The notes under the pieces were generated by a model. The model had not been told where the DNA came from and ran no database searches. It was given only the letters and a program-made list of their open reading frames with translations. This document shows positions 1-64,000 of a stretch of 64,000 bases of DNA, piece by piece; positions within the stretch are counted from its first letter, which is position 1, and every line of letters starts with the position of its first letter. The position numbers and the translations under genes are program-made. The DNA is taken from the IMG/VR virus record IMGVR_UViG_3300046499_000591, positions 15,198 to 79,197 of that record; one strand, given 5' to 3'. Source of the stretch: a virus.

Positions 1-1
1 C

Positions 2-1435
2 CCTGACGACGAGTTCACCGAACTGGTGGACGCAACCATTCCCCGCGTCGACCTGGTCGACAAGGCCGCGAACGGGACGAGCTTCCTCATCGCCAAGGCG
101 GCCGACGGCAGCCCCGCCGGCCTCATCAATCCGGACATCGTCCGCGGCCTCATCGGCAAGACCGCTGACCCCGAGCCCGAGCCGGCCGCCGACCCCAGCA
201 TCGTGAAGGAAGCGGCCATGGCCACCCCCGAAGACCTCGACCCGACCGTCGTACTCGCCGACCCGGACGAAAAGGTTGGCGGCAACGCCAACACCCCCGG
301 CTCCCCGGCGTGGGAGGCCGTCGACGCGGCCACCGCCCGGAAGTGGACCGCCATCCTCTCCCGCGCCAAGACGGCGCTCCTCGTCATGGAGGACCGCGAA
401 CTCCTCGAGTCCGCGGCCGGCGACGTCGACGCCTACGACTCCGCCCTCGACCTCGACAACGCGGCATGCGCCATCGACTACGCGATCTCGGTCCTTGCAC
501 CGTTCGCCGTCGACGAGCAGGCCGAGGTCGACGCCGCGGACCTGGAAGCGGTCGGGAAGGCCCTCGACGGCTACGACCCGGCCGACCTCGACGTCATCGA
601 ATCGCTGACCCAGGTGGCGAAGGCCGGCCGGTCCCTGTCCGCGTCGAACGAGCGCGCGATCCGGGACGCCGTCGAGTCCCTCACCAAGGTGCTCGCGTCC
701 CTGCCGGCCGCCCCCGAAACCCCGGAGACCGGCCGCCCGGTCACGAAGAAGGAGACCGACATGCCGGAGACCGGCAACGCACCCGAGACCGTCGACGCCC
801 CGGCCGTGGACCCGATCGGCAAGGCCGACGACGAGGGCAAGCCGGCCGCGGTCGCCGTCTACGACGCCAAGGGCAAGCTGGTGGGCATCGTCGCCCCCAC
901 CGACATCACCCCCATCTCCGGGGCCGACGCCGTCGACGAGGAGCCCGAAGCGGCCCCCGAGGCGCCCGCGCCGGCCGCCGCCGACCTCGAGCCGGCCCCG
1001 GCCGCCGCCGTCGGCGTCCCCGCCGAAGAGGTCGCCAAGACCACCGACACCGACTCGGACATTCTCAAGAGCAGCGACTTCCGCGACGTGGTCAAGGGAC
1101 TGCTCGACGAGCACAGCGCCGGCCAGAAGGACCTCATCACCAAGCAGGGTGAGGCCCTCCTCGAGCTGGCGGACCTCGTCGAGACCCTCAAGGGCCAGGT
1201 CAAGGCGCTGGAGGAGCAGCCCGCCGAGCCGCGTGTGTTCGCCAACGGAGCCCAGACGCAGCAGATGCTGCGCGGCCAGGACCGCGGCGCCGCCGCTACC
1301 CAGGTCGACATGGCCAAGGCCCGCGAGCTGAAGAAGGCCATGTACTCCGGTACCGCGCCCGAGCAGAACGCCGCCGCTGTCGAGATGCAGACGGCGGCCA
1401 TCGACGCGCTGATGGCGATCCACCGCGGCGCCTAA
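2..1435 (+). CDS. Prohead protease C-terminal part / capsid scaffolding protein (XkdF-like), probably 5'-truncated
   Basis: Frame open back to position 2. N-terminal VDLVDKAAN-x-x-FLIAK resembles the SLVDxPAN motif of phage prohead proteases; acidic Ala/Pro-rich body with coiled-coil C-terminus; directly upstream of the capsid gene. Confidence 0.7.
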   Translation, partial: PDDEFTELVDATIPRVDLVDKAANGTSFLIAKAADGSPAGLINPDIVRGLIGKTADPEPEPAADPSIVKEAAMATPEDLDPTVVLADPDEKVGGNANTPGSPAWEAVDAATARKWTAILSRAKTALLVMEDRELLESAAGDVDAYDSALDLDNAACAIDYAISVLAPFAVDEQAEVDAADLEAVGKALDGYDPADLDVIESLTQVAKAGRSLSASNERAIRDAVESLTKVLASLPAAPETPETGRPVTKKETDMPETGNAPETVDAPAVDPIGKADDEGKPAAVAVYDAKGKLVGIVAPTDITPISGADAVDEEPEAAPEAPAPAAADLEPAPAAAVGVPAEEVAKTTDTDSDILKSSDFRDVVKGLLDEHSAGQKDLITKQGEALLELADLVETLKGQVKALEEQPAEPRVFANGAQTQQMLRGQDRGAAATQVDMAKARELKKAMYSGTAPEQNAAAVEMQTAAIDALMAIHRGA

Positions 1436-1463
1436 CCGCCGCATCTTCCTTCACCGACCCCCG

Positions 1464-1493
1464 AGCCCCCGGCCTGACGTGCCGGGGGCTTTT
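1464..1493 (+). terminator. Intrinsic terminator-like hairpin before the capsid gene
   Basis: AGCCCCCGGC-CTGACGT-GCCGGGGGCT followed by TTT, then GCATGCCCAGGAGG (RBS). Confidence 0.75.
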
Positions 1494-1513
1494 GCATGCC
1501 CAGGAGGCACCCC

Positions 1514-3010
1514 TTGAGCGCTGCGCTCGAAAACGTCACCGCGGAGACCCTGGACGCCATCAGCAAGGCGCAGACCACGGGCATCCTGACCAACACCGGC
1601 GTCTACAGCTACGACCTGTCCGGACTGGTCAGCCTCATCCCGGTCCACACCCCGTTCCGTGACCTCGTGTCCCGCGTCAAGTCCACGGACGGTAACCCGT
1701 TCGCGAACTGGCGCGCGATCATGGACACGACCGCCGCCCAGCCGGACCCGTCGATGGGCTTCGACTTCGCGGCCAACGAAGTCGTGTTCTCCGAGCAGGA
1801 CTTCCAGGCCCGGTACAAGCCGACCGGCCTCGCCGGCATGGCCACCCAGGACGCCTTCGACCTGGGCACCGGCTACGCCGACCCGTTCCAGATCGCGACG
1901 TTCCAGACCCTGAACCAGGTTCTGATCGGTGACGACCGCAAGCTGATCGGCGGCCAGTCCTTCGCGCTCGCCCGGCCGGCCGCGCCGACCATCGCGCAGG
2001 TCGCGACCGGCGGCACCATCGGCGCCGTCGCCGTGTTCGTCGGTGTCGCGGCCCGCACCGGCTCCGGCTACTACTACGGGTCCGGCAACAGCCAGGGCAA
2101 CTCCGGGTCGACCACGTTCGCGTCGGGCGCCACCAACAGCCTCACCGCGACCGTCGGCGCGGTCCGCGGTGCGGTCGCCTACGACTGGTTCCAGTCGGCG
2201 AACGGCTCGACCTGGTTCTACTACACGACCACCACGGTCAACACCGTCTCGATGAACAAGGTCATCGGCTCGAACCAGGCGCTCCCGTCGGGCATCGCCG
2301 TGCCGGACCTCACGAGCAACTGGAAGGGCGCCGCGGCCACCGTCCCGACGTTCAACGCGGCGGCCGACAACGGGTCGGCCAACGCGAACGACTACGACGG
2401 TTTCCTCGCCAGCCTCAGCGGCGACTACAACGGAAGCGGTCAGTGGGTGCAGCCCGGCACCGGCACCACCAACCCGTCGATCTTCAAGAGCCTCGACGGC
2501 GCCGCGCTGACCCTCTCGGGCGGAAGCGTTCAGGAGATCGAGAACTACATCTTCCTGAACCTGTGGAACCAGATCAAGGCGTCCCCGACCGCGCTCATGA
2601 TGAACGCGCAGCAGGCCCAGGAGATCGCGAACCTGGTCCTCGGCTCGACCTCGGCGACGACCTTCCTGAACACCGACCAGTCCGGGCGCATCAGCGTGAC
2701 CGCGGGTGGCCGGGTCGGCGAGATCGTCAACGCCCCGGCCGGCGGCATCACCGTGCCCATCGAGGTCCACACCTCGCTGCCCCCGGGCACGATCATCGCC
2801 CGCACCGACCGCGTGCCTTTCCCCCAGGCCAACATCTCGAACGTCCTCGAGTACCGGAACCTGCGCGACTGCGCGCAGTTCGACTACGGCATCAGCCGCA
2901 ACCCCGGCGTGGCCGGCGGCGGCCCCCGCCGCGAGTTCGAGATCCGCTCCGTCGGCGCGTTCGTGAACCGCGCCCCCGTCGCGATGGCGACCCTCTCCAA
3001 CGTCGGCTAA
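1514..3010 (+). CDS. Major capsid protein (HK97-like fold inferred) with an internal beta-rich insertion
   Basis: GGAGG RBS 6 nt before TTG at 1514; about 498 aa; position between scaffold and connector genes; N-terminal YDL...LIPVHTPFRD and C-terminal GAFVNRAP..LSNV capsid-like pattern. Confidence 0.8.
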   Translation: MSAALENVTAETLDAISKAQTTGILTNTGVYSYDLSGLVSLIPVHTPFRDLVSRVKSTDGNPFANWRAIMDTTAAQPDPSMGFDFAANEVVFSEQDFQARYKPTGLAGMATQDAFDLGTGYADPFQIATFQTLNQVLIGDDRKLIGGQSFALARPAAPTIAQVATGGTIGAVAVFVGVAARTGSGYYYGSGNSQGNSGSTTFASGATNSLTATVGAVRGAVAYDWFQSANGSTWFYYTTTTVNTVSMNKVIGSNQALPSGIAVPDLTSNWKGAAATVPTFNAAADNGSANANDYDGFLASLSGDYNGSGQWVQPGTGTTNPSIFKSLDGAALTLSGGSVQEIENYIFLNLWNQIKASPTALMMNAQQAQEIANLVLGSTSATTFLNTDQSGRISVTAGGRVGEIVNAPAGGITVPIEVHTSLPPGTIIARTDRVPFPQANISNVLEYRNLRDCAQFDYGISRNPGVAGGGPRREFEIRSVGAFVNRAPVAMATLSNVG

Positions 3011-3016
3011 GCCCGT

Positions 3017-3048
3017 CGGGGCCCCGCAGCACCCGCTGCGGGGCCCCG
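3017..3048 (+). terminator. 14-bp hairpin after the capsid gene
   Basis: CGGGGCCCCGCAGC-ACCC-GCTGCGGGGCCCCG perfect stem. Confidence 0.6.
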
Positions 3049-3095
3049 GCCCGGCGTCCTCCCGTCTTCCCTCACCCCTCTTGATTGGAGCAGGC

Positions 3096-3488
3096 ATGCG
3101 CCTGTACTCGCGCATGGGCACCGTCGCCCTTGACGACCCCGAATACGGCAACTTCCAGGCCGATGCGGCCGGCGGCTTCGACTTCCCCGACGAGGTGTCG
3201 GACCGGCTCCACGGTTTCCACTTCCGCGGCAAGCCGATGTGGGAGACGGACGTCGAGCGGCAGAACCGCCTCATGTCCGAGGAGCTGGAGCGCCGCAAGG
3301 ACCCCGCAACGCTGCTGTCCGCGGTCGAGCAGCTCGTCAAGGCCGCGTCCGCGACCGCCGCCCTCACCGCCCAGGCCCCCGCCGCGCCCGCGCCGGCCCC
3401 CGCCGAGCCCGTCACGCCGGCCGAGCCGGCACCTGCGGCCAAGAAGGCCCCCGCCAAGCGATCCGCCGCCAAGACGGCCGACCAGTAA
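3096..3488 (+). CDS. Small virion accessory protein with Ala/Pro/Lys-rich tail
   Basis: GGAG RBS then ATG at 3096; position immediately after the capsid gene; high-GC codon pattern. Confidence 0.6.
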   Translation: MRLYSRMGTVALDDPEYGNFQADAAGGFDFPDEVSDRLHGFHFRGKPMWETDVERQNRLMSEELERRKDPATLLSAVEQLVKAASATAALTAQAPAAPAPAPAEPVTPAEPAPAAKKAPAKRSAAKTADQ

Positions 3489-3514
3489 CCCGGCCCCGAG
3501 GGAGGTGACCGCCC

Positions 3515-4363
3515 ATGGCTGCCACCCCGTACGTGACCGCCGCCGAGTTCGTCGCTCACCCGACGTACCTGGACCTCGAGACGCTACGCCCCGGCATCAT
3601 GGACCCGGACGCGCAGACGGCCGAGCTGACGAACGTGCTCCTCATGTCGTCCGCTTGGGCCGACAACGTCTGTAACCAGCCGCTCGGCGCGCACCGCGTC
3701 GACCTCGGCACCCAGGGCCGCATCGACGCGGACGGCAACTTGATTGTCTTCCCGTCGGACCGGCCCGTACTGTCCGTCGACGCGGTCTCCTACGGCTCCA
3801 CGTTCTCCCGCATGGCGTACGTCCCCCGGCCGGCGGCGAGGGTCGACAAGAACCAGACGATCTATGTCCCCGTCGGGGGAACCGCGACCCGCGGCCGCGT
3901 CTGGGTCGACATCACGTACACGGCCGGCTGGGTATCCACCCTTCTCGCCGAGGACGCGTTCGCCGGCGTCAACTCGCTGACCGTCCTCGACCCCACCGGC
4001 ATCATGCCCGGCGCCTCCTACCGACTGTGGGAGCCCGGCGTCGAGGAGACCGTCACCGTCGCCCCGACCTGGACCCCGCCACCCGTCACGGCCCCGGCAA
4101 CGCCCGTAGCGGTACCGCTGACCGCCCCGACCATGCACGCCCACAACGAGGGCGCCGGATGGTCCGGCATGCCGGCAGACATGCGCCTGGCGGTCGTCAA
4201 CTACACGATCAGTCAACTGATGCGCCCGGACACCGCGGCGGAGGACTCCTACCCGGACACCTCACTGTCCGCCGGCACCCGCCAAGCGGACAGCCGTAGG
4301 GACGGCAGCGGCCTCGTCCGCGAGGCCGAACGGATCCTCGGCTCGTATGCGAGGCGCATGTGA
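3515..4363 (+). CDS. Head-to-tail adaptor/connector
   Basis: GGAGG RBS; YVT-x-AEF N-terminus, ITYTAGW, P-x-DMRLAVV and EAERILGSY-x-R C-terminus typical of gp15/gp6-like adaptors. Confidence 0.7.
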   Translation: MAATPYVTAAEFVAHPTYLDLETLRPGIMDPDAQTAELTNVLLMSSAWADNVCNQPLGAHRVDLGTQGRIDADGNLIVFPSDRPVLSVDAVSYGSTFSRMAYVPRPAARVDKNQTIYVPVGGTATRGRVWVDITYTAGWVSTLLAEDAFAGVNSLTVLDPTGIMPGASYRLWEPGVEETVTVAPTWTPPPVTAPATPVAVPLTAPTMHAHNEGAGWSGMPADMRLAVVNYTISQLMRPDTAAEDSYPDTSLSAGTRQADSRRDGSGLVREAERILGSYARRM

Positions 4364-4896
4364 GCGTCCAAGAAGCCCTCGACGGCATGTGCCGCTACTT
4401 CGGCGGCGACTACGACCCGCAGACCCGCACCTACCGCTCGTCCCCGCTGTCGAAATACGGCGTCGGTGTCGTGCGTCGGGCGTGGGGGAAACGCGACGAC
4501 CACGCCGACTACTTCTGGGGCCAGCCCCCCGGCTCCCGCACCGGTTGCCAGATCGTGGTGTTCATCCCCCGGCACTCCGAGCGGCGGATCACCGTCGGCG
4601 GCGAGCACGGCGGCATGAAGCAAGTCACCTACGAGGTGACGCTCAACTGCTACATCCGATCGAACAGCGGCTACGCCGAGGACGCCCAAGACGACGTCCA
4701 CGCCCTCCGTGACGCCCTCGTCGAACACATGCGGAAAGACCGCACCCTCGGCGGCGCGGTCTTCCAGGCCGGCGAGCACACCGACGGCGGCATGGACGGA
4801 ATCGACTTCCGATACGCCCAGCCCGAGACCAAGGCCGAACTCACCAAGTCGTTCCTCGAGATCACGTTCGCCGCGATCGAGTTCGTCAACGCCTGA
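4360..4896 (+). CDS. Head-tail completion / tail terminator-like protein
   Basis: GTGA overlap with the adaptor; LVEHMRKDRTLGG motif; synteny. Confidence 0.55.
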   Translation: MSVQEALDGMCRYFGGDYDPQTRTYRSSPLSKYGVGVVRRAWGKRDDHADYFWGQPPGSRTGCQIVVFIPRHSERRITVGGEHGGMKQVTYEVTLNCYIRSNSGYAEDAQDDVHALRDALVEHMRKDRTLGGAVFQAGEHTDGGMDGIDFRYAQPETKAELTKSFLEITFAAIEFVNA

Positions 4897-4941
4897 CCGG
4901 CCGCATCTTCCCCCGCCCCCTTCTCTGCCTGCGGAGTCCGC

Positions 4942-5277
4942 ATGCCCACTTCCAAGTCCGCCAAGGACACCGACCCGACGCCGCAGCCGGAACCGTCCGC
5001 CGCGCCGGCCGCCGTCGACACCCCCGCGCCGGCCCCCGCCGAGGCACCCGATCCGGCCGACACGACCGGGCCGCCCCCGGGCGTCTACGCCTACTCGTAC
5101 TTCGCCGACTGCGTGTACCCGCACGTCCCGCTGTCCGCCCGCGCCGCGACCGCCGACGCCCCCGCGACCATCTTCGACTGGCCTTTCGGGCCGCCCGACG
5201 ACGGCCGCTGGACCCCGACCAGCAAGAGCCCGAACCAGGCCGCCGACAATGCGCCGGCGCCCTCCAGCGAGGAGTAA
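4942..5277 (+). CDS. Hypothetical virion-associated protein
   Basis: GGAG RBS; fills the gap before the tail tube gene; Pro/Ala-rich N-terminus. Confidence 0.55.
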   Translation: MPTSKSAKDTDPTPQPEPSAAPAAVDTPAPAPAEAPDPADTTGPPPGVYAYSYFADCVYPHVPLSARAATADAPATIFDWPFGPPDDGRWTPTSKSPNQAADNAPAPSSEE

Positions 5278-5280
5278 CCG

Positions 5281-6531
5281 GTGGCCCCGACGCCCGTAAC
5301 CTATGCACCCGCGAAGCAGTTCATCGGCATCGCCACCGAGACCACCCAGGGAACGCCGGTCCCGATGACGGCGACGATCCTCGTCGACGAGGCCAAGCCC
5401 AAGGACAACCCCCAGTTCCTCGACGACAAGTCGTGGCGTGGGTCGATGGGCACCGACAGCTTCGCCAAGATCGCCGGCACGAAGATAGCCGAGGTCGAAC
5501 TCGGCGGCCCCGCATACGGCGACGCCCTCGGCTATTTCATGCGGAACATCCTCGGTGACCTCTCCTGCACCGGCACGTCGACCGGTACGGGCGGTACCAC
5601 GCTGTCCGCGCCCGGCCTCGTCGGCGCCGCCTCGATCAGCACCGCGGCGACCATCCCGGCCGGCACGACTGTGCAGATCGGCAGCGGCGCGACCGCCGAG
5701 TGCTTCGTCACCGGCACGCCCACCGGCTCCGGCCCGTACACCATCCCGCTCGCCACCCCGGCCGGCGGCCTCGTGTACGGGCACGCCGCCTCGCAGCCCG
5801 TGCAGCCCGTCACCGCCCCGTTCACGCAGGCCCACTCCCTGCTGAACTCCGGCGGCGGCCAGCCGGTGTCGCACACCATCACGCACTTCCTCGGCCCGAC
5901 CGCGACGTCCGGGGCACGCCAGTACCCGGGCTTCTGCATGTCCGAACTCGGCCTCAAATGGAACGCTGAGAGCGAGCTTTTGACGTGGTCCGGCAAGGGC
6001 ACGTCGTGGCCGTCCGTCCCGGCCGGCGCTGCGCCCGTCGCCGCCCCGTCGCTGACCCTGCCTGTCGCCTCCTGGCGCATGGTCGTCGGTATCGGCGGCC
6101 CCGCGGTCGGCGGGACGCTCGTCAACACCATCACCGACGGCGAGCTGACGATCAAGCGGGAGCTGTCCCCGTACTACACGGTGTCGGGCACCCAGAACCC
6201 GTACATCATCCAGCGCGGCGGCCTCAGCGTCGAAGGCAAGCTGAACTTCATCGCGGCCGACGAGTCCCCGCTGCTCTGGATGCTGAACAACACCCAGCCG
6301 CAGCTTCAGCTCTACCTCGACAACGGCCTCACCGGCGCGAACAAGCTCGTCTTCCAGGTCGATTGCCAGATCGCGGCGTTCACCGAGTCCGAGGCCGACG
6401 GCACCAAGTCGGCCGTGGAGTACGGCAACGGCTTCCAGGCGCTGTTCAACACCACCAACGCCGGCGGCAGCGGCGGCTACTCGCCGATCAAGGCCAGCCT
6501 CACCAACAGCGTCCCGGCCGGCACCTACTAA
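5281..6531 (+). CDS. Major tail tube protein (non-contractile tail) with an inserted beta-domain
   Basis: GGAG RBS; FIGIATETTQGTP N-terminus and QRGGLSVEGKL motif typical of siphovirus tube proteins; upstream of chaperone and tape measure genes. Confidence 0.75.
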   Translation: MAPTPVTYAPAKQFIGIATETTQGTPVPMTATILVDEAKPKDNPQFLDDKSWRGSMGTDSFAKIAGTKIAEVELGGPAYGDALGYFMRNILGDLSCTGTSTGTGGTTLSAPGLVGAASISTAATIPAGTTVQIGSGATAECFVTGTPTGSGPYTIPLATPAGGLVYGHAASQPVQPVTAPFTQAHSLLNSGGGQPVSHTITHFLGPTATSGARQYPGFCMSELGLKWNAESELLTWSGKGTSWPSVPAGAAPVAAPSLTLPVASWRMVVGIGGPAVGGTLVNTITDGELTIKRELSPYYTVSGTQNPYIIQRGGLSVEGKLNFIAADESPLLWMLNNTQPQLQLYLDNGLTGANKLVFQVDCQIAAFTESEADGTKSAVEYGNGFQALFNTTNAGGSGGYSPIKASLTNSVPAGTY

Positions 6532-6587
6532 GCCCCGCCGGCGCCACCCCACCCCCTTCACGTCTTCGCCCTCGAATCGGAGCCCTC

Positions 6588-6950
6588 ATGTCTGTCACCG
6601 AACGCGTCACCCTCCCGTCCGGCGGATGGGTCCAGCTGCGCGACCCGCACACCCTCCGCCGCGGCGACAAGCAGAGGGCGATGCGTGCCGTCCAGGACAC
6701 CGACGCCGGAGAACTGTCCCAGGCCCTTGACCTCATCAACGGCCTCCTCACCGTCCTCATCATCGACTGGTCGTACCCGTACCCGATCCCCAGCGAGACG
6801 CCCGGGTCCCTGGACCTCATCCCGCTCGAGGACGACGACGCGCTCTCCGAGTCCGTCGAGGCGGCCCGCACCCTCCTCTTCCCGGGTAAGCCCGACCCGG
6901 TGAAGGACTCGAAGGACCCGGCGTCCCCTATCGAGCCCTCCGCCGACTAA
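6588..6950 (+). CDS. Tail assembly chaperone (gpG-like)
   Basis: GGAG RBS, ATG at 6588; lies between tail tube and tape measure genes. Confidence 0.75.
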   Translation: MSVTERVTLPSGGWVQLRDPHTLRRGDKQRAMRAVQDTDAGELSQALDLINGLLTVLIIDWSYPYPIPSETPGSLDLIPLEDDDALSESVEAARTLLFPGKPDPVKDSKDPASPIEPSAD

Positions 6951-7174
6951 GGGCGCGGCTGGAGGGGCACACCGTCCCGCCCACCCACCCCATCACCGTC
7001 GTCGACCGGGCGTACGACTACCTCTGGTACGCCGAGCGGTACCGATGGACGCCGGCCCAGGTCGACGAGATCCCGGCGTGGCTGGACGTGTGGCTGCCGT
7101 TGATGGCCTCGGAGGTCGACGCCGCGAAGGAAGCGGCCCACGACAAGGCGATGCGGGAAGCCGAAAGGGGGTGA
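6890..7174 (+). CDS. Tail assembly chaperone gpT-like extension (-1 frame, no start codon of its own)
   Basis: -1 frame open 6890-7174, reading ...YRALRRLRARLEGH...YLWYAERYRWTPAQVDEIPAW...; overlaps the end of gpG; absent from the supplied ORF track. Confidence 0.7.
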   Translation, partial: ARPGEGLEGPGVPYRALRRLRARLEGHTVPPTHPITVVDRAYDYLWYAERYRWTPAQVDEIPAWLDVWLPLMASEVDAAKEAAHDKAMREAERG

Positions 7175-7178
7175 CCGC

Positions 7179-7640
7179 ATGGCCGGGTCGTCCGTCGAGG
7201 TCATCGGCGTCGCCCAACTAAACCGCGCGTTCGAGGGCATGGTCGCGTCGCTGAACGCGGCGACGCGGACCGCGACGGGGCAGGCATCCCACCTCCTCGA
7301 GCGGCACATCAAGGCCACGCTGGCGACGTCCAGTCACCCGCGGGGCACACCGACGCCCTCGAGCCCGGGGGAGCCCCCGTCACTCGTGACGGGCACCCTG
7401 CGCCGTTCCATCTCCGTGAAGGGCCCCGTCCCGCTCGGCATGGGCCGGTGGGAGGCCCAGGTCGGTCCGACGGCCGTGTACGGGCGGATCCAGGAACTCG
7501 GCGGCGTCACCGGCCGCGGAGGCGCCACCGTGCTACCCGCCCGCCCGTACGTACGCCCGTCGTACGAACGGCTCGCCGCGAGCGGCGCACTAACCAACCT
7601 CTACCACTCGGCATGGCGCGCAGCCATCAACCGCCACTGA
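7179..7640 (+). CDS. HK97 gp10-like tail completion/neck protein
   Basis: P-x-x-x-TGTLRRSI, VGPTAVYGRIQELGG and PARPYVRPS motifs. Confidence 0.75.
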   Translation: MAGSSVEVIGVAQLNRAFEGMVASLNAATRTATGQASHLLERHIKATLATSSHPRGTPTPSSPGEPPSLVTGTLRRSISVKGPVPLGMGRWEAQVGPTAVYGRIQELGGVTGRGGATVLPARPYVRPSYERLAASGALTNLYHSAWRAAINRH

Positions 7641-7685
7641 CGTAACACGCGCCCGGAGGCGCCCAACCCTGGAAAGGGGGGCGCC

Positions 7686-10600
7686 GTGTCCGAGGGCACC
7701 CTTCTCCCGCCCGTAGTCGTCCGCCTCATGGGCGACATGACCCAGCTTCGCGGCACCCTCGCGACGGCTCGTACGCAGGTCGACGGCACGGCGAGCGGGT
7801 TCAAGAAGGCCGGCGCCACCGCGTACGCCGGCCTCGCCCAGATGGGCCGCTCGGTGTCCCTGATCGGCGTGGGTGTCGCCGCGGCCAGCGTCAAAATGGC
7901 CGGCGACTTCCAGGCGAAGACGATGGTCCTGCATACCGCGGCCGGCGAGAGCGTCAAGAACCTCGCCACGGTCCGGAAGGGCATCCTCGACATCTCGTCC
8001 GGCACCGGTACCGGCATCGAGAACTTGACCGACGGCATGTACCAGATTGAGAAGGCCGGTTACCGCGGCGCCGGCGGCCTCAAGGTACTCAAGGCCGCGT
8101 CCCAGGGCGCCCGCGAGGAGAACGCATCCCTCGAGTCCGTCACCAACGCGATGACGTCGGTGATGGCGTCGTACCACCTCAAGGCCACGGACTCCGTCCG
8201 TGTCATGAATGGTATGAAAACGGCCGCCGGCGAGGGCAAGATGACCATGGAGGAGTTCGCCGGCTCCCTGTCGACGGTCCTCCCCATCGCCTCGGCGAAC
8301 AACATCAGTTTCGGACAGGTGTCCGGCGCCCTCGCAACGCTCACCCAGCACGGTACGAGCGCCCGCGAGGGCACCCAGGAACTCGCCAACACCATCCGGA
8401 ACCTGGCCGCGCCCAACAACGTCGCGACGTCGACAATGCAGCGGTTCGGACTGTCCTCCACGGACGTCTCCACCAAGCTCGGCAAGCGAGGTCTGACCGG
8501 CACACTGGACCTGCTCACCAAGACCGTGCTCGGGAAGATGGGCAAGTCCGGCACAGTCCTGCTCTCGGCGTTCAACAACTCCAAGCAGGCCGCCTCCAAC
8601 CTCAAGACGATGCTCGAGCAGATGCCTGCCGGCGTGAGGAAACTCGCGACGGGTCTGCAAAACGGCTCGACGAACGTCAAGGCGTACGGCAAGGCAATCA
8701 AACAACTGCCGGCCGACCAGTACGCGATGGGGCAGCAGTTCGCGACCCTCTACGAGAAGTCGCACGGCTTCAACGACGCCCTCAAGCGGGGCGGGCCGGC
8801 GGCGTCCACGTACACCGACTCCATCAAGAAGATGACCGGCGGCGCGACCGGCCTCAACACCACCCTGATGCTCACCGGTGAGAACACCGAGGGATTCAAG
8901 GACCGGGTCGGGAAGGTCAGCGCGTCGTTCAACCACGCCTCCAAGAACGTCGAGGGCTGGGACGCCACCCAGAAGCTTTTCAACGTCCAGATGGCGAAGG
9001 CCAAGCAGACCCTGCAAGTCCTCGCCATCGAGATCGGCACCAAGCTGATACCGGTCATCACGTCCGTGATCAGTTGGTTCGGGAAGCACAAGGACATCGC
9101 CGTCGCCCTCGCGGCGGTCATCGGCGGTGTCCTCGCCCTGTCCGTCGTCGCCTACGCGGCGAAACTCGTCACGAGTGCAGCCAAGACCGTCGGCTCCTTC
9201 GCCAAGATGGGTGTCTCTGGGGTCAAGGCCGGCGCCAACGTCGTCAAGGGCTTCCGTAGCGCTTCCGTCGCCGCGTCCGACGCGTCGGGGATGGCGGGGA
9301 CGTTCGGCGGCAAGCTCCGCAAGGGGTTCGACGCCGCGGCGCGGGGCGCGAAGTCGGCCGGTGGCGCGGTGAAGACCTTCGCCTCCGCCGTCGGCCGGGT
9401 GTCGGCGAGCGCGGGCAAGGCGGCCTGGTCGGGCCTCGTGTCCGGCATCAAGGGCGTGGGCGGGGCCATGAAGACGGCCGCCGTGCAGTCCGCGTCCTTC
9501 ATACGCAGCATGGCCGCGTCGGCGCTCGCCGGGCTTCGGGCGGCCGCCGCGTGGACGGCGCAGAAGGTTGCGCTCGTCGCGTCCGCCATCGCGGAGAAGG
9601 CCGCCGCGCTCGCCCAGTGGGCGCTGAACGTGGCGATGGACGCCAACCCGATGATGCTCATCGTCCTCGGCATCGTCGCCCTCGTCGCCGGCCTGGTCCT
9701 GGCCTACAACAAAATCGGCTGGTTCCGGGACCTCTGCAACGCCGCCTTCCACATGATCGGCGCCGCGGTCGGCTGGGTCGTCGACTTCGTCAAGGCGCAC
9801 TGGCCGTTGCTGCTCGCGATCCTCACCGGCCCCATCGGTATCGCGGTCCTCCTGATCGTCAAATACTGGGGCAAGATCAAATCCGGCTTCCTGAGCGCCT
9901 ACCACGGCACCGTCAACGTCGGAAAGTCCCTGGTCAACTGGATCTCCGGCCTACCCGGGCGGGCGGGGAGCGCCCTGGCCTCCCTCGGCTCCCGGATCGT
10001 GTCGATTGCCACGCGCGCCTGGAACAGCTTCAAGACGGCCACGGTCAACAAGGCCGTTGACCTGATTGCGTGGGTCAAGGGCCTCCCCGGCAAGATCAAA
10101 TCGGGGCTCGGCAACATGGGCAGCCTCCTCCTGTCTGCCGGCAAGGACCTGATCACCGGCTTCATCCACGGTGTCTCGTCGATGGCCTCGGCCGCAATCG
10201 ACAAGGTCAAGTCGATCGGCTCGTCCGCGGTGTCGGGCATCAAGCACGTCTTCGGTATCCGCTCGCCGTCGCGAGTGTTCCGGCAGATCGGTATCTACCT
10301 CAACGAGGGCCTGGTCGACGGTCTCACCGGCAGCACCGCCAAGGTGAAGACGGCGACGAAGCGTATCGAGACCCTCCTCATGCAGACCTACAACAAGGTC
10401 TCCGACCTCAAGGGCACCCACGGCGTCAGCAACAAGTGGGTGAAGCAGCACGAGGCATCGATCAAGAAGCTCGAGGCGTACGCCAAGAGGGAAGACAAGA
10501 TCCTTCGCGCCCTCGCGTCCAAGCGTGACGCGGTCGCCGTCAAGATCAAGGCGGCACAGAAGACCCTCACGGATCTTCAGAAGAAGTGGACCGACGAGGT

Positions 10601-11384
10601 CAAGTCGGTGGCCGACGGCATCAAGCAGGGCTTCTCCATCGTCACCGAGGCCCCGCAAGACGGCGTCGCACTGACCACGCAAGACGTCATCAACAAGATG
10701 CAAGACCAGATGCAGAAGGCCACCGCTTTTGCGGCGCAGCTCCAAGCGCTCCAGAAGAAGGGCCTCTCGTCGGACCTGATCGCGCAGATTGCCGCGTCCG
10801 GCGTCGACGCCGGCGGTGCGACGGCCTCCGCGCTGTCCTCGGCGACCAAGGGCCAGATAGACCAGATCAACGCCATGAACAAGACGACCAACGCCGCCGC
10901 GAACAAGGCCGGCGGGGCGGTCGCCGACGCCATGTACGGATCGGGCATCAAGGCCGCCCAGGGTCTGGTCAAGGGCCTGCAATCGCAGGAAAAGGCCATC
11001 GAAAAGCAGATGGTCAAGATCGCAAAGTCCATGCAGAAGGCAATCAAGTCCGCTCTCGGGATTCACTCCCCGTCGCGGGTGTTCGCTGCGATCGGCCAGT
11101 GGGTCCCCCGGGGCCTGGCGGCCGGCGTCGAGGGCGGTACGCACCACGCCACCCGCGCCGTCACCCGCCTCGCCGGGTCGGTGGCAGCGGCCGGCGCGGG
11201 TTCGTTCGCCGGTAGCGGCCTGGCCATGGGCGGCGGATCACGGGGGGCCGTCGTGCACCAGACCGTGGTCGTGAACGTCGAGGGCCACGTGCTGACGGAG
11301 AAGAAGCTCCGCGACCTCGTCGAGAAGCAGATGCTCCGCCTCGGCATGCGCAACTCGACGACGTACGCGCCGTACCGGCGCTGA
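7686..11384 (+). CDS. Tape measure protein (TP901-like)
   Basis: 1232 aa, Ala/Gly-rich and helical; AMDANP..IV..I motif, Trp-spaced repeats, GIxSPSRVF twice. Confidence 0.92.
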   Translation: MSEGTLLPPVVVRLMGDMTQLRGTLATARTQVDGTASGFKKAGATAYAGLAQMGRSVSLIGVGVAAASVKMAGDFQAKTMVLHTAAGESVKNLATVRKGILDISSGTGTGIENLTDGMYQIEKAGYRGAGGLKVLKAASQGAREENASLESVTNAMTSVMASYHLKATDSVRVMNGMKTAAGEGKMTMEEFAGSLSTVLPIASANNISFGQVSGALATLTQHGTSAREGTQELANTIRNLAAPNNVATSTMQRFGLSSTDVSTKLGKRGLTGTLDLLTKTVLGKMGKSGTVLLSAFNNSKQAASNLKTMLEQMPAGVRKLATGLQNGSTNVKAYGKAIKQLPADQYAMGQQFATLYEKSHGFNDALKRGGPAASTYTDSIKKMTGGATGLNTTLMLTGENTEGFKDRVGKVSASFNHASKNVEGWDATQKLFNVQMAKAKQTLQVLAIEIGTKLIPVITSVISWFGKHKDIAVALAAVIGGVLALSVVAYAAKLVTSAAKTVGSFAKMGVSGVKAGANVVKGFRSASVAASDASGMAGTFGGKLRKGFDAAARGAKSAGGAVKTFASAVGRVSASAGKAAWSGLVSGIKGVGGAMKTAAVQSASFIRSMAASALAGLRAAAAWTAQKVALVASAIAEKAAALAQWALNVAMDANPMMLIVLGIVALVAGLVLAYNKIGWFRDLCNAAFHMIGAAVGWVVDFVKAHWPLLLAILTGPIGIAVLLIVKYWGKIKSGFLSAYHGTVNVGKSLVNWISGLPGRAGSALASLGSRIVSIATRAWNSFKTATVNKAVDLIAWVKGLPGKIKSGLGNMGSLLLSAGKDLITGFIHGVSSMASAAIDKVKSIGSSAVSGIKHVFGIRSPSRVFRQIGIYLNEGLVDGLTGSTAKVKTATKRIETLLMQTYNKVSDLKGTHGVSNKWVKQHEASIKKLEAYAKREDKILRALASKRDAVAVKIKAAQKTLTDLQKKWTDEVKSVADGIKQGFSIVTEAPQDGVALTTQDVINKMQDQMQKATAFAAQLQALQKKGLSSDLIAQIAASGVDAGGATASALSSATKGQIDQINAMNKTTNAAANKAGGAVADAMYGSGIKAAQGLVKGLQSQEKAIEKQMVKIAKSMQKAIKSALGIHSPSRVFAAIGQWVPRGLAAGVEGGTHHATRAVTRLAGSVAAAGAGSFAGSGLAMGGGSRGAVVHQTVVVNVEGHVLTEKKLRDLVEKQMLRLGMRNSTTYAPYRR

Positions 11385-11433
11385 CAACCCGTACGAATGA
11401 GGGCGCCACCGGGCGCCAGATTGGTGGTGCCCG

Positions 11434-14400
11434 GTGGCCAACCCGAAGCTGTCCTCGCTCGTCGACGCCTTCACCACGGCGGCGATCAACATAACCCTGT
11501 GGTCCTCCGTCACCGGCGGCGCCGCCACGCTGGACACGGTCAACGACCTCGTCACGCTGGCGGTACCGACCGCATTCGGGGTCACCAACACCTTCGGCAG
11601 TAATCAGTTGTTCGACGCGACCTCGAGCGCGCTCTATGCGCAGGTCGGGGCCGCACCGAACGGCAACGGCGGCACCAAGACCGTCATCAAGCTGACGGTG
11701 GACGCCAGCAACTCGGTTTCCATGCGCCTGGAAAACGGATCGTTCCTCCTGCGGGTCCAGACCGCGGGCGGGAACGTCGACACCGCCCTGGGGGCGTACA
11801 GCCCGCACGCACACCGCTGGTGGCGGCTCCGCGAGAGCGCCGGTTCCTGGTACGCGGAGGCGTCCGCGGACGGCCTGACCTGGTCGACGCTGGCCTCCTC
11901 GTCCTACACCTGGTCCGCGACGGCAGTCACGTTCGCGTTCCAGGCCGGAGCCAACGTGACCGAGGCCGCCGGGAACGTGGCCACGATCGCGAACGTCAAC
12001 ACGCGCGACGGCGGCCCGTACAACCCCAACTGGCCCCGCCTCGACGTCGGCTGGGCGCCGTTCTGGAACGCCAACGGCGGAACGTTCCCCATTGACCGCT
12101 ACGTGGAGGTCACCGACCGCACCCGCGGCTCGCTGTCCGTTCAGCGGGGCCGCCAGTACGAGACCGACCAGGTCCGTTCCGGTGAGGCGTCGCTACGCCT
12201 GGCCAACAACGACGCCGCCCTCGACCCGGTCAACGCCGGCGGCCCGTGGGCTGGCCACATCAACCCGTACCAGCCGTACCGCCAGCGCGCGCAGTGGCCG
12301 CCGTCGAGGAACCTCCTCGACCAGGTCACGGCGACGGGTGGCGACCTCGGCCCGTACGCACTCGGCGCCATCAACACGAGCTCGTCCGGCCCGGACATCA
12401 TCTCGACGACGGACGTGACCGGCGGGGCCTTCGTTACCTCCTCCTCGGCCTGGGCCGGTGGCACCGTCATGCAGTTCTCGGTGCCGTCCGCGTCCGCGGC
12501 CGGCGCGCGGCCCTGCCACACACCGCGCTGGTCCGTCATCCCGGGACAGACGTACACGGTGCAGCTCCGCGTCCGGAACATCACCGCGTCCACGTCGCTG
12601 AGCGTGCAGGCGTTCCTCGGCTGGTACACCGTCGGCACCGCCACCCCGACGAGCTTCAACTACGGCACCAGCACCGGCCTGACCGGGTCGACAACCGCCG
12701 GGTGGACGACGCTCACCGTCACCGCCACCGCGCCGGCGAATGCTGCCGGCATCGACTGCGGGGTGGCCCTCGCCGGCGTCGCCGCGGCTACCGCGTCCAT
12801 CCAGGTCGACGGCTGGCAGTTGGAGAAGGGCGCGGCCGCCACCACGTGGACGTGCCCCGGCGCCTGGACCAGCGTCTACGCCGGGTGGATCGAGCGCTGG
12901 CCGTCATCCTGGGACATGGAGGGCCTGTACGGAATCGTCGAGCCCACCGCGGTCGACACGTTCTCCTTGCTGAGTCAGCAGCAGCTCAACGACTCCTTGA
13001 CCATGGAGCTGAACGCCAACTCCCCCCGGTTCGTCTACAAGCTCGACGACCCCGCCGGCAGTGCGTCGGTGACGGACTGGGCCGGCAACTGCCCGCCCGC
13101 CCAGATCGGCATCAGCAAGTACGGCGCCGGCTCGTTGACATTCGGCGCTGCCATCGCGGCCAACGACGCCGGCGGCACCTACACCGGCAGCACCGACACC
13201 GTCGCCAGGATCAACAACTCGAACCCTGGCACCAACCTAATCACCGGCGGCGCGTCGTTCATCAAGCTGTCCTCGGCCGGGATTGTCGGGCCCGCCGACC
13301 CGACCTCGTGGACGAGGGCGATTGCGTTCCGCTACACGGGGCCGATGCCGACGTCCGGCGCCTACCTGTGGTCCAGCATGGACAATCAGCGCGTTGGCGG
13401 AGGGCCGTCGGGAAGCCACATTTACGTCTTCATCGACGCCACGGGCAAGCCCCAGGTGTGGATCCAAGGGCCCACCGGTGTTGGCACGTCCACCTTTTTC
13501 GGTGGCGCGACGAACGTGGTCGACGGCGACTGGCACCTGCTGATCTTCGGCTACAGCTCGGCCACCCAGCAGATCCTCGCGAGCCAGGACGGCTCCCTCT
13601 CCGCCTACATCGGCGGCGTCCCCACCACCACCACGCCCACCGGGCTCATCAGTGACAACGTCGGCGGCTTCGTCGACGCCACGGTCGGCAACGGCACGAC
13701 CAACAATTTCAAGGGCGACATCTCGTTTGTCTCGGAGTTCCCCGCTCTGTTCGGGGCCGCGGCAATCGCCAACTTGTACACGGCCTGGAAGTCCGCGTGC
13801 GCCGGCGAGTCGAGCGATGCCCGCTACTCGCGGATCCTGCGGTACGCCGGATACAAGGGCACCACCAACATCCAGGCCGGCATGACGACGTCGATGGGAC
13901 CCGCCTCCATCGACGGCCAGGACGCCATGAGTGCACTCCAGGCGGTCGTTGAGACGGAGAACGGCGCGCACTTCGTGGACGCGGCCGGCGGTATCACCTT
14001 CCGCGCCCGCTCCACCCGTTACAACGCGCTCACGCCCACCTACACCTTCGGGGAGCGCGTCGACCTCGGCGAGTGGCCATACGAGGACTGCACCCTCGAC
14101 TACGACAGCACCCACCTGTCGAACCAGGTCACGGTCACCCAAGAGGGCACGTCGCAGAATTTCTACGCCGCCGACGCCGCCTCGGTGAACGCGTACTTCT
14201 TGCGGACCATGTCGCGCAGCATCAATGCGTCCGACACCAACGAATGCAACGACGCAGCGAACTACCTCCTCTCCCGGTACCGACAGCCCGCGATGCGCGT
14301 CAACTCGCTGAAGCTGCACCCCAGCGCCAACCCGGCCCTCTGGCCGGTCTGCCTCGCGCTGGAGCTCGGCACCCGCATACGGGTGATGCGGCGCCCGCCC

Positions 14401-14862
14401 GGCGCCCCGGCCGTGACCGTCGAGTGCTTCGTCGAGAACATGTCGTGGGAGTTCTCCGACGACAACGAGGCATGGCTCGAGCTCCAGTGCTCGCCGGCCG
14501 ACCTCACCCCCTACGGGGTGTTCGCCGCATGGCACACCACGCTGAACACGACCGTCTCCTCCGGCGTCACCTCGATCACCGTCAAGGCGCCGGCCGACAA
14601 CACCAACCTGCTCAAACAGCAGATTGCGCCCGGGCAGCAACTCACCCTCGGGCAGGGCACGGCCAACGCCGAGACGGTCACCGTCCTCGCGGTCGGTACG
14701 ACGAGCAGCGGATGGCTGACGGGCACCCTCACGCTCACCGCGGCGACCACCAAATCCCACACCGCCGGCGACGTCGTCTGTGAGCCGCTCCCGTCCGGGA
14801 CGACCGACGCCACCACCTGGGACGCCGTCGCCAAGTTCGACAACATCGCCTTCGCCTACTAG
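11434..14862 (+). CDS. Large minor tail / baseplate hub protein with carbohydrate-binding and LamG-like domains
   Basis: Follows the tape measure gene; VQRGRQYETDQVRSG..L.N.D..LDP.N hub motif; CBM-like segment with VDGWQLEKG; concanavalin-like VDGDWHLL segment. Confidence 0.8.
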   Translation: MANPKLSSLVDAFTTAAINITLWSSVTGGAATLDTVNDLVTLAVPTAFGVTNTFGSNQLFDATSSALYAQVGAAPNGNGGTKTVIKLTVDASNSVSMRLENGSFLLRVQTAGGNVDTALGAYSPHAHRWWRLRESAGSWYAEASADGLTWSTLASSSYTWSATAVTFAFQAGANVTEAAGNVATIANVNTRDGGPYNPNWPRLDVGWAPFWNANGGTFPIDRYVEVTDRTRGSLSVQRGRQYETDQVRSGEASLRLANNDAALDPVNAGGPWAGHINPYQPYRQRAQWPPSRNLLDQVTATGGDLGPYALGAINTSSSGPDIISTTDVTGGAFVTSSSAWAGGTVMQFSVPSASAAGARPCHTPRWSVIPGQTYTVQLRVRNITASTSLSVQAFLGWYTVGTATPTSFNYGTSTGLTGSTTAGWTTLTVTATAPANAAGIDCGVALAGVAAATASIQVDGWQLEKGAAATTWTCPGAWTSVYAGWIERWPSSWDMEGLYGIVEPTAVDTFSLLSQQQLNDSLTMELNANSPRFVYKLDDPAGSASVTDWAGNCPPAQIGISKYGAGSLTFGAAIAANDAGGTYTGSTDTVARINNSNPGTNLITGGASFIKLSSAGIVGPADPTSWTRAIAFRYTGPMPTSGAYLWSSMDNQRVGGGPSGSHIYVFIDATGKPQVWIQGPTGVGTSTFFGGATNVVDGDWHLLIFGYSSATQQILASQDGSLSAYIGGVPTTTTPTGLISDNVGGFVDATVGNGTTNNFKGDISFVSEFPALFGAAAIANLYTAWKSACAGESSDARYSRILRYAGYKGTTNIQAGMTTSMGPASIDGQDAMSALQAVVETENGAHFVDAAGGITFRARSTRYNALTPTYTFGERVDLGEWPYEDCTLDYDSTHLSNQVTVTQEGTSQNFYAADAASVNAYFLRTMSRSINASDTNECNDAANYLLSRYRQPAMRVNSLKLHPSANPALWPVCLALELGTRIRVMRRPPGAPAVTVECFVENMSWEFSDDNEAWLELQCSPADLTPYGVFAAWHTTLNTTVSSGVTSITVKAPADNTNLLKQQIAPGQQLTLGQGTANAETVTVLAVGTTSSGWLTGTLTLTAATTKSHTAGDVVCEPLPSGTTDATTWDAVAKFDNIAFAY

Positions 14863-14871
14863 GAGGACCCC

Positions 14872-15420
14872 GTGGCACGCACGGTGCCCGTCATCGCATC
14901 CGAGAGCCCGGGAAACTTCCTGACCGGCGCCTTGTGGAACGCCAACGTCAAGGCGATGGGCGACTGGCTCATGGGCTCGGCCGGTAACGGCATGCCCAGG
15001 TTCCGCGGCTATCAAGCCACGGCCCAGGCCGTCGCCAATAACACCTGGGTCAGCGTCACCCTCGACACCGAGCAATACGACTCCGACAACGGCCACTCGA
15101 CCACGACGAACTCCAGCCGGTACACCGTGCAGGTCCCCGGCACGTACCTGATCGTCGGCAGTATCGGCATGGTCGCGAGCGCCACCGCCAACCGTGCTGT
15201 CCGGATCACCGTCAACGGATCACCGATTCCCGGTTCGTTCGTCAAGACGGGCGCGCCGGACGCCAGCGGCTCGTCTGGGCTCGTCTCGGTGACCACTGCT
15301 GTCTGCGCGGTCGGTGACTTCATCGAGGTCCAGGTCAACCAGAACTCCGGCGGGACCCTCAACACGGCGGCCGCCGGCGATGTGGCGTGCTCGATGGCCG
15401 CGACCTGGTTTACCGGCTGA
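14872..15420 (+). CDS. Minor tail / receptor-binding tip protein (C1q-like beta-sandwich)
   Basis: GGAGG RBS; SRYTVQVPGTYLI and GDFIEVQVNQNSGG motifs; last tail gene before a terminator. Confidence 0.65.
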   Translation: MARTVPVIASESPGNFLTGALWNANVKAMGDWLMGSAGNGMPRFRGYQATAQAVANNTWVSVTLDTEQYDSDNGHSTTTNSSRYTVQVPGTYLIVGSIGMVASATANRAVRITVNGSPIPGSFVKTGAPDASGSSGLVSVTTAVCAVGDFIEVQVNQNSGGTLNTAAAGDVACSMAATWFTG

Positions 15421-15449
15421 CCCTTCCGCCCCCCATCAGCCACCCACTC

Positions 15450-15477
15450 AAGCCCCCCGGCCCGCCGGGGGGCTTTT
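15450..15477 (+). terminator. Intrinsic terminator between tail and lysis modules
   Basis: AGCCCCCCGG-CCCG-CCGGGGGGCT-TTT. Confidence 0.75.
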
Positions 15478-15499
15478 GCATGCCCGGAGGCCCGCACTC

Positions 15500-16318
15500 G
15501 TGCTCACCCATGGCACCCTCGTTCACCGCTACCAGCCGACCGACGTACGCCTCGGCCGGCACCGCCGCCTCGACGCCCGGTCCCTGAACCACCTTCACCA
15601 CCACGACGGCAGCCAGCTCCTGCCCGTCCGGCACGAGATCCCGATCCCGATCCTCGACCAGGAAGACCTGGACGTTCAGGGCATCAACACCCACCTCCTC
15701 GTGCCCGGCGCGAAGCGGGTGAAGGCCCTCGGATCGTGCACCGCGAACGCCGGCACCGCCGGCCTCGCCTTCCTCCTCGGCGCCGGCCGCCTCGCCGACG
15801 TCGGCCTCTCCGCCACCGACCCGGTGGTGTGCGAGGAGTACGCGATCCGGCTGTACCACGAGGAGACCGTCGCCGACGAGTTCCCCGGCGAGTGGCCCCC
15901 GGACGACGTCGGCTCCTCCGGCCTCGGTATCGCCCGCGCGCTCAAGGCCCGCGGCCTCATCGGCGGGTACGTCCACGCGACCACCGCCGACGCCATCGCG
16001 TCTCTTCTGCAGAATGGCCCCGTCCTCCTCGGCGTGCCCTGGTTCCAGGCGTGGTTCACCCCCGACGCCGACGGGTTCGTCGACTCCGGCGACTGGATCG
16101 CAAGCCCCCTCGCCGGCGGACACGAGATCCTCGCCATCGGCCTCGACGCCGTCGCGCAGCGCCCCGACGGCCGCGTCATACCCGAGCAGACCGTCGTCCG
16201 GCTCCGGAACTCGTGGAACACCACCTGGGGCCTCGACGGCGAGTTCCGCCTCCGGCTGTCGACGTACGTCAAGCTGCGCCAGCACATCGACGCCATCCAG
16301 CTGAAGGCGAAGGCGTGA
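15500..16318 (+). CDS. Papain-like (peptidase C1-type) cysteine protease
   Basis: GGAGG RBS then GTG at 15500; ILDQ (oxyanion Gln), GSCTAN (Cys), GGHEI (His) and RNSW...WG..G (Asn) in C1 order. Confidence 0.8.
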   Translation: MLTHGTLVHRYQPTDVRLGRHRRLDARSLNHLHHHDGSQLLPVRHEIPIPILDQEDLDVQGINTHLLVPGAKRVKALGSCTANAGTAGLAFLLGAGRLADVGLSATDPVVCEEYAIRLYHEETVADEFPGEWPPDDVGSSGLGIARALKARGLIGGYVHATTADAIASLLQNGPVLLGVPWFQAWFTPDADGFVDSGDWIASPLAGGHEILAIGLDAVAQRPDGRVIPEQTVVRLRNSWNTTWGLDGEFRLRLSTYVKLRQHIDAIQLKAKA

Positions 16319-16746
16319 CCCGCCCGGTCACCGCACACGACCAGGCGCAGACCCACCAGTACGTCATGCACTACCCGGACCACGCCCCCCGCGAGGGTGA
16401 CCCGCACTATCGGGCGTTCGAGGCGTACGGCCGGCACCACCGCGCCGGTGCCGTCTGCTACGTCGCCGAGCGGGCCGGCCACGCCCAGTGTGCCGGCGCC
16501 CTCGAACTCCACCACTCGGTGCTCGAGTTCGCCACGGCCAACGCGGCCGACCCCAAGGCCCTGCACCGCGACTTCCCCGAGATCCGCGAGGACGCCACCG
16601 CCGACGAGGTCGCCGAGTGGGTCGAGTCCAGCCCGGGCGCCTTCCGGTGGCTGTGCGCCTTCCACCACCGCGGCCACGGCGGCGCCCACACGGCATCCCA
16701 CGCCGACTGGACGGCCCAGCTCTACGTCCCCGGCCTCATCTCTTAA
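16315..16746 (+). CDS. His/Cys-rich HNH-like (His-Me finger) protein
   Basis: GTGA overlap; C-x-V...C...LELHH...WLC-x-FHHRG..GAH pattern. Confidence 0.5.
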   Translation: MTRPVTAHDQAQTHQYVMHYPDHAPREGDPHYRAFEAYGRHHRAGAVCYVAERAGHAQCAGALELHHSVLEFATANAADPKALHRDFPEIREDATADEVAEWVESSPGAFRWLCAFHHRGHGGAHTASHADWTAQLYVPGLIS

Positions 16747-16747
16747 C

Positions 16748-16787
16748 CGGCGGCCGGCCGGCCCCTCGAGCGGCCGGCCGGCCGCCG
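16748..16787 (+). other. 16-bp intergenic hairpin with CCTCGAGC loop
   Basis: CGGCGGCCGGCCGGCC / GGCCGGCCGGCCGCCG perfect stem. Confidence 0.65.
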
Positions 16788-16850
16788 TCACCCCCCACCG
16801 TTTCGCCCCGCGGCCGCCGGCCCGGGGCCCGCATATCCGAGGCGGCATTC

Positions 16851-17279
16851 GTGTCCAACGCGTCCTCGGGCGCCAGCGCCCTAGAGACCATCTCCTTCGC
16901 CGGGGGAGCCCTCGGCACCCTCCTGACGATCGTCGCCCTCGCGCGCCGTATCCGGCCCATGCTGCGCCGGCGCGTGCACCGCTGGGACCGTCTCGACCAG
17001 CTCATGGGCGACCCGGACACCAGTCCGCCGCGCCCGGGCGTCCTCGAGCACGTCGCCGCGCTCCGCGACGAGGTCGCCGACATGCGCGGAAGCCAGGAGA
17101 CCGTGCGCCGGCTCGCCGCCGAACTCGTCCCGAACTCGGGCTCGTCATGGCGCGACGCGTACGACCGCGACCAGGCCCACCAACACCTGGTCAACACCGC
17201 CATTGCCGCGCGGCTCGGTATCGAGCTGCCGCCGCTGCCGCCCCGCTCCGTCCACCGTCACCACGACGACGAGGCGTAG
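16851..17279 (+). CDS. Membrane protein of the lysis cassette (holin-associated candidate)
   Basis: One N-terminal hydrophobic segment, short coiled coil, and EL-x-PNSGSSWRDA motif common in actinophage pre-lysin membrane proteins. Confidence 0.55.
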   Translation: MSNASSGASALETISFAGGALGTLLTIVALARRIRPMLRRRVHRWDRLDQLMGDPDTSPPRPGVLEHVAALRDEVADMRGSQETVRRLAAELVPNSGSSWRDAYDRDQAHQHLVNTAIAARLGIELPPLPPRSVHRHHDDEA

Positions 17280-17350
17280 AGCCCGGCCGGCCGCACACAC
17301 ACCACCGCCCCGCCGGCATCGCCGCGGCGGCCCCATGACCCCGGAGGTCA

Positions 17351-18793
17351 GTGATGCTCAACGGCATCGACGTCAGCGGCTACCAGTCGAACACCCCCGA
17401 CGTGTCCGGCAGCGCCTTCGTCTTCGTCAAGGCGACCGAGGGCACGTCGTACATCAACCCCAAGCAGTCCGACCAGGCCGCGACCGCCCGCGCGGCCGGC
17501 GCCGTCGTCGGCTTCTACCACTTCGCGCGGCCGGGCAACATCCAGGCGCAGGCCCAGTATTTCGTCGACAACGCGGCCTCCGCCGAGGGTGACATCCTCG
17601 CCATCGACTGGGAGGACTCCGGCGTCTCGTGCGCCGACAAGGACGCCCTCCTCAAGGCCGTCAAGGCGCTGCGCCCGACGCACAAGGTCGTCCTCTACTG
17701 CAACACCTCGTTCTGGAAGAACATCGACACCACGTCGTACGTCGAAGACGGCCTCTGGATCGCGGACTACAGCCACCCCGCGGGCTCCCCGAACATCCTC
17801 CACTCGTGGGTGTTCCACCAGTACAGCCAGACCGGCGTCGACCAGGACGTCGCGAACTTCGCGAACGCGGCGGCCCTCACGGCGTGGGCGACCAGCGACG
17901 TACCCAGCGGCACGCCGAAGTGGCGGACGCTCCTCGACCACGTCGAGAGCATTCCGGAGAAGATCTACGAGACGTGGACGTCCGCCGACGGGTGGGACAA
18001 CCACACCGAGTTCGGCGTCGAGTACGGCGAGGACGGCGTCTCGTGGTGCGTCATCTTCGACTGGGACATGTACCACGACGTCGGCCTCGACGCGATCGTC
18101 CCGAAGACCGACAACGTCGACTCCTTCACGTCGTGGGCGAAGGCTCACGGGCAGTGGTCGCTGTACCCGTCGGTCGGCGCCTGGGTCAACTTCTCCAACG
18201 GCGCCCACACGGAGATCGTCGTGGGCTTCGACGCTACGACCGTCTACACCAAGGGCGGTAACTCCATCCAGTCCGGCGCCGTCGACAACGGGCAGGGCAA
18301 TGGTGTGTGGTCCCACTCGCACGCCCGCACCGACGCGGCCGTCGTCGGCTACCTCGCCCCGCGCTTCCCCGACGGCGTATGCCCGCCCACCGCGGACCCG
18401 GCCGACCCGCGCGGCGGTACGGCCGTCACGTCCTACACGTGGCCCGGGGCGGTGTCCTCGCCGTCGAAGCCGACGCCGAGCAAGCCGGCACCGACCGCGA
18501 CGCCGACCGTCGACCTGTCCAAGCTCATCGCCGCGGCGAAGAAGGACCCGACGGCGAAGCAGGGCCACCAGACGTACGCGGTCGGCGTCAAGATCGTCGA
18601 GGCCGCGCTGCGCGCCGAAGGCCTCCTCGACAAGAAGTACGCCGGCGACGGCTCGTTCGGGTCGCTCACCGTCACGGCGTACCGGAAGTGGCAGCAGCGG
18701 CTGCACTTCTCCGGGCAGGCCGCGGACGGCATCCCGGGCATCGAGTCGCTGAAGGCGCTCGGCAAGAAGCACGGGTTCAAGGTCATCGCCTGA
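17351..18793 (+). CDS. Endolysin: GH25 muramidase + CHAP-like domain + C-terminal peptidoglycan-binding domain
   Basis: GIDVSGYQ, FVFVKATEG and LAIDWE (GH25); SWCVIF...GAHTEIV...GGN (CHAP Cys/His); DGSFG..T..AY..WQ...ADGIPG binding repeat. Confidence 0.88.
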   Translation: MMLNGIDVSGYQSNTPDVSGSAFVFVKATEGTSYINPKQSDQAATARAAGAVVGFYHFARPGNIQAQAQYFVDNAASAEGDILAIDWEDSGVSCADKDALLKAVKALRPTHKVVLYCNTSFWKNIDTTSYVEDGLWIADYSHPAGSPNILHSWVFHQYSQTGVDQDVANFANAAALTAWATSDVPSGTPKWRTLLDHVESIPEKIYETWTSADGWDNHTEFGVEYGEDGVSWCVIFDWDMYHDVGLDAIVPKTDNVDSFTSWAKAHGQWSLYPSVGAWVNFSNGAHTEIVVGFDATTVYTKGGNSIQSGAVDNGQGNGVWSHSHARTDAAVVGYLAPRFPDGVCPPTADPADPRGGTAVTSYTWPGAVSSPSKPTPSKPAPTATPTVDLSKLIAAAKKDPTAKQGHQTYAVGVKIVEAALRAEGLLDKKYAGDGSFGSLTVTAYRKWQQRLHFSGQAADGIPGIESLKALGKKHGFKVIA

Positions 18794-18802
18794 CGGCCGG
18801 TG

Positions 18803-18837
18803 CGCCCCCGCTCGACCCTTCGGGGCCGGCGGGGGCG
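18803..18837. terminator. Hairpin ending the late operon (convergent genes)
   Basis: CGCCCCCGC...GCGGGGGCG stem with a nested CCC-TTCG-GGG. Confidence 0.55.
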
Positions 18838-18943
18838 TCCCCCTTCTGTCCGATGTTCTGTCTAAGTAATGGGGGGGTCGAGACCACCTCGAGCGGCTTC
18901 ACCCCGGGGGAGGCCGGCCGACGTCGTTACCCGCCGGCCTCAC

Positions 18944-19927
18944 TCATTGGACGCCTTCGGCGGCGGCCAATTGGTCCGCGCCGCCCCGGGCGACGACGTA
19001 GAGGTCGGTGGGCACAGGCCAGCCCGGTTGCCCGACGTTCTCGCCGTTCAGCCGGCGTGCCCACTGCGAGAAGTTGGTTTCCAGGCCGTTGCCCGCGATG
19101 CGGACCCCGGGCGGCACCATCCGCGGCGTCCCGTCCGGGTACGCGCCGACGGTGTGCCGCAGCGTGACGAACAGCGCCCCGTTCGCCGGATGGTCGGCGC
19201 CCTCCCGCAAGTACCGGTCGATGACCGCGCGGCGGGCCGGCATCCACATGCCCAGCGCGGCCCGGGCGCTCGCCGGCAGCGTGAACGTCTGCACCGTCGC
19301 CTCCGTCCGGCCGGGCGGGTTGACGGTCAGCTCGATCGTGGTCCGGCCCGGGCCGAGGTGCGGGACGTCGGCGCCGACCAGGCCCTCACGGGTCACGCCG
19401 GTCGCCCAGAGGATTTCCAGCGCGGCGAGGAGCCGCAGCCGGTACGGGTCGCGCCGTGGGTCGACGGGCTCGGAGAGGGCGCGACGGAGGACTATGTGGC
19501 CGCGCGGGTCGAGTGGCGCCCGGGTGTGCTTCGACCACGGCCGCAGCCCGGGAAGCTCCCACCAGAACGGCCGGCGTCGCGCGGCCCGGTTGAGGTCTAC
19601 GAGGCCGTCCATGATGTGCCGCTGCATCGCCGGCGCGAGGGCCTGCCCGTATGGGGGGCGGGTGCGGTACGCGCCGGCGGCGACGCGGCCGAGGACGGTG
19701 TCCGGGTGGTCGGGGTGGCCCATGACGTCTCGGTGGAAGAGGGCCGGCAGGCTGCGCAGCGATTCGGCCGGCAGGTCCACGGCCGCCCGCTCGATCGTCC
19801 GTACGACGGTGTGGAGGCGTTCCTCGCGCTTCGCCGACGTATTGATCTCCGGGTCGGCCAGGGCTCGGCGTAGGGCCGCGTGAAGCTGCCGTAGAGCTTG
19901 CGGCGGCGCGGACGACGTCATGGGCAA
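18944..19927 (-). CDS. Tyrosine-recombinase-fold protein lacking catalytic residues
   Basis: RLRLLAALEILWATGVTREGLVG aligns with box I (RD.ALLELLYATG.R.SEL.G) but has T at the catalytic Arg; LPASARAAL..W...R and ALFV motifs present; no HxxR or terminal Tyr. Confidence 0.6.
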   Translation of the reverse strand: MPMTSSAPPQALRQLHAALRRALADPEINTSAKREERLHTVVRTIERAAVDLPAESLRSLPALFHRDVMGHPDHPDTVLGRVAAGAYRTRPPYGQALAPAMQRHIMDGLVDLNRAARRRPFWWELPGLRPWSKHTRAPLDPRGHIVLRRALSEPVDPRRDPYRLRLLAALEILWATGVTREGLVGADVPHLGPGRTTIELTVNPPGRTEATVQTFTLPASARAALGMWMPARRAVIDRYLREGADHPANGALFVTLRHTVGAYPDGTPRMVPPGVRIAGNGLETNFSQWARRLNGENVGQPGWPVPTDLYVVARGGADQLAAAEGVQ

Positions 19928-19983
19928 AGAGTAGAGCGATCACGTCCGATAGGTTGTCTAGAGAGGCGACGGGAGGGGCCCGG

Positions 19984-20733
19984 ATGGCGGACGGCGGCGG
20001 CGTGCCGAAGTACGAGGAGATCGCGGCGGCACTACGGGCGGCGATCTTGTCGGGCGAGTACGGGCCGGGTGAACGGCTGCCCGGCGAGAACCGGCTGATG
20101 GCGGAGTACGACGTCGCCCGAATGACGGCACGGCAGGCCCTCGGCGTGCTCCAAGCCGAGGGCCTGACCGACACCCGTAAGGGGGCAGGCGTGTTCGTGC
20201 GCACGTTCCGGCCGCTACGGCGCCGCGCGGTGCAGCGGCTCGCCGCCGAGCAGTGGACGGCCGGCCGCTCCGTGTGGGCCGACGAGGTCGACGACCGGCA
20301 GCTACTCGTGGACCAGGTCGAGGTGGCCGAGCGGCCGGCGCCCCGCCGCGCCGCGGACCGCCTGGGGCCGCCGGCCGGGCCCGTGTGCGTCCGGTCCCGC
20401 CGGTACACGCTGGACGGCAAGCCGGTGCTGTTCGCGGTCAGCTACCTGCCCGCCGACCTGGTCGCCGGGTCGCGGATCGTCGAGGAGGACACCGGGCCGG
20501 GCGGCGTCTACGCGCGGCTTGCTGAACTCGGCCACCGGCCGGTGCGGTTCGTGGAGGAGGTCCGGTCACGGATGCCGCGCCCGGAGGAGACGCAACGGCT
20601 CTCCCTACCCGCCGGCACTCCCGTGGTCCGCCTATGCCGGACCGCCTTCGCGGAGGACGGCCGGCCCGTCGAGGTCAACGACATGACCCTTGACGCGTCC
20701 GCATTCGTCCTCGAGTACGACTTCCCCGCGTAG
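19984..20733 (+). CDS. GntR/HutC-family regulator with UTRA domain (KorSA-like)
   Basis: PKYEEIAAALRAAILSGEYGPGERLPGE..LMAEYDVARMTARQAL..L..EGL winged HTH; C-terminal UTRA (RFVEEVRSRMP, PVEVNDM). Confidence 0.9.
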   Translation: MADGGGVPKYEEIAAALRAAILSGEYGPGERLPGENRLMAEYDVARMTARQALGVLQAEGLTDTRKGAGVFVRTFRPLRRRAVQRLAAEQWTAGRSVWADEVDDRQLLVDQVEVAERPAPRRAADRLGPPAGPVCVRSRRYTLDGKPVLFAVSYLPADLVAGSRIVEEDTGPGGVYARLAELGHRPVRFVEEVRSRMPRPEETQRLSLPAGTPVVRLCRTAFAEDGRPVEVNDMTLDASAFVLEYDFPA

Positions 20734-20754
20734 CCGGCGTGGTGGAGAATGGCG

Positions 20755-20789
20755 GAAGCCCCGCAGGAGGTCGAGACCTGCGGGGCTTC
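20755..20789. terminator. Bidirectional terminator hairpin
   Basis: GAAGCCCCGCAGG-AGGTCGAGA-CCTGCGGGGCTTC between convergent genes. Confidence 0.75.
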
Positions 20790-20807
20790 TGTCTGTGGCG
20801 GGGCCGG

Positions 20808-21233
20808 TCAGCGGCGGGTATCGACGAGGTGGGCGAACCGCTCGTCGGGGTCGGGGCCGATGCGGGTACCCGGCGGGTACTCCATCTCCGACATGGCGTG
20901 GCACGTCGTCGTGTAGTCGTCGCCCGGGAACTGGACCTCGACGTACTGGCCGGCGAAGCCCGCGACGGTGCCGGCCCGGCCCTCGTGCTTGACGTCCATG
21001 CCGACGAAGAGTTCGAGGCCGTAGTAGCCGCGGATGTGCTGGCGACTCGACTCGATGCGGGCCTTGATGTTCGCCGCGTGCTCGCGGAGGTCGTCGATGC
21101 GGTCGAGGGTGTTGCAGCGCCACCGGTGGACGTCGGGGGTACCCGCGGGCGGGGCGCCGTACAGGCTGTCGTACAGCGTCCGGGCCTCGGCCTCCATCGC
21201 TTCGGCCTCGGCGTGGATGGCGGCGGCGCTCAT
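20808..21233 (-). CDS. Hypothetical protein (coiled coil + SH3-like C-terminus)
   Basis: Overlaps the stop of the upstream gene; GMDVKHEGRAGTVAGFAGQYVEVQF beta-barrel-like segment. Confidence 0.6.
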   Translation of the reverse strand: MSAAAIHAEAEAMEAEARTLYDSLYGAPPAGTPDVHRWRCNTLDRIDDLREHAANIKARIESSRQHIRGYYGLELFVGMDVKHEGRAGTVAGFAGQYVEVQFPGDDYTTTCHAMSEMEYPPGTRIGPDPDERFAHLVDTRR

Positions 21234-21742
21234 GCGCTGGCCTCCTCGTTGTTGGTCTTGCGGGGGCGGCCGGGGGTCCGCGGCCGCCGTGCGGCGTACG
21301 CGATGACCTGCTCCTCGACGAACACCGGGCCGGAGCGGAGGGAGGCGACGATGGGCGGGAACCCGTCGCGCTCGGCGAGTACGCCGGCGCGCTGCCGAGT
21401 GACGCCGAGGATGTCCCCGACTTCGCTGAGGCCGGCCAGCTTCGGAATCGCGGGCTCGGCGAGGCGCCGGTCCATCTCCTCCTCGGTCATCACCTCGACG
21501 CCGAGTACGGCCGTCGAGGCGCCGGCCGCATAGGCGGCGTCGGTGGCGGCCCTGATGCCCGCGTCCATGGCCTTCCGGGCGGTGGTGGCGTCCAGCATCA
21601 TGCGGACGCTGACGTTGCCGCTGCCGGGCGCGTATCCGGTCGTGGCGTGGTGTTCGGTGAGGTGCTCGCGGATCACGTCGAGGGCGCTCTCGGGTGCGCC
21701 GTCGTTGTGGAGCTCGACGTGCACACTCCAGCCGGTCATCAT
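21230..21742 (-). CDS. HicB-like antitoxin / HTH DNA-binding protein
   Basis: Downstream of the hicA-like gene; C-terminal HTH LAGLSEVGDILGVTRQRA and PGRPRK tail. Confidence 0.55.
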   Translation of the reverse strand: MMTGWSVHVELHNDGAPESALDVIREHLTEHHATTGYAPGSGNVSVRMMLDATTARKAMDAGIRAATDAAYAAGASTAVLGVEVMTEEEMDRRLAEPAIPKLAGLSEVGDILGVTRQRAGVLAERDGFPPIVASLRSGPVFVEEQVIAYAARRPRTPGRPRKTNNEEASA

Positions 21743-21818
21743 CGGGTCTATCCCTTCCTTGCCGCTGTCGGGTGGGGGTGCGGGCCGCCGGGGTGCATCC
21801 CGGCGGCCCGCTGTGTTG

Positions 21819-22019
21819 CTACTTCCGGGGCCACTGGAACCCGGCTCGCCGGAGGTCGGCGAGGCAGTTCTTCATGGTGCGGTGGTCGGAGGCGCTGCCC
21901 GGGAGGGTGGTGACCCGGAGGCCGTTGAGCCGCACCGTCTTGTGGCCGTTCTTGGTTGGCACGACCTGGAAGTTCTGGTCCTTGAGGGCCTTTTCGAGCT
22001 TCCTCTGGTCGCTGCTCAT
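21819..22019 (-). CDS. hicA: HicA-like mRNA interferase toxin
   Basis: 66 aa, basic; KNGH..V.....VTTLPGSASDHR..KN...DLRRAGF pattern of HicA-like dsRBD-fold toxins. Confidence 0.7.
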   Translation of the reverse strand: MSSDQRKLEKALKDQNFQVVPTKNGHKTVRLNGLRVTTLPGSASDHRTMKNCLADLRRAGFQWPRK

Positions 22020-22058
22020 CTTCTCGCCTTTCTGTTGCCGCTGTCAACCTTTCTGGCT

Positions 22059-22090
22059 TCAGCTTGCCCCGTCGTGTAGCTACACGCAAG
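22059..22090 (-). promoter_or_regulatory. Leftward promoter with TGTAGCTACA operator (hicAB)
   Basis: Minus strand reads TTGCGT-GTAGCTACAC...CAAGCT; palindrome at 22075-22084. Confidence 0.7.
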
Positions 22091-22157
22091 GGGGAGCGGT
22101 AAGGAATTTTTCGGGACCAATCCGGCGATGTCGTCGGGGTGCGCTACGGTGCCGCCC

Positions 22158-22754
22158 ATGACCAACGACGACCCGCGCGGACGCCGCGACGGACGCGAAC
22201 CCATGGCCACCGCCGACCAGTTGAACGCCGCAATCGAGGCCCTCGGCATCGCCACGGGGGACGGCCCGAAGATGCCCCGGGCGCAGGCCCTCGGCGCGCT
22301 GCTGTTCTGCGTCGAGCAACTGACCATGTTCGACGTCGACCGGACCGACGCCGCCGAGGTGCGCTCCGGGTACGTCAACATGGCGCTCATGGCCGGCCTC
22401 GCCATGGAGGGGGAGCAGCTACCCGCCGGCGCCGTCATGCCCGGCCGGGAGTTCACCGAGGACTTGTGGCTCGCGGCGTCGTTCGCCGTCGCGCGCATGG
22501 CCGAGCACCGGCTGAACATGACCCTGCTCGACATGGAGGAGATGCAGCCCCCGAAGGAGCCGGGCGCGTTCAATGTCGCCTGGCCGGCCATGGCATGGCT
22601 CCGCGCGGCGGTCGCCATCGCCGGACTGATGAACGCCGGCGACGTCTCACCGCCCGAGATCCTCAAGGCGGCGAAGGCCGCGAAGAAGCATGCGGCCGAG
22701 GGCCGACAGCACCTCGCCGACCTGATCAAGCTCGCCGAGAAAGGGGCCGTGTGA
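22158..22754 (+). CDS. Hypothetical helical protein
   Basis: ORF with typical codon pattern, coupled to the next gene (TGATG). Confidence 0.65.
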   Translation: MTNDDPRGRRDGREPMATADQLNAAIEALGIATGDGPKMPRAQALGALLFCVEQLTMFDVDRTDAAEVRSGYVNMALMAGLAMEGEQLPAGAVMPGREFTEDLWLAASFAVARMAEHRLNMTLLDMEEMQPPKEPGAFNVAWPAMAWLRAAVAIAGLMNAGDVSPPEILKAAKAAKKHAAEGRQHLADLIKLAEKGAV

Positions 22755-22996
22755 TGGCCCAGGTGCGACTGATGAGCGATGACGACGGTGAGGTGTCCAA
22801 GGTGCTGGACGCCCTCATGCCCCTCCTGCGGGCTCACCCGGCCTTCGTGGTGAGCGGCACCCGTGCGCTCGGGAAGCGCGGCCCGGGGGAGCGCGTCACG
22901 TTCGAGCTGCTGCTCACCGACGGCGCCGACGGCCCCGAGGTCACGGTGGAGCGGGCCGACAGCCCGCCGCCGGCCCGCCGGGCACTGCCCCGCTGA
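22754..22996 (+). CDS. Hypothetical protein
   Basis: ATG overlaps the previous stop; MAQVRLMSDDDGEV... Confidence 0.6.
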   Translation: MAQVRLMSDDDGEVSKVLDALMPLLRAHPAFVVSGTRALGKRGPGERVTFELLLTDGADGPEVTVERADSPPPARRALPR

Positions 22997-23046
22997 ACCC
23001 GCCATAAGGGGTGTAGCGGCCCCGCCCGGGCCGCTACGCTTCCCGT

Positions 23047-23271
23047 ATGGCGAAGAACATCGAGGTACCGGTCCCCGACGACGTGTACGCGGCCCTCGCC
23101 GAAGAGGCCGAGCGCGCCGGCGTCACGGTGCCGGAGCTGGCCGGCCAGTACGTGATGCACGACGTCGGCCGGCGCCGCTTCCTCGCGGCCGCCGACCACT
23201 TCACCGAGGCGTGGGGGCCGGCGTTCGACGAGCGGTTCGGCACGGTCCGCGCCGGCGGTGCCGCCGCGTGA
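23047..23271 (+). CDS. Antitoxin-like RHH protein (partner of the Doc-like gene)
   Basis: KNIEVPVPDDVYAALAEEAERAG ribbon-helix-helix pattern; GTGA overlap with the Fic/Doc gene. Confidence 0.7.
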   Translation: MAKNIEVPVPDDVYAALAEEAERAGVTVPELAGQYVMHDVGRRRFLAAADHFTEAWGPAFDERFGTVRAGGAAA

Positions 23272-23639
23272 TCCTGACCGTCGACCGCGGCTGGCTCCTG
23301 GACGTCGCGCAGCGGTACGTCCGCCCGGAGCCCGACGTCACCGACTGGGGGAGCCTCGCGGCCGCCGTCGCCCGGCACGCCGACGAGGTCATGGGCATTG
23401 CCGTGTACCCGGAGGCCCACCACCGAGCGGCGTCCCTCATGCACCTGCTCATCCGCGTCCCCGCGCTGGAGCACCGCAGCGAGCTGTTCGGGGCGGCCGT
23501 CGCCGCGGCGTACCTGACCGCGTCCGGGCTGACCGTCACGGTGTCCCCGAAGGACGCGGCGGCCCTCGCCGAGCGCGTCCGGGACGGCCTCGGCGTCCGC
23601 GAGCTTGCCCAGGAGATCAAACGCGACTGGCTCACGTGA
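23268..23639 (+). CDS. doc: Fic/Doc-fold toxin with a degenerate active-site motif
   Basis: D-x-GSLAAAVARH...YP....RAASLMHLL Doc-like scaffold; the HPFxDGNKR position reads VPALEHRSE. Confidence 0.7.
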   Translation: MILTVDRGWLLDVAQRYVRPEPDVTDWGSLAAAVARHADEVMGIAVYPEAHHRAASLMHLLIRVPALEHRSELFGAAVAAAYLTASGLTVTVSPKDAAALAERVRDGLGVRELAQEIKRDWLT

Positions 23640-23651
23640 CCACCGCACACC

Positions 23652-23686
23652 ACGAACGCCCCGCCGGATGCCGGCGGGGCGTTCGT
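23652..23686. terminator. Bidirectional terminator
   Basis: ACGAACGCCCCGCCGG-ATG-CCGGCGGGGCGTTCGT, 16-bp stem. Confidence 0.8.
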
Positions 23687-23689
23687 CGT

Positions 23690-25078
23690 TCAGTGCTCCG
23701 ACGGGGCGTCGTCGCCGGCTGCTGCGGCGGCGGCCGCCGCGGCGTCCTCGGCCGCACGGGCCCGCTCCTCCGCCCGTACGCGCTCCTCCGTCGTACGGGC
23801 GAGTTCCTCGGCCTCGCGGAGCAGCCGGCGGACGCCCTCCACCTCGTCCCGCAGCGTATCGACGCGGGTTTCCAGCGCGCCGGCCCGTTCCGTCGCCCGG
23901 TCCACGTCGGCGCGCGCCCGCCGCAACTCGGCTTCCAGGCCCTTCCGTAGCTGGGTCGCGGCCGCCTCCACGGCGGTAACCCGTGCCGTCGCGCTCTCGG
24001 CGGCCTGGCGGGCGGCGGCGTCCGCGGCGCGCGCCCGGTCGTCCGCCGCGTTCGCGGTCGTCTGCGCGGCGCTGACGGCCTCGGCCGCCTCGGCCTTCAC
24101 GCCGGCGGCCGCGGCCCGTTCCTGCTTCACGGTCGCAGTCATCTCGTCGACGAGCCGCTTGGCCTCGTTCTGCGCCCGGCCGGCGACGGCCTCGCGGGCG
24201 GCGGCGGCCTCCTTCGCGGCCCGGACCGTCTCGGCGGACTCGGCCTTGACCCGCTTGACTTCGTCGCGGGCCTCTCGGACGGCCCGCTCGGCCTCGGCCC
24301 GGGCCTCCGCCACCAGGCGCTCCGCCTCGACGCGGCCAGCCTCGATGCGGTCGGCGGCGTCGGCCAAGGCTGCGGCTGTGTCCTCCGCGGCCTTGGTCTT
24401 CGCCCGCTCGACCTCGCCGGCCGCTTCCGCGCGGGCTGCCTCGACGTCCCGGGCCGCATCCTCGCGGGCCGTCTCGACCTCGCCGGCCGCCTCCGTGCGG
24501 ATGCGCTGCACCTCGGCGTCGAAGCCGGCCCGGGCTTGGTCGAGTTGGGCGATGGCCTCCTCGGCCGCATCGTCCGCGGCCTTCTGGAGTTCGGCGGCGC
24601 CCCGGGCGGCGGTCTCCGCGGCGTTCCGGCCGGCGTGCGCGGTGGAGGCGGTGGCCTCGGCCGCCGCGATTCGGGCGGCGGCGTCGTTGGTGACCGCGAG
24701 CATTTGCGCCTCGGCGGCCTCCGGGTCGGTGATGGTCTGGAGTTGCTGGACGTAGCGGCCGAGGTCGCCGGAGAGGCGCTGCATCGCGCCGAGGACGTCG
24801 GCGCGGAGGTCCACGGCGGTCGCGGCCGCCACGGACACGGGGCGGTCGACGTCCTCGGGCTCGGGCCGGCCGGCGGCCTTGGCCTCCCTGCGGTTGCGGG
24901 CCTTGTACGCCGTGAGCGCGTTGTGGTCCTCCCGCTCGCAGTAGACGGACGGCCGGCCGGTCGTGCCGGGGGCGCGTTCCTTCACCGGGTCCATGCACCC
25001 GGGGTACGCGCACGTCGGGGGCGCCTCGGCGTCGTCCTCGTCGCGCTCTGCCGTTTCGACGCGCTGGGGCTCGCTCAC
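23690..25078 (-). CDS. Long coiled-coil protein with N-terminal Cys/His (Zn-like) domain
   Basis: CAYPGC...GRPSVYC...DH N-terminus followed by about 350 aa of Ala/Glu/Arg heptads; GGAG RBS. Confidence 0.75.
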   Translation of the reverse strand: MSEPQRVETAERDEDDAEAPPTCAYPGCMDPVKERAPGTTGRPSVYCEREDHNALTAYKARNRREAKAAGRPEPEDVDRPVSVAAATAVDLRADVLGAMQRLSGDLGRYVQQLQTITDPEAAEAQMLAVTNDAAARIAAAEATASTAHAGRNAAETAARGAAELQKAADDAAEEAIAQLDQARAGFDAEVQRIRTEAAGEVETAREDAARDVEAARAEAAGEVERAKTKAAEDTAAALADAADRIEAGRVEAERLVAEARAEAERAVREARDEVKRVKAESAETVRAAKEAAAAREAVAGRAQNEAKRLVDEMTATVKQERAAAAGVKAEAAEAVSAAQTTANAADDRARAADAAARQAAESATARVTAVEAAATQLRKGLEAELRRARADVDRATERAGALETRVDTLRDEVEGVRRLLREAEELARTTEERVRAEERARAAEDAAAAAAAAAGDDAPSEH

Positions 25079-25126
25079 CCGTATCTCCTCGTGGTCGTGG
25101 GGCGACGCCGAGTGTACTCACGGGCC

Positions 25127-25191
25127 GGTTTCGTTCCATTCCATTCCATTTCATGGCGCGAGAATGGAACGGAATGGAATGGAACGAAACC
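25127..25191. repeat. Inverted repeat built from TTCCA/TGGAA pentamers
   Basis: GTTTCGTTCCATTCCATTCC (25128-25147) and GGAATGGAATGGAACGAAAC (25171-25190) form a perfect 20-bp inverted repeat, with further pentamers inside. Confidence 0.85.
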
Positions 25192-25287
25192 CCGGCCCGG
25201 GGTCGCGTACGCCCGTTTCCGGCCCGTAGACGCGACGGCGCCCCCGCCGGCAGTCCGGCGGGGGCGTCGTACGGGCGGAGGGGGGCG

Positions 25288-25530
25288 TCAGTCGCCGAAG
25301 ATGGTGGCGAACAGCGCGTAGATGGCGCAGCCCCCGCCGACCAGGATGAAGCCCCACACGATCAGGACGTCGAGGGGGTTGCCGTAGTCGATGGGCGTGA
25401 AGACGTCGGGGGTGTCCTCCGCCTGCTGCCGGGCTTCCTGGTTCTTCATATGCCAGCTCTGCGCGGCCATGTAATCGCTCGCCTGCTGGCGGAACGCGTC
25501 GTCGGCCTGCTGGCGTTCCCAGTCCTGCAT
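25288..25530 (-). CDS. Small membrane protein
   Basis: GGGGGA RBS; C-terminal hydrophobic helix VLIVWGFILVGGGCAIYALFATIF; own promoter upstream. Confidence 0.65.
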   Translation of the reverse strand: MQDWERQQADDAFRQQASDYMAAQSWHMKNQEARQQAEDTPDVFTPIDYGNPLDVLIVWGFILVGGGCAIYALFATIFGD

Positions 25531-25562
25531 GGGTCCCCCTCGTATAGTGCGGATGCGGCGAT

Positions 25563-25593
25563 CAGCTTCGCATCCCGTGTAGCTACAGGCAAG
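25563..25593 (-). promoter_or_regulatory. Leftward promoter with TGTAGCTACA operator
   Basis: Minus strand reads TTGCCT-GTAGCTACAC...GAAGCT; palindrome at 25578-25587. Confidence 0.65.
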
Positions 25594-25600
25594 AGGGGTC

Positions 25601-25786
25601 TTACCAGGTGCGCGGCCCCCCGTAGTACGCCCATTCGGCCTTCCGGTCGGCCTCGACCTGGATCAGAATGTCGCGCATGAAGTCACCGGTGCCGTACTTG
25701 CAGCCGGGCTTGTGCGGGAACGGGAACTGGTTCGACGTCACGCCGCAGCCGCCGCCGTCGCACGTGTCGTAGCCGTACCGGATCAC
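25601..25786 (-). CDS. Small Cys-containing hypothetical protein
   Basis: GTG overlaps the recombinase stop; VIRYGYDTCDGGGCG...HKPGC. Confidence 0.45.
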   Translation of the reverse strand: MIRYGYDTCDGGGCGVTSNQFPFPHKPGCKYGTGDFMRDILIQVEADRKAEWAYYGGPRTW

Positions 25787-26859
25787 AGGCCGATGCCTCT
25801 CATGGGGTTCTCTTCGCGGTCGTCCACGGGCCGGATGTACGCGAGGACTTGCGGCGAGTTCTCCGCCCACCGGCCCTGGGTGCGGATCGCGGAGACGGGC
25901 GCCTTCTGTCGGTACGCCTCGCTCGCGCCGCCGGCCCGGAAGCCGTGGGCGGTGTAGGTCAGTCCGTCGTCGGGGAACACGACGGCGGCCCGGCGCTGCA
26001 CCATCTCGTTGATGGCGTCGCCGGACATGGAGTCGTGGGTGATCTGGTCCCACTGGTTGATGGCGCGCAGGAGTCGGCCGGTGGTGATGCCGCGGTCGGC
26101 GAGCGCGGCCCGGTACGCGCGGACGACGCGGACGGGGTCGGTGTCGTTGTGGACGCCGCGCGGCACGATGACCTCGACGCCGTCGCCCTCCTGGTCGGTC
26201 TTGGAGGCGCGGATCAGGATGGTGAGGTCGCCCTCGTCGTCCTCGCTGATGTCTTCCAGGTGTAGGCCGGCCAGTTCGGAGCGGCGGGCCATCATCGCGA
26301 ACCCGAGGACGAGGATGACCCGGTCGCGGAGGCCGGCGAGGGTGGTGAGGTCGCACGTGTCGATGAGGGCGCGCAGCTTGGCGAGGTTGATGGGCGGCGC
26401 CTTGCGCTTGCGGGTGCCGGCCTTCGCGCGCCCCTTCTTGTAGGCGGCGAGCAGGCGCAGCGCGCCGGCGGTGTCCGGCTGGTCGCGGTAGCCGGCCGAC
26501 TTGTGGCGGGAGCGGATGACGCCGAGGGCCTGCTCGATGCTGGACGGGGCCGGCGTGCGGCCGGTGCGCTCCGACGGGGTCACGGTCATGTGCCGGACGT
26601 ACTCGGTGAGGGTGGCCGGCGTCGCCGGCAGCGGCACCCGCCCCTGGACGGTGCACCAGCCGGCGAACGTCTGCCACTGTCGGGTGTAGGCGCGTTGGGT
26701 GTTCTCGGGGACGGAGTCGACGAGGGCCTGGCGGGTCTCGTCGCTCACCTCGTGGTCGCGGTCGGTGTGGACGAGGGGCGTCTCGGGGCGTGCCGCCGGC
26801 AGGAGGTGGTCGTCGTCGACGAGCTCGGCGTCGACCACTTCGGATTCGTCGTCTGTCAC
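25783..26859 (-). CDS. Cre-like tyrosine recombinase (putative dimer resolvase)
   Basis: Complete catalytic set as in Cre: R (MMARRSEL), K (SKTDQ), HxxR (HGFR), W (QGRW), Y (LAYIR); N-terminal NTQRAY...W..F..WC core-binding domain. Confidence 0.9.
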   Translation of the reverse strand: MTDDESEVVDAELVDDDHLLPAARPETPLVHTDRDHEVSDETRQALVDSVPENTQRAYTRQWQTFAGWCTVQGRVPLPATPATLTEYVRHMTVTPSERTGRTPAPSSIEQALGVIRSRHKSAGYRDQPDTAGALRLLAAYKKGRAKAGTRKRKAPPINLAKLRALIDTCDLTTLAGLRDRVILVLGFAMMARRSELAGLHLEDISEDDEGDLTILIRASKTDQEGDGVEVIVPRGVHNDTDPVRVVRAYRAALADRGITTGRLLRAINQWDQITHDSMSGDAINEMVQRRAAVVFPDDGLTYTAHGFRAGGASEAYRQKAPVSAIRTQGRWAENSPQVLAYIRPVDDREENPMRGIGL

Positions 26860-26871
26860 GCCCTCAATCTT

Positions 26872-26899
26872 ACCCGTGATAAGCCAAGTTATCCGGGGT
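26872..26899. other. Putative 11-6-11 recombination core site (lox/dif-like)
   Basis: ACCCGTGATAA-GCCAAG-TTATCCGGGGT; arms 9/11 inverted, with the inner TAA/TTA typical of tyrosine recombinase sites; 12 bp upstream of the recombinase start. Confidence 0.7.
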
Positions 26900-27056
26900 T
26901 ATGCGCTGAACGGCTCCTGATACAGGGCCAGAAAACGGCTGTGCGGCTCCGTGGGAGCCGAACGGCCCTCCCGACGTCCGGTCGCACCGGACACGGCGAG
27001 ATCGTCGACGAGAGGGCCCGTTCTGTGGGTCGCGTTTCTACCGATCCGCGAGCGTT

Positions 27057-27377
27057 TCACCCTTTGGGCGGATTGACGAGACGGGCGCGGGAGTTCACGC
27101 ACTCGAACCGGTCCCATGGCATCGGATGGGAACACTCGTTGCCATGCTCGGGGCAGTCGGTGCAGTCCGGGCAGTAATCCTCATCCGGCCGGAACACGCG
27201 CCGACACCGACCACACACAGGGTGCCGCTTCATCCGGCCCAGATTGATCGCCAGGTTCACGGCCGCGTCCGCCGCCGTGCCCGGCTCGGGCACGACGTAG
27301 AGGAGCTCGTACTCCAGCACGGCAATGCGCAGGCGGTCGGCGCGCGACCGGGCGGGACGACGACGGAACCAGGGCAC
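27057..27377 (-). CDS. Cys-rich hypothetical protein
   Basis: CGRC...CPDCTDCPEH...C motifs; start uncertain. Confidence 0.45.
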   Translation of the reverse strand: MPWFRRRPARSRADRLRIAVLEYELLYVVPEPGTAADAAVNLAINLGRMKRHPVCGRCRRVFRPDEDYCPDCTDCPEHGNECSHPMPWDRFECVNSRARLVNPPKG

Positions 27378-27583
27378 GAGGGGACCGTACCCCCGCGTAC
27401 CGACAGAGAGCATGAAGCGCGACCCCGCACTCCCCCGCCAAGGGGACTGCAACATGCGGGACCGCGCTTCATGTGGTTGGAGCCAGGCAGCCCAGGCAGG
27501 GGCCCGACTCCTGAACGCTACGGCTCACGGACCGGCGGCCGCCACCCGAACTCAGCTTCCTGGGCGCCGGCGCATCAACTCTG

Positions 27584-28333
27584 CTACGGACGGCCGGAGT
27601 CGAACTGCTTGCCCGGGCCGCGACGCCGGCGCGCACGGGCCCGCTCGTCGGCCTCCCGCTGAATCGAGCCGAACGTCTCCTCACCCTGCCTTTTGCGAAG
27701 GTGGCGGATGTTGTTCGCAGGTATGCCGACCTTCGGCGGCCCGTACACGGCGAGGAGGTCCGACGCCTCCTGGGACGAGTAGCCGGCGGCCTCCATGGCG
27801 GCATCGTCGATGAAGACGTCGGCGTGCCGGTCGTGTTCGAGGTCGATGAGGTGGTCCTCCTTCCCACCCAAGGAGAGCACCCACAGGAAGTTCGCCGGCG
27901 GGTCCGGCTGGACGATCCGGCGAAACCGGTCGACGGCCTTGGTGTACGCGTAAAACGTCACGGCCGGCGTCGCGCGGATGATACGAAGCCAGGCTTCGAC
28001 GTACGCATCGCTGTAGAAGTCACCGCTGTCATGGATGCGGACGTGGGCGCCAGAGGCGTACCGCTTGTGCGTCAACTCCTTGATCATGCGGGCCTCCCAG
28101 CCCGGCATGTCGTCCATGAGCATGGCGAGGTTGCGCTCGTGAGCTGCGAGGACGCCGCGGAACCGGTACGTGCCGGTGCGGGCGTAGCAGAGTTTCACGC
28201 ACGCCTGCGCCTCCGGGCACGTGTTGTATGTGCGACCGTCGGCGAGCCGGCCCGCCCACGCCGGCAGCGACCAATTCCATATGCCTTCGCGGCGTAGCTC
28301 GCTGTTCTGCCGAAGCAGCCATTCGGTAGCCAT
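27584..28333 (-). CDS. GP88-like protein (radical-SAM-like Cys triad)
   Basis: WSLPA, CPEAQACVKLCYAR.G.Y (CX5CX3C), VRIHDSGDFYS and FYAYTK motifs. Confidence 0.7.
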   Translation of the reverse strand: MATEWLLRQNSELRREGIWNWSLPAWAGRLADGRTYNTCPEAQACVKLCYARTGTYRFRGVLAAHERNLAMLMDDMPGWEARMIKELTHKRYASGAHVRIHDSGDFYSDAYVEAWLRIIRATPAVTFYAYTKAVDRFRRIVQPDPPANFLWVLSLGGKEDHLIDLEHDRHADVFIDDAAMEAAGYSSQEASDLLAVYGPPKVGIPANNIRHLRKRQGEETFGSIQREADERARARRRRGPGKQFDSGRP

Positions 28334-28437
28334 ACACGGCTCCCTCCGTCGATGCGATAGGCGGAGGGACGCCTTCCAAGTGATCGCATTATGCGGTCGG
28401 CCTGCGACGAACGCGAATCATCGGCAACGATGCGCCC

Positions 28438-28779
28438 ATGAATCACCACATGATCAGGATTGCGGCCGGCGCCGTCCTCGCCGGCGCGCTCATTACCGGC
28501 TGTTCCAGCAGCGGCCCGACCGCCGACCAGAAGAGATACGCCGACGCCGCGGCGGCCGCCGACCCCGACGACTTCGGCGGGATGAAGACCGACGACCTCG
28601 CCGGCACCCTCGGGGACGAAGGCAAGGAGCTGTGCGACCAGTTGAAGAAGGGCTCGTACGCCGACGCCCTGGCGTACGCCAAGACCGGCTTCCCGGGGAA
28701 GCAAGCGGCCGCGCTCGTCGACGCCGCGGTGCTCGTCAACTGCCCGGACCAGAAGGGGAAGGTGCCGGCCGGATCGTAG
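28438..28779 (+). CDS. Lipoprotein
   Basis: Signal peptide with lipobox (LITG-C-SS); two further Cys that could form a disulfide. Confidence 0.75.
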   Translation: MNHHMIRIAAGAVLAGALITGCSSSGPTADQKRYADAAAAADPDDFGGMKTDDLAGTLGDEGKELCDQLKKGSYADALAYAKTGFPGKQAAALVDAAVLVNCPDQKGKVPAGS

Positions 28780-28797
28780 GCCGGCCCCGGAACGACC

Positions 28798-28828
28798 GAG
28801 CGCCCCCGGGGTACCTCCGGGGGCGCTC
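28798..28828. terminator. Hairpin between the lipoprotein gene and mini-array 1
   Basis: GAGCGCCCCCGG-GGTACCT-CCGGGGGCGCTC. Confidence 0.7.
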
Positions 28829-28830
28829 TG

Positions 28831-28921
28831 GGCCACAGCCCCGCGTGCGCGGGGAGCAGCGGTAGCCCGGTGGTCGACCTACAGTCTCCGCATGGGCCAT
28901 ACCCGACACGTCGGGTGGTGC
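28831..28921 (-). CRISPR. Type I-E-like single-spacer mini-array 1 (degenerate repeat - 33-nt spacer - canonical repeat)
   Basis: Minus strand: GCACC-ACCCGA-CGTG-TCGGGT-ATGGCCCA, spacer TGCGGAGACTGTAGGTCGACCACCGGGCTACCG, then CTGCT-CCCCGC-GCAC-GCGGGG-CTGTGGCC; both repeats have the 5+16+8 I-E geometry. Confidence 0.75.
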
Positions 28922-28996
28922 TCGACCGAGGAGAGGTGTATCTATCTAGGCGAAAGCACACCTGAAGTTGTTGCTTCGATGGTGCCTCGGTCGAGC
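28920..28996. ncRNA. Candidate structured RNA abutting mini-array 1
   Basis: 12-bp closing stem GCTCGACCGAGG/CCTCGGTCGAGC enclosing AGGTGT..GC-GAAA-GC-ACACCT and GAAG..CTTC helices. Confidence 0.45.
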
Positions 28997-29042
28997 GGTT
29001 CAACTATGGCACAGGCCGCTGACACCGTGCAGCCGAACCGGG

Positions 29043-29651
29043 TCACTCGATCGGGCGATGGGCGCGCCGGCACATCGTCCCGCGGCATCCCTGCCGGTAC
29101 CCGCACGGCCGGCCGCACCGGTCGCCGCCGACGCACAGCGCGACGGCGGCCTCGTCGAGGGCGGCCCTAAAGTCGTCGTCGCGGCGGGCGAGCCCGAACA
29201 CCTGGCCCGGGGTCACCTCGGCCCGGACGGCGGCCGCCTCGATGGTGGCGACGTCGCCGGCCGAGACCAGTTCGAGCACCTGCCGGCGCCGCTGCTCGGG
29301 GAACACGGCGTCGGCGGCCGTACGCCGGCGCGTACGGGAGTCGGCGTTGTGCCAGGCCAGGCAGTCATCGCACCCGCAGCCGAGGCGCCACAGCGTCGAC
29401 GGGGCGTAGCGGCTGTGGTCGAGGGCCGGCGGGTCGGTGTCGGCGGCGGCGATGAGGGCCGCGCCGGTCCATACCCGCCCTCGGCCGTCGGCGCCGGGCA
29501 CCCGTTCCCACTCGGCGCCGGGGAACCAGCCGCTGAGGACCAGGGTGTTCGTCGACGACACGGCCAGGCCGAGGAGTTCGGCGAGGTCGGCGGCGCGGTA
29601 CCGGGCGTCGGGGTCGATGCGGTCGACGACGCGGGCGAGGGGGTGGTCCAT
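29043..29651 (-). CDS. HTH + Cys/His zinc-binding protein between the mini-arrays
   Basis: GGGAGA RBS, ATG at 29651; YRAADLAELLGLAVSS HTH; LGCGCDDC..WH; second HTH-like segment; GYRQGCRGTMCRRAH. Confidence 0.75.
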   Translation of the reverse strand: MDHPLARVVDRIDPDARYRAADLAELLGLAVSSTNTLVLSGWFPGAEWERVPGADGRGRVWTGAALIAAADTDPPALDHSRYAPSTLWRLGCGCDDCLAWHNADSRTRRRTAADAVFPEQRRRQVLELVSAGDVATIEAAAVRAEVTPGQVFGLARRDDDFRAALDEAAVALCVGGDRCGRPCGYRQGCRGTMCRRAHRPIE

Positions 29652-29682
29652 GCTTCTCTCCCTGGGTATGGGGGTGTCTGCT

Positions 29683-29768
29683 GCGGTCACCTCCGCATGC
29701 GCGGAGCAGAATCCGGCTCCTCGGCGAGCAGCAGCCAAGGGCGATACCCCCGCGTTTGCGGGGAAGAG
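29683..29768 (-). CRISPR. Type I-E-like single-spacer mini-array 2
   Basis: Minus strand: CTCTT-CCCCGC-AAAC-GCGGGG-GTATCGCC, 28-nt spacer CTTGGCTGCTGCTCGCCGAGGAGCCGGA, then TTCTG-CTCCGC-GCAT-GCGGAG-GTGACCGC. Confidence 0.72.
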
Positions 29769-29816
29769 TTCGACGTCATGATGGCACACTCCGCCGGCAG
29801 CGGGCGGGGAACCGGG

Positions 29817-30032
29817 TCAGTCCTCGTTGTACAGCGACGGGAACGAGCGCCGGGCGACGCCGCCCGTGTAGGCGAGCATGTGGGCCGTCTCCGCCGGCGT
29901 CAACGGCCGTGGATCGCGGAGCCCTTCGGCGAGGCCGTCGGCGAAGCAGCGGCCCAGGTATTCCAGCGCGGCCCGGTCCCGCTCGGCGATGGTGGGCCCC
30001 ATGCCCAGGAGGCGGCGAAGGAGTCGATGCAT
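29817..30032 (-). CDS. Small hypothetical protein, first gene of the mini-array operon
   Basis: MHRLLRRLLGMGPTIAERD..., divergent from the XRE gene. Confidence 0.55.
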   Translation of the reverse strand: MHRLLRRLLGMGPTIAERDRAALEYLGRCFADGLAEGLRDPRPLTPAETAHMLAYTGGVARRSFPSLYNED

Positions 30033-30171
30033 GCCGGCAGCATCGCACGCCGCACCGACATCAGACCGTATGCGAAAGCCCCTCACGTCACAGGTACGTA
30101 AGGGGCGTTCGCAGTCTCCGCCCGGCCGGCCGGGGGTACCGTTCCTAGTGGACGCTAGGAATGGAGCCAGT

Positions 30172-31401
30172 ATGCCCCACTACGCCGACACCGGGGGGAG
30201 CGCAGAGAGCAACGGGCAGCGCCTTGCCCGCCTCCGTGCGCGCCACCGGTGGACTCAGCAACGCCTGGCAGATGAAGCCGGGTACTCTCTCGCAGCCGTG
30301 AAAGCCTACGAACAAGGGCGCCGCAGCCTGGACCGCCCCGCCGTGGTCCTCGCGTTCGCTCACGCCCTGGACTGCCATCCCACCGAGATCACCGGCGGCC
30401 CGTACTCGCCGGTGTCCACCGACACCGAGGGGCAGGTCGCCGTCGCGGCCGTCGCCGCGGTACGCCGCGCCCTGCTGCGGCACGGCCGCCCCACCAGGCC
30501 GGAGGAGCACGAGGTTGCCGCTGTCGACCTGCCGGAGCTACGGCGACGCGTCGCCGAGGGCAACGCCTTCCGCCAGGCCGCGGCTTTAGCGAAGTCCGGT
30601 CCCATCCTGCCCGCACTGCTCCGCGACCTCCAGGTGGCCGCCGAGGTGTGCGAGGGCGACCAACGCCGGGAAGCCTTCGGGCTGCTCTCGTCGGCGTACG
30701 AGTGCGCCATGCAGTACCTCTACAAGCTGGGCCACACCTCGGATGCCACCCTGGCGACCGAGCGGGTGCTGTGGTCCGCGCAGGAGTCCGGCGACCCGCT
30801 CCGCATCCTGGCCTCGCACTGGTACGACGCCGGGGAGTTCCTGTCGATCGGCGAGCACGACGAGGCCGGCGCCATCATCGACGACGCCCTGACCGAGCTG
30901 GGGACGGTCCGCGACCGTACGCCGGAGGTGGTGTCCCTGTGCGGCGCGTTCCTCCTCAAGGCATCGCTGAACTCGGCCCGCTCGGCGGACAACCGGGGCG
31001 CCGAGCAACACCTGGCGAAGGCGAAGACCGCGGCGGAGGAGCTGGGCGGCGACCGCAACGACTACCAGCTGCAATTCGGGCCGACCAACGTGGCCATCTG
31101 GGGTGTGTCCTTGCCGGTGGAGATGGGCAAGGGCCGCGTCGCCGTGGACCGGGCCGAGGGGGTGCGCCTGCCGGCGCAGTTCTCCCCGGAGCGGCACTCG
31201 CACCACTTCATCGACGTGGGCCGCGCGCACTTCTACAACGGGCAGCGCGAGGCGGCTATCGGCGCGTTCCTCAAGGCGGAGCGGCTGGCACCGCAGGCGA
31301 CCCGCATGCATGCCGGTGTGCGGGAGACCGTCGGCACGATGATCCGTACTCAGAAGCGCGGTGAGCTGGTGGAGTTGGGTATCCGGCTCGGCGTCGTGTG
31401 A
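30172..31401 (+). CDS. XRE-family HTH regulator with helical/TPR-like C-terminus
   Basis: GQRLARLRARHRWTQQRLADEAGYSLAAVKAYEQGRR HTH; FGPTNVAIW and ER.APQ motifs typical of Streptomyces XRE proteins; contains a TTA codon at 30586. Confidence 0.88.
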   Translation: MPHYADTGGSAESNGQRLARLRARHRWTQQRLADEAGYSLAAVKAYEQGRRSLDRPAVVLAFAHALDCHPTEITGGPYSPVSTDTEGQVAVAAVAAVRRALLRHGRPTRPEEHEVAAVDLPELRRRVAEGNAFRQAAALAKSGPILPALLRDLQVAAEVCEGDQRREAFGLLSSAYECAMQYLYKLGHTSDATLATERVLWSAQESGDPLRILASHWYDAGEFLSIGEHDEAGAIIDDALTELGTVRDRTPEVVSLCGAFLLKASLNSARSADNRGAEQHLAKAKTAAEELGGDRNDYQLQFGPTNVAIWGVSLPVEMGKGRVAVDRAEGVRLPAQFSPERHSHHFIDVGRAHFYNGQREAAIGAFLKAERLAPQATRMHAGVRETVGTMIRTQKRGELVELGIRLGVV

Positions 31402-31409
31402 GCGTGCAG

Positions 31410-31432
31410 AAGGGCTACGTTTTGTAGCCCTT
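31410..31432. promoter_or_regulatory. Inverted repeat between the XRE gene and its downstream operon
   Basis: AAGGGCTAC-GTTTT-GTAGCCCTT. Confidence 0.55.
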
Positions 31433-31500
31433 GGGTCACCCCCTGGTCCCTACTGTCGGTTGAGTACCCGTCACCGACTTCCCGGGCCAGGGGGTTTCCT

Positions 31501-31902
31501 ATGAGCACCGCGCCACCACCGCTGGCGTTCCTCTACGACCGCTGCTTAACAGAGAACGCCGCGATGCTGGAGCTGCGCTGCACGGCCCTCGCCGAATACG
31601 TCGAGGAGCGGGGCTGGGTAGAGGCCGGCAGCTTCGTCGACTACGGCGACGCGGCACTGACCAACGACAACCGGCCGGCGTTCGACGAGCTGCTGCGCAC
31701 CATGGCGCGCGCCACCGACGTGGACCGGGTGTGCCTGGTGTACGACTGGGGCCGCCTGAGCCACGACGCCGGCCACCGGCAGGTGTTCACCCGCCGGGTC
31801 CTGGGCGCCGGCGGCTGGCTGGCGTCCCTCAACGGGGAGACGGTGCGAATCGGAGCGGTCCCGGACGGGCGGCTGACGAGCGCACCGCAGGCAATCGCAT
31901 GA
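31501..31902 (+). CDS. Stand-alone serine resolvase-like catalytic domain lacking the catalytic Ser
   Basis: FLYDRCL (vs YxRxS), RPAFDELL and VYDWGRLS motifs; no DNA-binding domain; TTA codon at 31546. Confidence 0.7.
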   Translation: MSTAPPPLAFLYDRCLTENAAMLELRCTALAEYVEERGWVEAGSFVDYGDAALTNDNRPAFDELLRTMARATDVDRVCLVYDWGRLSHDAGHRQVFTRRVLGAGGWLASLNGETVRIGAVPDGRLTSAPQAIA

Positions 31903-32543
31903 GCCCCGTGTCCGCACCGACACCGCTCAGGCACAAGGGCCGTCCCGTCCCGTTCATCGCCGCGTGGAGCGCCGAGGTGGTTCCGTTGCCGCGCGTCCTC
32001 GTCACCCCCGTCGGCATCAGGTTGGAGGGGCACCCACCCGACCCGTCATGGGGGGTGACGTGGAAGCCGTGGCTGGACGTCCGGGGTCAGGGCGAGCCCT
32101 ACTTCGACAAGGTCCATGTGTCGCGGCAGCGCTACGTGATGCAGCCCTCTTGCCTGAGGTGTCAGGTGTGCGCCCGGCCCGTGGAGCGGAACGAACACGG
32201 CTGGCCGTGGCTGCTGGAGGACCACCGCGGGGAGCCGGGTTGGCCCGAGCAGGAAGTGACGACGCACCCGCCGGTGTGCCCGGAGTGCCAGCCCGTGTCT
32301 AACCTCCAGTGCACGCCGAACCGGGGCAACTTCGTGTCGGTCCGCGCCCGCCGGGTCCTCATCGACGGCGTGTACGGCGAGCTGTACGAGCCCGGCCGAC
32401 AGCCGGTGAAGACGGTTCTGTTCGCCGGCGATGGGCGGCTGCGGTGGATGCTCGGCGGTCAGGTTGCGGTGACCCTCACCGGCGTCACGGTCGTCGACAT
32501 GGACACCCAGACGCCGGCGCCCCGACAGGCGGTACGCCGATGA
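31899..32543 (+). CDS. Conserved hypothetical Cys-rich protein
   Basis: PVPFIAAWS, RQR..M...CQVC..P and PPVCPEC motifs; ATGA overlap. Confidence 0.7.
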   Translation: MSPVSAPTPLRHKGRPVPFIAAWSAEVVPLPRVLVTPVGIRLEGHPPDPSWGVTWKPWLDVRGQGEPYFDKVHVSRQRYVMQPSCLRCQVCARPVERNEHGWPWLLEDHRGEPGWPEQEVTTHPPVCPECQPVSNLQCTPNRGNFVSVRARRVLIDGVYGELYEPGRQPVKTVLFAGDGRLRWMLGGQVAVTLTGVTVVDMDTQTPAPRQAVRR

Positions 32544-32980
32544 CCGCCCCCGGGGCGCCGGCCGCACCGGCGCGTGTCGACGCCACCCGGATACGCCGCA
32601 CGTACGAAGCGGTCCTGGGAGACCCGCGGATCGGCCCCCCGCCCCTGGCGGACGAGGAGCAGCGGGCGCATTTCGCCGGGCTCCTGCGCGGGCACATGTG
32701 GCTGCTGCTGCCCCCGGTCGAGCAACTGGTGCCCGGCATGGCCGTCCCCTTCAACCGGAGCGCCGCCCGGCACGTCATCACCCGGGCGCGTGGCGTCCTT
32801 GCCGTTCCCGTCCTCGGGGCGTCGTCGGCCGACGACCTCTTCGACCTGGCGACGCTGTCCCGGGCGCTCCTCACTTTGTACGCGCGCCCTGACGACCGCG
32901 AAGGAGGAGCCGCCCCATGGAGGCGCAATGGGTCACCGGTGACTGCTGGCTCGGGTGCGAGCGCACCGGAGTGCCGGTGA
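32540..32980 (+). CDS. Hypothetical protein
   Basis: ATGA overlap; LRGHMWLLLP...ARHVITRAR...DLATLSRALL helical pattern. Confidence 0.6.
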   Translation: MTAPGAPAAPARVDATRIRRTYEAVLGDPRIGPPPLADEEQRAHFAGLLRGHMWLLLPPVEQLVPGMAVPFNRSAARHVITRARGVLAVPVLGASSADDLFDLATLSRALLTLYARPDDREGGAAPWRRNGSPVTAGSGASAPECR

Positions 32981-33105
32981 TCTGGCTCGGCCCGGTGCAG
33001 TGGGACGGGCAGCACGCCCCGTTCATGGTGTGCAAGGGCTGCCTCGACCGCCTCAAGCGGCAGGCGAACGCGTACTTCATGCAGCGGCAGCCGGCTGTCG
33101 CCTGA
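32917..33105 (+). CDS. Small Cys-containing protein
   Basis: GGAG RBS; GDCWLGC...WLGPV...C..C pattern. Confidence 0.6.
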   Translation: MEAQWVTGDCWLGCERTGVPVIWLGPVQWDGQHAPFMVCKGCLDRLKRQANAYFMQRQPAVA

Positions 33106-33239
33106 GCTCCACCGGCCCCCGGCGTGCGTACGCCGGCGGGCCCTCATGACCCCCGTACCCGTGCGGTGCGGGAGCGCCTGGTCGTCGTCCGGCGGCCGGG
33201 TAGGTAGCGCCACGCAATCCGACTGAATCGGAGGGCACC

Positions 33240-33701
33240 ATGGCAACACCGACAATCGACAAGGACCGGGAGACCTACGTGGTCACCCGCGACCCGCGGA
33301 CCTACGTCAAGCCTGACGTGTGGGACCGTGAGGTCATTCTGCTCATGCGCGACTACCCGTTCGACAGGGTCATGGCGGAGCGCATGTTCGCCGGCGCCGT
33401 CTCGTACCTCATCACGGCCATGGAGAAGTGGGGCCAGGGGCTGGAGATGTGCTGCGGGCGGATCGTCGACATCGCCGTCCACACGTTCATCCTCGACACC
33501 CGGAACTACCGGGAGTTCTGCGCGGAGTACTTCGACGGCCGGTTCCTGGAGCACATTCCGGAGATCGCGTTCAAGTACGACGGGAGCGTCGAGCGGACCG
33601 CCCACATCATCGCCGACAACGGGTTCCCCGTGGACTGGTCGCTGTGGGAAGCGGACTTCGCCAAGTGCGGGCCGTGCACTCCCGGCTCCAACTGCCACTG
33701 A
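33240..33701 (+). CDS. Glycine-rich-domain (GRDP/DUF1399-like) protein with C-terminal Cys-rich tail
   Basis: VDIAVHTFILDTRNYREFC...G.FLEH.P motif; ends CGPCTPGSNCH. Confidence 0.65.
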   Translation: MATPTIDKDRETYVVTRDPRTYVKPDVWDREVILLMRDYPFDRVMAERMFAGAVSYLITAMEKWGQGLEMCCGRIVDIAVHTFILDTRNYREFCAEYFDGRFLEHIPEIAFKYDGSVERTAHIIADNGFPVDWSLWEADFAKCGPCTPGSNCH

Positions 33702-33862
33702 CCCCGTAGGCCCGTAGGGGCCACCCCGTGCCCGGGACCGCTTCACGCGGCCCCGGGCACTTTTATGCCCATACGTGCGGGTTTCTGACTTTCACTCACG
33801 CCACCGTGGCGGCGTCGGTAGCGTGACGTCCCTGGAGCACGTCTCTCCCCCGGAGGATCCAC

Positions 33863-34540
33863 ATGTCCAGCGCCGCCCCCCTGACCGCAGCCGAATACTG
33901 GGACAAGTACAAGCCGCACCGCGGCGAGGGGGCCCAGCAGCGCCCCGCGGCGGCCCGCTTCGACTGGACCGGCGTGGACGACCACGGGCCCGGGGCGGAG
34001 ATCCTGGGCGCCCCGAAGGCTGCGCTCGACCTGGGGCCGGCCGAGGGCGAGAACGCCGCCTTCCTGACCCGCGCCGGCGTCGAGGTCACCGGCGTGGACT
34101 TCTCGCCCGTGCAGGTCGCCCGCGCCCGCGAGTTCTGGCGTGACGTCCCCGGGCTGGAGTTCGTCCACGCCGAGGCATGCGCCTTCCTCGACGACGACCT
34201 GCGGTGGTGGGATGCCATCTACTCGACGTGGGGCGCGGTCTGGTTCACCGACCCGGAAGACCTCTTCCCCCGCGTCCTCAAGCGCCTGGCCCCGGGCGGT
34301 GTCTTCGCCTTCTCGCACCGGGAGCCGATCGCCGGCCAGTACGGCGCGCAGCAGATGGGCGGCAAGTGGCTGGAGGGCCGCGAGACGGAACTGACGGTGT
34401 ACCGCTGGCAGTACAGCGCCCCGCAGTGGGCCGACGCCCTCAAACGCCACGGCTTTACCGACGTCCGGGCGGAGGTTCTCCCTCATCCGGACGCCGGCGC
34501 CCTGGGCACGCTTCTGGTCAGGGCGTGCGCCCCTCGGTGA
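33863..34540 (+). CDS. Class I SAM-dependent methyltransferase
   Basis: ALDLGPAEG, VTGVDFS, WDAIYS and LAPGGVFAF motifs; GGAGG RBS. Confidence 0.85.
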   Translation: MSSAAPLTAAEYWDKYKPHRGEGAQQRPAAARFDWTGVDDHGPGAEILGAPKAALDLGPAEGENAAFLTRAGVEVTGVDFSPVQVARAREFWRDVPGLEFVHAEACAFLDDDLRWWDAIYSTWGAVWFTDPEDLFPRVLKRLAPGGVFAFSHREPIAGQYGAQQMGGKWLEGRETELTVYRWQYSAPQWADALKRHGFTDVRAEVLPHPDAGALGTLLVRACAPR

Positions 34541-34599
34541 CCTTCCGTGAAGTTGTGGGTTCCGTTTGCCGCGAGGTTGATCTATACTCGCCCTCGCGC

Positions 34600-34634
34600 G
34601 GGCCGTCACCTCTTGGAGGTGGGGGCCCTTTTTT
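34600..34634 (+). terminator. Intrinsic terminator
   Basis: GGGCC..CACCTC-TTG-GAGGTG..GGCCC followed by TTTTTT. Confidence 0.75.
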
Positions 34635-34737
34635 CATGCCTGGCGGCCCGCGCGATTCCCCCGCCGGCCGGCCTCTCGACGCATGCATGACGTCACGTGC
34701 GCTCATCGCATGAATGCCCTGGTGGGAGCGTTGTTTA

Positions 34738-34834
34738 CTGTTGCGCGCGCATTAGTTACCGGGTAGCTTGTGCAGCGCCGGGTCACCGATCCGGACGACC
34801 CGCGGGCACACACCCCGGGTTGCGCGCGCAACAG
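34738..34834 (+). promoter_or_regulatory. Two CTGTTGCGCGCGCAACAG-type operators
   Basis: CTGTTGCGCGCGCATTAG at 34738-34755 and GGGTTGCGCGCGCAACAG at 34817-34834. Confidence 0.75.
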
Positions 34835-34924
34835 GCATAAGGAGATCGTGGCGTGGACACGAACCGCTCGCGTCCTCCCTCGGTGCATCCGCCGGGCGGA
34901 CGCCCGCCCAATCGGAGACCCACC

Positions 34925-35377
34925 GTGGCCCGCCCCAAGAAGCGTCCCGCCCAGGCCGAACTGCTCACCCAGGCCGCCGAGAAACTCGCGAACGTCGGTA
35001 TGCCCGAGCACGCCGACGCCATCCGCGAGGCCCTGACCGAACTCACCCGCCCCAAGGCGCGGGAGGGCAACCCGACCCTCACCGTGTGGACCACGCCGGA
35101 GATCTGGCGGGCCGCGCAGGAGGCCGGGTCGGTCCCCGACCTCATCGAGGAAGGGTTCGCCGCCCTCCTCGCCGGCCGCTTCAAGCCGGCGAAGGCACGA
35201 CGTACCACCGGCGGGCCGGCCAAGGGCAGTTTCAGCGCCCGGGCCACCGTCGACCGGCAGCGCGAGGTCACCGACTACGTCGCCGCGCACGCCGACACCC
35301 TCGGCTGGTCCCCATCGGCACGCCAGGTCGCGGCCGCATGGCTTGAGCACAAGTTCAGCCCCCGACCGCGCACGTAG
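34925..35377 (+). CDS. Putative DNA-binding regulator (tandem RHH-like)
   Basis: GGAGA RBS; basic N-terminus; two strand-helix-helix-like units; first gene after the operators. Confidence 0.6.
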   Translation: MARPKKRPAQAELLTQAAEKLANVGMPEHADAIREALTELTRPKAREGNPTLTVWTTPEIWRAAQEAGSVPDLIEEGFAALLAGRFKPAKARRTTGGPAKGSFSARATVDRQREVTDYVAAHADTLGWSPSARQVAAAWLEHKFSPRPRT

Positions 35378-35454
35378 CGCGGGCAGCGGGGCGCCGGCCT
35401 GGACGCCGACACCGGGCACGCCCCGCACACGAGTCCCCAAGGGAGACACCCCAG

Positions 35455-36639
35455 ATGGCATCCGCACCCAAGGCCGCCGGCACCGCCAGCGACCCCACCG
35501 CCCACACCCTCACCCTCACGCCGGGGCAGCTGGCCGGCCTCGAAAAGCTCCGCGAGCCGTTCCCCGAGACCGCCATCGCGAAGCGCCCCCAGATCTCGTG
35601 TGGCGCCTGCAAGGACGCGAGCACGAAGGTGTGCAACACCCACAGCAAGGCGACGTGCGCGGCCTGCGGCCAGTACGTGACCACGGCCCACAAGCACCTC
35701 GACTACGTCGGGCACGCCGAGGCCACCGACCGGCTCCTCTCGGTCGACCCCACGTGGGACTGGGAGCCGATCGCCCGGGACGACAAGGGCCGCCCGCTCA
35801 TCGACTCCGACGGCGGCATGTGGATCACGCTGACCGTCTGCGGCATGACCCGCAAGGGATACGGCGACGCCGTCGGCAAGCGCGCCGGCACCACGGCCAC
35901 GAAGGAGATCATCGGCGACGCCATCCGCAACGCGGGCATGCGCTTCGGCATGGCCCTGGACCTGTGGGCGAAGACCAAGCTGCACATCGAGCCCCCGCAC
36001 CCGGCCGAGCCGTTCCTCGAAGCCATCAAGACCGAACGCGTCTGGATGTCGTCGGAGTGGCTGGCCGGGGTCCGCCAGGAGGCCGACGAGGCCGGGCAGT
36101 TGGACTACGTCCTTCCCCGCGGCGGCGGCAAGACCCTCGGCGACATCATCGACGGGCAGCTCGCGGTCCTCGCGGACGCGGCCGAGCGGTACGCCGCCAT
36201 GCGCATCAAGGCCGACGAGGAGCGCCAGGCCCGCAAGGAGGAGCGCGCCGCGGTCACCGCGCACGTCGCGGCCTCGCACCCCGACCCGGCGCAGCAGCCC
36301 GCGCCGCCGGCCGGACAGCAGCCGCCGCCGGCGGGTCCGCCGCCGGCCGACATCGGGCCGAAGACCGCGCAGCAGATCCGCGACGCGTGCGGCCCGGTGT
36401 GGCTCGACCCGGACGGTTTGCAGCGCGTGCTCGACCGGGCTACCGAGATCCGGGTCATCAACGAGCCGGCCGACCCGTCGAAGCCGCGCGGCTCGACGCT
36501 CGGCCAGGCCCTCCAGATCCAGATCACCGAACTCCGCCGGCGCGCCGCGCAGAGGACCAGCACGACCCAGGCGTCGGACGCCGCCCACCAGTACGCCGAA
36601 CACGATGATTGGGGACACACGGGTGACGCTGCGGGATGA
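35455..36639 (+). CDS. Rad52/Sak-like single-strand annealing protein with Cys-rich insertion
   Basis: L..PFP...I, LDYVGHA..TDRLLSVDPTW.W and KE.IGDAIRNAGMRFG.ALDLW motifs. Confidence 0.8.
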   Translation: MASAPKAAGTASDPTAHTLTLTPGQLAGLEKLREPFPETAIAKRPQISCGACKDASTKVCNTHSKATCAACGQYVTTAHKHLDYVGHAEATDRLLSVDPTWDWEPIARDDKGRPLIDSDGGMWITLTVCGMTRKGYGDAVGKRAGTTATKEIIGDAIRNAGMRFGMALDLWAKTKLHIEPPHPAEPFLEAIKTERVWMSSEWLAGVRQEADEAGQLDYVLPRGGGKTLGDIIDGQLAVLADAAERYAAMRIKADEERQARKEERAAVTAHVAASHPDPAQQPAPPAGQQPPPAGPPPADIGPKTAQQIRDACGPVWLDPDGLQRVLDRATEIRVINEPADPSKPRGSTLGQALQIQITELRRRAAQRTSTTQASDAAHQYAEHDDWGHTGDAAG

Positions 36640-36964
36640 GACCCGCTGGCCGTCGATGTGGGGAGCCGGACAGGAACCTGTCCGGCTCCCCGCGCTTTTG
36701 GCGACGGCCCAGCCGACCGAGGACGAGTGGCGCTACGACGCCGCATGCGCATCAAACGAGACAGACCTCTTCTTCCCCGTCGGGACCACCGCGGGCGCCG
36801 TCGCCCAGACCGAAGCCGCCAAGGAGGTCTGCGCCGGCTGCTCCGTACGCGAGGCGTGCCTCGCGTTCGCGCTGGACACCGACCAGAACCACGGCGTCTG
36901 GGGCGGCACCTCGGAAGACGAACGCCGCGCCATAAAGCGGCGCCGCGCCAGGAGGAAGACATGA
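36623..36964 (+). CDS. whiB: WhiB-family Fe-S transcription factor
   Basis: W..DAAC...DLFFP...AKEVC..C.VREAC...GVWGGTSEDERR; start uncertain. Confidence 0.92.
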   Translation: MTLRDETRWPSMWGAGQEPVRLPALLATAQPTEDEWRYDAACASNETDLFFPVGTTAGAVAQTEAAKEVCAGCSVREACLAFALDTDQNHGVWGGTSEDERRAIKRRRARRKT

Positions 36965-37296
36965 GGGGACTGACCCGCCGGGAGCGGAACGCGGCCGCCG
37001 TCCGCGACGCGACCCTCGAGGACCTGCTTGCCGCAGCCTGGCCATGGGATATCGACCGGGTCAAGGAGGTCGCCCTCACCCTCGCCATGGTCCACGGCGA
37101 GGTGTCCGCGAACACCGTCCGGGAGGTGCTGGAGGAACGCCTCCACCACCTCATCGGGCCGGCGTTCAACAGCCTCACCCACCAGCGCGGGCCGCTGGTG
37201 AACACCGGCCGGCGCGTCCCCTCGACGTCGCCGGCGACGAAAGGTCACGGGATCTCCGTGTACCGCTGGGCCGCGTCCGCCGACAAGGCGGCATGA
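36961..37296 (+). CDS. Hypothetical protein
   Basis: ATGA overlap, AGGAGG RBS; winged-helix-like pattern. Confidence 0.65.
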   Translation: MRGLTRRERNAAAVRDATLEDLLAAAWPWDIDRVKEVALTLAMVHGEVSANTVREVLEERLHHLIGPAFNSLTHQRGPLVNTGRRVPSTSPATKGHGISVYRWAASADKAA

Positions 37297-37356
37297 ACGC
37301 GCGGGCCCCGTGGGCCTCACCGGGCCCACGCCGGCCCTGATCGAAAGGACACAGTC

Positions 37357-37557
37357 GTGTGGTTGCTGGTTACGGTCGCCGCCTCCCTGGGGGGCCTCGT
37401 CGTCGCATGGGCGGTACGGCGCCGCATAGAGCGGGAGTTGGCCGCGGAGTGTGACCGGCGCGCCCGTGACGTGCACAGCGCCCGCGCAGAGGTCGCGCAG
37501 CTACGCCGCGGCGTACCCGACGCCCTCGCGGGCCTCGCCACGGAGAGGAAAGCGTGA
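37357..37557 (+). CDS. Small membrane-anchored coiled-coil protein
   Basis: AAGGA RBS; N-terminal hydrophobic helix. Confidence 0.55.
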   Translation: MWLLVTVAASLGGLVVAWAVRRRIERELAAECDRRARDVHSARAEVAQLRRGVPDALAGLATERKA

Positions 37558-37958
37558 GCGGCCGCGGCCAGCCCCCCAAGATCGAGCCCGACCGCTACGG
37601 CGAACTTCTCGGCCTCCTCCACGACGGCCTCTCGATGCCGGCGGCCGCGGAGCGCATGAACGTCTCCCGCGCCACTCTCTACAACCTCGCCGTGCGCGTG
37701 CCGGCGATGGGGGAGGCGATGCAGCGCGCCCGGGACGCCGCGAAGGCCGCCCGCCGGGCCGCACACGAGCCGTCCGAGGGCTGCTACGTCAACACCGGCT
37801 GTCGCCGCCCCGACTGCACCCGGGCCGCGACCGACGCCCGCATCCGCCGGCGCGCCGCCAAGTACGCAACGGTCACCGCGCTGCCGGAGCCGGCCGTCGT
37901 GTCCGTGTACGAACTGCTCGCCCTCGCCGCACCACCGCCGATGGCCGACAGCGCATAG
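37554..37958 (+). CDS. HTH + Cys zinc-binding protein
   Basis: GLSMPAAAERMNVSRATLYN HTH; GCYVNTGCRRPDCT.A resembles the motif in the 29043-29651 protein. Confidence 0.7.
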   Translation: MSGRGQPPKIEPDRYGELLGLLHDGLSMPAAAERMNVSRATLYNLAVRVPAMGEAMQRARDAAKAARRAAHEPSEGCYVNTGCRRPDCTRAATDARIRRRAAKYATVTALPEPAVVSVYELLALAAPPPMADSA

Positions 37959-37969
37959 AGGAGGACCCC

Positions 37970-38314
37970 GTGGACCATGCAGCAACCCGGCCGCCCCAGT
38001 TCGATGGGGCGGCCTTCGCTTTGTACGAGGCCATGTCGGGCATCTCCGAGGCCGCATACGGCCTCCGGTGGGCCCAGGGAACCGAGTACGGGGTGTGGAC
38101 GCTCCTCGTCGTCCCACGCACCCGCTGGGGCCGCGTACGGGCCGACCACGCCGACGTCGCGTCGGCCCTCGTCACCATCCGCGCCCTCGCGATGCAGGCA
38201 GGTATCTGGATCATCTGGCCGGCCGGGGAGTTCGCCCCGCGGGTCATGTCCCTCGACAACTGGCGGGTGCGCTACGTGTCCGCTCACCTGCCGACCGAGA
38301 GGCGGATCGCATGA
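37970..38314 (+). CDS. Hypothetical protein
   Basis: GAGGAGG RBS; LYEAMS.ISEAAY...W..GTEYGVW motif. Confidence 0.65.
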   Translation: MDHAATRPPQFDGAAFALYEAMSGISEAAYGLRWAQGTEYGVWTLLVVPRTRWGRVRADHADVASALVTIRALAMQAGIWIIWPAGEFAPRVMSLDNWRVRYVSAHLPTERRIA

Positions 38315-39051
38315 CCACGCACACCACCCCGCCGCCGGCGTTCGCGACGTGCCAGTGCTGCCCCCGCCGGCTCATCGGCGTCGAGGTGCGAACCGGGCGC
38401 CTCGTGTGCCGGCCGTGCGAGCGGCGCATCGACGCCGAGCTCGGCGAGGTCGTCGACCTCTGGGCCAAGCTGCCCGGGCTCCTCGCACCGGGCACGGCCG
38501 CCGGCACCGACGGCGACGACGCCCCGCGCGCCCCCGGCCCGTCCGGGTCGAAACCGCCGGCCAACTTGGCTGTGCTCTCACTCCTCGGCGGCGGTGTCAC
38601 CGAGCCGCTCCTCGCCGAGGAGGACGCCTGGCGGCGGGAGTTGCGCAAGACGGGCCACTACCCGCTCACCCCGAACCGCGGCCGACAGGACCACGTGCTC
38701 GCCGGGACCGTCCGCTGGCTCCGCGTGAACCTCTACTGGGCCTGCCACGCCTATCCGGACGTCGACGACCTCAGTCGCGCCGTGGGCCGGCTCCTCGGCG
38801 AGATGCGCGGCCTGGTGTCCGGTGACCGGCGCCGGCGCGAAGACCTCAAGCCCGGTTGCCCGATGCCGGCGCGCGGTCACGTCGAGGACGACCCGGCCAC
38901 CCCGAAGTGCGGCGGGAAGCTCACGTACGACCCGCGGGCGGCCCTCATCCGCTGCGACACCTGCCGGCGGAAGTTCGGGCCGGCCGACTGGGACACCCTC
39001 GGCGCCGCGGCCGGCCTCATCACCATCCCGTTCACCATCCGCGCCGCATAG
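38311..39051 (+). CDS. Conserved actinophage protein with two Zn-ribbon-like Cys pairs
   Basis: CQCC...C..C at the N-terminus, CP...CGGKL...CDTC at the C-terminus. Confidence 0.65.
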   Translation: MTTHTTPPPAFATCQCCPRRLIGVEVRTGRLVCRPCERRIDAELGEVVDLWAKLPGLLAPGTAAGTDGDDAPRAPGPSGSKPPANLAVLSLLGGGVTEPLLAEEDAWRRELRKTGHYPLTPNRGRQDHVLAGTVRWLRVNLYWACHAYPDVDDLSRAVGRLLGEMRGLVSGDRRRREDLKPGCPMPARGHVEDDPATPKCGGKLTYDPRAALIRCDTCRRKFGPADWDTLGAAAGLITIPFTIRAA

Positions 39052-39059
39052 GAGGCCCC

Positions 39060-39317
39060 GTGTTCTTCCGTACGCCCGCCGAGGAGCCACCGCCCCCGGA
39101 CCTCGACGAGATGGAAAAGGCCCGCAGCGACCTCGCCAACGGCATGTTCATGATGCGCGAGTCCCTGACCCCTGCCTTCGACGCGGCGGACGGCATGCGC
39201 GCCGACCTCCTCGCCCGCGGCTGGTCTCCCTCGGCCGCCGAAATCCTCACCATGACGTGGCTCCAGCGCATCGTCATGAACTGCACGCCCCTGATCGGAA
39301 TCGGAGACCTGAAGTGA
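39060..39317 (+). CDS. Hypothetical protein
   Basis: GGAGG RBS; PAFDAADGMRADL.ARGWSP.AAE. Confidence 0.6.
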   Translation: MFFRTPAEEPPPPDLDEMEKARSDLANGMFMMRESLTPAFDAADGMRADLLARGWSPSAAEILTMTWLQRIVMNCTPLIGIGDLK

Positions 39318-39826
39318 TACGCGAGACCCCGCTGCCCGGCGACATTGGCCTGACGAGCATCACCGGCGCCGTCGGCCGGCTCATCAAGTTCGGGCAGTGG
39401 CTCAACGGCGACGGCTTCGGCGCCTACCAGCACGCGTTCGTGGTGCTGCCCGGAAGCCTGCTCGTCGAGGCGATGCCCGGCGGCGCCATCGTCGACCGGC
39501 TGTCGAAGTACGACGACCGCGACGTGCTGTACGTGTCGCCGGCCGGCCTCACCGACGCGCAGCGCAAGGCGATATGCGATGCCGCACTGCGGTACCGCGG
39601 CGTCCCGTACAGCTTCCTCGACTATCTCGCCCTCGCCGCGCACCGGTTCCACCTGCCCGTGCCCGGGCTCCGCCGCTACATCCAGTCGACCGGCCATCAG
39701 ATCTGTTCCCAGCTGGCCGACCGCGCGTACCTCGACGCCGGCCAGCACCTGTTCACCGACCGGCGGTGGGAGGGGTACATAACCCCCATGGCCATCGCCG
39801 CCGAACTCATGTGGCCCGGCCGCTGA
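39314..39826 (+). CDS. Permuted papain-like NlpC/P60 (YiiX/YebB-type) enzyme
   Basis: PGDIGL, YQHAFVV (His), EAM..G, G.PYSF and ICSQLA..AY (Cys after His) order. Confidence 0.8.
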   Translation: MIRETPLPGDIGLTSITGAVGRLIKFGQWLNGDGFGAYQHAFVVLPGSLLVEAMPGGAIVDRLSKYDDRDVLYVSPAGLTDAQRKAICDAALRYRGVPYSFLDYLALAAHRFHLPVPGLRRYIQSTGHQICSQLADRAYLDAGQHLFTDRRWEGYITPMAIAAELMWPGR

Positions 39827-40600
39827 CCGCAAGTCGTAATCCCTTCCCCGTAGGGGCTGCTTCGGGGGGTTCCGGACGTCCACGGCGTCTCGAACCCCCC
39901 ATTACTTAGACGGTTCATCGGACCGTCGAACGGGTGACGATGACGTGCCGTCATGGGCACATAACCTGCTGAAACTTGCGCGGCCGGATGCGGGGGCTTT
40001 TGCCGTGGGAAAGATGTACGCTTAGCGCGCGCCAGCGGTGCATGATCTTCCAGGTCGGCCCGCCGCGACGCACCCAGACCTGAAAAATGATCTGGGGCCC
40101 GGCTCTCCCAGGTGGCGCCAACCACCAGGCGGGAGACGGACCCCAGGTAGCGGAGGCGCCTTCAGCAAGCCCTCCGCGGACGACCCCTTACTCCAAGGAC
40201 GGTGTCGCGTGAACGATGTTACTGGCGTACCCGCCAATGTGCACACCCTGGCCCGCTACTCCGGCGTGAGGATTCCGCCGTCGAGGAGCGGGCCCTCGTG
40301 TATCCCGGCCCGGGTCGCCCTCGTTGAACTTCCTGCGACCGCCGGTCGCAGGGTGCCCATGGAACCCCCGGGGAGGGTGTTGGAAGGAAGTTGATATCGG
40401 GGGCGGCCCCGGCTCTGTCACGAGCCTCTTACCGCCCCGGCCGGCGTCTGGTGTGTCACCACCTGACCTAACCGGCCCTCATGCCACCGCCGGATCGGGA
40501 GTCACCCCGAGCCCCCGGCGAAGAACCCGGTAGTCAACCGGGCCCCTTTCCGCGTCGAGTCCCTTTGTCAGAGGGCGCATCGGCGTTTTTACGAGTCGAG

Positions 40601-41917
40601 ATGAGTATGCAGCACCTTCACGCCTCTTGTCAGCTTCGCGTGCCCGAAACGGGTCATGTCGCGCCGGAATCCACCCTCGGAACCGAACACACGTCTGCCC
40701 GCCGGCGGAAGGCGTGGGCCCCCGAGCCGTCCGAGACCATCGCATGCACGACGTCCCGGCGTACCGGCCCCCGCGCATGGCTCCGCGCCCTCGAGCGCGC
40801 CGTCGACGCCGGCCTCGTCCCCGGGTTCAACGACACCACCCTCGCCATCATCACCGTCCTCGCGTCCCGCATGGACTACGACACCGGGCACGCCCGCTAC
40901 GTCATGCGCGACGTCATGGAGCGCACCGGCCTGGGCCGGACCGCGGTCACCGACCACGTGAAGATGCTCCGCGCCGGCGGCTGGCTCGCATGGGCCGAGC
41001 ACGGCAGCCTCCGCAACGCGCTCCGCAACCTCGGCAAGCCCGGGTACGCCAAGACCGCGACCGTGTACGCCGCGACCATCCCGCCGGCCTATGACCACCT
41101 CGTGGGCCACATCCTCATCGGGTCCGGATACGACGCCCGCGTCATCGTCGACCACCGCCCCGGAGCTGTGGAAACCGTTGTGGATACCGCGGGTACGACG
41201 GCTGTGGAAAACCCCAGCGGTGAAACGGCGCGGACCCCTTCCCTCTGGGTGGATAAGGAAGAGGGTCAGGTTCAGGTAGTGGGTGGTGTAGACAGATCTA
41301 CCGCTAGCGCGGCAGTCACGAAGTCCCGCCGCAAGAGGAAGCTCACCGTCACCGGCTACAAGATCACCGGGGAGCGGATCGAGCGGGCCCGACGACTCGC
41401 CGTGTCTGTCCGCCCGTTGGTGAACTGGATTCAAGGCGCCAGCTACGACGAGCTGTCGTGGGTCCTCCTCGACCTCGTCGCCCGCGACTGGTCCGACTCC
41501 CGCATCGTGTTGTGGCTGGGGAAGGTGGGCCAGGACGTCGGAGCGGCCCGCAGACGCCCCCGCGCCCCGCACCGGGTCATCGCGGCCGCCCTCCGCCGAA
41601 AGGACCGCGAGGACGCCACCAGCGCCGTTCCCGCAGACCTCGCGGCCGAGGAGTACATGCGCCCGGCCGCCCCGAACGCCGCCTTCGCCGCGGCCCGGGA
41701 GGCCATCAGGCCGCGCCAGGAGCGCATGGTGGACTACCCGGCGGCCGACGTGCTGCCGACGCTCCGTGAGGAACTCTTCGAGCAGCGCGCGGCCGCCGAG
41801 CTCGACCCGGGCCTCGTGCGGGCAACCGCCCACATCCTGGGCCGCGATGAAGCCCTGCGCATGTTCGGCCCCCGGGCCGCCGGGATCCTCGAGGCCGCGC
41901 TCCTCGTGACCGCCTGA
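40601..41917 (+). CDS. rep: Replication initiator (HTH) protein, plasmid-type
   Basis: LASRMDYDTG...ERTGLGRTAVTDHVKMLRAGGWL winged helix and TATVYAATIP motif; internal DnaA-box-like cluster; adjacent to par genes; start uncertain (frame open from 40481). Confidence 0.7.
   Translation: MSMQHLHASCQLRVPETGHVAPESTLGTEHTSARRRKAWAPEPSETIACTTSRRTGPRAWLRALERAVDAGLVPGFNDTTLAIITVLASRMDYDTGHARYVMRDVMERTGLGRTAVTDHVKMLRAGGWLAWAEHGSLRNALRNLGKPGYAKTATVYAATIPPAYDHLVGHILIGSGYDARVIVDHRPGAVETVVDTAGTTAVENPSGETARTPSLWVDKEEGQVQVVGGVDRSTASAAVTKSRRKRKLTVTGYKITGERIERARRLAVSVRPLVNWIQGASYDELSWVLLDLVARDWSDSRIVLWLGKVGQDVGAARRRPRAPHRVIAAALRRKDREDATSAVPADLAAEEYMRPAAPNAAFAAAREAIRPRQERMVDYPAADVLPTLREELFEQRAAAELDPGLVRATAHILGRDEALRMFGPRAAGILEAALLVTA
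41167..41256 (-). promoter_or_regulatory. Cluster of four co-oriented DnaA-box-like 9-mers inside rep (putative origin)
   Basis: Minus strand GTTTCCACA (41167), GTATCCACA (41179), TTTTCCACA (41203) and TTATCCACC (41248) vs consensus TTWTNCACA. Confidence 0.6.
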
Positions 41918-42003
41918 CCCCACCTCACCCACCCGACCCGCAACCGTCGCGCCGGCGGTCGCCCTGGCCTGCCCGCACACCGACCCGACCCGAAGGGGGC
42001 CCC

Positions 42004-42540
42004 ATGGTTCTGCCCGCCAACCCGCAGATCCTCGCCGCGTCCAACATCGACGGCCCGACCGTCACGGCCGCACCGTGGACCGACGACCAGGTCTCGAACC
42101 TGAACCGCTACCAGCGGGCCGGCGTGTTCCACCCGTTCACGTGCGGCCGGCGCGACGAGCACCGCGACGACCCCGGCGTCCTCGTCGCCGACCGCGACGG
42201 GTGGCACTGCCCGGCCGCCGGCTGCACCTACCGGCAGGGGTGGGCGCACCCGTTCATGGCCATGACGCCCACCCCGGCGATGGCGGCCGTGGAGGCGGAC
42301 ATGCAGCGGATGCGGCAGATAGCGGCCGAGCCCCGCCCGTGCCTGCTCCACGAGGACGTACACGGGGAGCACGGCATCGAGTGCATGGGCGCGTACGCCC
42401 AGTGGCTCGCCGCCCACCGGCCGCTTGTCGGCAAGCCGGCCCGCGACGCGTACGCCCTCGAGGTCGAGCAGCGGATCCTCAACCGCCTCGTCCGCGGGCA
42501 CGCGCCGGCCCACACCATCAACCCCGCCTTGTCGAAGTGA
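42004..42540 (+). CDS. Conserved hypothetical phage protein
   Basis: APWTDDQV.NLN.YQ..G.FHPFTCG...LVA..DGW.CP..C.Y.Q.WAH motif. Confidence 0.7.
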   Translation: MVLPANPQILAASNIDGPTVTAAPWTDDQVSNLNRYQRAGVFHPFTCGRRDEHRDDPGVLVADRDGWHCPAAGCTYRQGWAHPFMAMTPTPAMAAVEADMQRMRQIAAEPRPCLLHEDVHGEHGIECMGAYAQWLAAHRPLVGKPARDAYALEVEQRILNRLVRGHAPAHTINPALSK

Positions 42541-42548
42541 GGGACACC

Positions 42549-42860
42549 ATGCCGAACCCCCGTCACGTGCTCACCACCCAGCCCGTCGCCCCCCGTTGCC
42601 CGGCGACCGGGGCGGACGGATGGCACTGCCCCCGCCATGCCGGCTTCGGCACCGACCACCCCGGCACGGGAAACTGTCGGCAGCACGAACTCGAGGCCGC
42701 CGCTGCGACCCGGGCCGCGCACGCCGACCGCGTCCCGCCGGCCGTGTTCCAGGAGGCCTCCTACGTCGACGGCCTCCCGTACCGCGAGACCGCCCCGGGC
42801 CCGAACGGCATCACCGACGAGGACGACGAGGACGACACCGACTGGGGCATGGTGGCCTAA
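42549..42860 (+). CDS. Small Cys/His protein
   Basis: RCPA......C...AG.GTDHPG.G.C..H motif. Confidence 0.6.
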   Translation: MPNPRHVLTTQPVAPRCPATGADGWHCPRHAGFGTDHPGTGNCRQHELEAAAATRAAHADRVPPAVFQEASYVDGLPYRETAPGPNGITDEDDEDDTDWGMVA

Positions 42861-42875
42861 CCGCGCCGACGGCCC

Positions 42876-43005
42876 GAAACCCTGCCACATGTGGCAGGGT
42901 TTCCGACGCCCCGAATCTCTGCCACATGTGGCAGAAAACGCGAGGGCCGGCACCCCCATGGGGAGCGCCGGCCCTCGAGGCGAAAACCCTGCCACATGTG
43001 GCAGA
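42876..43005. repeat. Three palindromes CTGCCACATGTGGCAG (parS-like centromere)
   Basis: Cores at 42882, 42919 and 42989; the first extends to the 28-bp perfect palindrome GAAACCCTGCCACATGTGGCAGGGTTTC; directly after the par operon stop codon. Confidence 0.8.
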
Positions 43006-43018
43006 GAATCCGGCGGTA

Positions 43019-43933
43019 CTAGTCCACCGTCACACCCGCCTCGGTGAGTGCCGCGTTGAGGACCCGCACTAGGTCCCGTACCCGCGCCGGATCCTTGCGG
43101 ACCGCCTCGCGCACGGTCTCCGGCACGAGCAGCTTCGCGGCCCGCTCCACGACGGCGCCCGGGTCGGCGGCCGCCGCGAGCGCCGGCGTCTCCTCGGGGT
43201 CGACCCTCGTGGTGATGCCCAGGAGTGCCTTCGCCTTCTCCAGCTCGTCGGGGGTCGGCGTCGCCCCCTTCTTCGTCTCGCACGCCGTCTTCCAGATCTT
43301 GACGACCCGGTCGGCCCCGTGCTGCAACCGCACCGAGTGCAGCGCGTCGACCTGCCGGGAGGACAAGTCCTCGAGGACGTAGCCGGCGCCCCGAAGGACC
43401 GCGAGGAGCGGGAGCGTCTGCGTGATCCGGTAGCCGGTGCGTTCCGAGAGGTCGTGTTGCTCGCGGAGGTACTTCGCGAAGGACCGGTAGGTCTTCCCGT
43501 CGTTCCCCTTGATCAGCTTGTAGAGCTTGTGCTCGTGGACCCAGCACAGGTACGGGCCGGCCGCGGCGATGAACTCCTCGTTGGCCGCGTCCACCTTCGC
43601 CTTCCACTGGGCCTTCGCCCCGTGGATGCCGCGCTCGCACACGGCGAGCTGTTCGGCCGGCTCGGCGTCCGGGCTGGGCAACGCCGGCGGCACGAACGCC
43701 GTCGGCGCCACGAACGTCGGCATGACCACGGCCGGGGCCGCGGCGGGTTCCGCGGGACGGGTGGCCGGGACGGCCGCCGGCTGCGCCCCGCCGACGGGTG
43801 CGTCTCCCTGCTCCCCGCCCTTTGTCTCCTCCCACTCCGCCATCACCTGCGCGCGCGTCCGGACCACCGGCGCCGGAGCGCCCGGCGGCTCCAACCCCGT
43901 CGACGGCAGCTCCTTGGGCTTGTACTTACTCAC
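43019..43933 (-). CDS. ParA partner (non-canonical ParB-like DNA-binding protein)
   Basis: ATGA overlap with parA; disordered basic N-terminus; LY...YRSFAKYLREQHDLSERTGYR HTH-like motif; no GxxR ParB-CTPase box seen. Confidence 0.65.
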   Translation of the reverse strand: MSKYKPKELPSTGLEPPGAPAPVVRTRAQVMAEWEETKGGEQGDAPVGGAQPAAVPATRPAEPAAAPAVVMPTFVAPTAFVPPALPSPDAEPAEQLAVCERGIHGAKAQWKAKVDAANEEFIAAAGPYLCWVHEHKLYKLIKGNDGKTYRSFAKYLREQHDLSERTGYRITQTLPLLAVLRGAGYVLEDLSSRQVDALHSVRLQHGADRVVKIWKTACETKKGATPTPDELEKAKALLGITTRVDPEETPALAAAADPGAVVERAAKLLVPETVREAVRKDPARVRDLVRVLNAALTEAGVTVD

Positions 43934-45075
43934 GCCGCCAACTCCTTCGCCACGGCGCGCATCGTCTCCGCCTGCGGGCTGTCCGGCGCGTACTCAAGGA
44001 GCGGGATCTCGTAGTCGGACGACTCGCGGCCCTCCACGGAGTCCTTGAGGTGGGCCAGCACACCGGGCGTCGTGAGTTCGTTCCACGCGTCGTAGAACGA
44101 CCGGGTCACCGTGCCCTTACGGGAGTCGTACGCGTTGACGATGATGCCGAGCTGGTCGACGACGATGCCGGTCCGCTCGCACTGGGTGACGATCTGGTTG
44201 TTGAGGAGCTTGTACGCGCGGAACGACGACTTGTCGGCCCACACGGGGACGAGGACACCGGAGCGCTCCATCAGCTCACCCGGCCGGCGCTGCACGTAGT
44301 CGATGGCGAGGTCGAGGCCGAGCCCGAGGTTCGGCGGGCCGTCGAGGAGGACGACGTCGTAGTTGGCCTCGACGGGGGCGAGGGCGCGGGCGAGGCAGGT
44401 GTCCCGGCCGGCGCGCATGGAGGCGAGTTCGGCGTCCATGAGGAACGCGTCCTCGGAGGCCGGCAGTATGTGCAGCCGTCCACCGAACCGCTCGCCGTCG
44501 AGGGCGATGATGGACCGGGCGAGGTGCGTCGCGGCCTTGCCGAGCATGTGCTGGAGGAGGCTGTCGCCGCCGAGCGGAAGTTCGGCGACCTGGAGCCGGG
44601 CGGAGAGGTGGCCCTGCGGGTCGTAGTCGACGAGGAGGACGCGGAGCCCCATCTCGGCGAGGGCCTGGCCGACGCCGGCAGTGATGAACGTCTTTCCTAC
44701 GCCGCCCTTTTGATTGGCAATCAGGACGCGCTGCACCGGTTGCGACACGAGCCGGTGTTCCGGGGACGGGTGGGCCTTGAGCCACACCGTGACCGCTTGC
44801 GCCATGCCCTGGACCTTGGTGAGTCCGCGGGCGTCGCACTCGGCTTCGAAGCGTGCCGGGCCGCCGGGAGGGAGGAAGACGCCCCACGACTTGGCGCCCT
44901 CGACCGGGACCGCGTCGGCGGCCGGCGCGGCGTACCAGAGGTTGAGGGCGTGGGCGGCGGCGTCCTGGACGTTCACCCCGTGCTCGGCCGCACGGATCTT
45001 GAGGTCCCGCCGCATCGACGGCATGAGGTTGACAAGCAACTTCTCGCGCGCGTTGTCAGGTGTTTCGGTCGTCAT
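43930..45075 (-). CDS. parA: ParA Walker-type partition ATPase with N-terminal tandem RHH-like extension
   Basis: IANQKGGVGKT deviant Walker A; VLLVDYDPQG, YDVVLLDGPP and IPLLEYAP.S..AE motifs. Confidence 0.92.
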   Translation of the reverse strand: MTTETPDNAREKLLVNLMPSMRRDLKIRAAEHGVNVQDAAAHALNLWYAAPAADAVPVEGAKSWGVFLPPGGPARFEAECDARGLTKVQGMAQAVTVWLKAHPSPEHRLVSQPVQRVLIANQKGGVGKTFITAGVGQALAEMGLRVLLVDYDPQGHLSARLQVAELPLGGDSLLQHMLGKAATHLARSIIALDGERFGGRLHILPASEDAFLMDAELASMRAGRDTCLARALAPVEANYDVVLLDGPPNLGLGLDLAIDYVQRRPGELMERSGVLVPVWADKSSFRAYKLLNNQIVTQCERTGIVVDQLGIIVNAYDSRKGTVTRSFYDAWNELTTPGVLAHLKDSVEGRESSDYEIPLLEYAPDSPQAETMRAVAKELAA

Positions 45076-45500
45076 GGCGAGCAAATTACCAGTCTCGGTT
45101 CCGGATGCCGGTGGGACGCCACACAACGACACCGGAGGGTGACCCGGGCGGCCGAACGCGCGTACACATCGGGTGGCGTGGTGGGGTGGCGCGTTGCCGT
45201 GACGTCGCTCTACAATCACCCGCATGCCGGGGCTTTCCCCGGCGACCTTGAAGGACTCGGCCGTCCTCTTCGCTTGTGATTCATGTCGGCAAACCTGGGC
45301 ATGAGCGGAGGGGGCGGCTCCTTTATGCGTGATCACCTGCGGGTAAGGTGATCAGCCGTGCGTTACGAAGGGGACTAGACATCACGGAAACAGTGGCGGC
45401 CGGCAAGTCGGTCTGTCACCCTGCCGATAGGGATACCGGTAGTTTCGCGTTGTCTGCCCGCGGAGAAACGCCATTCCAGCTAAGCGTGAAGAGAGACCCG

Positions 45501-45908
45501 ATGCCTGCGACTGCGGCCCATCAGCCGGACGAGGGTGGTTCCGACCTGGCGCCAGTCGTTCCCCTCGCCGCCCGCCGCAGCTTGAAGAAGGCCGTGGCCG
45601 GCCCCGCCATGACCGGCGGTGACGTCGGCGTGGATACCGAACTTCGGGAGCAGGCAAGCCGGCACTGGGCGCAGGTGTTCGCCGCCGCCGGTGTCGACCT
45701 GGGCGCCCGCAACACGGCCGCCGTCATCTCGCTGGTCACCAAGGAGCTCGAGCGCCTGGTCGGCGGTCTCCTCGTTATCCGTGAGGGCCGCGGCGAGAGC
45801 CTGCCGGCCAACCCGGCCGCCGGCGTCGACCTCACGTCGGCGATGGAGATCGCGGGCGTGCTGCGGGACCTCGCGCACGCCGCGGACGTCGCGGCCAAGC
45901 GCCCCTGA
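45501..45908 (+). CDS. Hypothetical protein
   Basis: GAGAGA RBS; helical; divergent from parA. Confidence 0.55.
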   Translation: MPATAAHQPDEGGSDLAPVVPLAARRSLKKAVAGPAMTGGDVGVDTELREQASRHWAQVFAAAGVDLGARNTAAVISLVTKELERLVGGLLVIREGRGESLPANPAAGVDLTSAMEIAGVLRDLAHAADVAAKRP

Positions 45909-46184
45909 CGCACACTCGCTATTCGCCCGTCAACCCGTCAATAACGGGCACCTCGGGCATGGTTGTACGTGGCACGACCCCCCTTGGCTAAAAGCTAGCT
46001 AACGACTAGGTAAAGCCTTGGCTGTTGATTGAACATTCCCACACCCCGTCTCCACGACTCCTTCACTGCCTGGCAATATGTGCATGCCGACCGCGACCGG
46101 AACCGATCACTCCAACCACACGGAGTCACATAGGTAACGTCGCGCACCGGTGCCAACACGAAAACGAACACCGGGGGGCGTCAC

Positions 46185-46745
46185 ATGAGTCAACCGCAGC
46201 ACACGCACCAACGAGCCGCCCTCATCTACGGGATAGCCGCCGACCCGCACTGGGCCAGTGCCGGCGCCACCCGTATCGCCGGCGCCCTCGCCCTCCCCGA
46301 ACGCCGGGCGACCCGCACGAGCGCCGGCACCCCGTACAACCTCAGCGTCTACGACCTCGCGCTCGACCTCGACCGGGCGCTCGAGGAGTTCGCGCACCGG
46401 CACGGCGTCGACACCGAGATCCCCGCCGGCCGTACCGCGGTCGCCGCGTACGCCGCCAGCCTCGCCGAGCGCGACGACGCCACCCGCGTCGAATACGCCG
46501 AACTCCGTCTCACCCACGACCTCCGGGCCGCGCTGACGATCGGCGACGCCGACGACCTCCTCGGCAAACTCGCCTGCCCCGCGTGTCTGTGCTGGTCCCT
46601 CGTCGGCGTTCCCACCCCCTCCGCCGGCTGGGCCGCGACGTGCCGCATGCTCCGCTGCGCCGTCGAGCCCGACGTCCCCCGGGTGTTCACGCTCGCCGAG
46701 GTCGCCCGCCACCACATCGCCCACCGCGACGCCCGCGCCGCCTGA
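46185..46745 (+). CDS. Hypothetical protein with CPAC.C.SL Zn motif
   Basis: GGGGGG RBS; ACPACLCWSL...TCRMLRC. Confidence 0.65.
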   Translation: MSQPQHTHQRAALIYGIAADPHWASAGATRIAGALALPERRATRTSAGTPYNLSVYDLALDLDRALEEFAHRHGVDTEIPAGRTAVAAYAASLAERDDATRVEYAELRLTHDLRAALTIGDADDLLGKLACPACLCWSLVGVPTPSAGWAATCRMLRCAVEPDVPRVFTLAEVARHHIAHRDARAA

Positions 46746-46759
46746 ACGACCGGACCAAC

Positions 46760-47035
46760 GTGTACGACGCCGCACCCCGCCCGGGCTGCGTGACCGCCAC
46801 CTTCTTCAAGAGGGTGCCGCCCGACCTCATCTTGTGGGCCGAGGCGGAGGCCGTGGTCGCGACGAGCCCGCATCCCATGAGCGCCCGCGACCTGCGCCGC
46901 AAGTACAAGGCCGCCGACCGGCCCACCTACCGCAAGTTCGGTCAGCGCGGCGAGCACGTCAGCCGGTCCGCGCTCCTCGAGTTCCACCGCGACCTGGTCC
47001 ACGGATGGCTCACCGCCACCGGCCGGCGCATCTGA
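46760..47035 (+). CDS. Small excisionase-like DNA-binding protein
   Basis: Basic winged-helix-like pattern ...HVSRSALLEFHRD. Confidence 0.5.
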   Translation: MYDAAPRPGCVTATFFKRVPPDLILWAEAEAVVATSPHPMSARDLRRKYKAADRPTYRKFGQRGEHVSRSALLEFHRDLVHGWLTATGRRI

Positions 47036-47149
47036 CCCACCCGACCCGAAGGCCCCGCCCCGAATTCCCCCGGGGGCGGGGCCTTCGTCATGTCCGGGTC
47101 CCGTGTCCACACACGGACCAGGCCCGACCTGGGAAAACTCTCCCCGGCA

Positions 47150-47167
47150 CTGTTGCGCGCGCAACAG
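47150..47167. promoter_or_regulatory. Perfect 18-bp palindromic operator
   Basis: CTGTTGCGCGCGCAACAG. Confidence 0.8.
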
Positions 47168-47331
47168 GTACGCCTTAGTGTTGTCAGTGCCGACAGGGAA
47201 ACGGGGCCGACAACCCCGGGACCCGTAACCAACCCACCCCGGAGCAGGCCGGGCGGAGCGGTCGAGTACCGCCTCCCGCCCGCCCGGCCGCAGCACCCCA
47301 CGACTTCCACCCCGCGACGGGAGACCTCGCC

Positions 47332-47760
47332 ATGCCTGCAACACCCCCCGAGACGATCGCCGGCCACCTCCGCACCATGGCCGACGACATCGAGAAGTTC
47401 GGCCTCTGGACTGACGGCCCCAACTTCATCGACCCGGCCAGCGAGCGCCTGGACGTCCCCGCGGCCGCCTACAAGGCGACCGCCGGCGGCCTGCCGTTCC
47501 TCTTCGCCATCCCCACCTGGGACGCCTCGGTCGAGGCCCGCGCCTACATCGAGCGGACGCCGGCCGCGATGGACGTCCTCGGCGCCATCGCCGCGCACAT
47601 GGCGACCGTCCGGCCCGACGCCGACTGGGCCGACGACCCGATCGAGCGCCTGTCCGCATGGCCGGACCTCCTCGGCACCACCGAGGCCGAGATCCCCCAG
47701 ACCCTGCGCGACCTCGCGCTCTCCCTCACGACCGCCGCATCCGCGCCGGCCGCCGCGTAA
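47332..47760 (+). CDS. Hypothetical protein
   Basis: GGGAGA RBS; MADDIEKFGLWT...LDV.AAAYKA. Confidence 0.65.
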   Translation: MPATPPETIAGHLRTMADDIEKFGLWTDGPNFIDPASERLDVPAAAYKATAGGLPFLFAIPTWDASVEARAYIERTPAAMDVLGAIAAHMATVRPDADWADDPIERLSAWPDLLGTTEAEIPQTLRDLALSLTTAASAPAAA

Positions 47761-47784
47761 CACCCCGCAAGGAGCACAACCGAG

Positions 47785-48681
47785 ATGACCACAGCCCCCG
47801 TCCGCCCCACCACGGTCCGCCCGGTCACCAACCCGTTCACCCCGCCGGTCCCGGCCATGCCCGCCCCGGTCGTGAGCACCGTTTCCGCGCAGGTCGTGGC
47901 CGTGACCCCGGTCATCGCCCGGGAGTGGCTGCGGCTCAACAACCGCAACCGCGTCATACGGCCGGCCCGGGTCAACGCCTACGCCCGGCAGATGACGAAG
48001 GGACTGTGGACGGTCAACGGCGAAGCCATCAAGATCGCCACCAACAACGACATCCTCGACGGACAGCACCGCCTCCTCGCGGTCGTGAAGTCCGGCGTGA
48101 CCATTCACATCCTCGTCGTCACGGGCCTGCCCCCGGAGACCCAGGACACGATGGACGGCGGCGCGAAGCGGTCTTCCGGCGACGTCTTCGGCCTCCGCGG
48201 CGAGCAGAACGCCACGATCCTCGGCTCCGTCGCCCGCAAGGTGTGGCTCTACAACTCGGGCGACCGCCGGTTCTCCGCCGGCGAGAACCCCAGCACCCCC
48301 GAACTCGTGGCCCTCCTCGACGAGAACCCGGGCCTCCGCCGCTCCGCCGACATCGCGGTCCGCGTCTACCACTCCTTCCGCTACATCCCGCCGTCGGTCG
48401 TCGGGTGCGCCCACCACCTCTCGTCGCGCATCGACCCGGACGCCGCCGCCTGGTTCTACGAGCGCCTTGGCACCGGCGCTGAACTCGCCGTGCGCCACCC
48501 GGTCCTGACCCTGCGCAAGCGGGTCATGACCGACAAGGACAACAACAAGCTCGTGCCCGACGGCCTCCACCTCGCGCAGGTCCTCACCGCCTGGAACGCC
48601 GTCCGCGACGACAAGACCCTGGCCGCCATCAAGGTCCCGCTCGACAGCGACGGCAAGTTCCAGCTCGTCGACCCCAAGTAA
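47785..48681 (+). CDS. ParB-N/DGQHR-motif protein
   Basis: VTP..A.EWL..N..NR...YARQM..G.W..NGE.I...ILDGQHRL.AVV motif. Confidence 0.75.
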   Translation: MTTAPVRPTTVRPVTNPFTPPVPAMPAPVVSTVSAQVVAVTPVIAREWLRLNNRNRVIRPARVNAYARQMTKGLWTVNGEAIKIATNNDILDGQHRLLAVVKSGVTIHILVVTGLPPETQDTMDGGAKRSSGDVFGLRGEQNATILGSVARKVWLYNSGDRRFSAGENPSTPELVALLDENPGLRRSADIAVRVYHSFRYIPPSVVGCAHHLSSRIDPDAAAWFYERLGTGAELAVRHPVLTLRKRVMTDKDNNKLVPDGLHLAQVLTAWNAVRDDKTLAAIKVPLDSDGKFQLVDPK

Positions 48682-48698
48682 CCCGCCCGGAACGCCAC

Positions 48699-48728
48699 GG
48701 GCCGCCGCCCCTCGACCGGCGGCGGCCC
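48699..48728 (+). other. Intergenic hairpin with CCTCGACC loop
   Basis: GGGCCGCCGCC-CCTCGACC-GGCGGCGGCCC. Confidence 0.65.
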
Positions 48729-48758
48729 GGCCCCCGACACGCCCCCAAGGAGCAGCAC

Positions 48759-49307
48759 ATGAGCAAGAACATGAAGGCCCACGCCCTCGAGGAAGTCGTC
48801 CTCACCACCCTCCACGGGCAGATCGGCGACGTCATCAAGACGCACCGCTCCACCATGCAGGAGCACCTCGAGGACGCCGACGTCGAGTCGCTGGCCGTCC
48901 GCCTCCCCGACGGCACGAAGGTCGCGAAGATCGTCGCGACGGACCCGGACCCGAAGCCCGACGTCGTCGACGAGGACGCCCTCATCGCGTTCGTCGCCGA
49001 GCACGCCCCGGACGAGGTCGTGACCCGCACGGTCATCGTCAACGAGATCCGGCCGGCGTACCGCAACCAGCTCATCGACCAGATGACGAAGCGCAAGGCC
49101 GCCGAGATCGTCCTCGATGGCGGCGAGATCGTCGACGTCCCCGGCGTCCGCATGAAGGCCGCCACCCGCACCCACTCCGTGCGGTTCGAGGGAGGCGACG
49201 TCGGCAAGGCCTTGGTCGCCGCCGCCTGGTCCTCCGGCGCCTTCACCAACCTCGCCGGCCTCGCCGCCCTCACCACCGGCAGCGACACCACCGGCGGCGA
49301 GCAGTGA
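48759..49307 (+). CDS. Hypothetical protein
   Basis: AAGGAG RBS; LPDGTKVAK...VVDEDALIAFV...P.EV motif common in phage early genes. Confidence 0.7.
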   Translation: MSKNMKAHALEEVVLTTLHGQIGDVIKTHRSTMQEHLEDADVESLAVRLPDGTKVAKIVATDPDPKPDVVDEDALIAFVAEHAPDEVVTRTVIVNEIRPAYRNQLIDQMTKRKAAEIVLDGGEIVDVPGVRMKAATRTHSVRFEGGDVGKALVAAAWSSGAFTNLAGLAALTTGSDTTGGEQ

Positions 49308-49750
49308 ACGCCGGCGACACCCCCAAGAAGGTGCCGACCTCCGAGGAGGTCGGGCAGGCCCGCGCCTACCTCGCCGGCGTCGCCCACGGCTTCGGCCTCC
49401 TCATCGGGGACTGGATCGGCGTAGGTGACGGCACCGCACTGACGACCGACGCGGAGGGGACGACGCTCCTCTACACCGGCGACGAACTCCACCCGTTCGA
49501 CGCGGTCATCCCGTGCAACGTGCACCGCCGGCACCGCGTCGGCGTCACCTGGCCCGCCCAGCTCGACAAGGTCCGCGCATCCGTCGCCGAGTGCAGCGCA
49601 CACGCCGCGCCGCCGGCCCCGGCCGCCCCGCCGGCCGACGACCCGCCGACCACGACCCTGCGCGTCGTACCGACACCCACCCCGCTCTGGCTCATCACCG
49701 CGGCCGCTGAAACGCCCGGAACCGACCGTCAGCGGCACGCCGCCGGCTAA
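49304..49750 (+). CDS. Hypothetical protein
   Basis: GTGA overlap; C..H..H and C..H motifs. Confidence 0.6.
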   Translation: MNAGDTPKKVPTSEEVGQARAYLAGVAHGFGLLIGDWIGVGDGTALTTDAEGTTLLYTGDELHPFDAVIPCNVHRRHRVGVTWPAQLDKVRASVAECSAHAAPPAPAAPPADDPPTTTLRVVPTPTPLWLITAAAETPGTDRQRHAAG

Positions 49751-49768
49751 CCCGACCTCGGAGACCAC

Positions 49769-50272
49769 GTGACCGACACCATGCCCGCAGAGACCGACGT
49801 ACGCCCCGCCGGCCCCGCGTTCTCCCTCATCGTCTACGGCACGCCCGGCCCGCAGGGCAGCAAGAAGCCCACCGGACGGTACCGCCGGTCGAAGAAGGGC
49901 AACCTCGTCCCGGTCCTCGTCGAGTCGTCGGCGAAGGTCAAGCCGTGGCGCGAGGCCATCGAGGAGGCCGCCCGCGACGTCATCCGCGACGCCGGCCGGT
50001 ACGTGCCGCTCGACGGCCCGCTCGAGGCCGAGATGCACTTCACCCTCGTCGCCCCCAAGCGGATGCCGAAGGACCGCGTCGCCCACACCACGTACCCGGA
50101 CCTGTCCAAGTTGCTCCGCTCCACCGAGGACGCCCTCACCACCGCCGGCGTATGGGCCGACGACGCCCGCGTCATCCGCTACCGCGCACTGTCGAAGACG
50201 TACCCCAACCTCGGCCCCCACGCCCTCATGCGGCCCGGCGTCGTCCTCCACGTCTGGACGGCCACCCCGTGA
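49769..50272 (+). CDS. rusA: RusA-like Holliday junction resolvase
   Basis: GTPGPQGSK, ESSAKVKPWR and PDLSKLLRSTEDALT.AGVWADDARV motifs. Confidence 0.9.
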   Translation: MTDTMPAETDVRPAGPAFSLIVYGTPGPQGSKKPTGRYRRSKKGNLVPVLVESSAKVKPWREAIEEAARDVIRDAGRYVPLDGPLEAEMHFTLVAPKRMPKDRVAHTTYPDLSKLLRSTEDALTTAGVWADDARVIRYRALSKTYPNLGPHALMRPGVVLHVWTATP

Positions 50273-50748
50273 CCTCCCCCCGCACCGTGCGGACCGCGCC
50301 CGTCACCCCGGGCGCGGTCCCCACCGCCGCCATCTGGGCCTTCCGCGACCGCCTCGACCGGGTCGGCGAACACCGCATCTGGGCCGGCACCGCCGACAAG
50401 GGCACCACCCCGGTCCTCTACTCCGGCGACGTCCGTTACCCGGCCCGCCGGGTCGCATGGATCCTCCACCACGGCACCGAGCCCGTCGGCCTCGTCAAGG
50501 CCGGCTGCGGCATGGCGCTGTGTGTCCACGGCCCGCACCTCACCGACGACGTCACCCGCCAGCGCGAACGCGTCCTCTATGCCGCCCTCCACGGCATCAC
50601 CCTCGCCGGCCTCTGTGCCGCCGGCCGCCACGACCTCGCCGACTTCGGATACGTCCGCGCCGACGCGCACACCGAATGCCGCGGCTGCGACAACGCCCGC
50701 CGGCGCACCGCCACACGACACGACCAGGAAGGAGCCCGGGCCGCATGA
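50269..50748 (+). CDS. HNH-like / Zn-binding protein
   Basis: WAG....G.P...ARRVAW.L.HG...CG...CV.G.HL and C..GRH...C..C motifs. Confidence 0.55.
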   Translation: MTSPRTVRTAPVTPGAVPTAAIWAFRDRLDRVGEHRIWAGTADKGTTPVLYSGDVRYPARRVAWILHHGTEPVGLVKAGCGMALCVHGPHLTDDVTRQRERVLYAALHGITLAGLCAAGRHDLADFGYVRADAHTECRGCDNARRRTATRHDQEGARAA

Positions 50749-51605
50749 CCACCGCCGCCGCCCCCGTCGCCCGGATGGTGCGCAGCCTCCCCGCCGCCAC
50801 CCACGTCCGCGCCCTCCGCCACGCCGGCCGCACCGACCGCGACATCATCGCCGCGGCCCGGATCACCCACCCCCAGCAGCTGCGCCGCGCCCACCGCGGC
50901 GAGCCGATCGGGTGGGACGTCGAGCGCCGCATCCTCACCGTCGCCATACCGAACGAGGCCGCCCTGCACGTGCCGGTGTGGAACGTCGGCACCCGCCGCC
51001 GCATACGCGCCCTCCACGCCCTCGGCTGGCCGCTCGACGAACTCGCCACCGCCCTCGACTGGCCCCTGCACAAGATCGGCAACATCCTCGCCAGCTACCC
51101 CGTCCCCACCATGGACCACCTCGCGGTGTGCGCCCTCTACGACCAGCGCTGGATGTGGACCCCCGAGGACCACGGGATACCCGCCGACGAGGCCGAGCAG
51201 GCCCGCCTCGTCGCCCGTCTCGGGCAGTGCGCCTCCCCGCTCGCCTGGGACGACGACGACATCGACAACCCGAGTGCACGCCCCCGCACCGGCCCGACGA
51301 GGGACGGATACGGGGCCCCCGACCACGCCGCGGTCATCCGCTCCCTCGCCGGCGACACGGTCGCCATGTCCGGCCGCACCCGCACCCTCGCCATCGCATA
51401 CGCCGCCCGCTACCTCGACATGCCGTGGGACATCATGGCCGACCGCCTCGACATGGACGAGGCATCGCTGCGCCGCACCTGGGAGCGCATCAAGGCGCGC
51501 GTCCGGGCCGAGGCCGGCGGCGCCCCCACCTGGGTCGACGAACCCCGCTTCACCGACCCCGATTACATCGCCGCGGACCGGCGGCACATCAAGGCCGCGG
51601 CATGA
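50745..51605 (+). CDS. Multi-HTH DNA-binding protein
   Basis: HVRAL..AG, GTRRRIRAL.ALGWP...LA and PLAWDDDDIDNP motifs typical of actinophage early regulators. Confidence 0.65.
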   Translation: MTTAAAPVARMVRSLPAATHVRALRHAGRTDRDIIAAARITHPQQLRRAHRGEPIGWDVERRILTVAIPNEAALHVPVWNVGTRRRIRALHALGWPLDELATALDWPLHKIGNILASYPVPTMDHLAVCALYDQRWMWTPEDHGIPADEAEQARLVARLGQCASPLAWDDDDIDNPSARPRTGPTRDGYGAPDHAAVIRSLAGDTVAMSGRTRTLAIAYAARYLDMPWDIMADRLDMDEASLRRTWERIKARVRAEAGGAPTWVDEPRFTDPDYIAADRRHIKAAA

Positions 51606-51838
51606 CACCGGAGGAAGCGGAGCACGACCGGCGCGTCTCCTGCGTCACGAAGGTCTGGTTCACCACTCACGCCGAGGCCAAGCGGAACTGGAAGTGGCTT
51701 CGCAAGCAGCCCGGCCGGCACCACCTCGAGATCTACGAGTGCCGCTACTGCCCCAACTTCCACATCGGGAACCCGCCCGGATACCAGACGTACCGGCGCG
51801 CCGGATCACCGAACATCACCGGCCGCCCCGCGGCCTGA
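51602..51838 (+). CDS. Small Zn-binding protein
   Basis: C..K..F.T..EAK...IYECRYC..FHIG. Confidence 0.6.
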
Positions 51839-51863
51839 ACACCCACAAGGAGCACACCGCCTC

Positions 51864-52421
51864 ATGGCCGGAGAAACCATCATCACCGTCGTCGGAAACC
51901 TCGTCGACGACCCCGAACTCCGCTTCACCCCGTCCGGCGCGGCCGTCGCCAAGTTCCGCGTCGCGTCGACCCCGCGCACCTTCGACCGGCAGACCAACGA
52001 GTGGAAGGACGGCGACAGCCTGTTCCTCACGTGCTCCGTGTGGCGCCAGGCCGCCGAGAACGCTGCCGAGTCCCTCCAGCGCGGCATGCGCGTCATCGTT
52101 CAGGGCCGCCTCAAGCAGCGGTCGTACGAGGACAACGAGGGCGTCAAGCGCACCGTGTACGAACTCGACGTCGAGGAGGTCGGCGCATCCCTGAAGAACG
52201 CCACCGCGAAGGTCGAGAAGGTCCGCCGGAACAACGAGGGATACGGCAACGGCGGCAGCGGTCAGCAGCAGTCGGCCGGCGGCGGCGGATGGAACGGCGG
52301 CGGCGGTCAGCAGCAGCCGGCCGGCGGCGGCGACCCGTGGGCCAGCCAGGCCCCGGCCGGCGGCGGCTGGAACGGCGGCGGCCAGCCGGCCGGCAACTAC
52401 TCCGACGAGCCCCCGTTCTAG
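51864..52421 (+). CDS. ssb: Single-stranded DNA-binding protein
   Basis: [25 protein letters not shown]...DEPPF acidic tail. Confidence 0.97.
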
Positions 52422-52630
52422 TGGCCGGCGCGCACGACCCCGGGGCCGGCTGCGACACCGGCCGGCCCCTCTGCGGGAAGCCCGCCCGCTTCTACCCCGC
52501 CGGCTGGCGCTGCGACGAACACCGCCCGACCGCCTACCGGTACGCCGCCCCGCCGACGGCGACGCAGCGCGGCGTACCGCTGGTGTCCGGCGTCGCCGGC
52601 CAGCCGCAGGCCACGACCCTCAGCAAGTAA
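52421..52630 (+). CDS. Small Cys/His protein
   Basis: C...CG.PAR.YPAGWRC.EH.P motif. Confidence 0.55.
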   Translation: MAGAHDPGAGCDTGRPLCGKPARFYPAGWRCDEHRPTAYRYAAPPTATQRGVPLVSGVAGQPQATTLSK

Positions 52631-52692
52631 CACCGCAGTTCACAGGCCCGGTCACCCCGTGTGGGAGGCCGGGCCGCAGTGCGTTCGAACCC

Positions 52693-52721
52693 TTGCCATC
52701 CTGTTGCGCGCGCAATAGTTT
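52693..52721 (+). promoter_or_regulatory. Promoter with operator between -35 and -10
   Basis: TTGCCA, 17 nt containing CTGTTGCGCGCGCAA, then TAGTTT. Confidence 0.75.
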
Positions 52722-52759
52722 TAGGGGGCCGACATGAAACCCAGGAGGGACCCCCCCCA

Positions 52760-53776
52760 GTGACCACCGCATACGACACCGTCGACCTCTTCGCCGGACC
52801 CGGCGGCCTCGACGTCGCCGCCAAGAACCTCGGCCTCCACCCCATCGGCATCGAATGGTCCGCCGACGCCTGCAAGACCCGCCGCGCCGCAGGACTTCCC
52901 ACGAGGGAGGACGACGTCCGCAACTACGGCCCGGCTGACTTCCCCACCGCGAAGCGCCTCATGGGCGGCCCCCCGTGCCAGACGTTCACCGTCGCCGGAA
53001 ACGGCGCGGGCCGTCGCGCCCTCGACACCGTCCTCGACCTGGCGCAGCGCCTCACCGCCCGCGAGGACATCAGCGCCGACCTCGCCGACCTCGACGACGA
53101 CGACCCGCGCACCGGCCTCGTCCTCGAACCCCTCCGCTGGGCCCTCACCGCGATGGACCTCGGTCGCCCCTATCGCACGATCGTCCTCGAACAGGTCCCG
53201 GCCGTACTGCCCGTATGGCGCGCGTACGCCGAACACCTCGCCGCCGAGGGTTACCGCACGATGACGGGCGTCCTCCGCGCCGAGCAGTACGGGGTACCGC
53301 AGACACGCAAGCGCGCCGTCCTCATCGCCTCCCTCGACGGTCCCGGCGCCCTCCCCGCCCCCGTACACCAGCCGTACGAGACCGGACGCCCGCCCGTCGC
53401 CGACGACCCGATCCTTCACCCCTGGGTGTCCATGGGTGAAGTCCTCGACCGGCCCGGCCCGTTCACCGTCGTCTCCAACTACGGCACGGGCGGCGACCCG
53501 AAGAACCGCGGACGGCGTCTCTCGACACAGCCCGCCGCCACCGTCACCGGGAAGGTCAACCGGTGCCGCATCGTCGCCCCCGACGGCGCCGAGCTCCCGC
53601 GCCTCACCAATGCCGAGGCAGGCCAGTTGCAGACCTTCCCTGCCGACTACCCCTGGTCCGGCGGAGACATCCCGCAGCAGATCGGCAACGCCGTACCCGT
53701 CCTCCTCGCCACGCACATCATCGCCGCCGCGATCGGCGCGGCCATCCCCGCCCGGCCCGTCGCCCTCGCGGTCTGA
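52760..53776 (+). CDS. dcm: DNA (cytosine-5) methyltransferase
   Basis: DLFAGPGG (motif I), GGPPCQ (IV), EQV (VI variant), PQTRKR (VIII) and QQIGNAVP (X); CAGGAGG RBS. Confidence 0.92.
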   Translation: MTTAYDTVDLFAGPGGLDVAAKNLGLHPIGIEWSADACKTRRAAGLPTREDDVRNYGPADFPTAKRLMGGPPCQTFTVAGNGAGRRALDTVLDLAQRLTAREDISADLADLDDDDPRTGLVLEPLRWALTAMDLGRPYRTIVLEQVPAVLPVWRAYAEHLAAEGYRTMTGVLRAEQYGVPQTRKRAVLIASLDGPGALPAPVHQPYETGRPPVADDPILHPWVSMGEVLDRPGPFTVVSNYGTGGDPKNRGRRLSTQPAATVTGKVNRCRIVAPDGAELPRLTNAEAGQLQTFPADYPWSGGDIPQQIGNAVPVLLATHIIAAAIGAAIPARPVALAV

Positions 53777-53799
53777 CCACCCGAGCCGTAACCCCCGGC

Positions 53800-53827
53800 C
53801 CGCCCCGGCACTCGACCGCCGGGGCGG
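53800..53827 (+). other. Intergenic hairpin with ACTCGACC loop
   Basis: CCGCCCCGGC-ACTCGACC-GCCGGGGCGG. Confidence 0.65.
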
Positions 53828-53852
53828 CCTCTCACCGCCCAGGACCGCCCTC

Positions 53853-54305
53853 ATGTCCAGCACCACCCCGCCCACGCTCGAGCAGCTCCTCAACCTGATC
53901 GACCGCGCCGAACGCAAGGGCCTCAACGCCGCCGAGGGCGACCGCCTCCGCGTCGGCCTTCGCTTCCTCGCCGAGGACTACCCCGGGGACCCCGGCGACG
54001 TCGTCTCCATCGACACCGTCGACCTCGCCGAACTCCGGCGGAAATACGACAACGCTCGCAAATTGGCCTGGCGGTGGAGGCGCCGCGCCCTCGTCCTCGC
54101 CAAGTCGCCGACACCCGAGCCCGCGCCGCCGGCCACACCCGACCCCGCCCCGGACGTGCCGGCCGCCCCGCCGGCGACGACCGACGACCGCGACGCCCTC
54201 CGCCGCGTCACCGCCCTCGCCCAGCGCTGGATGCACATACCCGCCAAGCGGGCCGCCGCCGCCTCCATCCTCTCCACCATCACGAATCGAGACGCCGATG
54301 ACTGA
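53853..54305 (+). CDS. Hypothetical protein
   Basis: LEQLLNLIDRAERK.L...E..RLR.G pattern. Confidence 0.6.
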   Translation: MSSTTPPTLEQLLNLIDRAERKGLNAAEGDRLRVGLRFLAEDYPGDPGDVVSIDTVDLAELRRKYDNARKLAWRWRRRALVLAKSPTPEPAPPATPDPAPDVPAAPPATTDDRDALRRVTALAQRWMHIPAKRAAAASILSTITNRDADD

Positions 54306-54633
54306 CCGCGCCCCCAAGCCGCCGCTCCCCGCCGCCACGTTCGCGCCCTTTCCCCGTATCCCCGTGGACACCGAGGAGGGGAGCCTCCACTACCGGCTCA
54401 CCACCATCGCCCGACGTCCCGCCGCCGAGTGGGTCATGGGCCCCGACGGCCCGTACAAGCACCCCGACATGACCATGGCGCAGACCATCCGCGGCGCCGT
54501 CGCCGAGGCCCTCCTCCACCTCATGGAGCTCGGCGTCATCGACGTCGACACCGAGCGCCTCGACGCCCCTCACGGCCTGCCCTGGGCCCGCGACGACTTC
54601 CGCCCCGCATCGGAGGACCCCGCCCGTGTCTAA
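54298..54633 (+). CDS. Hypothetical protein
   Basis: Overlapping gene in the operon. Confidence 0.6.
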   Translation: MTDRAPKPPLPAATFAPFPRIPVDTEEGSLHYRLTTIARRPAAEWVMGPDGPYKHPDMTMAQTIRGAVAEALLHLMELGVIDVDTERLDAPHGLPWARDDFRPASEDPARV

Positions 54634-55882
54634 CCCGTGCCCCCGGCACACGAACGCCCCCGTCATCGCAGGCCGATGCGGGGGCTGTTCGCTTCCCGCG
54701 GCCCCGGCCGAGTGCCCACCCGGCACACACAGCCTCTTCGACCCGTGCCCCGGCGACTGCACCGACCCCGTCGCCGACACCATCCGCGCGGAATCCATCG
54801 CCCCGGTGACGACCGAGGTGACCATCGACGCCACGAGGATCATGGAAGCCTTCGCCCGCCTCCCCCGCCGCATCCCCGTCCCGGCACACCCCGACACGGA
54901 ACGCCGCACCCGGTACGCGGCCGCCATCCGCCACCACATCAAGGCCCTCACCCTCCCCGCACCCACACCCGGCGGCGCCCCCCTGCTCGGCGCCACCGAG
55001 TACGACCTCGCCGACGTCGTCCTCCTCCTGGCCGACGCCGAACTAGACCAGCTCGGCGAGGAACTGGACGCCGCCGGCGCGACCATCGCTGGGCAGACAG
55101 CGCAGATGACCGAGCTACGCGCGGCACTCGACCAGACCCGTGCCGAACGTGACGCCGCGCTCCGCGTCGCCGAGGTGTGGGCGGACGCACCCGACCCGCT
55201 CGTCCGCCACAGCGCCGCCGACCTCGCCGACCTCCTCTCCGCCATCCGCGGAGCACGGCCCGCCCGACTCCTCAACTGCGGCTGGTGCCACGAGGAGGAC
55301 GGCGAGGAGGTCCACCCGCACCCCGAGTGCCCGGTACGGACCACGCCCGGGACAGCGACCGAAGCGACCGAGCACTGCCCGACCCCGGAGACCCACAACT
55401 GGGGATGCGGCTGCCCCACGGACCAGCTCCCGCTACACGCCGAATCCGGCATCGACACCCCCGGCTGCGACTGCCGCCATAACGGCATGGGCCCGAAGTG
55501 GCATGCACAGGCGTGCACGTGGCTCGCAACGATGACCGTGCCGCACCCCGACACGGTCACGGCCGCCCCCTGCGGCGAGACGAGCACCGGCATGTACGGG
55601 CGCCTCCTCGGCCCCTGCCTCAACACGCCCCACCCCCCGACCACCTTCCACCGCGACGCACACGGCGCCGAGTGGCGTGAGTACGGGCCCGACGACCAGC
55701 TCCGCGCCGAGCGAGACCGGTACGCGAAAGCCCTCGACAAGATCGGCGACTTCAACAAGCTGGTGGCAGAGGGCTCCTGTCGCGTCCACGCGGCCGAGCA
55801 GGCCCGCGACACCCTCGCCATCCTCGACCGCCACCTACGGCCCCCCGCGGCCCCACGACGCCCCGAGAAAGGGCAACGATGA
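54626..55882 (+). CDS. Mosaic Cys/His-rich hypothetical protein
   Basis: Many short Cys/His modules (CGWC.EE..EEVHPHPEC, HNWGCGC, GCDCRH) around a coiled coil. Confidence 0.6.
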   Translation: MSNPCPRHTNAPVIAGRCGGCSLPAAPAECPPGTHSLFDPCPGDCTDPVADTIRAESIAPVTTEVTIDATRIMEAFARLPRRIPVPAHPDTERRTRYAAAIRHHIKALTLPAPTPGGAPLLGATEYDLADVVLLLADAELDQLGEELDAAGATIAGQTAQMTELRAALDQTRAERDAALRVAEVWADAPDPLVRHSAADLADLLSAIRGARPARLLNCGWCHEEDGEEVHPHPECPVRTTPGTATEATEHCPTPETHNWGCGCPTDQLPLHAESGIDTPGCDCRHNGMGPKWHAQACTWLATMTVPHPDTVTAAPCGETSTGMYGRLLGPCLNTPHPPTTFHRDAHGAEWREYGPDDQLRAERDRYAKALDKIGDFNKLVAEGSCRVHAAEQARDTLAILDRHLRPPAAPRRPEKGQR

Positions 55883-56016
55883 ACATGCAGCCCGGCGACC
55901 TCGTACTCGCGGCCCTCGTATGCGCAGGCATCGGATGCGTCCTCCTCCTGGGCGCCGGCCTCACCGCCCTCACCACCGCCATCCGCTACGCCCGCACACC
56001 CCGGGGCAACGCGTGA
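55879..56016 (+). CDS. Small membrane protein
   Basis: ATGA overlap; 45 aa with one hydrophobic helix. Confidence 0.55.
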   Translation: MNMQPGDLVLAALVCAGIGCVLLLGAGLTALTTAIRYARTPRGNA

Positions 56017-56201
56017 ACCCGCCCGAGGCCGCCGCCGTGTTCGTCCTCGCCATCACCGCGTACGCCTCCGGCCCCCTCATCGCACCCCGGCAACGCACCC
56101 CACACCCCACACCGCCACGCCCCACCCCCTCATGGGCACGCAACCGCACCGAAGCCCGCCGTATCGCCCGAGCCACCCGAACACGCGGAGAACGCCCATG
56201 A
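56013..56201 (+). CDS. Small membrane protein
   Basis: GTGA overlap; hydrophobic N-terminus, PSWAR motif. Confidence 0.5.
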   Translation: MNPPEAAAVFVLAITAYASGPLIAPRQRTPHPTPPRPTPSWARNRTEARRIARATRTRGERP

Positions 56202-56386
56202 GCCCCAACCGCACGACCGCCACCCTCTTCACCGCGGCCGCCACCATCGCCACCGCCGAGACAACCCTCACCGCACTGTGCATGCCGTACCGGATCATCC
56301 CCGTCATCACCGGGACAGCCGCCGGACTCCTCTCCATCCTCGCCGCCACCGAATGGACCGCCCTCCACCGCGAGGCAACCCGATGA
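56198..56386 (+). CDS. Small two-helix membrane protein
   Basis: ATGA overlap; two hydrophobic segments. Confidence 0.5.
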   Translation: MSPNRTTATLFTAAATIATAETTLTALCMPYRIIPVITGTAAGLLSILAATEWTALHREATR

Positions 56387-56625
56387 GGCACGGCCTCGAC
56401 CTCATCTGCGCCGTCTTCCTCGGCTACCAGTGGGGACGCGACAACCGCGCCGCACGCCTCCTCAACTGGGCCGAGGACGCCATCACACCCGGCTGGCGCA
56501 CCTGGCGATTCTGGCCCGCCGCCCCCATCGTCCTCGCCGTCATCGCCTGGCTATGGATCGCACACCCCCGCCGAACCCTCGCCAACCGCCGCTCATGGAA
56601 GCACGACAACGAGACCGCGATGTAG
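56383..56625 (+). CDS. Small membrane protein
   Basis: ATGA overlap; Trp-rich hydrophobic helices; its stop lies inside the operator palindrome. Confidence 0.55.
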   Translation: MRHGLDLICAVFLGYQWGRDNRAARLLNWAEDAITPGWRTWRFWPAAPIVLAVIAWLWIAHPRRTLANRRSWKHDNETAM

Positions 56626-56642
56626 CTACACGAGTAGCTACA
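56621..56642. promoter_or_regulatory. Adjacent TGTAGCTACA / AGTAGCTACA operators at the end of the rightward operon
   Basis: TGTAGCTACA-CG-AGTAGCTACA. Confidence 0.65.
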
Positions 56643-56694
56643 GGTCATGAGGATGCCGCCAGCGCCTCTTGGTCATGACGCCTCGCGCACACGT

Positions 56695-56724
56695 AAGCCC
56701 CCGACCGTCATGGTCGGGGGCCTT
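56695..56724. terminator. Bidirectional terminator
   Basis: AAGCCCCCGACC-GTCAT-GGTCGGGGGCCTT between convergent operons. Confidence 0.75.
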
Positions 56725-56751
56725 GTCGTGTTTCCGGGGGTGGTGCGGAGG

Positions 56752-57210
56752 TCAGGGGCGGGGCGTGGGATGTACGCCGGCGGCCTTCATGGATCGGAGG
56801 AGGGCGTGGGCGAGGTCGTCGTACTCGAACGTGTCGGGGTCGACCTCGCGGAAGAACTTCTCGATGGTGTCGGTGAGTAGGTCGACGGTGGCCACGTCGG
56901 CGGTGGTGACGTCAGCGACCGTCCGCGGGGCCGTGGGGGCGTCTGCGATCCATTCGGCCAACGCCTGCCCGTACGTGTCGTGTACGGCGTTCTCGGCGGC
57001 GTGTAGCCGGTCGGCGTCGGCGAGCAGCGTGGCGAGGTGCGGGGCGTGGGCGTGGAGGGCGGTGCGCAGCCAGTCCGGCATGACCATGTGGAGGCTGCGC
57101 GGGGTGTTCGGGGGGCGGCCGTCCCGCTCGAGGCAGTCGCGGAGAAACGCGCGGACGTCCTCCGGGGTGTCGAGGGTGACGCCGGCCGGCGGGGCGGTCA
57201 TGTCGAACAT
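56752..57210 (-). CDS. Hypothetical protein
   Basis: GGGAG RBS; helical ORF. Confidence 0.6.
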   Translation of the reverse strand: MFDMTAPPAGVTLDTPEDVRAFLRDCLERDGRPPNTPRSLHMVMPDWLRTALHAHAPHLATLLADADRLHAAENAVHDTYGQALAEWIADAPTAPRTVADVTTADVATVDLLTDTIEKFFREVDPDTFEYDDLAHALLRSMKAAGVHPTPRP

Positions 57211-57224
57211 TGCTGCTCCCTGCG

Positions 57225-57536
57225 TTACGCGGAGTGGGATCGGTCGTGGTGGACTTCGGCGGCCGTGATCCCGTTGACCTCAAGGTGCGGGGCGAGTTCC
57301 GCGGCGAGGGCGAGGGCCTGGGCGTGGTCGTCGTGAGGGTAGTGGTGCGCCGTCGATGCGCTCGGCTCGGTGGCGCCGTCGGGCCCGTAGTAGGCGTGGC
57401 CGTCGGTGACGACCCAGCCGCGGGGGCGGAGTTCGACGTGGAGGGCGTAGTACCGGTGGTCGCGTTCGGTGGGGTCGAAGACGGATACGGCGTAGCGGGT
57501 GACGGCGAGGATCACGGGGGGCGTCGGTGCGGTCAT
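57225..57536 (-). CDS. Hypothetical protein
   Basis: AAGGA RBS; TRYAVSV...V..R..GWVV motif. Confidence 0.6.
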   Translation of the reverse strand: MTAPTPPVILAVTRYAVSVFDPTERDHRYYALHVELRPRGWVVTDGHAYYGPDGATEPSASTAHHYPHDDHAQALALAAELAPHLEVNGITAAEVHHDRSHSA

Positions 57537-57598
57537 GGTGACGGGTTCCTTCATGGGTGGGGCCCGGCAACCCGTGGGGGCGGCCGGGCGCGGTGGTT

Positions 57599-57814
57599 CT
57601 AGTCGGCGGGGTAGAACTGCGCTCGTTCCGTGCACCACAGGGTGTGCGGCTCTCCGGTGTCGACGATGACCCCGTGTACGTAGAAGGCGCGTTCGTCGAC
57701 GCGGTGCGGCCGGGTCTCCTCGATGCGGTCCACGCGGAACCTCGGGGACGTCATGCTCTTGCTATAGACGACGTCCCCCATACCGAGTTCGAGTGTCGAC
57801 TTGTGCTGCGCCAT
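57599..57814 (-). CDS. Small SH3-like hypothetical protein
   Basis: GAGGA RBS; LGMGDVVY...FRVDRI beta pattern. Confidence 0.6.
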   Translation of the reverse strand: MAQHKSTLELGMGDVVYSKSMTSPRFRVDRIEETRPHRVDERAFYVHGVIVDTGEPHTLWCTERAQFYPAD

Positions 57815-57840
57815 GGGGTTCCTCTCGTGTGCGGTGTGGG

Positions 57841-57873
57841 CCGGCCGCTGCCCGGTCGAGTGGCAGCGGCCGC
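57841..57873 (-). repeat. CTCGACC-loop hairpin, duplicated at 58245
   Basis: CGGCCGCTGCC-CGGTCGAGT-GGCAGCGGCCG. Confidence 0.75.
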
Positions 57874-57879
57874 CGTGGG

Positions 57880-58143
57880 TCAGAGTCCGAAGGTGTTGCA
57901 GTACTCGGCGATCACGCGGCAGCCGATCAGCTTGACCGACTCGGGGCGGTTGTCGCCGCGGTTGCAGCGGAACGTGTAGGCGGCGCGGATCGTGCTGAGG
58001 ATGCTGTCGGTGGTCATGCGGTCCATGACGGTGTTGAGGTCGTGTCCGGGGTGGTTGCCGGCGGCGATCACCTTCGCGGCGTTCGCGGCGATCCAGGCGA
58101 CGACGTCGGTGGTGGTCTTCAGGTTCACGGTGGTGGCACTCAT
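57880..58143 (-). CDS. Hypothetical protein
   Basis: GGGAG RBS, directly behind an operator-flanked promoter. Confidence 0.65.
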   Translation of the reverse strand: MSATTVNLKTTTDVVAWIAANAAKVIAAGNHPGHDLNTVMDRMTTDSILSTIRAAYTFRCNRGDNRPESVKLIGCRVIAEYCNTFGL

Positions 58144-58172
58144 GTCGGTACTCCCTGTTCGTTCCGTCCTTG

Positions 58173-58211
58173 TGTAGCTACAGCTTGCCCCATCTGTGTA
58201 GCTACACGCAA
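58173..58211 (-). promoter_or_regulatory. Leftward promoter with two TGTAGCTACA operators
   Basis: Operators at 58173 and 58197; minus-strand TTGCGT ... CAAGCT. Confidence 0.8.
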
Positions 58212-58244
58212 GCCCTGGGCGTGCGGAATCCCCAAACCGGCGCG

Positions 58245-58275
58245 CGGCCGCTGCCCGGTCGAGTGGCAGCGGCCG
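58245..58275 (-). repeat. CTCGACC-loop hairpin, duplicate of 57841
   Basis: Identical 31-nt sequence. Confidence 0.75.
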
Positions 58276-58299
58276 GCGCGCCCGGTTGGGCGGCCCGGG

Positions 58300-58755
58300 T
58301 CAGTAGTCGTACGGGGCGCGGCCGGAGCAGCCGTACGCGTTCGGCAGCAGGATCGTCAGCGCGTTCCACTCGCCGACCGTCTCGCACACCGTGCACTGGC
58401 CCATGGGGGCCGCGTCGTCGGCGTGCTGACGGCCGATCGCCCGCACCTGGTGCGCCCGGGTGTTCGTGGTCGTGGTCGTCGACGAGACGACGCCCAGCGC
58501 GGTCCGGCCGGCCGGGGTGAGGACCCACACCTTCACGTCGTACGTCGTCGCGGTCCCGGCGACGGTGCGCGTGCGGGTCATGACCTTGACGGCCTCGATC
58601 AGCCCGCGGTCGTGGAGGGTGCGCTCGGCGTTGCCGTCGATGGTGGTGAAGCCGGCCTCGACGCGGAGGAGGGCGGCGACGTTGCCACCGGCGATCTTGA
58701 CCAGCGCCTTGCGCTGGGCGGGGGTGATGGTCACGGGCTTCGTGGCGGTGGTCAT
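58300..58755 (-). CDS. Hypothetical protein (winged helix + Cys pairs)
   Basis: ITPAQRKAL...L.DRGLI...LTPAGR.AL winged helix; C..C at the C-terminus. Confidence 0.65.
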   Translation of the reverse strand: MTTATKPVTITPAQRKALVKIAGGNVAALLRVEAGFTTIDGNAERTLHDRGLIEAVKVMTRTRTVAGTATTYDVKVWVLTPAGRTALGVVSSTTTTTNTRAHQVRAIGRQHADDAAPMGQCTVCETVGEWNALTILLPNAYGCSGRAPYDY

Positions 58756-58786
58756 GTCCGGTGGCTCCCTGGGCGTTGTGTCGTTG

Positions 58787-58825
58787 TGTAGCTACAGCTT
58801 GCCCTACCCGTGTAGCTACACGCAA
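58787..58825 (-). promoter_or_regulatory. Leftward promoter with two TGTAGCTACA operators
   Basis: Operators at 58787 and 58811; minus-strand TTGCGT ... CAAGCT. Confidence 0.8.
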
Positions 58826-58887
58826 GGGGTAGAGAAAAGCCGTGCCGCCCATCTCCCCTCGACCGGGTGATGGACGGCACGGCTTGG

Positions 58888-59442
58888 TCAATGATCCGGC
58901 GCACCCCACACGTCGGGGGTGTCACCGCAGCACGCCGGGCACATGCACCGGCAGGTGTTCTCCCGCCCCGTGCACGGCCCCGGCTGGCCCGGCTCGCCGT
59001 CCTCGTGCGCCGGCGCGCCCGGGCAGTACGGACCCGGCTCCAGGCACTCGGACACCGCGCACTCGTGGGTGGCGCACCACGTGCGCACAGCCGTGTCGAG
59101 CTGGTCGTCACCCTTCGCGCCGGCGTACCGCATCGCGTCGGGCTCCCACGGACACAGCGCCTCCACGGGCGGGGGCGGACACGGCGGCGGCCCCTCGGGC
59201 CCGTCCGAGGCGTGCCACGTCCAGCCGGACGGCATCCGGTACTCCACCCACGGCCCGTGCTGGCGGGACCGGTGCCGGATGGCGGACACCCCACACACCG
59301 GGCACCGCTTCCAGTCCTCGCCGGCGCCCTCCCACTGGTGTGGGTCACCGGGCCGGGCGGCGAGGTACGCCAGCAAGTCGGAGACCGCGGCCCGGTCCCC
59401 GGGCGACCACTGCGCCCGGGGGTCGTTCCCACACCGCATCAC
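58888..59442 (-). CDS. Cys-rich hypothetical protein
   Basis: GTGA overlap; multiple Cys pairs. Confidence 0.5.
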   Translation of the reverse strand: MMRCGNDPRAQWSPGDRAAVSDLLAYLAARPGDPHQWEGAGEDWKRCPVCGVSAIRHRSRQHGPWVEYRMPSGWTWHASDGPEGPPPCPPPPVEALCPWEPDAMRYAGAKGDDQLDTAVRTWCATHECAVSECLEPGPYCPGAPAHEDGEPGQPGPCTGRENTCRCMCPACCGDTPDVWGAPDH

Positions 59443-59690
59443 TCCTCCGCGTCGGCCGGCCGCGGGCCGAGCCAGTAGAGCAGCGAGTTCTCCCGCTCCC
59501 CGGTCTCCTCCGGCGTCAGCTCGTCGCCGGCCGCGCCCGCCTCCGGGATGCGGTCGCAGAGGGCGCGCACTGTGTTGCACGCCTTTTCGACGTCCTCCCG
59601 CTCCTCCGCGGTGAGGTCGGCGCACTCGTACACGGCCGCGAGAGCGGTGAGGGCGCGCTTCGCCTTCGGGTACGTCAGCTTCTTCGTCAT
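59439..59690 (-). CDS. Hypothetical protein
   Basis: MTKKLTYPKAKRAL..., helical. Confidence 0.6.
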   Translation of the reverse strand: MTKKLTYPKAKRALTALAAVYECADLTAEEREDVEKACNTVRALCDRIPEAGAAGDELTPEETGERENSLLYWLGPRPADAEE

Positions 59691-59693
59691 GGG

Positions 59694-60197
59694 TCAGTCC
59701 TTCCGGAAGCGGTGCTTGCTGACCGGGTGGTCGCAAAGGCATGTGGTCGGGGGGTCGGTGCGCAACGTGTCCGGGGCGCCGTTCCACCGGTACGCCTCGC
59801 AGTCGCACAACTCGCAGTCGCGCGGCGTCATCTCGAACGGCCGGCGGGGTGCCGGCGCGCGGCGGCCGGCCCGCGCGGCCTTGGGGAGCTGGAGCCACAC
59901 GGCCCGCCTCTCCCGCCAGTCCTCGGTGCGCACGTACTTCTCGACGGCGGCGACGAGGTCCCGCCGGCGCGACGCGAAGACGAAGACCTGGCCGTCGGCC
60001 TTGAGCCAGTCAATGACGGCCCGGGTGTCGAGGTGGTCGGTGTAGAGGCTGGCCGTCCAGAGGCCACGGGCGCGGTACGTGTGCTCAACCACCAGCACGG
60101 TGCCGTCGACCTCCGTGAACCGCCGGCCGTCGTCCCGGGAGACGCGGCCGCCCGTCATGGGGTTCGTGTACGAGAGGCGGATCGCGGGACCGTCCAT
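59694..60197 (-). CDS. Hypothetical protein
   Basis: Start overlaps the previous stop; C-terminal CELC.C...C.C.H....H. Confidence 0.55.
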   Translation of the reverse strand: MDGPAIRLSYTNPMTGGRVSRDDGRRFTEVDGTVLVVEHTYRARGLWTASLYTDHLDTRAVIDWLKADGQVFVFASRRRDLVAAVEKYVRTEDWRERRAVWLQLPKAARAGRRAPAPRRPFEMTPRDCELCDCEAYRWNGAPDTLRTDPPTTCLCDHPVSKHRFRKD

Positions 60198-61288
60198 CAG
60201 TGGCACTCCGGGCCGTGGTAGATGCGGCAGTAGTCGTCGGGGTGGACGTTCGCCACGTGGTCGCGGAGAGCCCAGACGTCGGGCTTCACGACGTCGCACA
60301 ACGTGCACGCGCCGGCCTCCGCAACGAGGACCGCGACGTAGTCGATGGCGTCCCGGTCGCCGGCGGCCGCGGCGCGCTCCCACACCGGGCGCGCAGCGGC
60401 GGCGTCCTCGAGGAGTTCGACCAACTCGGCCATGCGGCGGAGCTGCGCCGGCAGGGGCCCGTCGACGTCGCGGAGGTCGGCCAACTCGACGGCGGCCGCG
60501 CACGGTCCGCACAGGTCTTCGCCGTCCGTGCACGACCAGCCCTCGTTCGCGGTGAGGTGATCGCGCGCCACCTGCAACCGCTGCGCCTTCGTCATGGCGT
60601 CGTGCACGAGGTAGTCGTGGGAGACGGTGACGCGGCACTCGTCGCAGAACACGGCGATCCGGCACGGGTACGCCTCGGGCGGGGTGGTGAGGAGGATCGG
60701 CCCGGTGGGCACCGTGCGCTCGTCGACGACGAACCCGTCGGCGCGCAGCGTCGCGGCGTACGCGGCGACATGGTCCCGCTGCTCCGCCCAGCGTTCGTGG
60801 CTCGACAGCCGGTCGGGGTCGGTGAGGTCGGGGTTCGGCATCTGGTGGTGGACGCGGGCCTGGTCGTCGGTCCCGAGGGCGATGGCGAACCCGGGGGTGA
60901 TGCACGACCCGTACTCGTTGAGGCCGGCGGCCGGGTGGACGGCGGCGAGCACCGCGGCGGTCACACGGACCGCGATCGGCTGTGTGGGCCGCTGCGCCGC
61001 GTTCCGGGGTTCGGGGGTGCCGTCGGTCGGGACGGTGGCCGTCGTGGCGTCTGCGGGGCGCGGGGGCGTGTTCTCGGCGGGCATGGGGTCTTCCTCCGGG
61101 GTGTCGGTGGCGGTGGCGAAGAGGTCGAGGGTTCCGAAGCCGTCCCCGGGCGGGTCCTCCATGAACGGGAACAGTGACGTCTGCACGGGGCGTACGGGCC
61201 GCCCGAAGTGCGCGGGGGTCATCCGGTCCCAGCGGGGGGCGTGCGGGGCGCGTGCGGGGCGGTGGGGGCCGTCGGTGGTGTCGGTCAT
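60197..61288 (-). CDS. Mosaic hypothetical protein with Zn motifs
   Basis: GAGGA RBS; FCDEC...GWSC...DLCGPC and a C2H2 finger at the C-terminus. Confidence 0.55.
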   Translation of the reverse strand: MTDTTDGPHRPARAPHAPRWDRMTPAHFGRPVRPVQTSLFPFMEDPPGDGFGTLDLFATATDTPEEDPMPAENTPPRPADATTATVPTDGTPEPRNAAQRPTQPIAVRVTAAVLAAVHPAAGLNEYGSCITPGFAIALGTDDQARVHHQMPNPDLTDPDRLSSHERWAEQRDHVAAYAATLRADGFVVDERTVPTGPILLTTPPEAYPCRIAVFCDECRVTVSHDYLVHDAMTKAQRLQVARDHLTANEGWSCTDGEDLCGPCAAAVELADLRDVDGPLPAQLRRMAELVELLEDAAAARPVWERAAAAGDRDAIDYVAVLVAEAGACTLCDVVKPDVWALRDHVANVHPDDYCRIYHGPECH

Positions 61289-61320
61289 CGGGCGTGTCCT
61301 CTCCGGGGAGTGACGGCGGG

Positions 61321-61737
61321 TCATGCGGCGCGGGTGGGGCGTTCGGCGCGGCGGGCGGCTGCGAGGAGGTCGGCGTACTGGGTGCGGGTGATGCGCGGGT
61401 GCGCGTCCCAGAAGTCGAGGAGTTCCTCGGAGGCGTAGCGGGCGGCGCGTGCGGTGGGTCCGGTCCACAGGTCGCGGGGGTCGATACCGGCGGAGTGGCC
61501 GGCCTTGTTGAGGAGGTGGCCGCGGCAGGTGTGTTCGGCGGCGAGCCACTGGGCGTGGGCGTAGTCGAGCCATTCGGTGACGGCGGCGTCCCAGCGGGCT
61601 TTCACGTGGGCGCGCTTGCGGTCACGGAGGTCGCGGCGGTCGCACTCGCGGCGGATGGCTTCCTGCGTGGCTTCACCGGCGGTGCCGTACAGGGTGCACA
61701 GCTCGTCATCGGTGAGGTTCCGCAGGTCCTTCTTCAC
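61321..61737 (-). CDS. Hypothetical protein
   Basis: GGAAGGGG RBS; AEHTCRG.LLN..G...GIDP..LW.GP...A.RYASEEL..FW...PR motif. Confidence 0.65.
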   Translation of the reverse strand: MKKDLRNLTDDELCTLYGTAGEATQEAIRRECDRRDLRDRKRAHVKARWDAAVTEWLDYAHAQWLAAEHTCRGHLLNKAGHSAGIDPRDLWTGPTARAARYASEELLDFWDAHPRITRTQYADLLAAARRAERPTRAA

Positions 61738-61758
61738 GTCGTCCCCTTCCGTGTGGTG

Positions 61759-61796
61759 TGTAGCTACATAATATGCCGTCGTGTAGCTACACACAA
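61759..61796 (-). promoter_or_regulatory. Leftward promoter with two TGTAGCTACA operators
   Basis: Minus-strand TTGTGT-17 nt-TATTAT; operators at 61759 and 61782. Confidence 0.8.
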
Positions 61797-61820
61797 GCCC
61801 CCGGAGGTACGAATGCCGCT

Positions 61821-61851
61821 GCGCCCCGGCCGGGTCGAGGGGCCGGGGCGC
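61821..61851 (-). repeat. CTCGACC-loop hairpin, duplicated at 62310
   Basis: GCGCCCCGGCC-GGGTCGAGG-GGCCGGGGCGC. Confidence 0.75.
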
Positions 61852-61883
61852 AGCAGGGGCGGAGGGCGGCGGGTCGGGGACCG

Positions 61884-62267
61884 CTACGCCCCCGGCGGGC
61901 ATCCGCACGGCGCGGGGTCGGTCGTCCAGTCCGCTATCGCCGCGTCGTGCGCGGCGTCGTCGCGATCGGCGGCCGCGCGGAGGTTCGCGGCCTTGATGGT
62001 GAAGCCGCGTCGCTCGAGCTCGTCGGCCCGCGCCCGAACCTTCGCGACGGCCGCACGCATCGCGTAGACGTCCGCAGCGCGGGCGTACGCGGCGCAGGAG
62101 TAGTGCGACCACACCCGACGTCCAGCCGGGGTGATTCCCACCGGCTCGTAGCGGCTGACGTCCTCGGTGACTACGCCGGCGTTCTGGCACGCCGTCATTC
62201 CGGCGGGGAGGGAGACGGTCGCACCGGACGGGAAGGTGAACGTCACGGTGCGGGTGGTGGTGTTCAT
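61884..62267 (-). CDS. Hypothetical protein
   Basis: AAAGG RBS; bounded by duplicated hairpins. Confidence 0.6.
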   Translation of the reverse strand: MNTTTRTVTFTFPSGATVSLPAGMTACQNAGVVTEDVSRYEPVGITPAGRRVWSHYSCAAYARAADVYAMRAAVAKVRARADELERRGFTIKAANLRAAADRDDAAHDAAIADWTTDPAPCGCPPGA

Positions 62268-62307
62268 GTGCGGGTGGTGCCTTTCTGCGGGGCGTGGCGG
62301 GGGGTGT

Positions 62308-62342
62308 GGGCGCCCCGGCCGGGTCGAGGGGCCGGGGCGCCC
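62308..62342 (-). repeat. CTCGACC-loop hairpin
   Basis: GGGCGCCCCGGCC-GGGTCGAGG-GGCCGGGGCGCCC. Confidence 0.75.
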
Positions 62343-62390
62343 GGGTCGGACGGGGCGCGCCGGCAGGGACCGCCGGCGCGCTGCCGGCCA

Positions 62391-62750
62391 TCAGCCGACG
62401 AAGACCTGCACGTAGTTGCGGACCGCGTTCTCCAACTCCTGCACGTTGGCCGCCAGGCGCGGCAGCGCGCCGTCCGCGTTGTACCGGGTCAGCTCCCGGT
62501 CGTCGACGCCCGCGCCGTGCTCGGCGAACGTGAGGTGTGCCGCGTCGAGCTTGCCCACCGCGGGGTTCAGGACGGTCACCACGACGCCGTCGTACGTGTC
62601 CTCCCGGATCGTGCGGGCGAGGGTGAGGGTGAACACCAGGCCGCCGACCCGGCCGACCTCCTGGCGGCCGGTGACGACCGCGCCGGGGATGAACCGGCCG
62701 AGGAGGTGCAGGGACTCGAGGGCTTCGCGCTGGTTGACGGCGGTGGTCAT
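62391..62750 (-). CDS. Hypothetical protein
   Basis: CAGGAGG RBS; YDG..V.V....G.LD...L.F.EH motif. Confidence 0.65.
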   Translation of the reverse strand: MTTAVNQREALESLHLLGRFIPGAVVTGRQEVGRVGGLVFTLTLARTIREDTYDGVVVTVLNPAVGKLDAAHLTFAEHGAGVDDRELTRYNADGALPRLAANVQELENAVRNYVQVFVG

Positions 62751-62789
62751 GGGGTGCCTCCTGGGCGTTGATGGGTTGGGTGTCGGGGC

Positions 62790-62820
62790 GCGGCCCGGCC
62801 CGGTCGAGTGGCCGGGCCGC
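62790..62820 (-). repeat. CTCGACC-loop hairpin
   Basis: GCGGCCCGGCC-CGGTCGAGT-GGCCGGGCCGC. Confidence 0.7.
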
Positions 62821-62833
62821 GCGGGGTAGTTGG

Positions 62834-63181
62834 TCAGGCGGCGAGGGCCATCTGCTCGACGGCCGCGATGTACTCGGCCTTGCGGGGCTTGTAGTTGGCG
62901 CGGAGGACGGCGACCTGCGCGGCGGTGTAGTGGTGGCGCACCTTGCCCTGGTTGCGGTCGTTGCGGTCGTTGCGGACGACCCGCACCGGCTTGACGCCGA
63001 GGCGCTTGGCGACGGAGCGGAGGCCGCCCGCGACGCCCTTGGCGGTCTCGGTCGCGACACCGGCGGCGATGGCGTGGGTGGCGATCGAGCGGGCCCGGCC
63101 CCGGCGGATGGAGGAGGCGAGGCGGTGGGCGGCGGCGCGCTCCCGGACGATGCGGCGGGCCTTGGCGGTGTTCTTGTTCAT
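62834..63181 (-). CDS. Basic hypothetical protein
   Basis: CAGGAGG RBS; Arg/Ala-rich; YKPRKAEY motif. Confidence 0.65.
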   Translation of the reverse strand: MNKNTAKARRIVRERAAAHRLASSIRRGRARSIATHAIAAGVATETAKGVAGGLRSVAKRLGVKPVRVVRNDRNDRNQGKVRHHYTAAQVAVLRANYKPRKAEYIAAVEQMALAA

Positions 63182-63222
63182 CGGGTGCCTCCTGGGCTGT
63201 TCGGTCGGGCCGTCCCCGTCCG

Positions 63223-63261
63223 TGTAGCTACACTCTAAGGCGCATGTGTAGCTACACGCAA
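63223..63261 (-). promoter_or_regulatory. Leftward promoter with two TGTAGCTACA operators
   Basis: Minus-strand TTGCGT-18 nt-TAGAGT; operators at 63223 and 63247. Confidence 0.8.
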
Positions 63262-63279
63262 GGGGGTGTGGGCGAACAA

Positions 63280-63510
63280 TCAGGCGCCGGCCGCCGGCTG
63301 TCCGGGCGCGGCCGGCACGCCGACCCGCAGCAGCTCCCAGCCCTCGGGCCAGTCCTGGGCGGCGACCCACTCGAACTCGGCGACGGCGGCGGCCTCCGCG
63401 GCCTCGTCGCTGCCGTACTCCTCGGCGGTGAAGTAGCTGGGCTCGAACACCGACTCGTCATAGGGCCGTCCGTGCTCGTCGACGGCGTGGAGGATGAACA
63501 GAGCGGCCAT
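63280..63510 (-). CDS. Small acidic hypothetical protein
   Basis: AAGGAGG RBS; very acidic, 76 aa. Confidence 0.6.
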   Translation of the reverse strand: MAALFILHAVDEHGRPYDESVFEPSYFTAEEYGSDEAAEAAAVAEFEWVAAQDWPEGWELLRVGVPAAPGQPAAGA

Positions 63511-63658
63511 GACGGCCTCCTTCGTGCGTTGTGGGCGTGCCTGGGGGCGTTCCCGGGCGGATTGCGACGGCACCAGCCGGCGGGGCTGGGGGCGTGGCGA
63601 ACGGTCCGGGGGTGGCCGGCTCCCGTCCGGTCGAGTGACGGGAGCCGGCCGGGGGCGG

Positions 63659-64000
63659 TCAGCCCATGCGGCGGCTCTCCTGGAGGAAGGAGCGGGCGCC
63701 GTCGCGCGCCAGGCGGTCGGTCTCGTTCGTGATGGCGCACGTGCTCTGCGACTCGCCGCGCATGAGCACCTCCATGCAGTCCTCGCGGACGCTCTCCACG
63801 GCCTTGGCGGCGCCGGCCTTCTCCATGCGGCGGAGGACCTGGCGCCAGGGCTGCGCCTTGGCCTGGGCCTCCATGACCGGCTTGAGGGTGTAGGAGTCGA
63901 TCTGGCGGCCGGCGGTGACGACGTCGACCAGGGCGGCGCGGGCGCTCTCCTCGCGGCGGACGGCCATCTCGGCGGTGAAGCGGACGTTCTCGGCGTAGTC
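63659..64000 (-). CDS. Hypothetical protein (5'-truncated by the window edge)
   Basis: Frame open to the window end; helical. Confidence 0.55.
   Translation of the reverse strand, partial: DYAENVRFTAEMAVRREESARAALVDVVTAGRQIDSYTLKPVMEAQAKAQPWRQVLRRMEKAGAAKAVESVREDCMEVLMRGESQSTCAITNETDRLARDGARSFLQESRRMG

What the first reader, a model, noticed from the sequence alone, without database searches (positions are those of the whole stretch)
23047..45075. P1-like phage-plasmid toolkit in a Streptomyces-type siphovirus
Seen: full virion and lysis genes together with a Rep protein, ParA plus partner plus centromere-like palindromes, a Cre-type recombinase with its own core site, and two addiction-type TA pairs. 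No classical phage integrase with an attP/tRNA site is visible. Known: this combination is how P1 maintains itself, and a few Streptomyces plasmid-phages such as pZL12 have been described. Inference: extrachromosomal lysogeny.
Basis: partly seen in the sequence, partly recalled or inferred. Interest (0 to 1): 0.7.

Follow-up and report, generated by a model that had tools for sequence, protein, structure and literature searches.

The report
Streptomyces phage-plasmid, pZL12 kind
This is a roughly 98-kb tailed Streptomyces phage genome that closes into a circle and also carries plasmid partition, Cre-like recombination, probable replication and conjugation genes, so it very likely persists as a plasmid like the known element pZL12, but in a separate and apparently widespread lineage.

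Summary
The window lies in a 98,216-bp virus record with no host flanks. Its ends overlap by 214 bp and rebuild one intact type III PKS gene.

Confirmed:
- a complete siphovirus virion and lysis module;
- ParA, a family-less partner and three perfect 16-bp palindromes that co-vary with the par cassette in relatives;
- a tyrosine recombinase whose only PDB sequence matches are P1 Cre, beside an 11-6-11 core site conserved next to homologous recombinases in four other loci.

Not confirmed:
- "Rep" is a winged-helix protein of no known family. It is homologous to pZL12.20c and sits next to par, but initiator function is inferred only;
- only one TA-like pair exists, and it has no family support.

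Whole-element relatives occur as stand-alone 97-99 kb contigs in Streptomyces assemblies, one labelled plasmid. 24 of 41 large contigs carrying the Rep-like gene are 89-108 kb. A TraB-like translocase lies outside the window.

This is a new member of a known kind. Earlier scan notes on this same window flagged the recombinase site and the par system. I did not look for the element on other DNA.

The parts
26..1435 (+). Head-module protein (weak head maturation protease/scaffold signal)
   Evidence: phrog_3017, E 8.5e-07; no Pfam hit. Follows the portal fusion gene that ends just upstream of the window.
1496..3010 (+). Probable major capsid protein, assigned by position
   Evidence: phrog_13692 (function unknown), E 8e-40, matched over the full length. 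No Pfam hit.
3515..4363 (+). Head-tail adaptor
   Evidence: phrog_442, E 2.3e-09.
5281..6531 (+). Tail tube protein
   Evidence: Pfam Phage_tube_2, E 3.4e-18.
7686..11384 (+). Tape measure protein (1232 aa)
   Evidence: Pfam PhageMin_Tail, E 1.2e-22.
11434..14862 (+). Large minor tail protein (1142 aa)
   Evidence: phrog_5313, E 2.9e-133. Relatives are 51-81% identical in Streptomyces prophages and viral contigs. A 1141-aa gene sits at the same position in relative L060.
15314..16318 (+). Phage peptidase (lysis or tail-associated)
   Evidence: phrog_16701, E 1.5e-27. 46% identical to a pZL12 gene.
17351..18793 (+). Endolysin (GH25 muramidase with a peptidoglycan-binding domain)
   Evidence: Pfam Glyco_hydro_25, E 1.4e-34.
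19954..20733 (+). GntR/UTRA regulator
   Evidence: Pfam GntR and UTRA. GntR regulators are also present in pZL12 and in NZ_CP109172.1.
23047..23271 (+). Small RHH-like protein (possible antitoxin or regulator)
   Evidence: RHH_5, E 3.7e-04, below the Pfam cut-off. Overlaps the next gene by 4 bp. Conserved in relative L059.
23268..23639 (+). 123-aa Doc-sized protein, TA-like by layout only
   Evidence: No family or PDB match and no Fic/Doc motif. A 77%-identical DNA stretch on a plasmid is annotated as a fic-family toxin (H10). 72% identical in L059.
25127..25191 (.). AT-rich 28-bp inverted repeat with GGAAT-type arms; function unknown
   Evidence: 93% complementary arms with a 9-nt spacer, unique in the element. 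Not conserved in L059.
25783..26859 (-). Cre-like tyrosine recombinase (358 aa)
   Evidence: All 17 PDB sequence matches are P1 Cre or engineered variants, E 1.2e-11, aligned over residues 39-348, with R-K-H-R-W-Y conserved. phrog_1, E 1.6e-14. Homologs in 1487 plasmid records.
26872..26899 (.). 11-6-11 core recombination site (ACCCGTGATAA-GCCAAG-TTATCCGGGGT), 12 bp upstream of the recombinase start
   Evidence: Single copy in the 98 kb. Arms conserved and spacer different upstream of the 78%-identical recombinase in L041. Same geometry beside the recombinases of pFP11, NZ_CP109332.1 and L059.
29878..31401 (+). XRE-type HTH regulator (candidate immunity repressor)
   Evidence: Pfam HTH_31, E 5e-12. 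A gene at the same position in L059 carries HTH_3 and HTH_31 and is only 29% identical.
35455..36639 (+). Single-strand annealing protein
   Evidence: phrog_3290, E 3e-49. 44% identical to pZL12.29c.
39827..40639 (.). 813-bp non-coding stretch upstream of the Rep-like gene (candidate origin, unproven)
   Evidence: GC 0.66 against about 0.71 overall. No iterons detected.
40640..41917 (+). Rep-like winged-helix protein (putative replication initiator)
   Evidence: 36% identical to pZL12.20c, which lies next to pZL12 parAB. Homologs in 91 actinomycete plasmids. 95 protein homologs, 24 of 41 large contigs being 89-108 kb. The model has a winged-helix N-domain and a helical C-domain, and fold matches are generic.
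42882..43004 (.). parS-like centromere: three perfect 16-bp palindromes CTGCCACATGTGGCAG
   Evidence: Three exact copies and none elsewhere in the element. Present twice at the same position in L058, which has the same par cassette, and absent from L056 and L057, which have the alternative cassette.
42941..42977 (-). Terminator-like hairpin closing the par operon
   Evidence: 17-pair stem followed by a T-run.
43019..43933 (-). ParA partner (304 aa), presumed centromere-binding protein of unknown family
   Evidence: Overlaps parA by 4 bp. No Pfam, NCBIfam, PHROG or PDB sequence match. 57 homologs, none with a Pfam domain. The confident helical model has no significant fold match. 79% identical in L058.
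43930..45075 (-). ParA partition ATPase (381 aa from the ATG at 45075; the open frame extends to 45336)
   Evidence: Pfam AAA_31 E 7e-23 and CbiA E 5e-17; NCBIfam ParA_partition. Start inferred from the translation and from the 381-aa ParA in L058. 93% identical in L058.

Best explanation
The window is part of a temperate siphovirus of Streptomyces, about 98.0 kb and circular in its replicative form, whose prophage is maintained as a low-copy plasmid rather than integrated.

Proposed mechanism, with each step marked:
1. The virion, packaging and lysis genes give the lytic cycle (gene content shown; activity inferred).
2. The winged-helix protein at 40640-41917, the homolog of pZL12.20c, starts plasmid replication at a nearby origin (inferred; this is the weakest step).
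3. ParA and its 304-aa partner segregate copies by acting on the three 16-bp palindromes downstream of the operon (gene identity and cassette/site co-variation shown; binding inferred).
4. The Cre-like recombinase resolves multimers, and perhaps circularises incoming DNA, at the single 11-6-11 site in its own promoter region (enzyme class and conserved site shown; role inferred).
5. A TraB-type FtsK/SpoIIIE translocase with a DUF2637 partner, outside the window, may allow mycelial conjugal transfer as in pZL12 (inferred).
6. An RHH plus 123-aa gene pair may add post-segregational stability (speculative).

The element belongs to an uncharacterised family of 97-99 kb Streptomyces replicons. It is only distantly related to pZL12.
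For: Record topology:
- The record is 98,216 bp and is not classed as a provirus.
- Its first and last 214 bp match at 211 of 214 positions.
- Closure rebuilds an intact 349-357 aa type III PKS, and all three differences are synonymous.

Virion module:
- It is complete.

Partition:
- ParA is confirmed.
- The three palindromes are unique in the element.
- They co-vary with the par cassette across relatives.

Recombinase:
- It matches only P1 Cre among solved structures, with the full catalytic set including W315.
- The single 11-6-11 site is conserved beside homologous recombinases in four other loci, including the circular plasmid pFP11.
- Homologs occur in 1487 plasmid records.
- It is the only tyrosine recombinase found in a six-frame scan.

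Rep-like gene:
- It is the homolog of pZL12.20c, next to pZL12 parAB.
- It also lies near parAB in the 87.8-kb circular phage-plasmid NZ_CP109172.1.
- 24 of 41 homolog-bearing contigs of 50 kb or more are 89-108 kb.

Whole-element relatives:
- JBITCY010000033.1 (97,029 bp) shares the tail gene, lysin, TA-like pair, a recombinase, the Rep-like gene and the par cassette in the same order.
- A 99,246-bp relative is labelled a plasmid.

Other plasmid marks:
- A TraB-like translocase is present.
- A lone type III PKS also occurs in pZL12 and pSLE1 (PMC4487206).
- Type III PKS genes were reported only in plasmid-borne actinobacterial prophages (PMC10023795).
Against: - No direct evidence of the plasmid state.
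- IMG/VR classes the record as linear and 89% complete.
- Circular assembly also arises for any terminally redundant or circularly permuted phage.
- The Rep-like protein has no family, no iterons upstream and only generic winged-helix fold matches below noise level.
- Some Rep-like homologs are lone genes near the ends of contigs of about 1 Mb.
- The closest recombinase homolog (78% identical) lies in a record classed as a provirus that has no ParA and no other recombinase.
- Relatives of the virion module are embedded in large chromosomal contigs without a linked ParA or Rep-like gene.
Confidence: 0.76

Rival explanations
1. It is an integrative temperate phage. The Cre-like recombinase is its integrase, acting on the 11-6-11 site and a matching chromosomal site. 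The par genes serve only a transient or accessory role.
For: - PHROG places the recombinase in an integrase family.
- Its closest homolog lies in an IMG/VR 'provirus' that has no ParA and no other recombinase.
- Kin of the virion module are integrated prophages.
Against: - Our record has no host flanks and closes on itself.
- In the 'provirus' G016 the site is intact, with about 79 kb of viral DNA on one side and the recombinase gene on the other, so it is not an att junction there.
- Family relatives are stand-alone contigs of 97-99 kb.
- This recombinase type is common on circular plasmids.
- No tRNA gene or arm-type sites were seen.
Confidence: 0.08
2. It has a dual lifestyle. It is usually a plasmid but can also integrate reversibly, as reported for the Nonomuraea element PhiNon1.
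For: - PhiNon1 is described as pZL12-like and was detected both as a circle and integrated at a tRNA gene (PMC5431353).
- The authors of pSLE1 raised the same possibility because that plasmid carries integrase genes (PMC4487206).
Against: - No integrated copy of the backbone family was found. The Rep-like homologs on contigs of about 1 Mb are lone genes without phage or par neighbours.
- The element has one simple-site recombinase only.
Confidence: 0.08
3. It is a conjugative plasmid that captured a prophage, or a defective plasmid-prophage that no longer makes virions. In that case it is not a working phage-plasmid.
For: - The virion module is mosaic and is shared with chromosomal prophages that lack the backbone.
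- Plasmid-type genes (TraB-like, type III PKS, par) are plentiful.
- Production of virions is untested.
Against: - The virion and lysis module looks complete and uninterrupted.
- Its order relative to the backbone is kept in a 97-kb relative.
- No second integrase or att-like boundary separates the modules.
Confidence: 0.08

Closest known systems
Streptomyces plasmid-phage pZL12 / phiZL12 (GQ919031, 90,435 bp)
   Same: - A circular element of similar size with siphovirus genes.
- A par locus with a homolog of the Rep-like gene (pZL12.20c) just upstream.
- A tyrosine recombinase (31% identical), an SSAP and methylases.
- A FtsK/SpoIIIE transfer gene.
- A MmyB-type regulator followed by a lone type III PKS.
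- From my own knowledge of Zhong et al. 2010, it was shown experimentally to cycle between plasmid and lytic phage.
   Different: - Only 11 of 123 predicted genes match at E<1e-5.
- The virion module is different.
- ParA and its partner are unrelated: pZL12 has an annotated ParB, ours has a family-less partner.
- Which pZL12 gene is the experimentally defined repA could not be checked, because the paper is not held.
Bacteriophage P1 (RepA/oriR, ParA-ParB-parS, Cre-loxP, Phd-Doc)
   Same: - The same functional logic.
- A ParA with an N-terminal extension, and a centromere downstream of the par operon.
- A recombinase that aligns with Cre over its full length with identical catalytic residues.
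- A simple inverted-repeat site.
   Different: - No homology beyond Cre.
- The site is 11-6-11 (by my recollection the dif/cer geometry), not the 13-8-13 of loxP.
- The partner is not recognisably a ParB.
- No RepA-type iterons were found.
- Phd/Doc is not supported.
- Siphovirus tail genes (a tube and no sheath hit) rather than P1's contractile-tail morphology.
- A Gram-positive, high-GC host.
Streptomyces sp. NBC_01723 plasmid unnamed1 (NZ_CP109172.1, 87,786 bp, circular) and similar 88-100 kb Streptomyces plasmids
   Same: - A plasmid of a complete genome that carries capsid, terminase and amidase genes.
- ParA and ParB, with a Rep-like homolog (41% identical) near them.
- A tyrosine recombinase, an SSAP (annotated Bet), a GntR regulator and a DUF2637 protein.
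   Different: - Only 8 genes match ours at E<1e-5.
- It has a canonical ParB and different virion genes.
Cluster A parABS mycobacteriophages (RedRock, Miko and others; PMC7157519)
   Same: - Actinobacterial temperate siphoviruses in which a par cassette goes with extrachromosomal prophage maintenance.
- Close kin use integration instead.
   Different: - Those genomes are about 50 kb.
- parABS replaces the integrase outright.
- Most use an RNA-based origin.
- They have no Cre-like recombinase, no conjugation genes and no PKS cargo.

Membership tests
Phage-plasmid (plasmid-prophage) | Complete virion, packaging and lysis gene set | tested here: met
   TerL, portal fusion, adaptor, tail tube, tape measure, tail protein and GH25 lysin.
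Phage-plasmid (plasmid-prophage) | Plasmid partition system | tested here: met
   ParA domains. The three palindromes co-vary with the par cassette in relatives.
Phage-plasmid (plasmid-prophage) | Plasmid-type replication initiator and origin | tested here: inconclusive
   The candidate is the homolog of pZL12.20c and is common on plasmids. It has no family, no iterons and only generic winged-helix fold matches.
Phage-plasmid (plasmid-prophage) | Record free of host flanks and circular | tested here: met
   Not classed as a provirus. The 214-bp end overlap rebuilds an intact gene. IMG/VR nevertheless labels the ends 'linear'.
Phage-plasmid (plasmid-prophage) | Extrachromosomal maintenance in the lysogen | not testable with these tools
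The only support is indirect: stand-alone 97-99 kb relatives, one labelled a plasmid.
Cre/Xer-type simple-site tyrosine recombinase | Catalytic R-K-H-R-(W/H)-Y residues and collinearity with Cre in both domains | tested here: met
   Aligned over residues 39-348 to Cre 20-331, E 1.2e-11. R173, K201, H289, R292, W315 and Y324 are all conserved.
Cre/Xer-type simple-site tyrosine recombinase | Cognate short inverted-repeat core site without arm sites | tested here: met
   A single 11-6-11 site at 26872-26899. Arms are conserved and the spacer varies in L041. The same geometry occurs beside homologs in pFP11, NZ_CP109332.1 and L059. Recombination at the site was not assayed.
Type Ia ParABS (P1/F type) | ParB with an HTH and a ParB_N (CTPase) domain | tested here: inconclusive
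   The partner has no Pfam, NCBIfam or PDB sequence hit. The confident helical model finds no ParB among fold matches, all of which are at noise level.
Type Ia ParABS (P1/F type) | Walker-type ParA with an N-terminal extension, and a centromere next to the operon | tested here: met
   About 120 residues precede the KGGVGKT motif in the 381-aa form. The palindromes lie directly downstream of the partner gene.
Phd/Doc (Fic-fold) toxin-antitoxin | Fic/Doc catalytic motif (HxFx[DN][AG]NKR) and a Fic domain hit | tested here: not met
   No such motif in the 123-aa protein. No Pfam, NCBIfam or PDB match.
Iteron-type RepA initiator (P1 RepA, RepA_N and similar) | Iterons next to the rep gene | tested here: not met
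   No repeat family in 39780-40700 beyond two-copy chance-level matches.
pZL12 lineage (close kinship) | A large shared gene complement | tested here: not met
   11 of 123 genes match at E<1e-5, at 29-57% identity.

The most novel reading that the evidence does not exclude
The element represents a widespread, undescribed family of 97-99 kb conjugative phage-plasmids in Streptomyces with three notable features. First, the backbone is conserved while the partition cassettes and the Cre-like recombinase/site pairs are exchangeable at fixed positions. Second, the ParA partner is a centromere-binding protein with a fold not seen in solved structures. Third, the set of divergent recombinases, each with its own 11-6-11 site, would be a natural panel of orthogonal site-specific recombination tools for high-GC actinomycetes.
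Probability: 0.45. Interest if true: 0.55.

Novelty: new member of a known kind. Interest (0 to 1): 0.45.

Why it matters
- Phage-plasmids are well known in enterobacteria and Bacillus. In Streptomyces, as far as the papers held here show, they rest mainly on one studied case (pZL12) plus genome surveys.
- This element shows that a second, distinct lineage is common in isolate assemblies.
- It offers a compact candidate replicon plus partition unit and a Cre-like recombinase with a defined site. These could become low-copy vectors and recombination tools for antibiotic-producing actinomycetes.
- The cassette swaps at fixed positions are a neat natural experiment on incompatibility.
- The lone regulator plus type III PKS cargo, shared with pZL12 and pSLE1, hints at a conserved host-benefit function of these plasmid-prophages.

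Tried and rejected
- Nucleotide search of the flagged span against phages found nothing. Against plasmids it found only short patches.
- A recombinase homolog 92 kb from the tail gene in genome G001 first looked like an integrated full-length relative. Gene-by-gene comparison showed that only the 30-kb virion module is shared.
- ParA-partner complex prediction gave no verdict. It counts neither for nor against binding.
- The pZL12 paper (PMC2897331) is not held, and its GenBank record does not label repA.
- Records behind loci L056-L058 could not be searched whole. I walked along one contig instead.
- Fold searches for the Rep-like protein and for the partner gave only noise-level matches.
- Atlas neighbours named 'Replication protein' are leads only.
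- The second HTH protein (HTH_36, outside the window) is unrelated to the Rep-like protein.
- The AT-rich inverted repeat at 25127-25191 was considered as the recombinase site. I rejected it in favour of the conserved 11-6-11 site, because it is absent from relatives.
- A six-frame scan for the Resolvase domain found nothing, although hmmscan of the 133-aa ORF at 31501-31902 gave Resolvase N-domain at E 7e-07. The genome-wide scan is therefore not fully sensitive.
- No second TA pair was found among the small overlapping gene pairs.


Full report
**What the window is.** The window is bases 15198-79197 of a single 98,216-bp record that the tools treat as an IMG/VR virus record. GC content is about 71%, and every nucleotide match is to Streptomyces. 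IMG/VR classes the ends as 'linear', with 89% estimated completeness, and does not call it a provirus.

The first 214 bp recur at the very end of the record, matching at 211 of 214 positions. The overlap lies inside a type III polyketide synthase gene. Closing the circle at 98,002 bp gives one intact reading frame of 349-357 aa. All three mismatches are synonymous. That suggests natural variants of one closed or concatemeric molecule rather than random assembly error.

**Virion and lysis genes are real, but lie outside the flagged span.** I called genes by GC3 frame bias.
- Upstream of the window are a large terminase and a 1028-aa portal-NUDIX-MuF fusion.
- In window 1-18793 are a head protein, a probable capsid (phrog_13692), a head-tail adaptor, a tail tube, a 1232-aa tape measure, a 1142-aa tail protein (phrog_5313), a peptidase and a GH25 endolysin.

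**Partition system.** ParA is clear. Its likely start is the ATG at 45075, giving 381 aa, the same length as in a close relative. A 304-aa gene overlaps its end by 4 bp.

That partner has no Pfam, PHROG, NCBIfam or PDB sequence match. None of its 57 homologs carries a Pfam domain. A confident helical model (pLDDT above 90 for residues 85-245) finds only noise-level fold matches.

Directly downstream lie three exact copies of the 16-bp palindrome CTGCCACATGTGGCAG. They flank a terminator-like hairpin and occur nowhere else in the 98 kb.

The decisive evidence is comparative:
- Relative L058 has the same cassette (ParA 93% identical, partner 79%) and carries the same palindrome twice at the same position.
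- Relatives L056 and L057 have a different ParA/partner cassette at that position and carry no copy.

The palindromes are therefore very probably the cognate centromere.

**Recombinase and its site.** The 358-aa protein at 25783-26859(-) scores below the Pfam cut-off. However, all 17 of its PDB sequence matches are P1 Cre or engineered Cre variants. The alignment runs over nearly the full length at E 1.2e-11. R173, K201, H289, R292, the Cre-typical W315 and Y324 are all conserved.

I tested it by conservation.
- The 78%-identical recombinase in the otherwise unrelated viral record G016 has, at the same place, arms matching 12/12 and 9/11 with a different 6-bp spacer. The flanking DNA does not align.
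- Sites of the same ...ATAA-N6-TTAT... geometry lie 46 bp upstream of the 35%-identical recombinase of the circular plasmid pFP11. They also lie at the operon starts of NZ_CP109332.1 and of relative L059.
- Our element and G016 each hold exactly one such site.
- Homologs of the recombinase occur in 1487 plasmid records.

This fits a simple-site enzyme that resolves multimers of a circular replicon. That role remains inferred.

**The 'Rep' protein.** The gene at 40640-41917 has no family assignment, and the 813-bp non-coding stretch upstream shows no iterons. What can be said is this.
- The only phage record that carries a homolog is pZL12. There it is pZL12.20c, just upstream of parA (17c) and parB (16c).
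- Homologs lie in 91 actinomycete plasmids, including near parAB in the circular phage-plasmid NZ_CP109172.1.
- Of 41 homolog-bearing contigs of 50 kb or more, 24 measure 89-108 kb.
- The predicted structure has an extended winged-helix N-domain and a helical C-domain. Fur-type repressors score best (Z 7.8). DnaD-NTD, RctB domain 1 and a multiresistance-plasmid initiator score Z 5.8-6.4. All of these are below the noise level.

Initiator function is therefore a reasonable inference and not a finding.

**A family of whole-element relatives.** I walked along contig JBITCY010000033.1, which is 97,029 bp and comes from a Streptomyces isolate assembly. It has, in our order:
- a 1141-aa tail gene and a GH25 lysin;
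- the 71-aa plus 123-aa gene pair and a 451-aa gene;
- a tyrosine recombinase (a different allele, 36% identical, with its own 11-6-11 site);
- the HTH regulator and the early genes;
- the Rep-like gene and our par cassette.

Contigs of 99,136 bp and 99,246 bp share the backbone at 55-87% identity, and the latter is labelled a plasmid by its submitter.

Relatives of the tail gene alone behave differently. They are embedded in large chromosomal contigs and lack a linked ParA or the Rep-like gene. The virion module is thus mosaic, and the plasmid-type backbone is what defines the family.

The pair formed by a MmyB-type regulator and a type III PKS is shared with pZL12, and pSLE1 also carries a lone type III PKS (PMC4487206). 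A survey found type III PKS genes only in plasmid-borne actinobacterial prophages (PMC10023795).

**What speaks against the plasmid reading.**
- Circular assembly alone does not distinguish a plasmid-prophage from a permuted phage.
- G016 is classed as a provirus and has no ParA and no other recombinase. Its site, however, is intact and internal, so it is not an att junction.
- Some Rep-like homologs are lone genes near the ends of contigs of about 1 Mb.

**Toxin-antitoxin claim.** Only the pair at 23047-23639 has a TA-like layout. Support is a sub-threshold RHH hit, plus a fic-family annotation on a similar plasmid stretch. The 123-aa protein has no Fic/Doc motif and no family match. I found no second pair.

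**Verdict.** The element is very probably a plasmid-prophage with the same functional architecture as pZL12 and, by analogy, P1. It shares only 11 of 123 genes with pZL12 and belongs to a distinct, apparently common 97-99 kb lineage. It is a new member of a known kind.

Noticed in passing
window 22075-63256 and on to genome coordinate about 89.3 kb: The perfect 10-bp palindrome TGTAGCTACA occurs 32 times in the element, against 0.02 expected from shuffles. Most copies are pairs 23-24 bp apart in front of leftward genes. This looks like a dispersed operator system for an unidentified repressor.
   Followed up: partly
window 25127-25191: An AT-rich 28-bp inverted repeat built of GGAAT-type pentamers, unique in the element. 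It lies between a terminator hairpin and the start of the 462-aa gene at 23690-25078(-). It is absent from relative L059 and its function is unknown.
   Followed up: partly
contig junction (G000:C1 97789-98216 joined to 1-860) and G000:C1 96790-97680: A lone type III polyketide synthase preceded by a MmyB-like regulator spans the circular junction. The same pair occurs in pZL12 (42-52% identity), and pSLE1 also carries a lone type III PKS. This looks like conserved cargo of Streptomyces plasmid-prophages.
   Followed up: partly
G000:C1 92147-95949 (L002:13048-16850): A DUF2637 protein (490 aa) is followed by a FtsK/SpoIIIE-family protein (649 aa) with a C-terminal HTH. This is a candidate TraB-type conjugal transfer module.
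   Followed up: partly
G000:C1 11727-14813 (L001): A 1028-aa fusion protein combines a portal, a NUDIX hydrolase and a Mu F-like head morphogenesis domain.
   Followed up: no
window 42861-45581, compared with L056 and L057 at about 12300-14500: Family members carry two unrelated ParA/partner cassettes in opposite orientations at the same backbone position. The recombinase allele also differs between family members (36% identity). The backbone therefore has modular exchange points.
   Followed up: partly
window 31501-31902: A 133-aa ORF carries only the N-terminal catalytic domain of a serine resolvase (Pfam E 7e-07). A six-frame genome scan for the same family missed it.
   Followed up: no
window 28798-30172: Earlier scan notes report Cas-less CRISPR-like mini-arrays here, next to the XRE regulator gene. 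I did not check them.
   Followed up: no
models of window:40640-41917 (residues 245-329) and window:43019-43933 (residues 166-243): In the predicted models, the C-domain of the Rep-like protein and the core of the ParA partner both give their best weak matches to the same kind of small helical bundle (AAA+ lid, polymerase alpha p68 N-domain). All matches are at noise level.
   Followed up: no

What the first reader, a model, noticed from the sequence alone, without database searches (positions are those of the whole stretch)
25783..26899. Cre-like recombinase with a candidate cognate 28-bp lox/dif-like site
Seen: intact R-K-HxxR-W-Y catalytic set, and 12 bp upstream an 11-6-11 site with 9/11 inverted arms and an asymmetric GCCAAG spacer. 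Known: Xer/dif sites have this geometry, while loxP is 13-8-13. Inference: a new recombinase/site pair for dimer resolution and autoregulation, potentially useful as a high-GC genome engineering tool.
Basis: partly seen in the sequence, partly recalled or inferred. Interest (0 to 1): 0.7.

Follow-up and report, generated by a model that had tools for sequence, protein, structure and literature searches.

The report
Cre-type recombinase with its lox-like site
A roughly 98-kb Streptomyces-type phage-plasmid encodes a relative of the P1 Cre recombinase, and its probable 34-bp lox-like target site lies on the gene's own promoter; this is a new, untested member of a well-known kind of system.

Summary
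ORF 25783-26859 (-) encodes a 358-aa tyrosine recombinase. Over its full length its only solved relatives by sequence are P1 Cre and the Cre derivative Tre (profile E 1e-25). All catalytic residues are present. The 11-6-11 repeat lies 12 nt upstream of the start codon. On its own it is not significant: 49 such repeats occur in the window against about 33 expected.

Comparison with homologues makes the case. A GATAA-N6/7-TTATC palindrome lies just upstream in 61 of 111 homologous loci, against 5 of 409 control stretches. The homologues span several phyla, and the arms change in a compensatory way. The real site is 34 bp, 14-6-14 (26869-26902). That is loxP's length, with a dif-like ATAA-N6-TTAT core and the GATA motif reported for Cre-type sites.

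The site overlaps a -10-like TAAGAT that sits 7 nt before the GTG. This suggests a leaderless, self-repressed gene.

The element has a ParA gene, a single site and no other recombinase. In integrated relatives the site is internal. Multimer resolution is therefore more likely than integration.

Verdict: a new member of a known kind, of moderate interest. Activity is untested.

The parts
25783..26859 (-). Gene for a 358-aa Cre-type tyrosine recombinase (P0001), GTG start. Residues 1-38 form an acidic, low-confidence tail; residues 39-348 align with Cre residues 20-331.
   Evidence: Codon position 3 is 96% G+C. The catalytic residues are invariant in alignment A1.
26869..26902 (.). Lox-like site of 34 bp, 14-6-14. 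On the + strand it reads CTTACCCGTGATAA GCCAAG TTATCCGGGGTTAT. It is the only copy in the 98-kb record.
26869..26882 (.). Promoter-proximal arm. In gene sense it reads TTATCACGGGTAAG.
   Evidence: It is conserved in the 68-76% identical relatives as TTATCAGCGGTAAG.
26883..26888 (.). Asymmetric 6-bp centre (GCCAAG; CTTGGC in gene sense). It is the presumed strand-exchange region and sets the orientation of the site.
   Evidence: It varies among relatives (CCTTCC, CTTGCC, CTTTCC) while the arms are kept. The cleavage positions are inferred by analogy with Cre and Xer.
26889..26902 (.). Promoter-distal arm. It reads TTATCCGGGGTTAT on the + strand and is 11/14 identical to the loxP arm TTATACGAAGTTAT.
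26867..26872 (-). -10-like hexamer TAAGAT. It overlaps the outer 4 bp of the proximal arm and lies 7 nt before the GTG, which would give a leaderless mRNA.
   Evidence: Read from the sequence. It is conserved in L003, L090, L098, L115 and L122, and other clades carry TAnnnT hexamers 5-7 nt before their start codons. The simple sigma-70 scan did not find it, so this is an inference.
26930..26967 (-). GC-rich hairpin followed by GUUUUCU, about 30 nt upstream of the site. It may be a terminator that shields the recombinase promoter from upstream transcription.
   Evidence: -27.4 kcal/mol, z -2.2. The terminator scan did not call it, so this is tentative.
43019..45336 (-). Context: a ParA-type ATPase gene (43930-45336) and a 304-aa downstream partner (43019-43933). 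This is the partition module of the element whose multimers the recombinase would resolve.
   Evidence: AAA_31 81.8 bits, CbiA 62.4 bits. The partner has no Pfam match.

Best explanation
P0001 is a simple tyrosine recombinase of the Cre type. Its cognate target is the 34-bp site at 26869-26902. One monomer would bind each 14-bp arm, two sites would pair in a tetramer, and strands would be exchanged across the asymmetric 6-bp centre, as in Cre/loxP.

The element is a roughly 98-kb phage-plasmid, probably circular, with a ParA partition module and a single site. The most likely job is therefore to convert plasmid multimers back to monomers before partition. It may also circularise incoming DNA, as Cre does for P1.

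The proximal arm overlaps the -10 element of a probably leaderless recombinase mRNA. Bound recombinase should therefore also repress its own gene.

What is shown: homology to Cre, the full catalytic set, the site and its conservation and arm covariation beside homologues, the single copy of the site, and the ParA gene. What is inferred: binding, the cleavage positions, multimer resolution and autorepression.
For: Protein:
- phmmer against solved structures finds only Cre and Tre, over the full length (E 1e-11).
- A profile of 27 homologues also finds only Cre and Tre (E 1e-25).
- The 33 best Foldseek matches to the model are all Cre or Tre (E 1e-13 to 1e-8). The next match is an Xer protein at 5e-5.
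- The catalytic R, K, H, R, W and Y are invariant.

Site:
- GATAA-N6/7-TTATC occurs 20 times in 54.6 kb upstream of homologues and 6 times in 493 kb elsewhere.
- Sites scoring at least 15 occur in 61 of 111 upstream regions and in 5 of 409 control regions of equal size.
- In 31 distinct sites the arms are 87.8% complementary. Shuffled arms give 71.6% (0 of 500 shuffles reach the observed value) and slid registers give 29-41%. Nine of 14 arm positions change on both sides.
- Among 68-76% identical relatives, the 34-bp site plus the -10 hexamer is the conserved island in an otherwise diverged upstream region.
- A GATA motif next to the spacer is a reported hallmark of active Cre-type sites (PMC10250229).

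Role:
- ParA is present.
- It is the only tyrosine or serine recombinase detected in the record.
- There is one site per record.
- The two ends of the record overlap by 214 bp.
- A 69% identical relative lies on a contig that NCBI names a plasmid and that carries phage lysis genes.
- pZL12, a described plasmid-phage, carries a homologue with a GATAA-N6-ATATC repeat before its start.
Against: - No experiment exists for this protein or for any close relative.
- The window's site is among the least symmetric in the family: 10/14, with only 5 of the 9 outer positions complementary. It would fail the published filter of at most 2 mismatches.
- In the published screen only about half of the predicted pairs were active (PMC10250229).
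- Of 10 related virus records only 1 has ParA and 5 are classed as proviruses. Multimer resolution of a plasmid therefore cannot be the family's general role.
- No sigma-70 consensus promoter was found by the simple scan.
- The site-picking score rewarded arm symmetry, which inflates the complementarity figure. It does not affect the contrast between upstream and control regions.
Confidence: 0.6

Rival explanations
1. The recombinase is the phage integrase and the 34-bp site is attP. The element would integrate into a similar pseudo-site in the host chromosome.
For: It is the only recombinase found in G000. Five of 10 related virus records are classed as proviruses, and G001, G007, G008, G009 and G010 show no other integrase. 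Homologues lie on contigs of 0.4-2.3 Mb. Cre-type enzymes can integrate DNA.
Against: In the integrated relatives L087, L090 and L122 the intact site and the gene lie inside the prophage. Phage genes flank them on both sides, and the host junction is 5-9 kb away. No second half-site was found in the 10-kb flanks. Four of 10 related records carry a separate canonical tyrosine or serine integrase. G000 has ParA and overlapping ends, as a free replicon would.
Confidence: 0.12
2. The main role is in the lytic or infection cycle rather than in plasmid maintenance. The recombinase would circularise terminally redundant incoming genomes, or resolve replication dimers and concatemers.
For: The module occurs in many relatives that lack ParA and have their own integrase. 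In several relatives an endonuclease VII (junction-resolving) gene follows it directly. In the P1 record Cre is annotated as 'cyclization recombinase'.
Against: The site lies at 42 kb of the record, far from the 214-bp end repeat. Recombination between two copies in a terminal redundancy therefore looks unlikely for this genome. G000 lacks endonuclease VII.
Confidence: 0.15
3. The palindrome is only a promoter operator, or a site for another protein such as host XerCD, and the recombinase acts elsewhere.
For: The ATAA-N6-TTAT core is the same as in dif sites (established knowledge), and the repeat overlaps the promoter.
Against: The arms differ between recombinase clades within the same host genus and change together with the recombinase across phyla. 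A host dif site would be constant within a genus. The site stays beside the gene in otherwise unrelated genomes: G000 and G001 share essentially only this module.
Confidence: 0.06

Closest known systems
Cre/loxP of phage P1
   Same: Full-length homology of 24% identity (BLASTP E 3e-20). Identical catalytic residues. The same two-domain fold. A 34-bp target with inverted arms ending in ATA/TAT. One arm is 11/14 identical to a loxP arm. The carrier is a phage-plasmid with a partition system.
   Different: The site touches the gene's own promoter and lies 9 nt from the start codon, whereas loxP lies about 420 bp upstream of cre, beyond three promoters. The arms are GC-rich and less symmetric (10/14). 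The protein has an extra acidic N-terminal tail of 38 aa. The host is an actinobacterium.
Mined Cre-type recombinases and their sites (VCre, SCre, Vika/vox, Nigri/nox, Panto/pox, YR1-YR12; PMC10250229, PMC3553980, PMC4957104)
   Same: The same logic applies: a palindromic site within 1 kb of the gene and a G-A-T-A motif next to the spacer. From memory, the SCre site SloxM1 (…GTCCGATAA…TTATCGGAC…) is nearly identical to the arms found here in L057 and L058.
   Different: The main text of PMC10250229 mentions neither Streptomyces nor Actinobacteria, and its supplement is not held. This site would fail that study's filter of at most 2 mismatches. Activity here is untested.
XerCD/dif and plasmid cer/psi sites
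   Same: A 6-bp centre flanked by ATAA and TTAT, and a role in multimer resolution.
   Different: A single recombinase rather than a XerC/XerD pair. Scores fall far below the XerC and XerD family cut-offs (32.5 against 371 bits and 28.8 against 329.6 bits). The arms are 14 bp, not 11 bp. No accessory sequences were seen.
ResD/rfsF of plasmid F (D protein, resolvase and repressor; from memory, Lane et al. 1986)
   Same: The proposed dual role: a plasmid-encoded tyrosine recombinase that resolves multimers at a site in a promoter region and also represses transcription.
   Different: No detectable sequence similarity. This is an analogy only.
pZL12.36c of Streptomyces plasmid-phage pZL12
   Same: 31% identical. 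It sits on a 90-kb plasmid-phage with ParAB (PMC4487206) and has a GATAA-N6-ATATC repeat followed by AAGAT before the gene.
   Different: Its site scored just below my threshold (14). It is followed by an endonuclease VII gene. It is annotated only as 'integrase/recombinase'. The original paper is not held.

Membership tests
Cre-type simple tyrosine recombinases | Catalytic set R-K-H-R-W-Y | tested here: met
   R192, K220, H305, R308, W331 and Y341 align with the Cre residues and are invariant in A1.
Cre-type simple tyrosine recombinases | Full-length similarity to Cre that includes the N-terminal DNA-binding domain, with no arm-binding domain | tested here: met
   Residues 39-348 align with Cre 20-331. 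The profile finds only Cre and Tre. Foldseek ranks 1-33 are Cre or Tre, with TM-scores 0.49-0.66. Pfam finds no additional domain.
Cre-type simple tyrosine recombinases | Palindromic target of about 34 bp close to the gene, with a GATA motif beside the spacer | tested here: met
   The site at 26869-26902 lies 9 nt from the start codon. It is conserved and covaries beside homologues. The motif is described in PMC10250229.
Cre-type simple tyrosine recombinases | Recombines two such sites without accessory factors | not testable with these tools
   This needs an excision reporter or an in-vitro assay.
XerC/XerD-dif | Protein belongs to the XerC or XerD families | tested here: not met
   The best NCBIfam scores are 32.5 bits (cut-off 371) and 28.8 bits (cut-off 329.6), and they cover only the N-terminal half.
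XerC/XerD-dif | 28-bp site with 11-bp arms and a 6-bp centre | tested here: inconclusive
   The ATAA-N6-TTAT core is present, but conservation and symmetry extend to 14 bp per arm.
Lambda-type phage integrase with attP | In lysogens the site is split, and the gene lies at the prophage-host junction | tested here: not met
   The site is intact and internal in L087, L090 and L122.
P1-like phage-plasmid multimer resolution system | Free replicon with partition genes and one site per monomer | tested here: met
   ParA is present. There is one site. The ends overlap by 214 bp. No replication gene was identified.
P1-like phage-plasmid multimer resolution system | Loss of the system raises multimers and lowers stability | not testable with these tools
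   This needs genetics in the host.

The most novel reading that the evidence does not exclude
Across actinobacterial members of this Cre-type clade, the lox-like site may be built into the core promoter of a leaderless recombinase mRNA. One 34-bp element would then serve as both recombination site and autoregulatory operator. The gene-plus-site module appears to move as a unit between otherwise unrelated phage and plasmid genomes. If it acts without host factors, it would be a natively high-GC recombinase, possibly orthogonal to loxP (orthogonality untested).
Probability: 0.45. Interest if true: 0.45.

Novelty: new member of a known kind. Interest (0 to 1): 0.36.

Why it matters
If active, this would be a Cre-type recombinase and site native to high-GC actinobacteria. 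It could add a further recombinase to the engineering tools for Streptomyces and related antibiotic producers; whether it is orthogonal to Cre/loxP and the other systems in use is untested.

The comparative set also gives a family-wide site model: CTnACCCnCGATAA-N6-TTATCGnGGGTCAG, with clade-specific arms. This is ready-made natural variation for studying how Cre-type proteins read their half-sites.

Biologically, it suggests that Streptomyces phage-plasmids solve the multimer problem as P1 does, with tighter coupling of site and promoter. None of this changes current understanding of tyrosine recombinases.

Tried and rejected
- The significance of the inverted repeat alone was rejected: 49 observed against about 33 expected.
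- A search for a second full site or for half-sites in the 98-kb record and in G001 found none.
- A search for att-like half-sites at the prophage ends in L087, L090 and L088 found none within 10 kb, and no tRNA genes.
- Endonuclease VII, the partner gene seen in relatives, is absent from G000.
- F-plasmid ResD was tested as a homologue and shows no similarity.
- The sigma-70 promoter and terminator scan found nothing in 25200-27700.
- Rfam on 25000-29000 gave only spurious microRNA-model hits on a palindrome at 25120-25200.
- Repeats in the 700-bp upstream spacer show no iterons of note.
- The close-relative scan of the metagenome collection gave only one locus.
- The pZL12 paper (PMC2897331) and the supplement of PMC10250229 are not held.
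- Streptomyces plasmid homologues of 35-39% identity (L027-L031) showed no site of this type. Their targets, if any, are different.

Full report
**Where the window lies.** The window is bases 15198-79197 of a 98,216-base IMG/VR virus record, G000, rated 89% complete. It is about 71% G+C and carries phage-type and plasmid-type genes. The first 214 bases of the record repeat at its end with 3 mismatches. The record is therefore probably a closed circle, or has terminal repeats.

**The gene.** ORF 25783-26859 on the minus strand starts with GTG and encodes 358 aa (P0001). Its third codon positions are 96% G+C. The Pfam Phage_integrase model reaches only 19 bits, below its cut-off. The XerC and XerD models reach about 30 bits against cut-offs above 300.
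- Against all solved structures, the single sequence matches only Cre and the Cre derivative Tre. Residues 39-348 align with Cre 20-331 at E 1e-11.
- A profile of 27 homologues gives the same exclusive list at E 1e-25.
- Direct BLASTP against P1 Cre gives 24% identity at E 3e-20.
- An AlphaFold model (mean pLDDT 77) has Cre or Tre as its 33 best Foldseek matches, at E 1e-13 to 1e-8. The next group, the Xer proteins, starts at 5e-5.
- R192, K220, H305, R308, W331 and Y341 align with the catalytic residues of Cre and are invariant in the family.

"Cre-like with an intact catalytic set" is therefore correct.

**The site as described.** ACCCGTGATAA-GCCAAG-TTATCCGGGGT occupies 26872-26899. Its arms are 9/11 complementary, and 12 nt separate it from the start codon. 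Taken alone this is weak evidence: the window holds 49 repeats of this geometry and quality, and Markov shuffles give 33 on average. The GATAA-N6-TTATC core, however, occurs only once in the window and once in the whole record.

I collected homologous loci from five sources:
- virus contigs;
- one genome per species;
- a metagenome contig;
- named contigs;
- phage records.

The results were as follows.
- Exact GATAA-N6/7-TTATC occurs 20 times in 54.6 kb upstream of the genes and 6 times in the other 493 kb. Several of those 6 lie only slightly further upstream.
- I then scored each candidate by its match to the core plus the symmetry of the outer arms. 61 of 111 upstream regions reach a score of 15, against 5 of 409 control stretches of the same length; at a score of 16 the counts are 48 against 2. 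Some loci are near-duplicates, but 31 distinct 6-bp-spacer sites remain.
- Their consensus is CTnACCCnCGATAA-N6-TTATCGnGGGTCAG. ATAA and TTAT are invariant, and many members are perfect 14-bp palindromes (for example L012, L016, L019, L102).
- The arms differ between clades but stay mutually complementary: 87.8% of positions, against 71.6% after shuffling (0 of 500 shuffles as high) and 29-41% in slid registers. Nine of 14 positions change on both sides.
- My selection score favoured symmetry, which inflates the complementarity figure. It does not affect the contrast between upstream and control regions.
- Among relatives 68-76% identical in protein, the 34-bp site plus the following hexamer is the conserved island in an otherwise diverged upstream region. 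The arms are kept while the 6-bp centre varies (CTTGGC, CCTTCC, CTTGCC, CTTTCC). One relative, L088, has changed GATAA/TTATC to CATAA/TTATG on both arms.

The palindrome is therefore a functional element tied to this recombinase family, in Actinomycetota and in several other phyla.

**Geometry.** With the conserved outer bases the window's site spans 26869-26902 and reads 14-6-14, a total of 34 bp, which is the length of loxP. Written in the loxP convention it is 13-8-13 with arms ending in ATA/TAT. Written in the dif convention it has the ATAA-N6-TTAT core. The two descriptions are the same object. The P1 record gives the loxP arm as TTATACGAAGTTAT. The window's distal arm, TTATCCGGGGTTAT, matches it at 11 of 14 positions, while the family consensus matches at only 7 of 14, so part of this resemblance may be chance. 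A G-A-T-A motif next to the spacer has been reported as a shared feature of experimentally active Cre-type sites (PMC10250229). The window's site is one of the less symmetric in the family (10/14).

**Promoter overlap.** In gene sense the sequence reads …TTATCACGGG**TAAGAT**TGAGGGC**GTG**. TAAGAT fits the actinobacterial -10 pattern TAnnnT and lies 7 nt before the start codon. That spacing suggests an mRNA without a leader. The same hexamer and spacing recur in L003, L090, L098, L115 and L122. The 50-57% clade has TAnnnT hexamers 5-7 nt before its ATG and about 8-10 nt after the site. A hairpin followed by a U-rich tail lies about 30 nt upstream (z -2.2, weak evidence). The generic sigma-70 scan found nothing. 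The promoter, and hence autorepression by bound recombinase, is my inference. In P1, lox lies about 420 bp upstream of cre, beyond three promoters, so the tight overlap here is a difference from P1.

**What it is for.** G000 carries a ParA-type ATPase gene with a downstream partner. It shows no other tyrosine or serine recombinase and has a single site. A 69% identical relative sits on a contig that NCBI names a plasmid and that also holds lysin and holin genes. The described plasmid-phage pZL12 has a 31% identical homologue with a similar repeat before its start (ParAB per PMC4487206). This matches the P1 arrangement, so resolution of plasmid multimers is the most likely role here.

Integration is less likely.
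- In three integrated relatives (L087, L090, L122) the intact site and the gene lie inside the prophage, 5-9 kb from host genes. No second half-site was found in the flanks.
- Four of 10 related virus records carry a separate canonical integrase.

Two findings count against plasmid maintenance as the general role. Only 1 of those 10 records has ParA, and several have no other integrase. The family's general role therefore cannot be plasmid maintenance. Circularisation or dimer resolution during the phage cycle remains a live alternative, and in several relatives a junction-resolving endonuclease VII gene follows the recombinase. G000 lacks that gene.

**Mosaicism.** G000 and the 74%-identity relative G001 share almost nothing at the DNA level except the recombinase gene, at 79% over 996 bp. 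The gene-plus-site module therefore moves between unrelated genomes.

**Known or new.** Searching for palindromes within 1 kb of Cre-type genes is an established route. It produced about 500 predicted pairs, of which 8 of 17 tested were active (PMC10250229). This pair is another member of that kind, from a high-GC actinobacterial phage-plasmid. Its site would have failed that study's symmetry filter, and it has an unusually tight overlap of site and promoter. F-plasmid ResD, which from memory is both a resolvase and a repressor, is a functional analogy only, since no similarity is detectable. I found no paper on this clade.

**Verdict.** The role and the autoregulation are plausible but inferred, and activity is untested. 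This is a new member of a known kind, of moderate interest.

Noticed in passing
G000 record ends (outside the window: bases 1-214 and 98003-98216): The first and last 214 bases are direct repeats with 3 mismatches. IMG/VR calls the record 'linear', but this looks like a closed circle or a terminal repeat.
   Followed up: partly
L020:6323-6352 (Streptosporangium vulgare): A second, perfect lox-like palindrome, CTCCCCGGATAA GTCACA TTATCCGGGGAG, lies 3.3 kb downstream of that locus's recombinase start. Its arms resemble the window's, and an extra half-site lies 20 nt further on. No second recombinase is present in the 650 nt held.
   Followed up: partly
L059:2905 and L059:3916 (Balneolaceae MAG): GATAA-N6-TTATC sites lie on both sides of the recombinase gene, with different spacers. 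This may be an excisable or invertible cassette.
   Followed up: no
L087:11050-11580, L090:11071-11559, L005:4921-5472: An endonuclease VII (Holliday-junction resolvase) gene directly follows the recombinase gene in several relatives, including pZL12. It is absent from the window's element.
   Followed up: partly
window 26903-26912; L003:3917-3929; L087:9511-9523; L090:9921-9933: The motif AGCGCATAAC(GTC) lies 35-50 nt upstream of the site in relatives. In the window it is fused to the distal arm, as if about 48 nt between two TAAC repeats had been deleted. It may be an accessory half-site.
   Followed up: no
L087:9612-9998; also L010 and L105: A small conserved ORF (M-x-DDLTL…, 128 aa in L087) sits between the site/promoter and the recombinase gene in some relatives, making a two-gene operon under the same site.
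   Followed up: no
L004:2615-2648 (Microcystis phage Mwe-JY05): The best phage-database hit (42.6% identity) is in a phage listed for a cyanobacterial host. Its GATAA-N6-TTATC palindrome lies 540 bp upstream, in front of a small operon that ends with the recombinase.
   Followed up: no
window 25120-25200: A long palindrome gives spurious sub-threshold hits to microRNA models on both strands. It lies upstream of the coiled-coil gene 23690-25078, which another first-stage note already describes.
   Followed up: no
Neither Pfam on the protein nor a Phage_integrase search of the whole record gave any match there.
   Followed up: partly

Follow-up and report, generated by a model that had tools for sequence, protein, structure and literature searches.

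A cassette in the 64-kb window (the whole stretch of DNA analysed here) carries Cas-less mimics of type I-E CRISPR repeats, two of which lie directly ahead of a gene for a predicted DNA-binding protein, P0001. Some 15 related elements retain this pairing of repeats and gene, which for that reason probably serves an RNA counter-defence against the host CRISPR system. Elements of this kind are already known; what is new here is that the repeat mimics form a predicted mRNA leader and are tied to one family of HTH genes.

Results

Setting and limits of the cassette

The contig that contains the window (98 kb) is a virus record; its genes include those for a GH25 endolysin and ParA and one of the GP88 family. 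The element is a Streptomyces phage or plasmid-like element, and its relatives are carried on linear plasmids and on viral contigs; the sequencing runs that contain the window sequence are DNA metagenomes only. The cassette and its features are listed in Table 1. Its limits are seen in a plasmid locus, L003, where BLAST found window positions 28450-28783 joined straight to 29821-30189, with the cassette missing. Genes for Cse1, Cas6e and Cas7e were not found anywhere on the 98-kb contig (PF09481, PF08798 and PF09344, 0 matches), which bears out the earlier statement that the window lacks cas genes, and the adjoining cse1, cas7e and cas6e genes that define a type I-E CRISPR-Cas locus are therefore lacking on this contig.

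The first-pass annotation had drawn a single operon from a small ORF (29817-30032) to a terminator. This has to be given up: the small ORF is separable, being absent from L009 and L072 and present without the cassette in L003, and by these sequence comparisons it lies outside the cassette; moreover, a promoter-like box occurs twice in the window, once ahead of each repeat unit. The other predicted parts, namely the HTH gene with two conserved Cys/His clusters, the 77-nt fold and the closing hairpin, are all present.

Table 1. Features of the cassette, in window coordinates.
Feature	Position	Strand	Description
Whole cassette	28784..29820	−	Both repeat units and the P0001 gene; inserted between a DUF732-like gene and the small ORF/XRE region
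Promoter-like box 1	29777..29788	−	TGTGCCATCATG; putatively of the extended −10 type; ends 8 nt before R1
R1, I-E-like repeat	29740..29768	−	CCCCGC/GCGGGG stem, handle GTATCGCC; CM 19.1 bits, E 0.007
S1, 28-nt "spacer"	29712..29739	−	Self-folding hairpin CUUGGC...GCCGAG
R2, I-E-like repeat	29683..29711	−	CTCCGC/GCGGAG type, handle GTGACCGC; CM 21.2 bits, E 0.002
Leader, 31 nt	29652..29682	−	Between the R2 handle and the ATG; contains GGGAGAG ribosome-binding site
P0001, 202 aa	29043..29651	−	N-terminal winged HTH and second module (residues 82-200)
Promoter-like box 2	29002..29013	−	TGTGCCATAGTT; directly after the P0001 stop codon
Structured element, 77 nt	28920..28996	−	Closed by a perfect 12-bp helix
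R3, doubtful pseudo-repeat	28893..28921	−	Rewritten ACCCGA/TCGGGT hairpin, I-E-like handle ATGGCCCA
Spacer R3-R4, 33 nt	28860..28892	−	Canonical I-E spacer length
R4, near-canonical Streptomyces I-E repeat	28831..28859	−	CM 33.7 bits, E 5e-7
Closing hairpin, 12 bp	28797..28829	−	GC-rich, without U-tract

Three of the four repeats are I-E-like

Counting CCCCGC-N4-GCGGGG palindromes with one mismatch allowed was uninformative, as they are not rarer than expected by chance, so significance had to rest on a full repeat model. A covariance model (CM) was trained solely on 19 genuine Streptomyces I-E repeats adjoining cas6e, and both strands of the window were scanned with it. R4, R2 and R1 were its matches 1, 2 and 3, all on the minus strand, and the next match (E 0.06) is unrelated and no repeat. 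These three share the geometry of 5 nt, a 6-bp stem, a 4-nt loop and an 8-nt handle. In terms of plain identity, for which 21/29 is the background maximum over the 98-kb contig, R4 reaches 26/29 with the genuine repeats of L046 and L049, and R1, which is kept in homologous loci, reaches 23/29. The stem type of R2 is shared by genuine arrays, namely that of L059 and the second one of L075; the CCCCGC and CTCCGC stems are two natural Streptomyces repeat types that coexist in one host, G026. Rfam searches yielded no family at the gathering score, only noise at E <= 10 and no match to an I-E CRISPR-DR model.

R3 was missed by the CM (E > 10) as well as by the identity scan, although its handle recurs in one repeat of L073. 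Therefore, the second "array" consists of one solid repeat and one doubtful pseudo-repeat. Thus, of the four I-E-like repeats in two same-strand arrays that had been proposed, R1, R2 and R4 stand, by sequence, as I-E repeats and so as candidate Cas6e substrates, R2 by virtue of the CM, whereas R3 does not. A regular I-E array, with near-identical repeats, a period of about 61 nt and spacers of 32-33 nt, is present in neither unit: unit 1 has a 57-nt period, a 28-nt spacer and an R1 that differs from R2, and unit 2 has a 62-nt period and the doubtful R3. Features that a substrate of host Cas6e/Cascade would be expected to show are present in the sequence, namely an intact hairpin, a conserved xTG..CC handle and sense orientation. 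At the level of sequence, the mobile element thus bears mimics of I-E repeats without accompanying cas genes, as had been claimed.

The repeats precede one gene family

In 14 further loci of the P0001 family, 2-5 sense I-E-like repeats lie between the promoter-like box and the ribosome-binding site, and a 15th, L082, has a single degenerate copy. The loci with the arrangement are the window, L001, L004/L005, L006, L009, L066, L067, L068, L071, L072, L073, L074, L081 and L084, and the identity of their P0001-family proteins goes down to about 41%. The first-pass annotation had raised a protein partner as a possibility and had suggested looking for mini-arrays near homologues of the gene; because repeats precede the family in so many other loci, the link is stronger than could be known from the window. 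Over about 96 kb of homologous loci, the CM found 2-5 repeats per locus (E 1e-9 to 4e-3), and, barring reverse-strand palindrome echoes, all of these matches adjoin a P0001 homologue or lie in a gene-less mini-array of another viral contig, L087, which combines three repeats with this promoter box and a hairpin that resembles a terminator.

Among 37 repeats compared, 97.7% of the hairpin cells are paired, three stem pairs show CG-to-UA double changes with G-U intermediates present, and position 2 of the handle is a T, conserved at 90% or more and matching genuine repeats. The spacers are irregular among the loci (2-45 nt), and indels between orthologues give lengths of 23, 28 and 31 nt. The arms of S1 read CCYUGG/CCARGG in close relatives, with C-G, U-A and U-G states (direct reading), and the 31-nt leader is highly conserved among them. 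The box, a putative promoter, is conserved ahead of the first repeat in L001, L004, L006, L009, L066, L071, L072, L073 and L081.

P0001 has no Pfam family and no detectable similarity to known Acr or Aca proteins. Residues 82-200 hold, in this order, a conserved Cys/His cluster, an HTH and a second Cys/His cluster; the clusters are possibly Zn sites. In the AF2 model (mean pLDDT 83), the fold matches are HTH and MerR/BldC-like proteins, and P0001 is accordingly predicted to be a two-HTH DNA-binding protein. The family is rare, being present in 7 of 401 sampled Streptomyces genomes. Type I-E is the common CRISPR-Cas type in this genus, with cas6e detected in 67 of 151 sampled genomes; cas6e is detectable in four of six module hosts, against a background of 44%, a difference that is not significant.

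The second unit is specific to the window

Box 2 is the same box that is found before the mini-arrays of L009, L072 and L066. The RNA of the whole unit 2 folds with z = −6.2. Its 77-nt element folds equally well on either strand, so that folding cannot decide its strand, and its closing hairpin was not called by a consensus terminator scan. An exact-pattern search found no further copy of unit 2 or of the 77-nt element in viral contigs. Judged by these comparisons, unit 2 (structured RNA, R3, 33-nt spacer, R4 and hairpin) is window-specific.

Spacers and host cas loci

The first-pass annotation had suggested searching for targets of the spacers. No protospacer was found in phages, plasmids, the compared loci or the regions upstream of 26 cse1 genes. 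When 30-odd spacers and post-repeat leaders were compared by local BLAST with 656 kb of these loci, nothing exceeded shuffled controls, and ungapped seed scans of 460 nt around first 6 and then 26 Streptomyces cse1 starts showed no enrichment over shuffles. In phage and plasmid collections, all matches of both window spacers had E >= 0.1, the 33-nt spacer between R3 and R4 had none below E 1, and the L073 spacers had no matches, so the spacers matching other phages or plasmids that mark a targeting mini-array are lacking. Within six host cas loci, there was no clear CreR-like solitary repeat at >= 21/29. One degenerate hairpin was noted upstream of cse1 in G100. The promoter-like box is absent from 390 kb of genuine I-E loci and so, within the loci searched, is not a captured CRISPR leader.

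Comparison with known systems

Racrs are RNA anti-CRISPRs that phages and plasmids encode as solitary repeat units (Camara-Wilpert et al. 2023, PMC10651486). Like them, the cassette consists of Cas-less repeat mimics on a mobile element, outside a CRISPR-cas locus, that keep the Cas6 hairpin and the handle, and R4, flanked by a closing hairpin and preceded by a promoter-like box for its unit, resembles a typical Racr unit; I-E candidates have been reported among Racrs, often beside acr/aca genes (PMC10651486). Unlike a Racr, unit 1 is the predicted 5' leader of a protein-coding mRNA, with two to five differing repeats across loci, and is tied to one gene family. Cracrs include I-E arrays with 21-24-nt pseudo-spacers on phages and plasmids, and Cracr arrays are reported to have a conserved link to acrIF24, whose HTH-containing product is both an Acr and a regulator (Liu et al., bioRxiv 10.1101/2024.10.29.618823). 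They share with the cassette the multi-repeat, mobile-element-borne organization, the degenerate repeats and the shortened pseudo-spacers, and comprise I-E arrays of two and three spacers. However, Cracr pseudo-spacers match cas or creT promoters, with a PAM-proximal match of at least 9 bp, whereas no such match was found for the window spacers (26 cse1 regions). The subtype also differs, being I-F in proteobacteria there and I-E in Streptomyces here. Any likeness of P0001 to AcrIF24 is one of analogy.

With its degenerate first repeat, its spacer and its better second repeat, unit 2 resembles CreA/CreR (Shmakov et al. 2023, PMC10120712); the latter, however, are part of host cas loci, and their promoter targets are known, whereas unit 2 is on a Cas-less mobile element with no target found. 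The mini-CRISPR arrays of viruses (Medvedeva et al. 2019, PMC6858448) are likewise short and Cas-less and rely on host Cas proteins, but their spacers match rival viruses and their repeats are identical to those of the host, whereas the cassette has no matches and mutually different repeats. Although the arrangement had initially been taken as undescribed, Racr and Cracr/AcrIF24 are thus a clear precedent for solitary repeats and mini-arrays on mobile elements (PMC10651486; bioRxiv 10.1101/2024.10.29.618823).

Discussion

The reading that we favour, to which we give about an even chance, is that the cassette encodes a decoy RNA that mimics repeats in the manner of Racr/Cracr and shares a transcript with the gene for a two-HTH, Cys-rich and possibly zinc-binding DNA-binding protein. 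Transcription of unit 1 would begin at the conserved promoter-like box just before R1, and the P0001 mRNA would therefore open with two imitation I-E repeats. In an I-E host, Cas6e would bind the hairpins, cut after them and stay on them, with the 8-nt handles drawing in Cas5/Cas7. The irregular, target-less and partly self-folded spacers would yield useless or aberrant complexes, which would make the RNA a decoy or sponge. The mixture of CCCCGC and CTCCGC repeat types may allow a single RNA to engage more than one I-E variant. P0001 would be the obligate partner from the same transcript, most likely the regulator of the module or, by analogy with AcrIF24 beside Cracr genes, an Acr-Aca-like factor, and unit 2, under its own promoter box, would add a further small RNA of this kind that is specific to the window.

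The CM ranking, the gene linkage, the hairpin covariation, the frequency of cas6e in Streptomyces genomes, the two repeat types of host G026, the absence of cas genes on the contig, the L087 array and the Racr/Cracr precedent all appear to speak for such a decoy. Against it, the Racrs and Cracrs known so far are small RNAs that have ends of their own, whereas unit 1 is an mRNA leader, strict linkage to one family is unnecessary for a pure decoy, and the conserved S1 hairpin is needless for a Cascade-bound guide; P0001 lacks detectable Acr/Aca similarity, and only four of the six module hosts have a detectable cas6e.

The repeats could also control P0001 rather than harm CRISPR, which we consider unlikely. 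In such a Cas6e-gated switch, a cut at the last repeat would leave a handle-capped mRNA with a 5'-OH and a short leader with the ribosome-binding site, and Cas5/Cas7 loading or stability would set the translation of P0001, whereby the element would read out active host I-E Cas. Cas6-made 5'-OH ends are reported to outlast triphosphate ends (PMC10651486). The repeats are always in the leader with no terminator ahead of the gene, at every locus 14-39 nt separate the last handle from the start codon, the strict tie to a single gene family persists although spacers and the number of repeats change, and stand-alone relatives of the C-terminal module of P0001 come without repeats. Two module-bearing host genomes without detectable cas6e and the loci L083 and L065, in which repeats lie downstream of the gene, do not fit a switch, which would also leave R4 and the gene-less L087 array unexplained and for which we know of no precedent. 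Slightly less probable again is the leader as a sensor, with host Cas6e and Cas5/Cas7 loading switching P0001 so that the element would match its own gene expression to the CRISPR state of its host cell. We think it improbable that the crRNA-like RNAs are working guides that send host Cascade to a cas promoter (repression of the Cracr/CreR type) or to a competing mobile element (mini-array warfare). The canonical 33-nt spacer of unit 2 would yield a 62-nt crRNA, L066, L068, L073 and L084 have 30-33-nt spacers with a 59-62-nt period, and phage and plasmid I-E Cracr arrays with 2-3 pseudo-spacers have been reported (bioRxiv 10.1101/2024.10.29.618823); yet spacer matches do not exceed shuffles in the 656 kb of loci and are lacking at the 26 cse1 starts and in the phage and plasmid collections, spacer lengths range widely and are shifted by indels between orthologues, and S1 is self-paired.

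At the DNA level, the palindromes might be operators or roadblocks for P0001 or the neighbouring XRE regulator or, in a bolder version, P0001 might recognise I-E repeat DNA and also occupy host CRISPR arrays. P0001 is after all a predicted two-HTH DNA-binding protein, each of the three leader hairpins is an inverted repeat at the DNA level, and L006 has an antisense repeat copy overlapping the promoter region, half of which (GTCGGCGGGG) is conserved in other loci. However, G-U and U-G stem states (L071, L074 and L082; S1 of the window and of L071) keep the RNA pairing and break DNA symmetry, and an operator needs neither the asymmetric 3' handle nor sense orientation, both of which are conserved; such sites are a rather poor candidate. 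Least probable is that decaying fragments of captured arrays hitch-hike beside the gene without a function. Although the repeats are degenerate and mutually different, the spacers irregular and R3 barely recognisable, the arrangement survives across proteins that are only about 41% identical, compensatory changes repair the hairpins, and the promoter-like box is conserved and was not found in the 390 kb of genuine I-E loci. Continued purifying selection on stem and handle is indicated, against neutral decay.

A literature search found no anti-CRISPR factor for Streptomyces type I-E. If the decoy reading is true, the cassette would offer a compact, conserved RNA, and perhaps a protein, as an inhibitor candidate for actinobacterial I-E systems, and the new HTH family could be used as a marker for more such modules, as acrIF24 served for Cracrs. 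It would also represent a natural fusion of repeat mimics to an mRNA leader, which raises the testable idea that Cas6 processing gates the expression of mobile elements. In practice, such modules may provide tools for antibiotic-producing Streptomyces, either for silencing native I-E systems or for constructing leaders that respond to Cas6e. Should the leader indeed be a sensor, the mimicry of CRISPR repeats would be a regulatory input, beyond a decoy.

Identity of the repeats

Genuine CRISPR arrays adjacent to cas6e in Streptomyces genomes served as the reference set; cas6e (PF08798) was present in 67 of the 151 sampled genomes. A covariance model built from 19 genuine repeats only was used to scan the window on both strands, with filters off. 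The top three matches were R4 (33.7 bits, E 5e-7), R2 (E 0.002) and R1 (E 0.007), followed by reverse-strand echoes and then by unrelated sequence at E 0.06, and R3 was not detected on either strand of the whole window. Of the four type I-E-like repeats proposed in the first-pass annotation, R1, R2 and R4 were thus recovered (E 5e-7 to 0.007) and R3 was not. The plain identity to genuine repeats agreed with this result (26/29 for R4 and 23/29 for R1, compared to a background maximum of 21/29 across the whole contig). A bare palindrome count would not reach significance, and Rfam holds no matching model.

Anatomy and genomic setting of the cassette

Features of the cassette and their positions in the window
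Feature	Position	Strand
Promoter-like box 1, TGTGCCATCATG	29788-29777	minus
R1	29768-29740	minus
S1, 28-nt spacer	between R1 and R2	minus
R2	29711-29683	minus
31-nt leader with ribosome-binding site	29652-29682, between R2 and P0001	minus
P0001 gene, 202 aa	29651-29043	minus
Promoter-like box 2, TGTGCCATAGTT	29013-29002	minus
77-nt fold, perfect 12-bp closing helix	28996-28920	minus
R3, pseudo-repeat	28921-28893	minus
33-nt spacer	between R3 and R4	minus
R4	28859-28831	minus
GC-rich hairpin	about 28829-28797	minus

The two promoter-like boxes in the table are the only occurrences in the window. The stability of the RNA of unit 2 (77-nt fold to terminal hairpin) is far above that of shuffled sequences (z = -6.2); folding of the whole unit-1 leader is not above shuffles (z = -0.9). 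Unit 2 was found in no other locus, being missing also from L073, a locus with a P0001 homologue, and exact-pattern scans of viral contigs revealed no second copy. In the plasmid locus L003, which lacks the cassette, a DUF732-like gene directly adjoins the small ORF. Therefore, the cassette spans 28784-29820, and the small ORF P0002, previously regarded as a member of the operon, lies outside of it. P0002 is also absent from L009 and L072; its counterpart in L003 encodes 72 aa. Upstream of P0002, at 30035-30060, lies a degenerate second version of the promoter region, GATGTCGGTGCGGCGTGCGATGCTG; the insertion of P0002 seems to have brought this duplicated promoter along.

The window covers bases 15198-79197 of a single contig of 98,216 bp (71% GC) that is filed as a virus record, with linear topology (IMG/VR) and an estimated completeness of 89% (CheckV). 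Cse1, Cas6e and Cas7e are not encoded on this contig, which for these three proteins bears out the earlier statement that cas genes are missing. The neighboring genes encode a GH25 lysozyme, a GP88-family protein, a ParA ATPase, a methyltransferase and a phage-type XRE-TPR regulator. The nearest DNA relatives of the cassette are located on Streptomyces linear plasmids and on one other viral contig, and the region is present in sequencing runs of rhizosphere/soil metagenome DNA only. The contig ends (bases 1-200 and 98017-98216 of G000) are near-identical, non-identical copies of one coding-like sequence, suggesting that a gene is duplicated or a repeat was collapsed at the ends of the assembly, rather than that the ends overlap cleanly as in a circular molecule.

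Linkage of the repeats to the P0001 family

P0001 belongs to no Pfam family. Its AF2 model (mean pLDDT 83) comprises an N-terminal winged HTH and a second module, whose HTH has a conserved Cys/His cluster on each side, both possibly zinc sites. The fold matches HTH regulators, including MerR/BldC-like proteins, and residues 82-202 match actinobacterial HTH proteins of about 130 aa that form one family; P0001 is a predicted DNA-binding protein. The family is rare (7 of 401 sampled Streptomyces genomes; about 25 clusters below 1e-30 in a library of 1.8 billion proteins), and all members are annotated as hypothetical.

Every obtainable family locus was scanned with the covariance model of genuine repeats. 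The question raised by the first-pass annotation, whether mini-arrays flank homologues of P0001, could be answered positively: besides the window, 14 loci (L001, L004, L005, L006, L009, L066, L067, L068, L071, L072, L073, L074, L081 and L084) carry two to five I-E-like repeats directly upstream of the P0001 homologue, on the sense strand, with E-values from 7e-9 to 4e-3. Echoes aside, the remaining matches in about 96 kb belong to the gene-less mini-array of L087 or follow the pseudogene of L065 on its downstream side. One degenerate repeat copy is retained in L082, and the repeats are located downstream instead in L083, where the upstream flank is cut off, and in L065. No repeats were found at L007, a partial relative, or at the loci of two stand-alone C-terminal-module proteins.

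Several loci showed additional features. Downstream of the P0001 homologue on the S. mexicanus chromosome, at a distance of 0.9 kb, lies an ORF (L072:5500-6200) that matches Cse1/Cas8e over no more than the N-terminal 45% (positions 2-203 of the 450 in the PF09481 profile, E 2e-31) and then continues into unrelated sequence next to leuS. It may be what is left of a disrupted I-E locus, or else a truncated form of Cse1 that travels with the module. The high-GC viral contig L087 (IMGVR_UViG_2799112265_000001) has no P0001 gene but harbors, at 128-255, an array of three repeats with spacers of 20 nt, together with the same promoter box and a closing, terminator-like hairpin. Solitary I-E-like repeats without P0001 occur in the high-GC viral contigs L095 (3148-3176), L086 and L090, one in each. 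In a host I-E locus (L078, about 4690-4760; G100), the interval between cas3 and cse1 contains a degenerate hairpin of I-E-like type, CCCCCGC-ATGC-GTGGGGG with TGCCTTGC after it, some 370 nt upstream of cse1. This hairpin is possibly a CreR-like element of the host; a number of spacers from mobile elements also start with a CTTG-type word.

Promoter-like box

In most loci a -10-like box (TGTGCCAT(A/C)(G/A)TG, TGTGTCATAGTG, GCTACAGTG or TGTGCAACAGTG) precedes the first repeat by 8-13 nt, a position suggesting that the transcript starts close to the first repeat. A search of 390 kb of genuine I-E loci did not detect the box and, therefore, a simply captured CRISPR leader was rejected as the origin of the unit for the loci searched. 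In S. prunicolor (L006:2120-2142), a third repeat copy runs antisense across the promoter of the mini-array at its -35 region (covariance model E 8e-4); no more than half of this antisense copy, GTCGGCGGGG, is retained just upstream of the box in the other loci (window 29789-29800). Near the host cse1 start in L105 (about 1510-1525; G019), CTGTGCCATTCTCG resembles the box sequence about 60 nt upstream of the start, a single case that may be a chance match.

Evidence for selection on the RNA structure

When 37 mini-array repeats were aligned, 97.7% of the cells of the 6-bp stem were paired, and all five slid controls dropped to 42-67%. CG-to-UA double changes were observed at three stem pairs, and U-G and G-U intermediates also occur. 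The G-U states argue for pairing in RNA rather than for a DNA operator. Handle position 2 is T in at least 90% of the mini-array repeats and invariantly in genuine repeats. Repeats within one mini-array are unlike each other and often mix the two natural stem types, CCCCGC and CTCCGC; both types coexist in the host genome G026. Spacers measure between 2 and 45 nt, with lengths altered by indels among orthologues; in the clade of the window, S1 is itself a hairpin, with arms CCYUGG/CCARGG that covary via C-G, U-A and U-G.

The distances from the last handle to the start codon (window 29652-29682 and the leaders of L004, L009, L066-L068, L071-L074, L081, L082 and L084) were 14, 15, 24, 26, 26, 26, 31, 31, 31, 32 (five loci) and 39 nt. 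Most are within 1 nt of 6n+2 (p about 0.04, about 8 independent lineages), a fit that is only suggestive. Cas7 binds along type I crRNA in 6-nt steps.

Interpretation

The features of the cassette fit published classes of repeat-mimic RNAs of mobile elements. Cas6 binds and cleaves Racrs, and these seed aberrant Cas7 filaments (PMC10651486). Among Cracr arrays are type I-E members whose pseudo-spacers measure 21-24 nt, and Cracr arrays are tightly linked to the HTH protein AcrIF24 (bioRxiv 10.1101/2024.10.29.618823). Based on this fit, we rank five readings, which are not mutually exclusive. We give an even chance to a decoy or sponge RNA that would share its transcript with the gene of a DNA-binding partner; binding by Cas6e, activity of the promoter and inhibition of any sort are all putative. 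That the repeats form an expression switch gated by Cas6e is unlikely.

Still less probable is that the units produce true guides. The first-pass annotation had looked to phages, plasmids and host cas promoters for spacer targets; only noise-level matches were obtained for the spacers and post-repeat leaders in 656 kb of comparison loci (with shuffles as control), in the regions around 26 cse1 starts and in phage and plasmid collections. Repression of the Cracr type might act at regions upstream of cas3 or at CRISPR leaders. The plasmid matches of L073 are centered on its repeat, inside real plasmid-borne arrays. A role of the repeats as DNA operators ranks next and is improbable, as G-U stem states keep the RNA paired, and mere decay of the repeats is very improbable.

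The decoy reading places the cassette in a kind of system that is already known, as repeat-mimic RNAs on mobile elements have been published. New are the conserved fusion in which a single protein family has the mimic array in its leader and the mixing of two I-E repeat types in mini-arrays. Furthermore, the literature searched describes no anti-I-E factor for Streptomyces.
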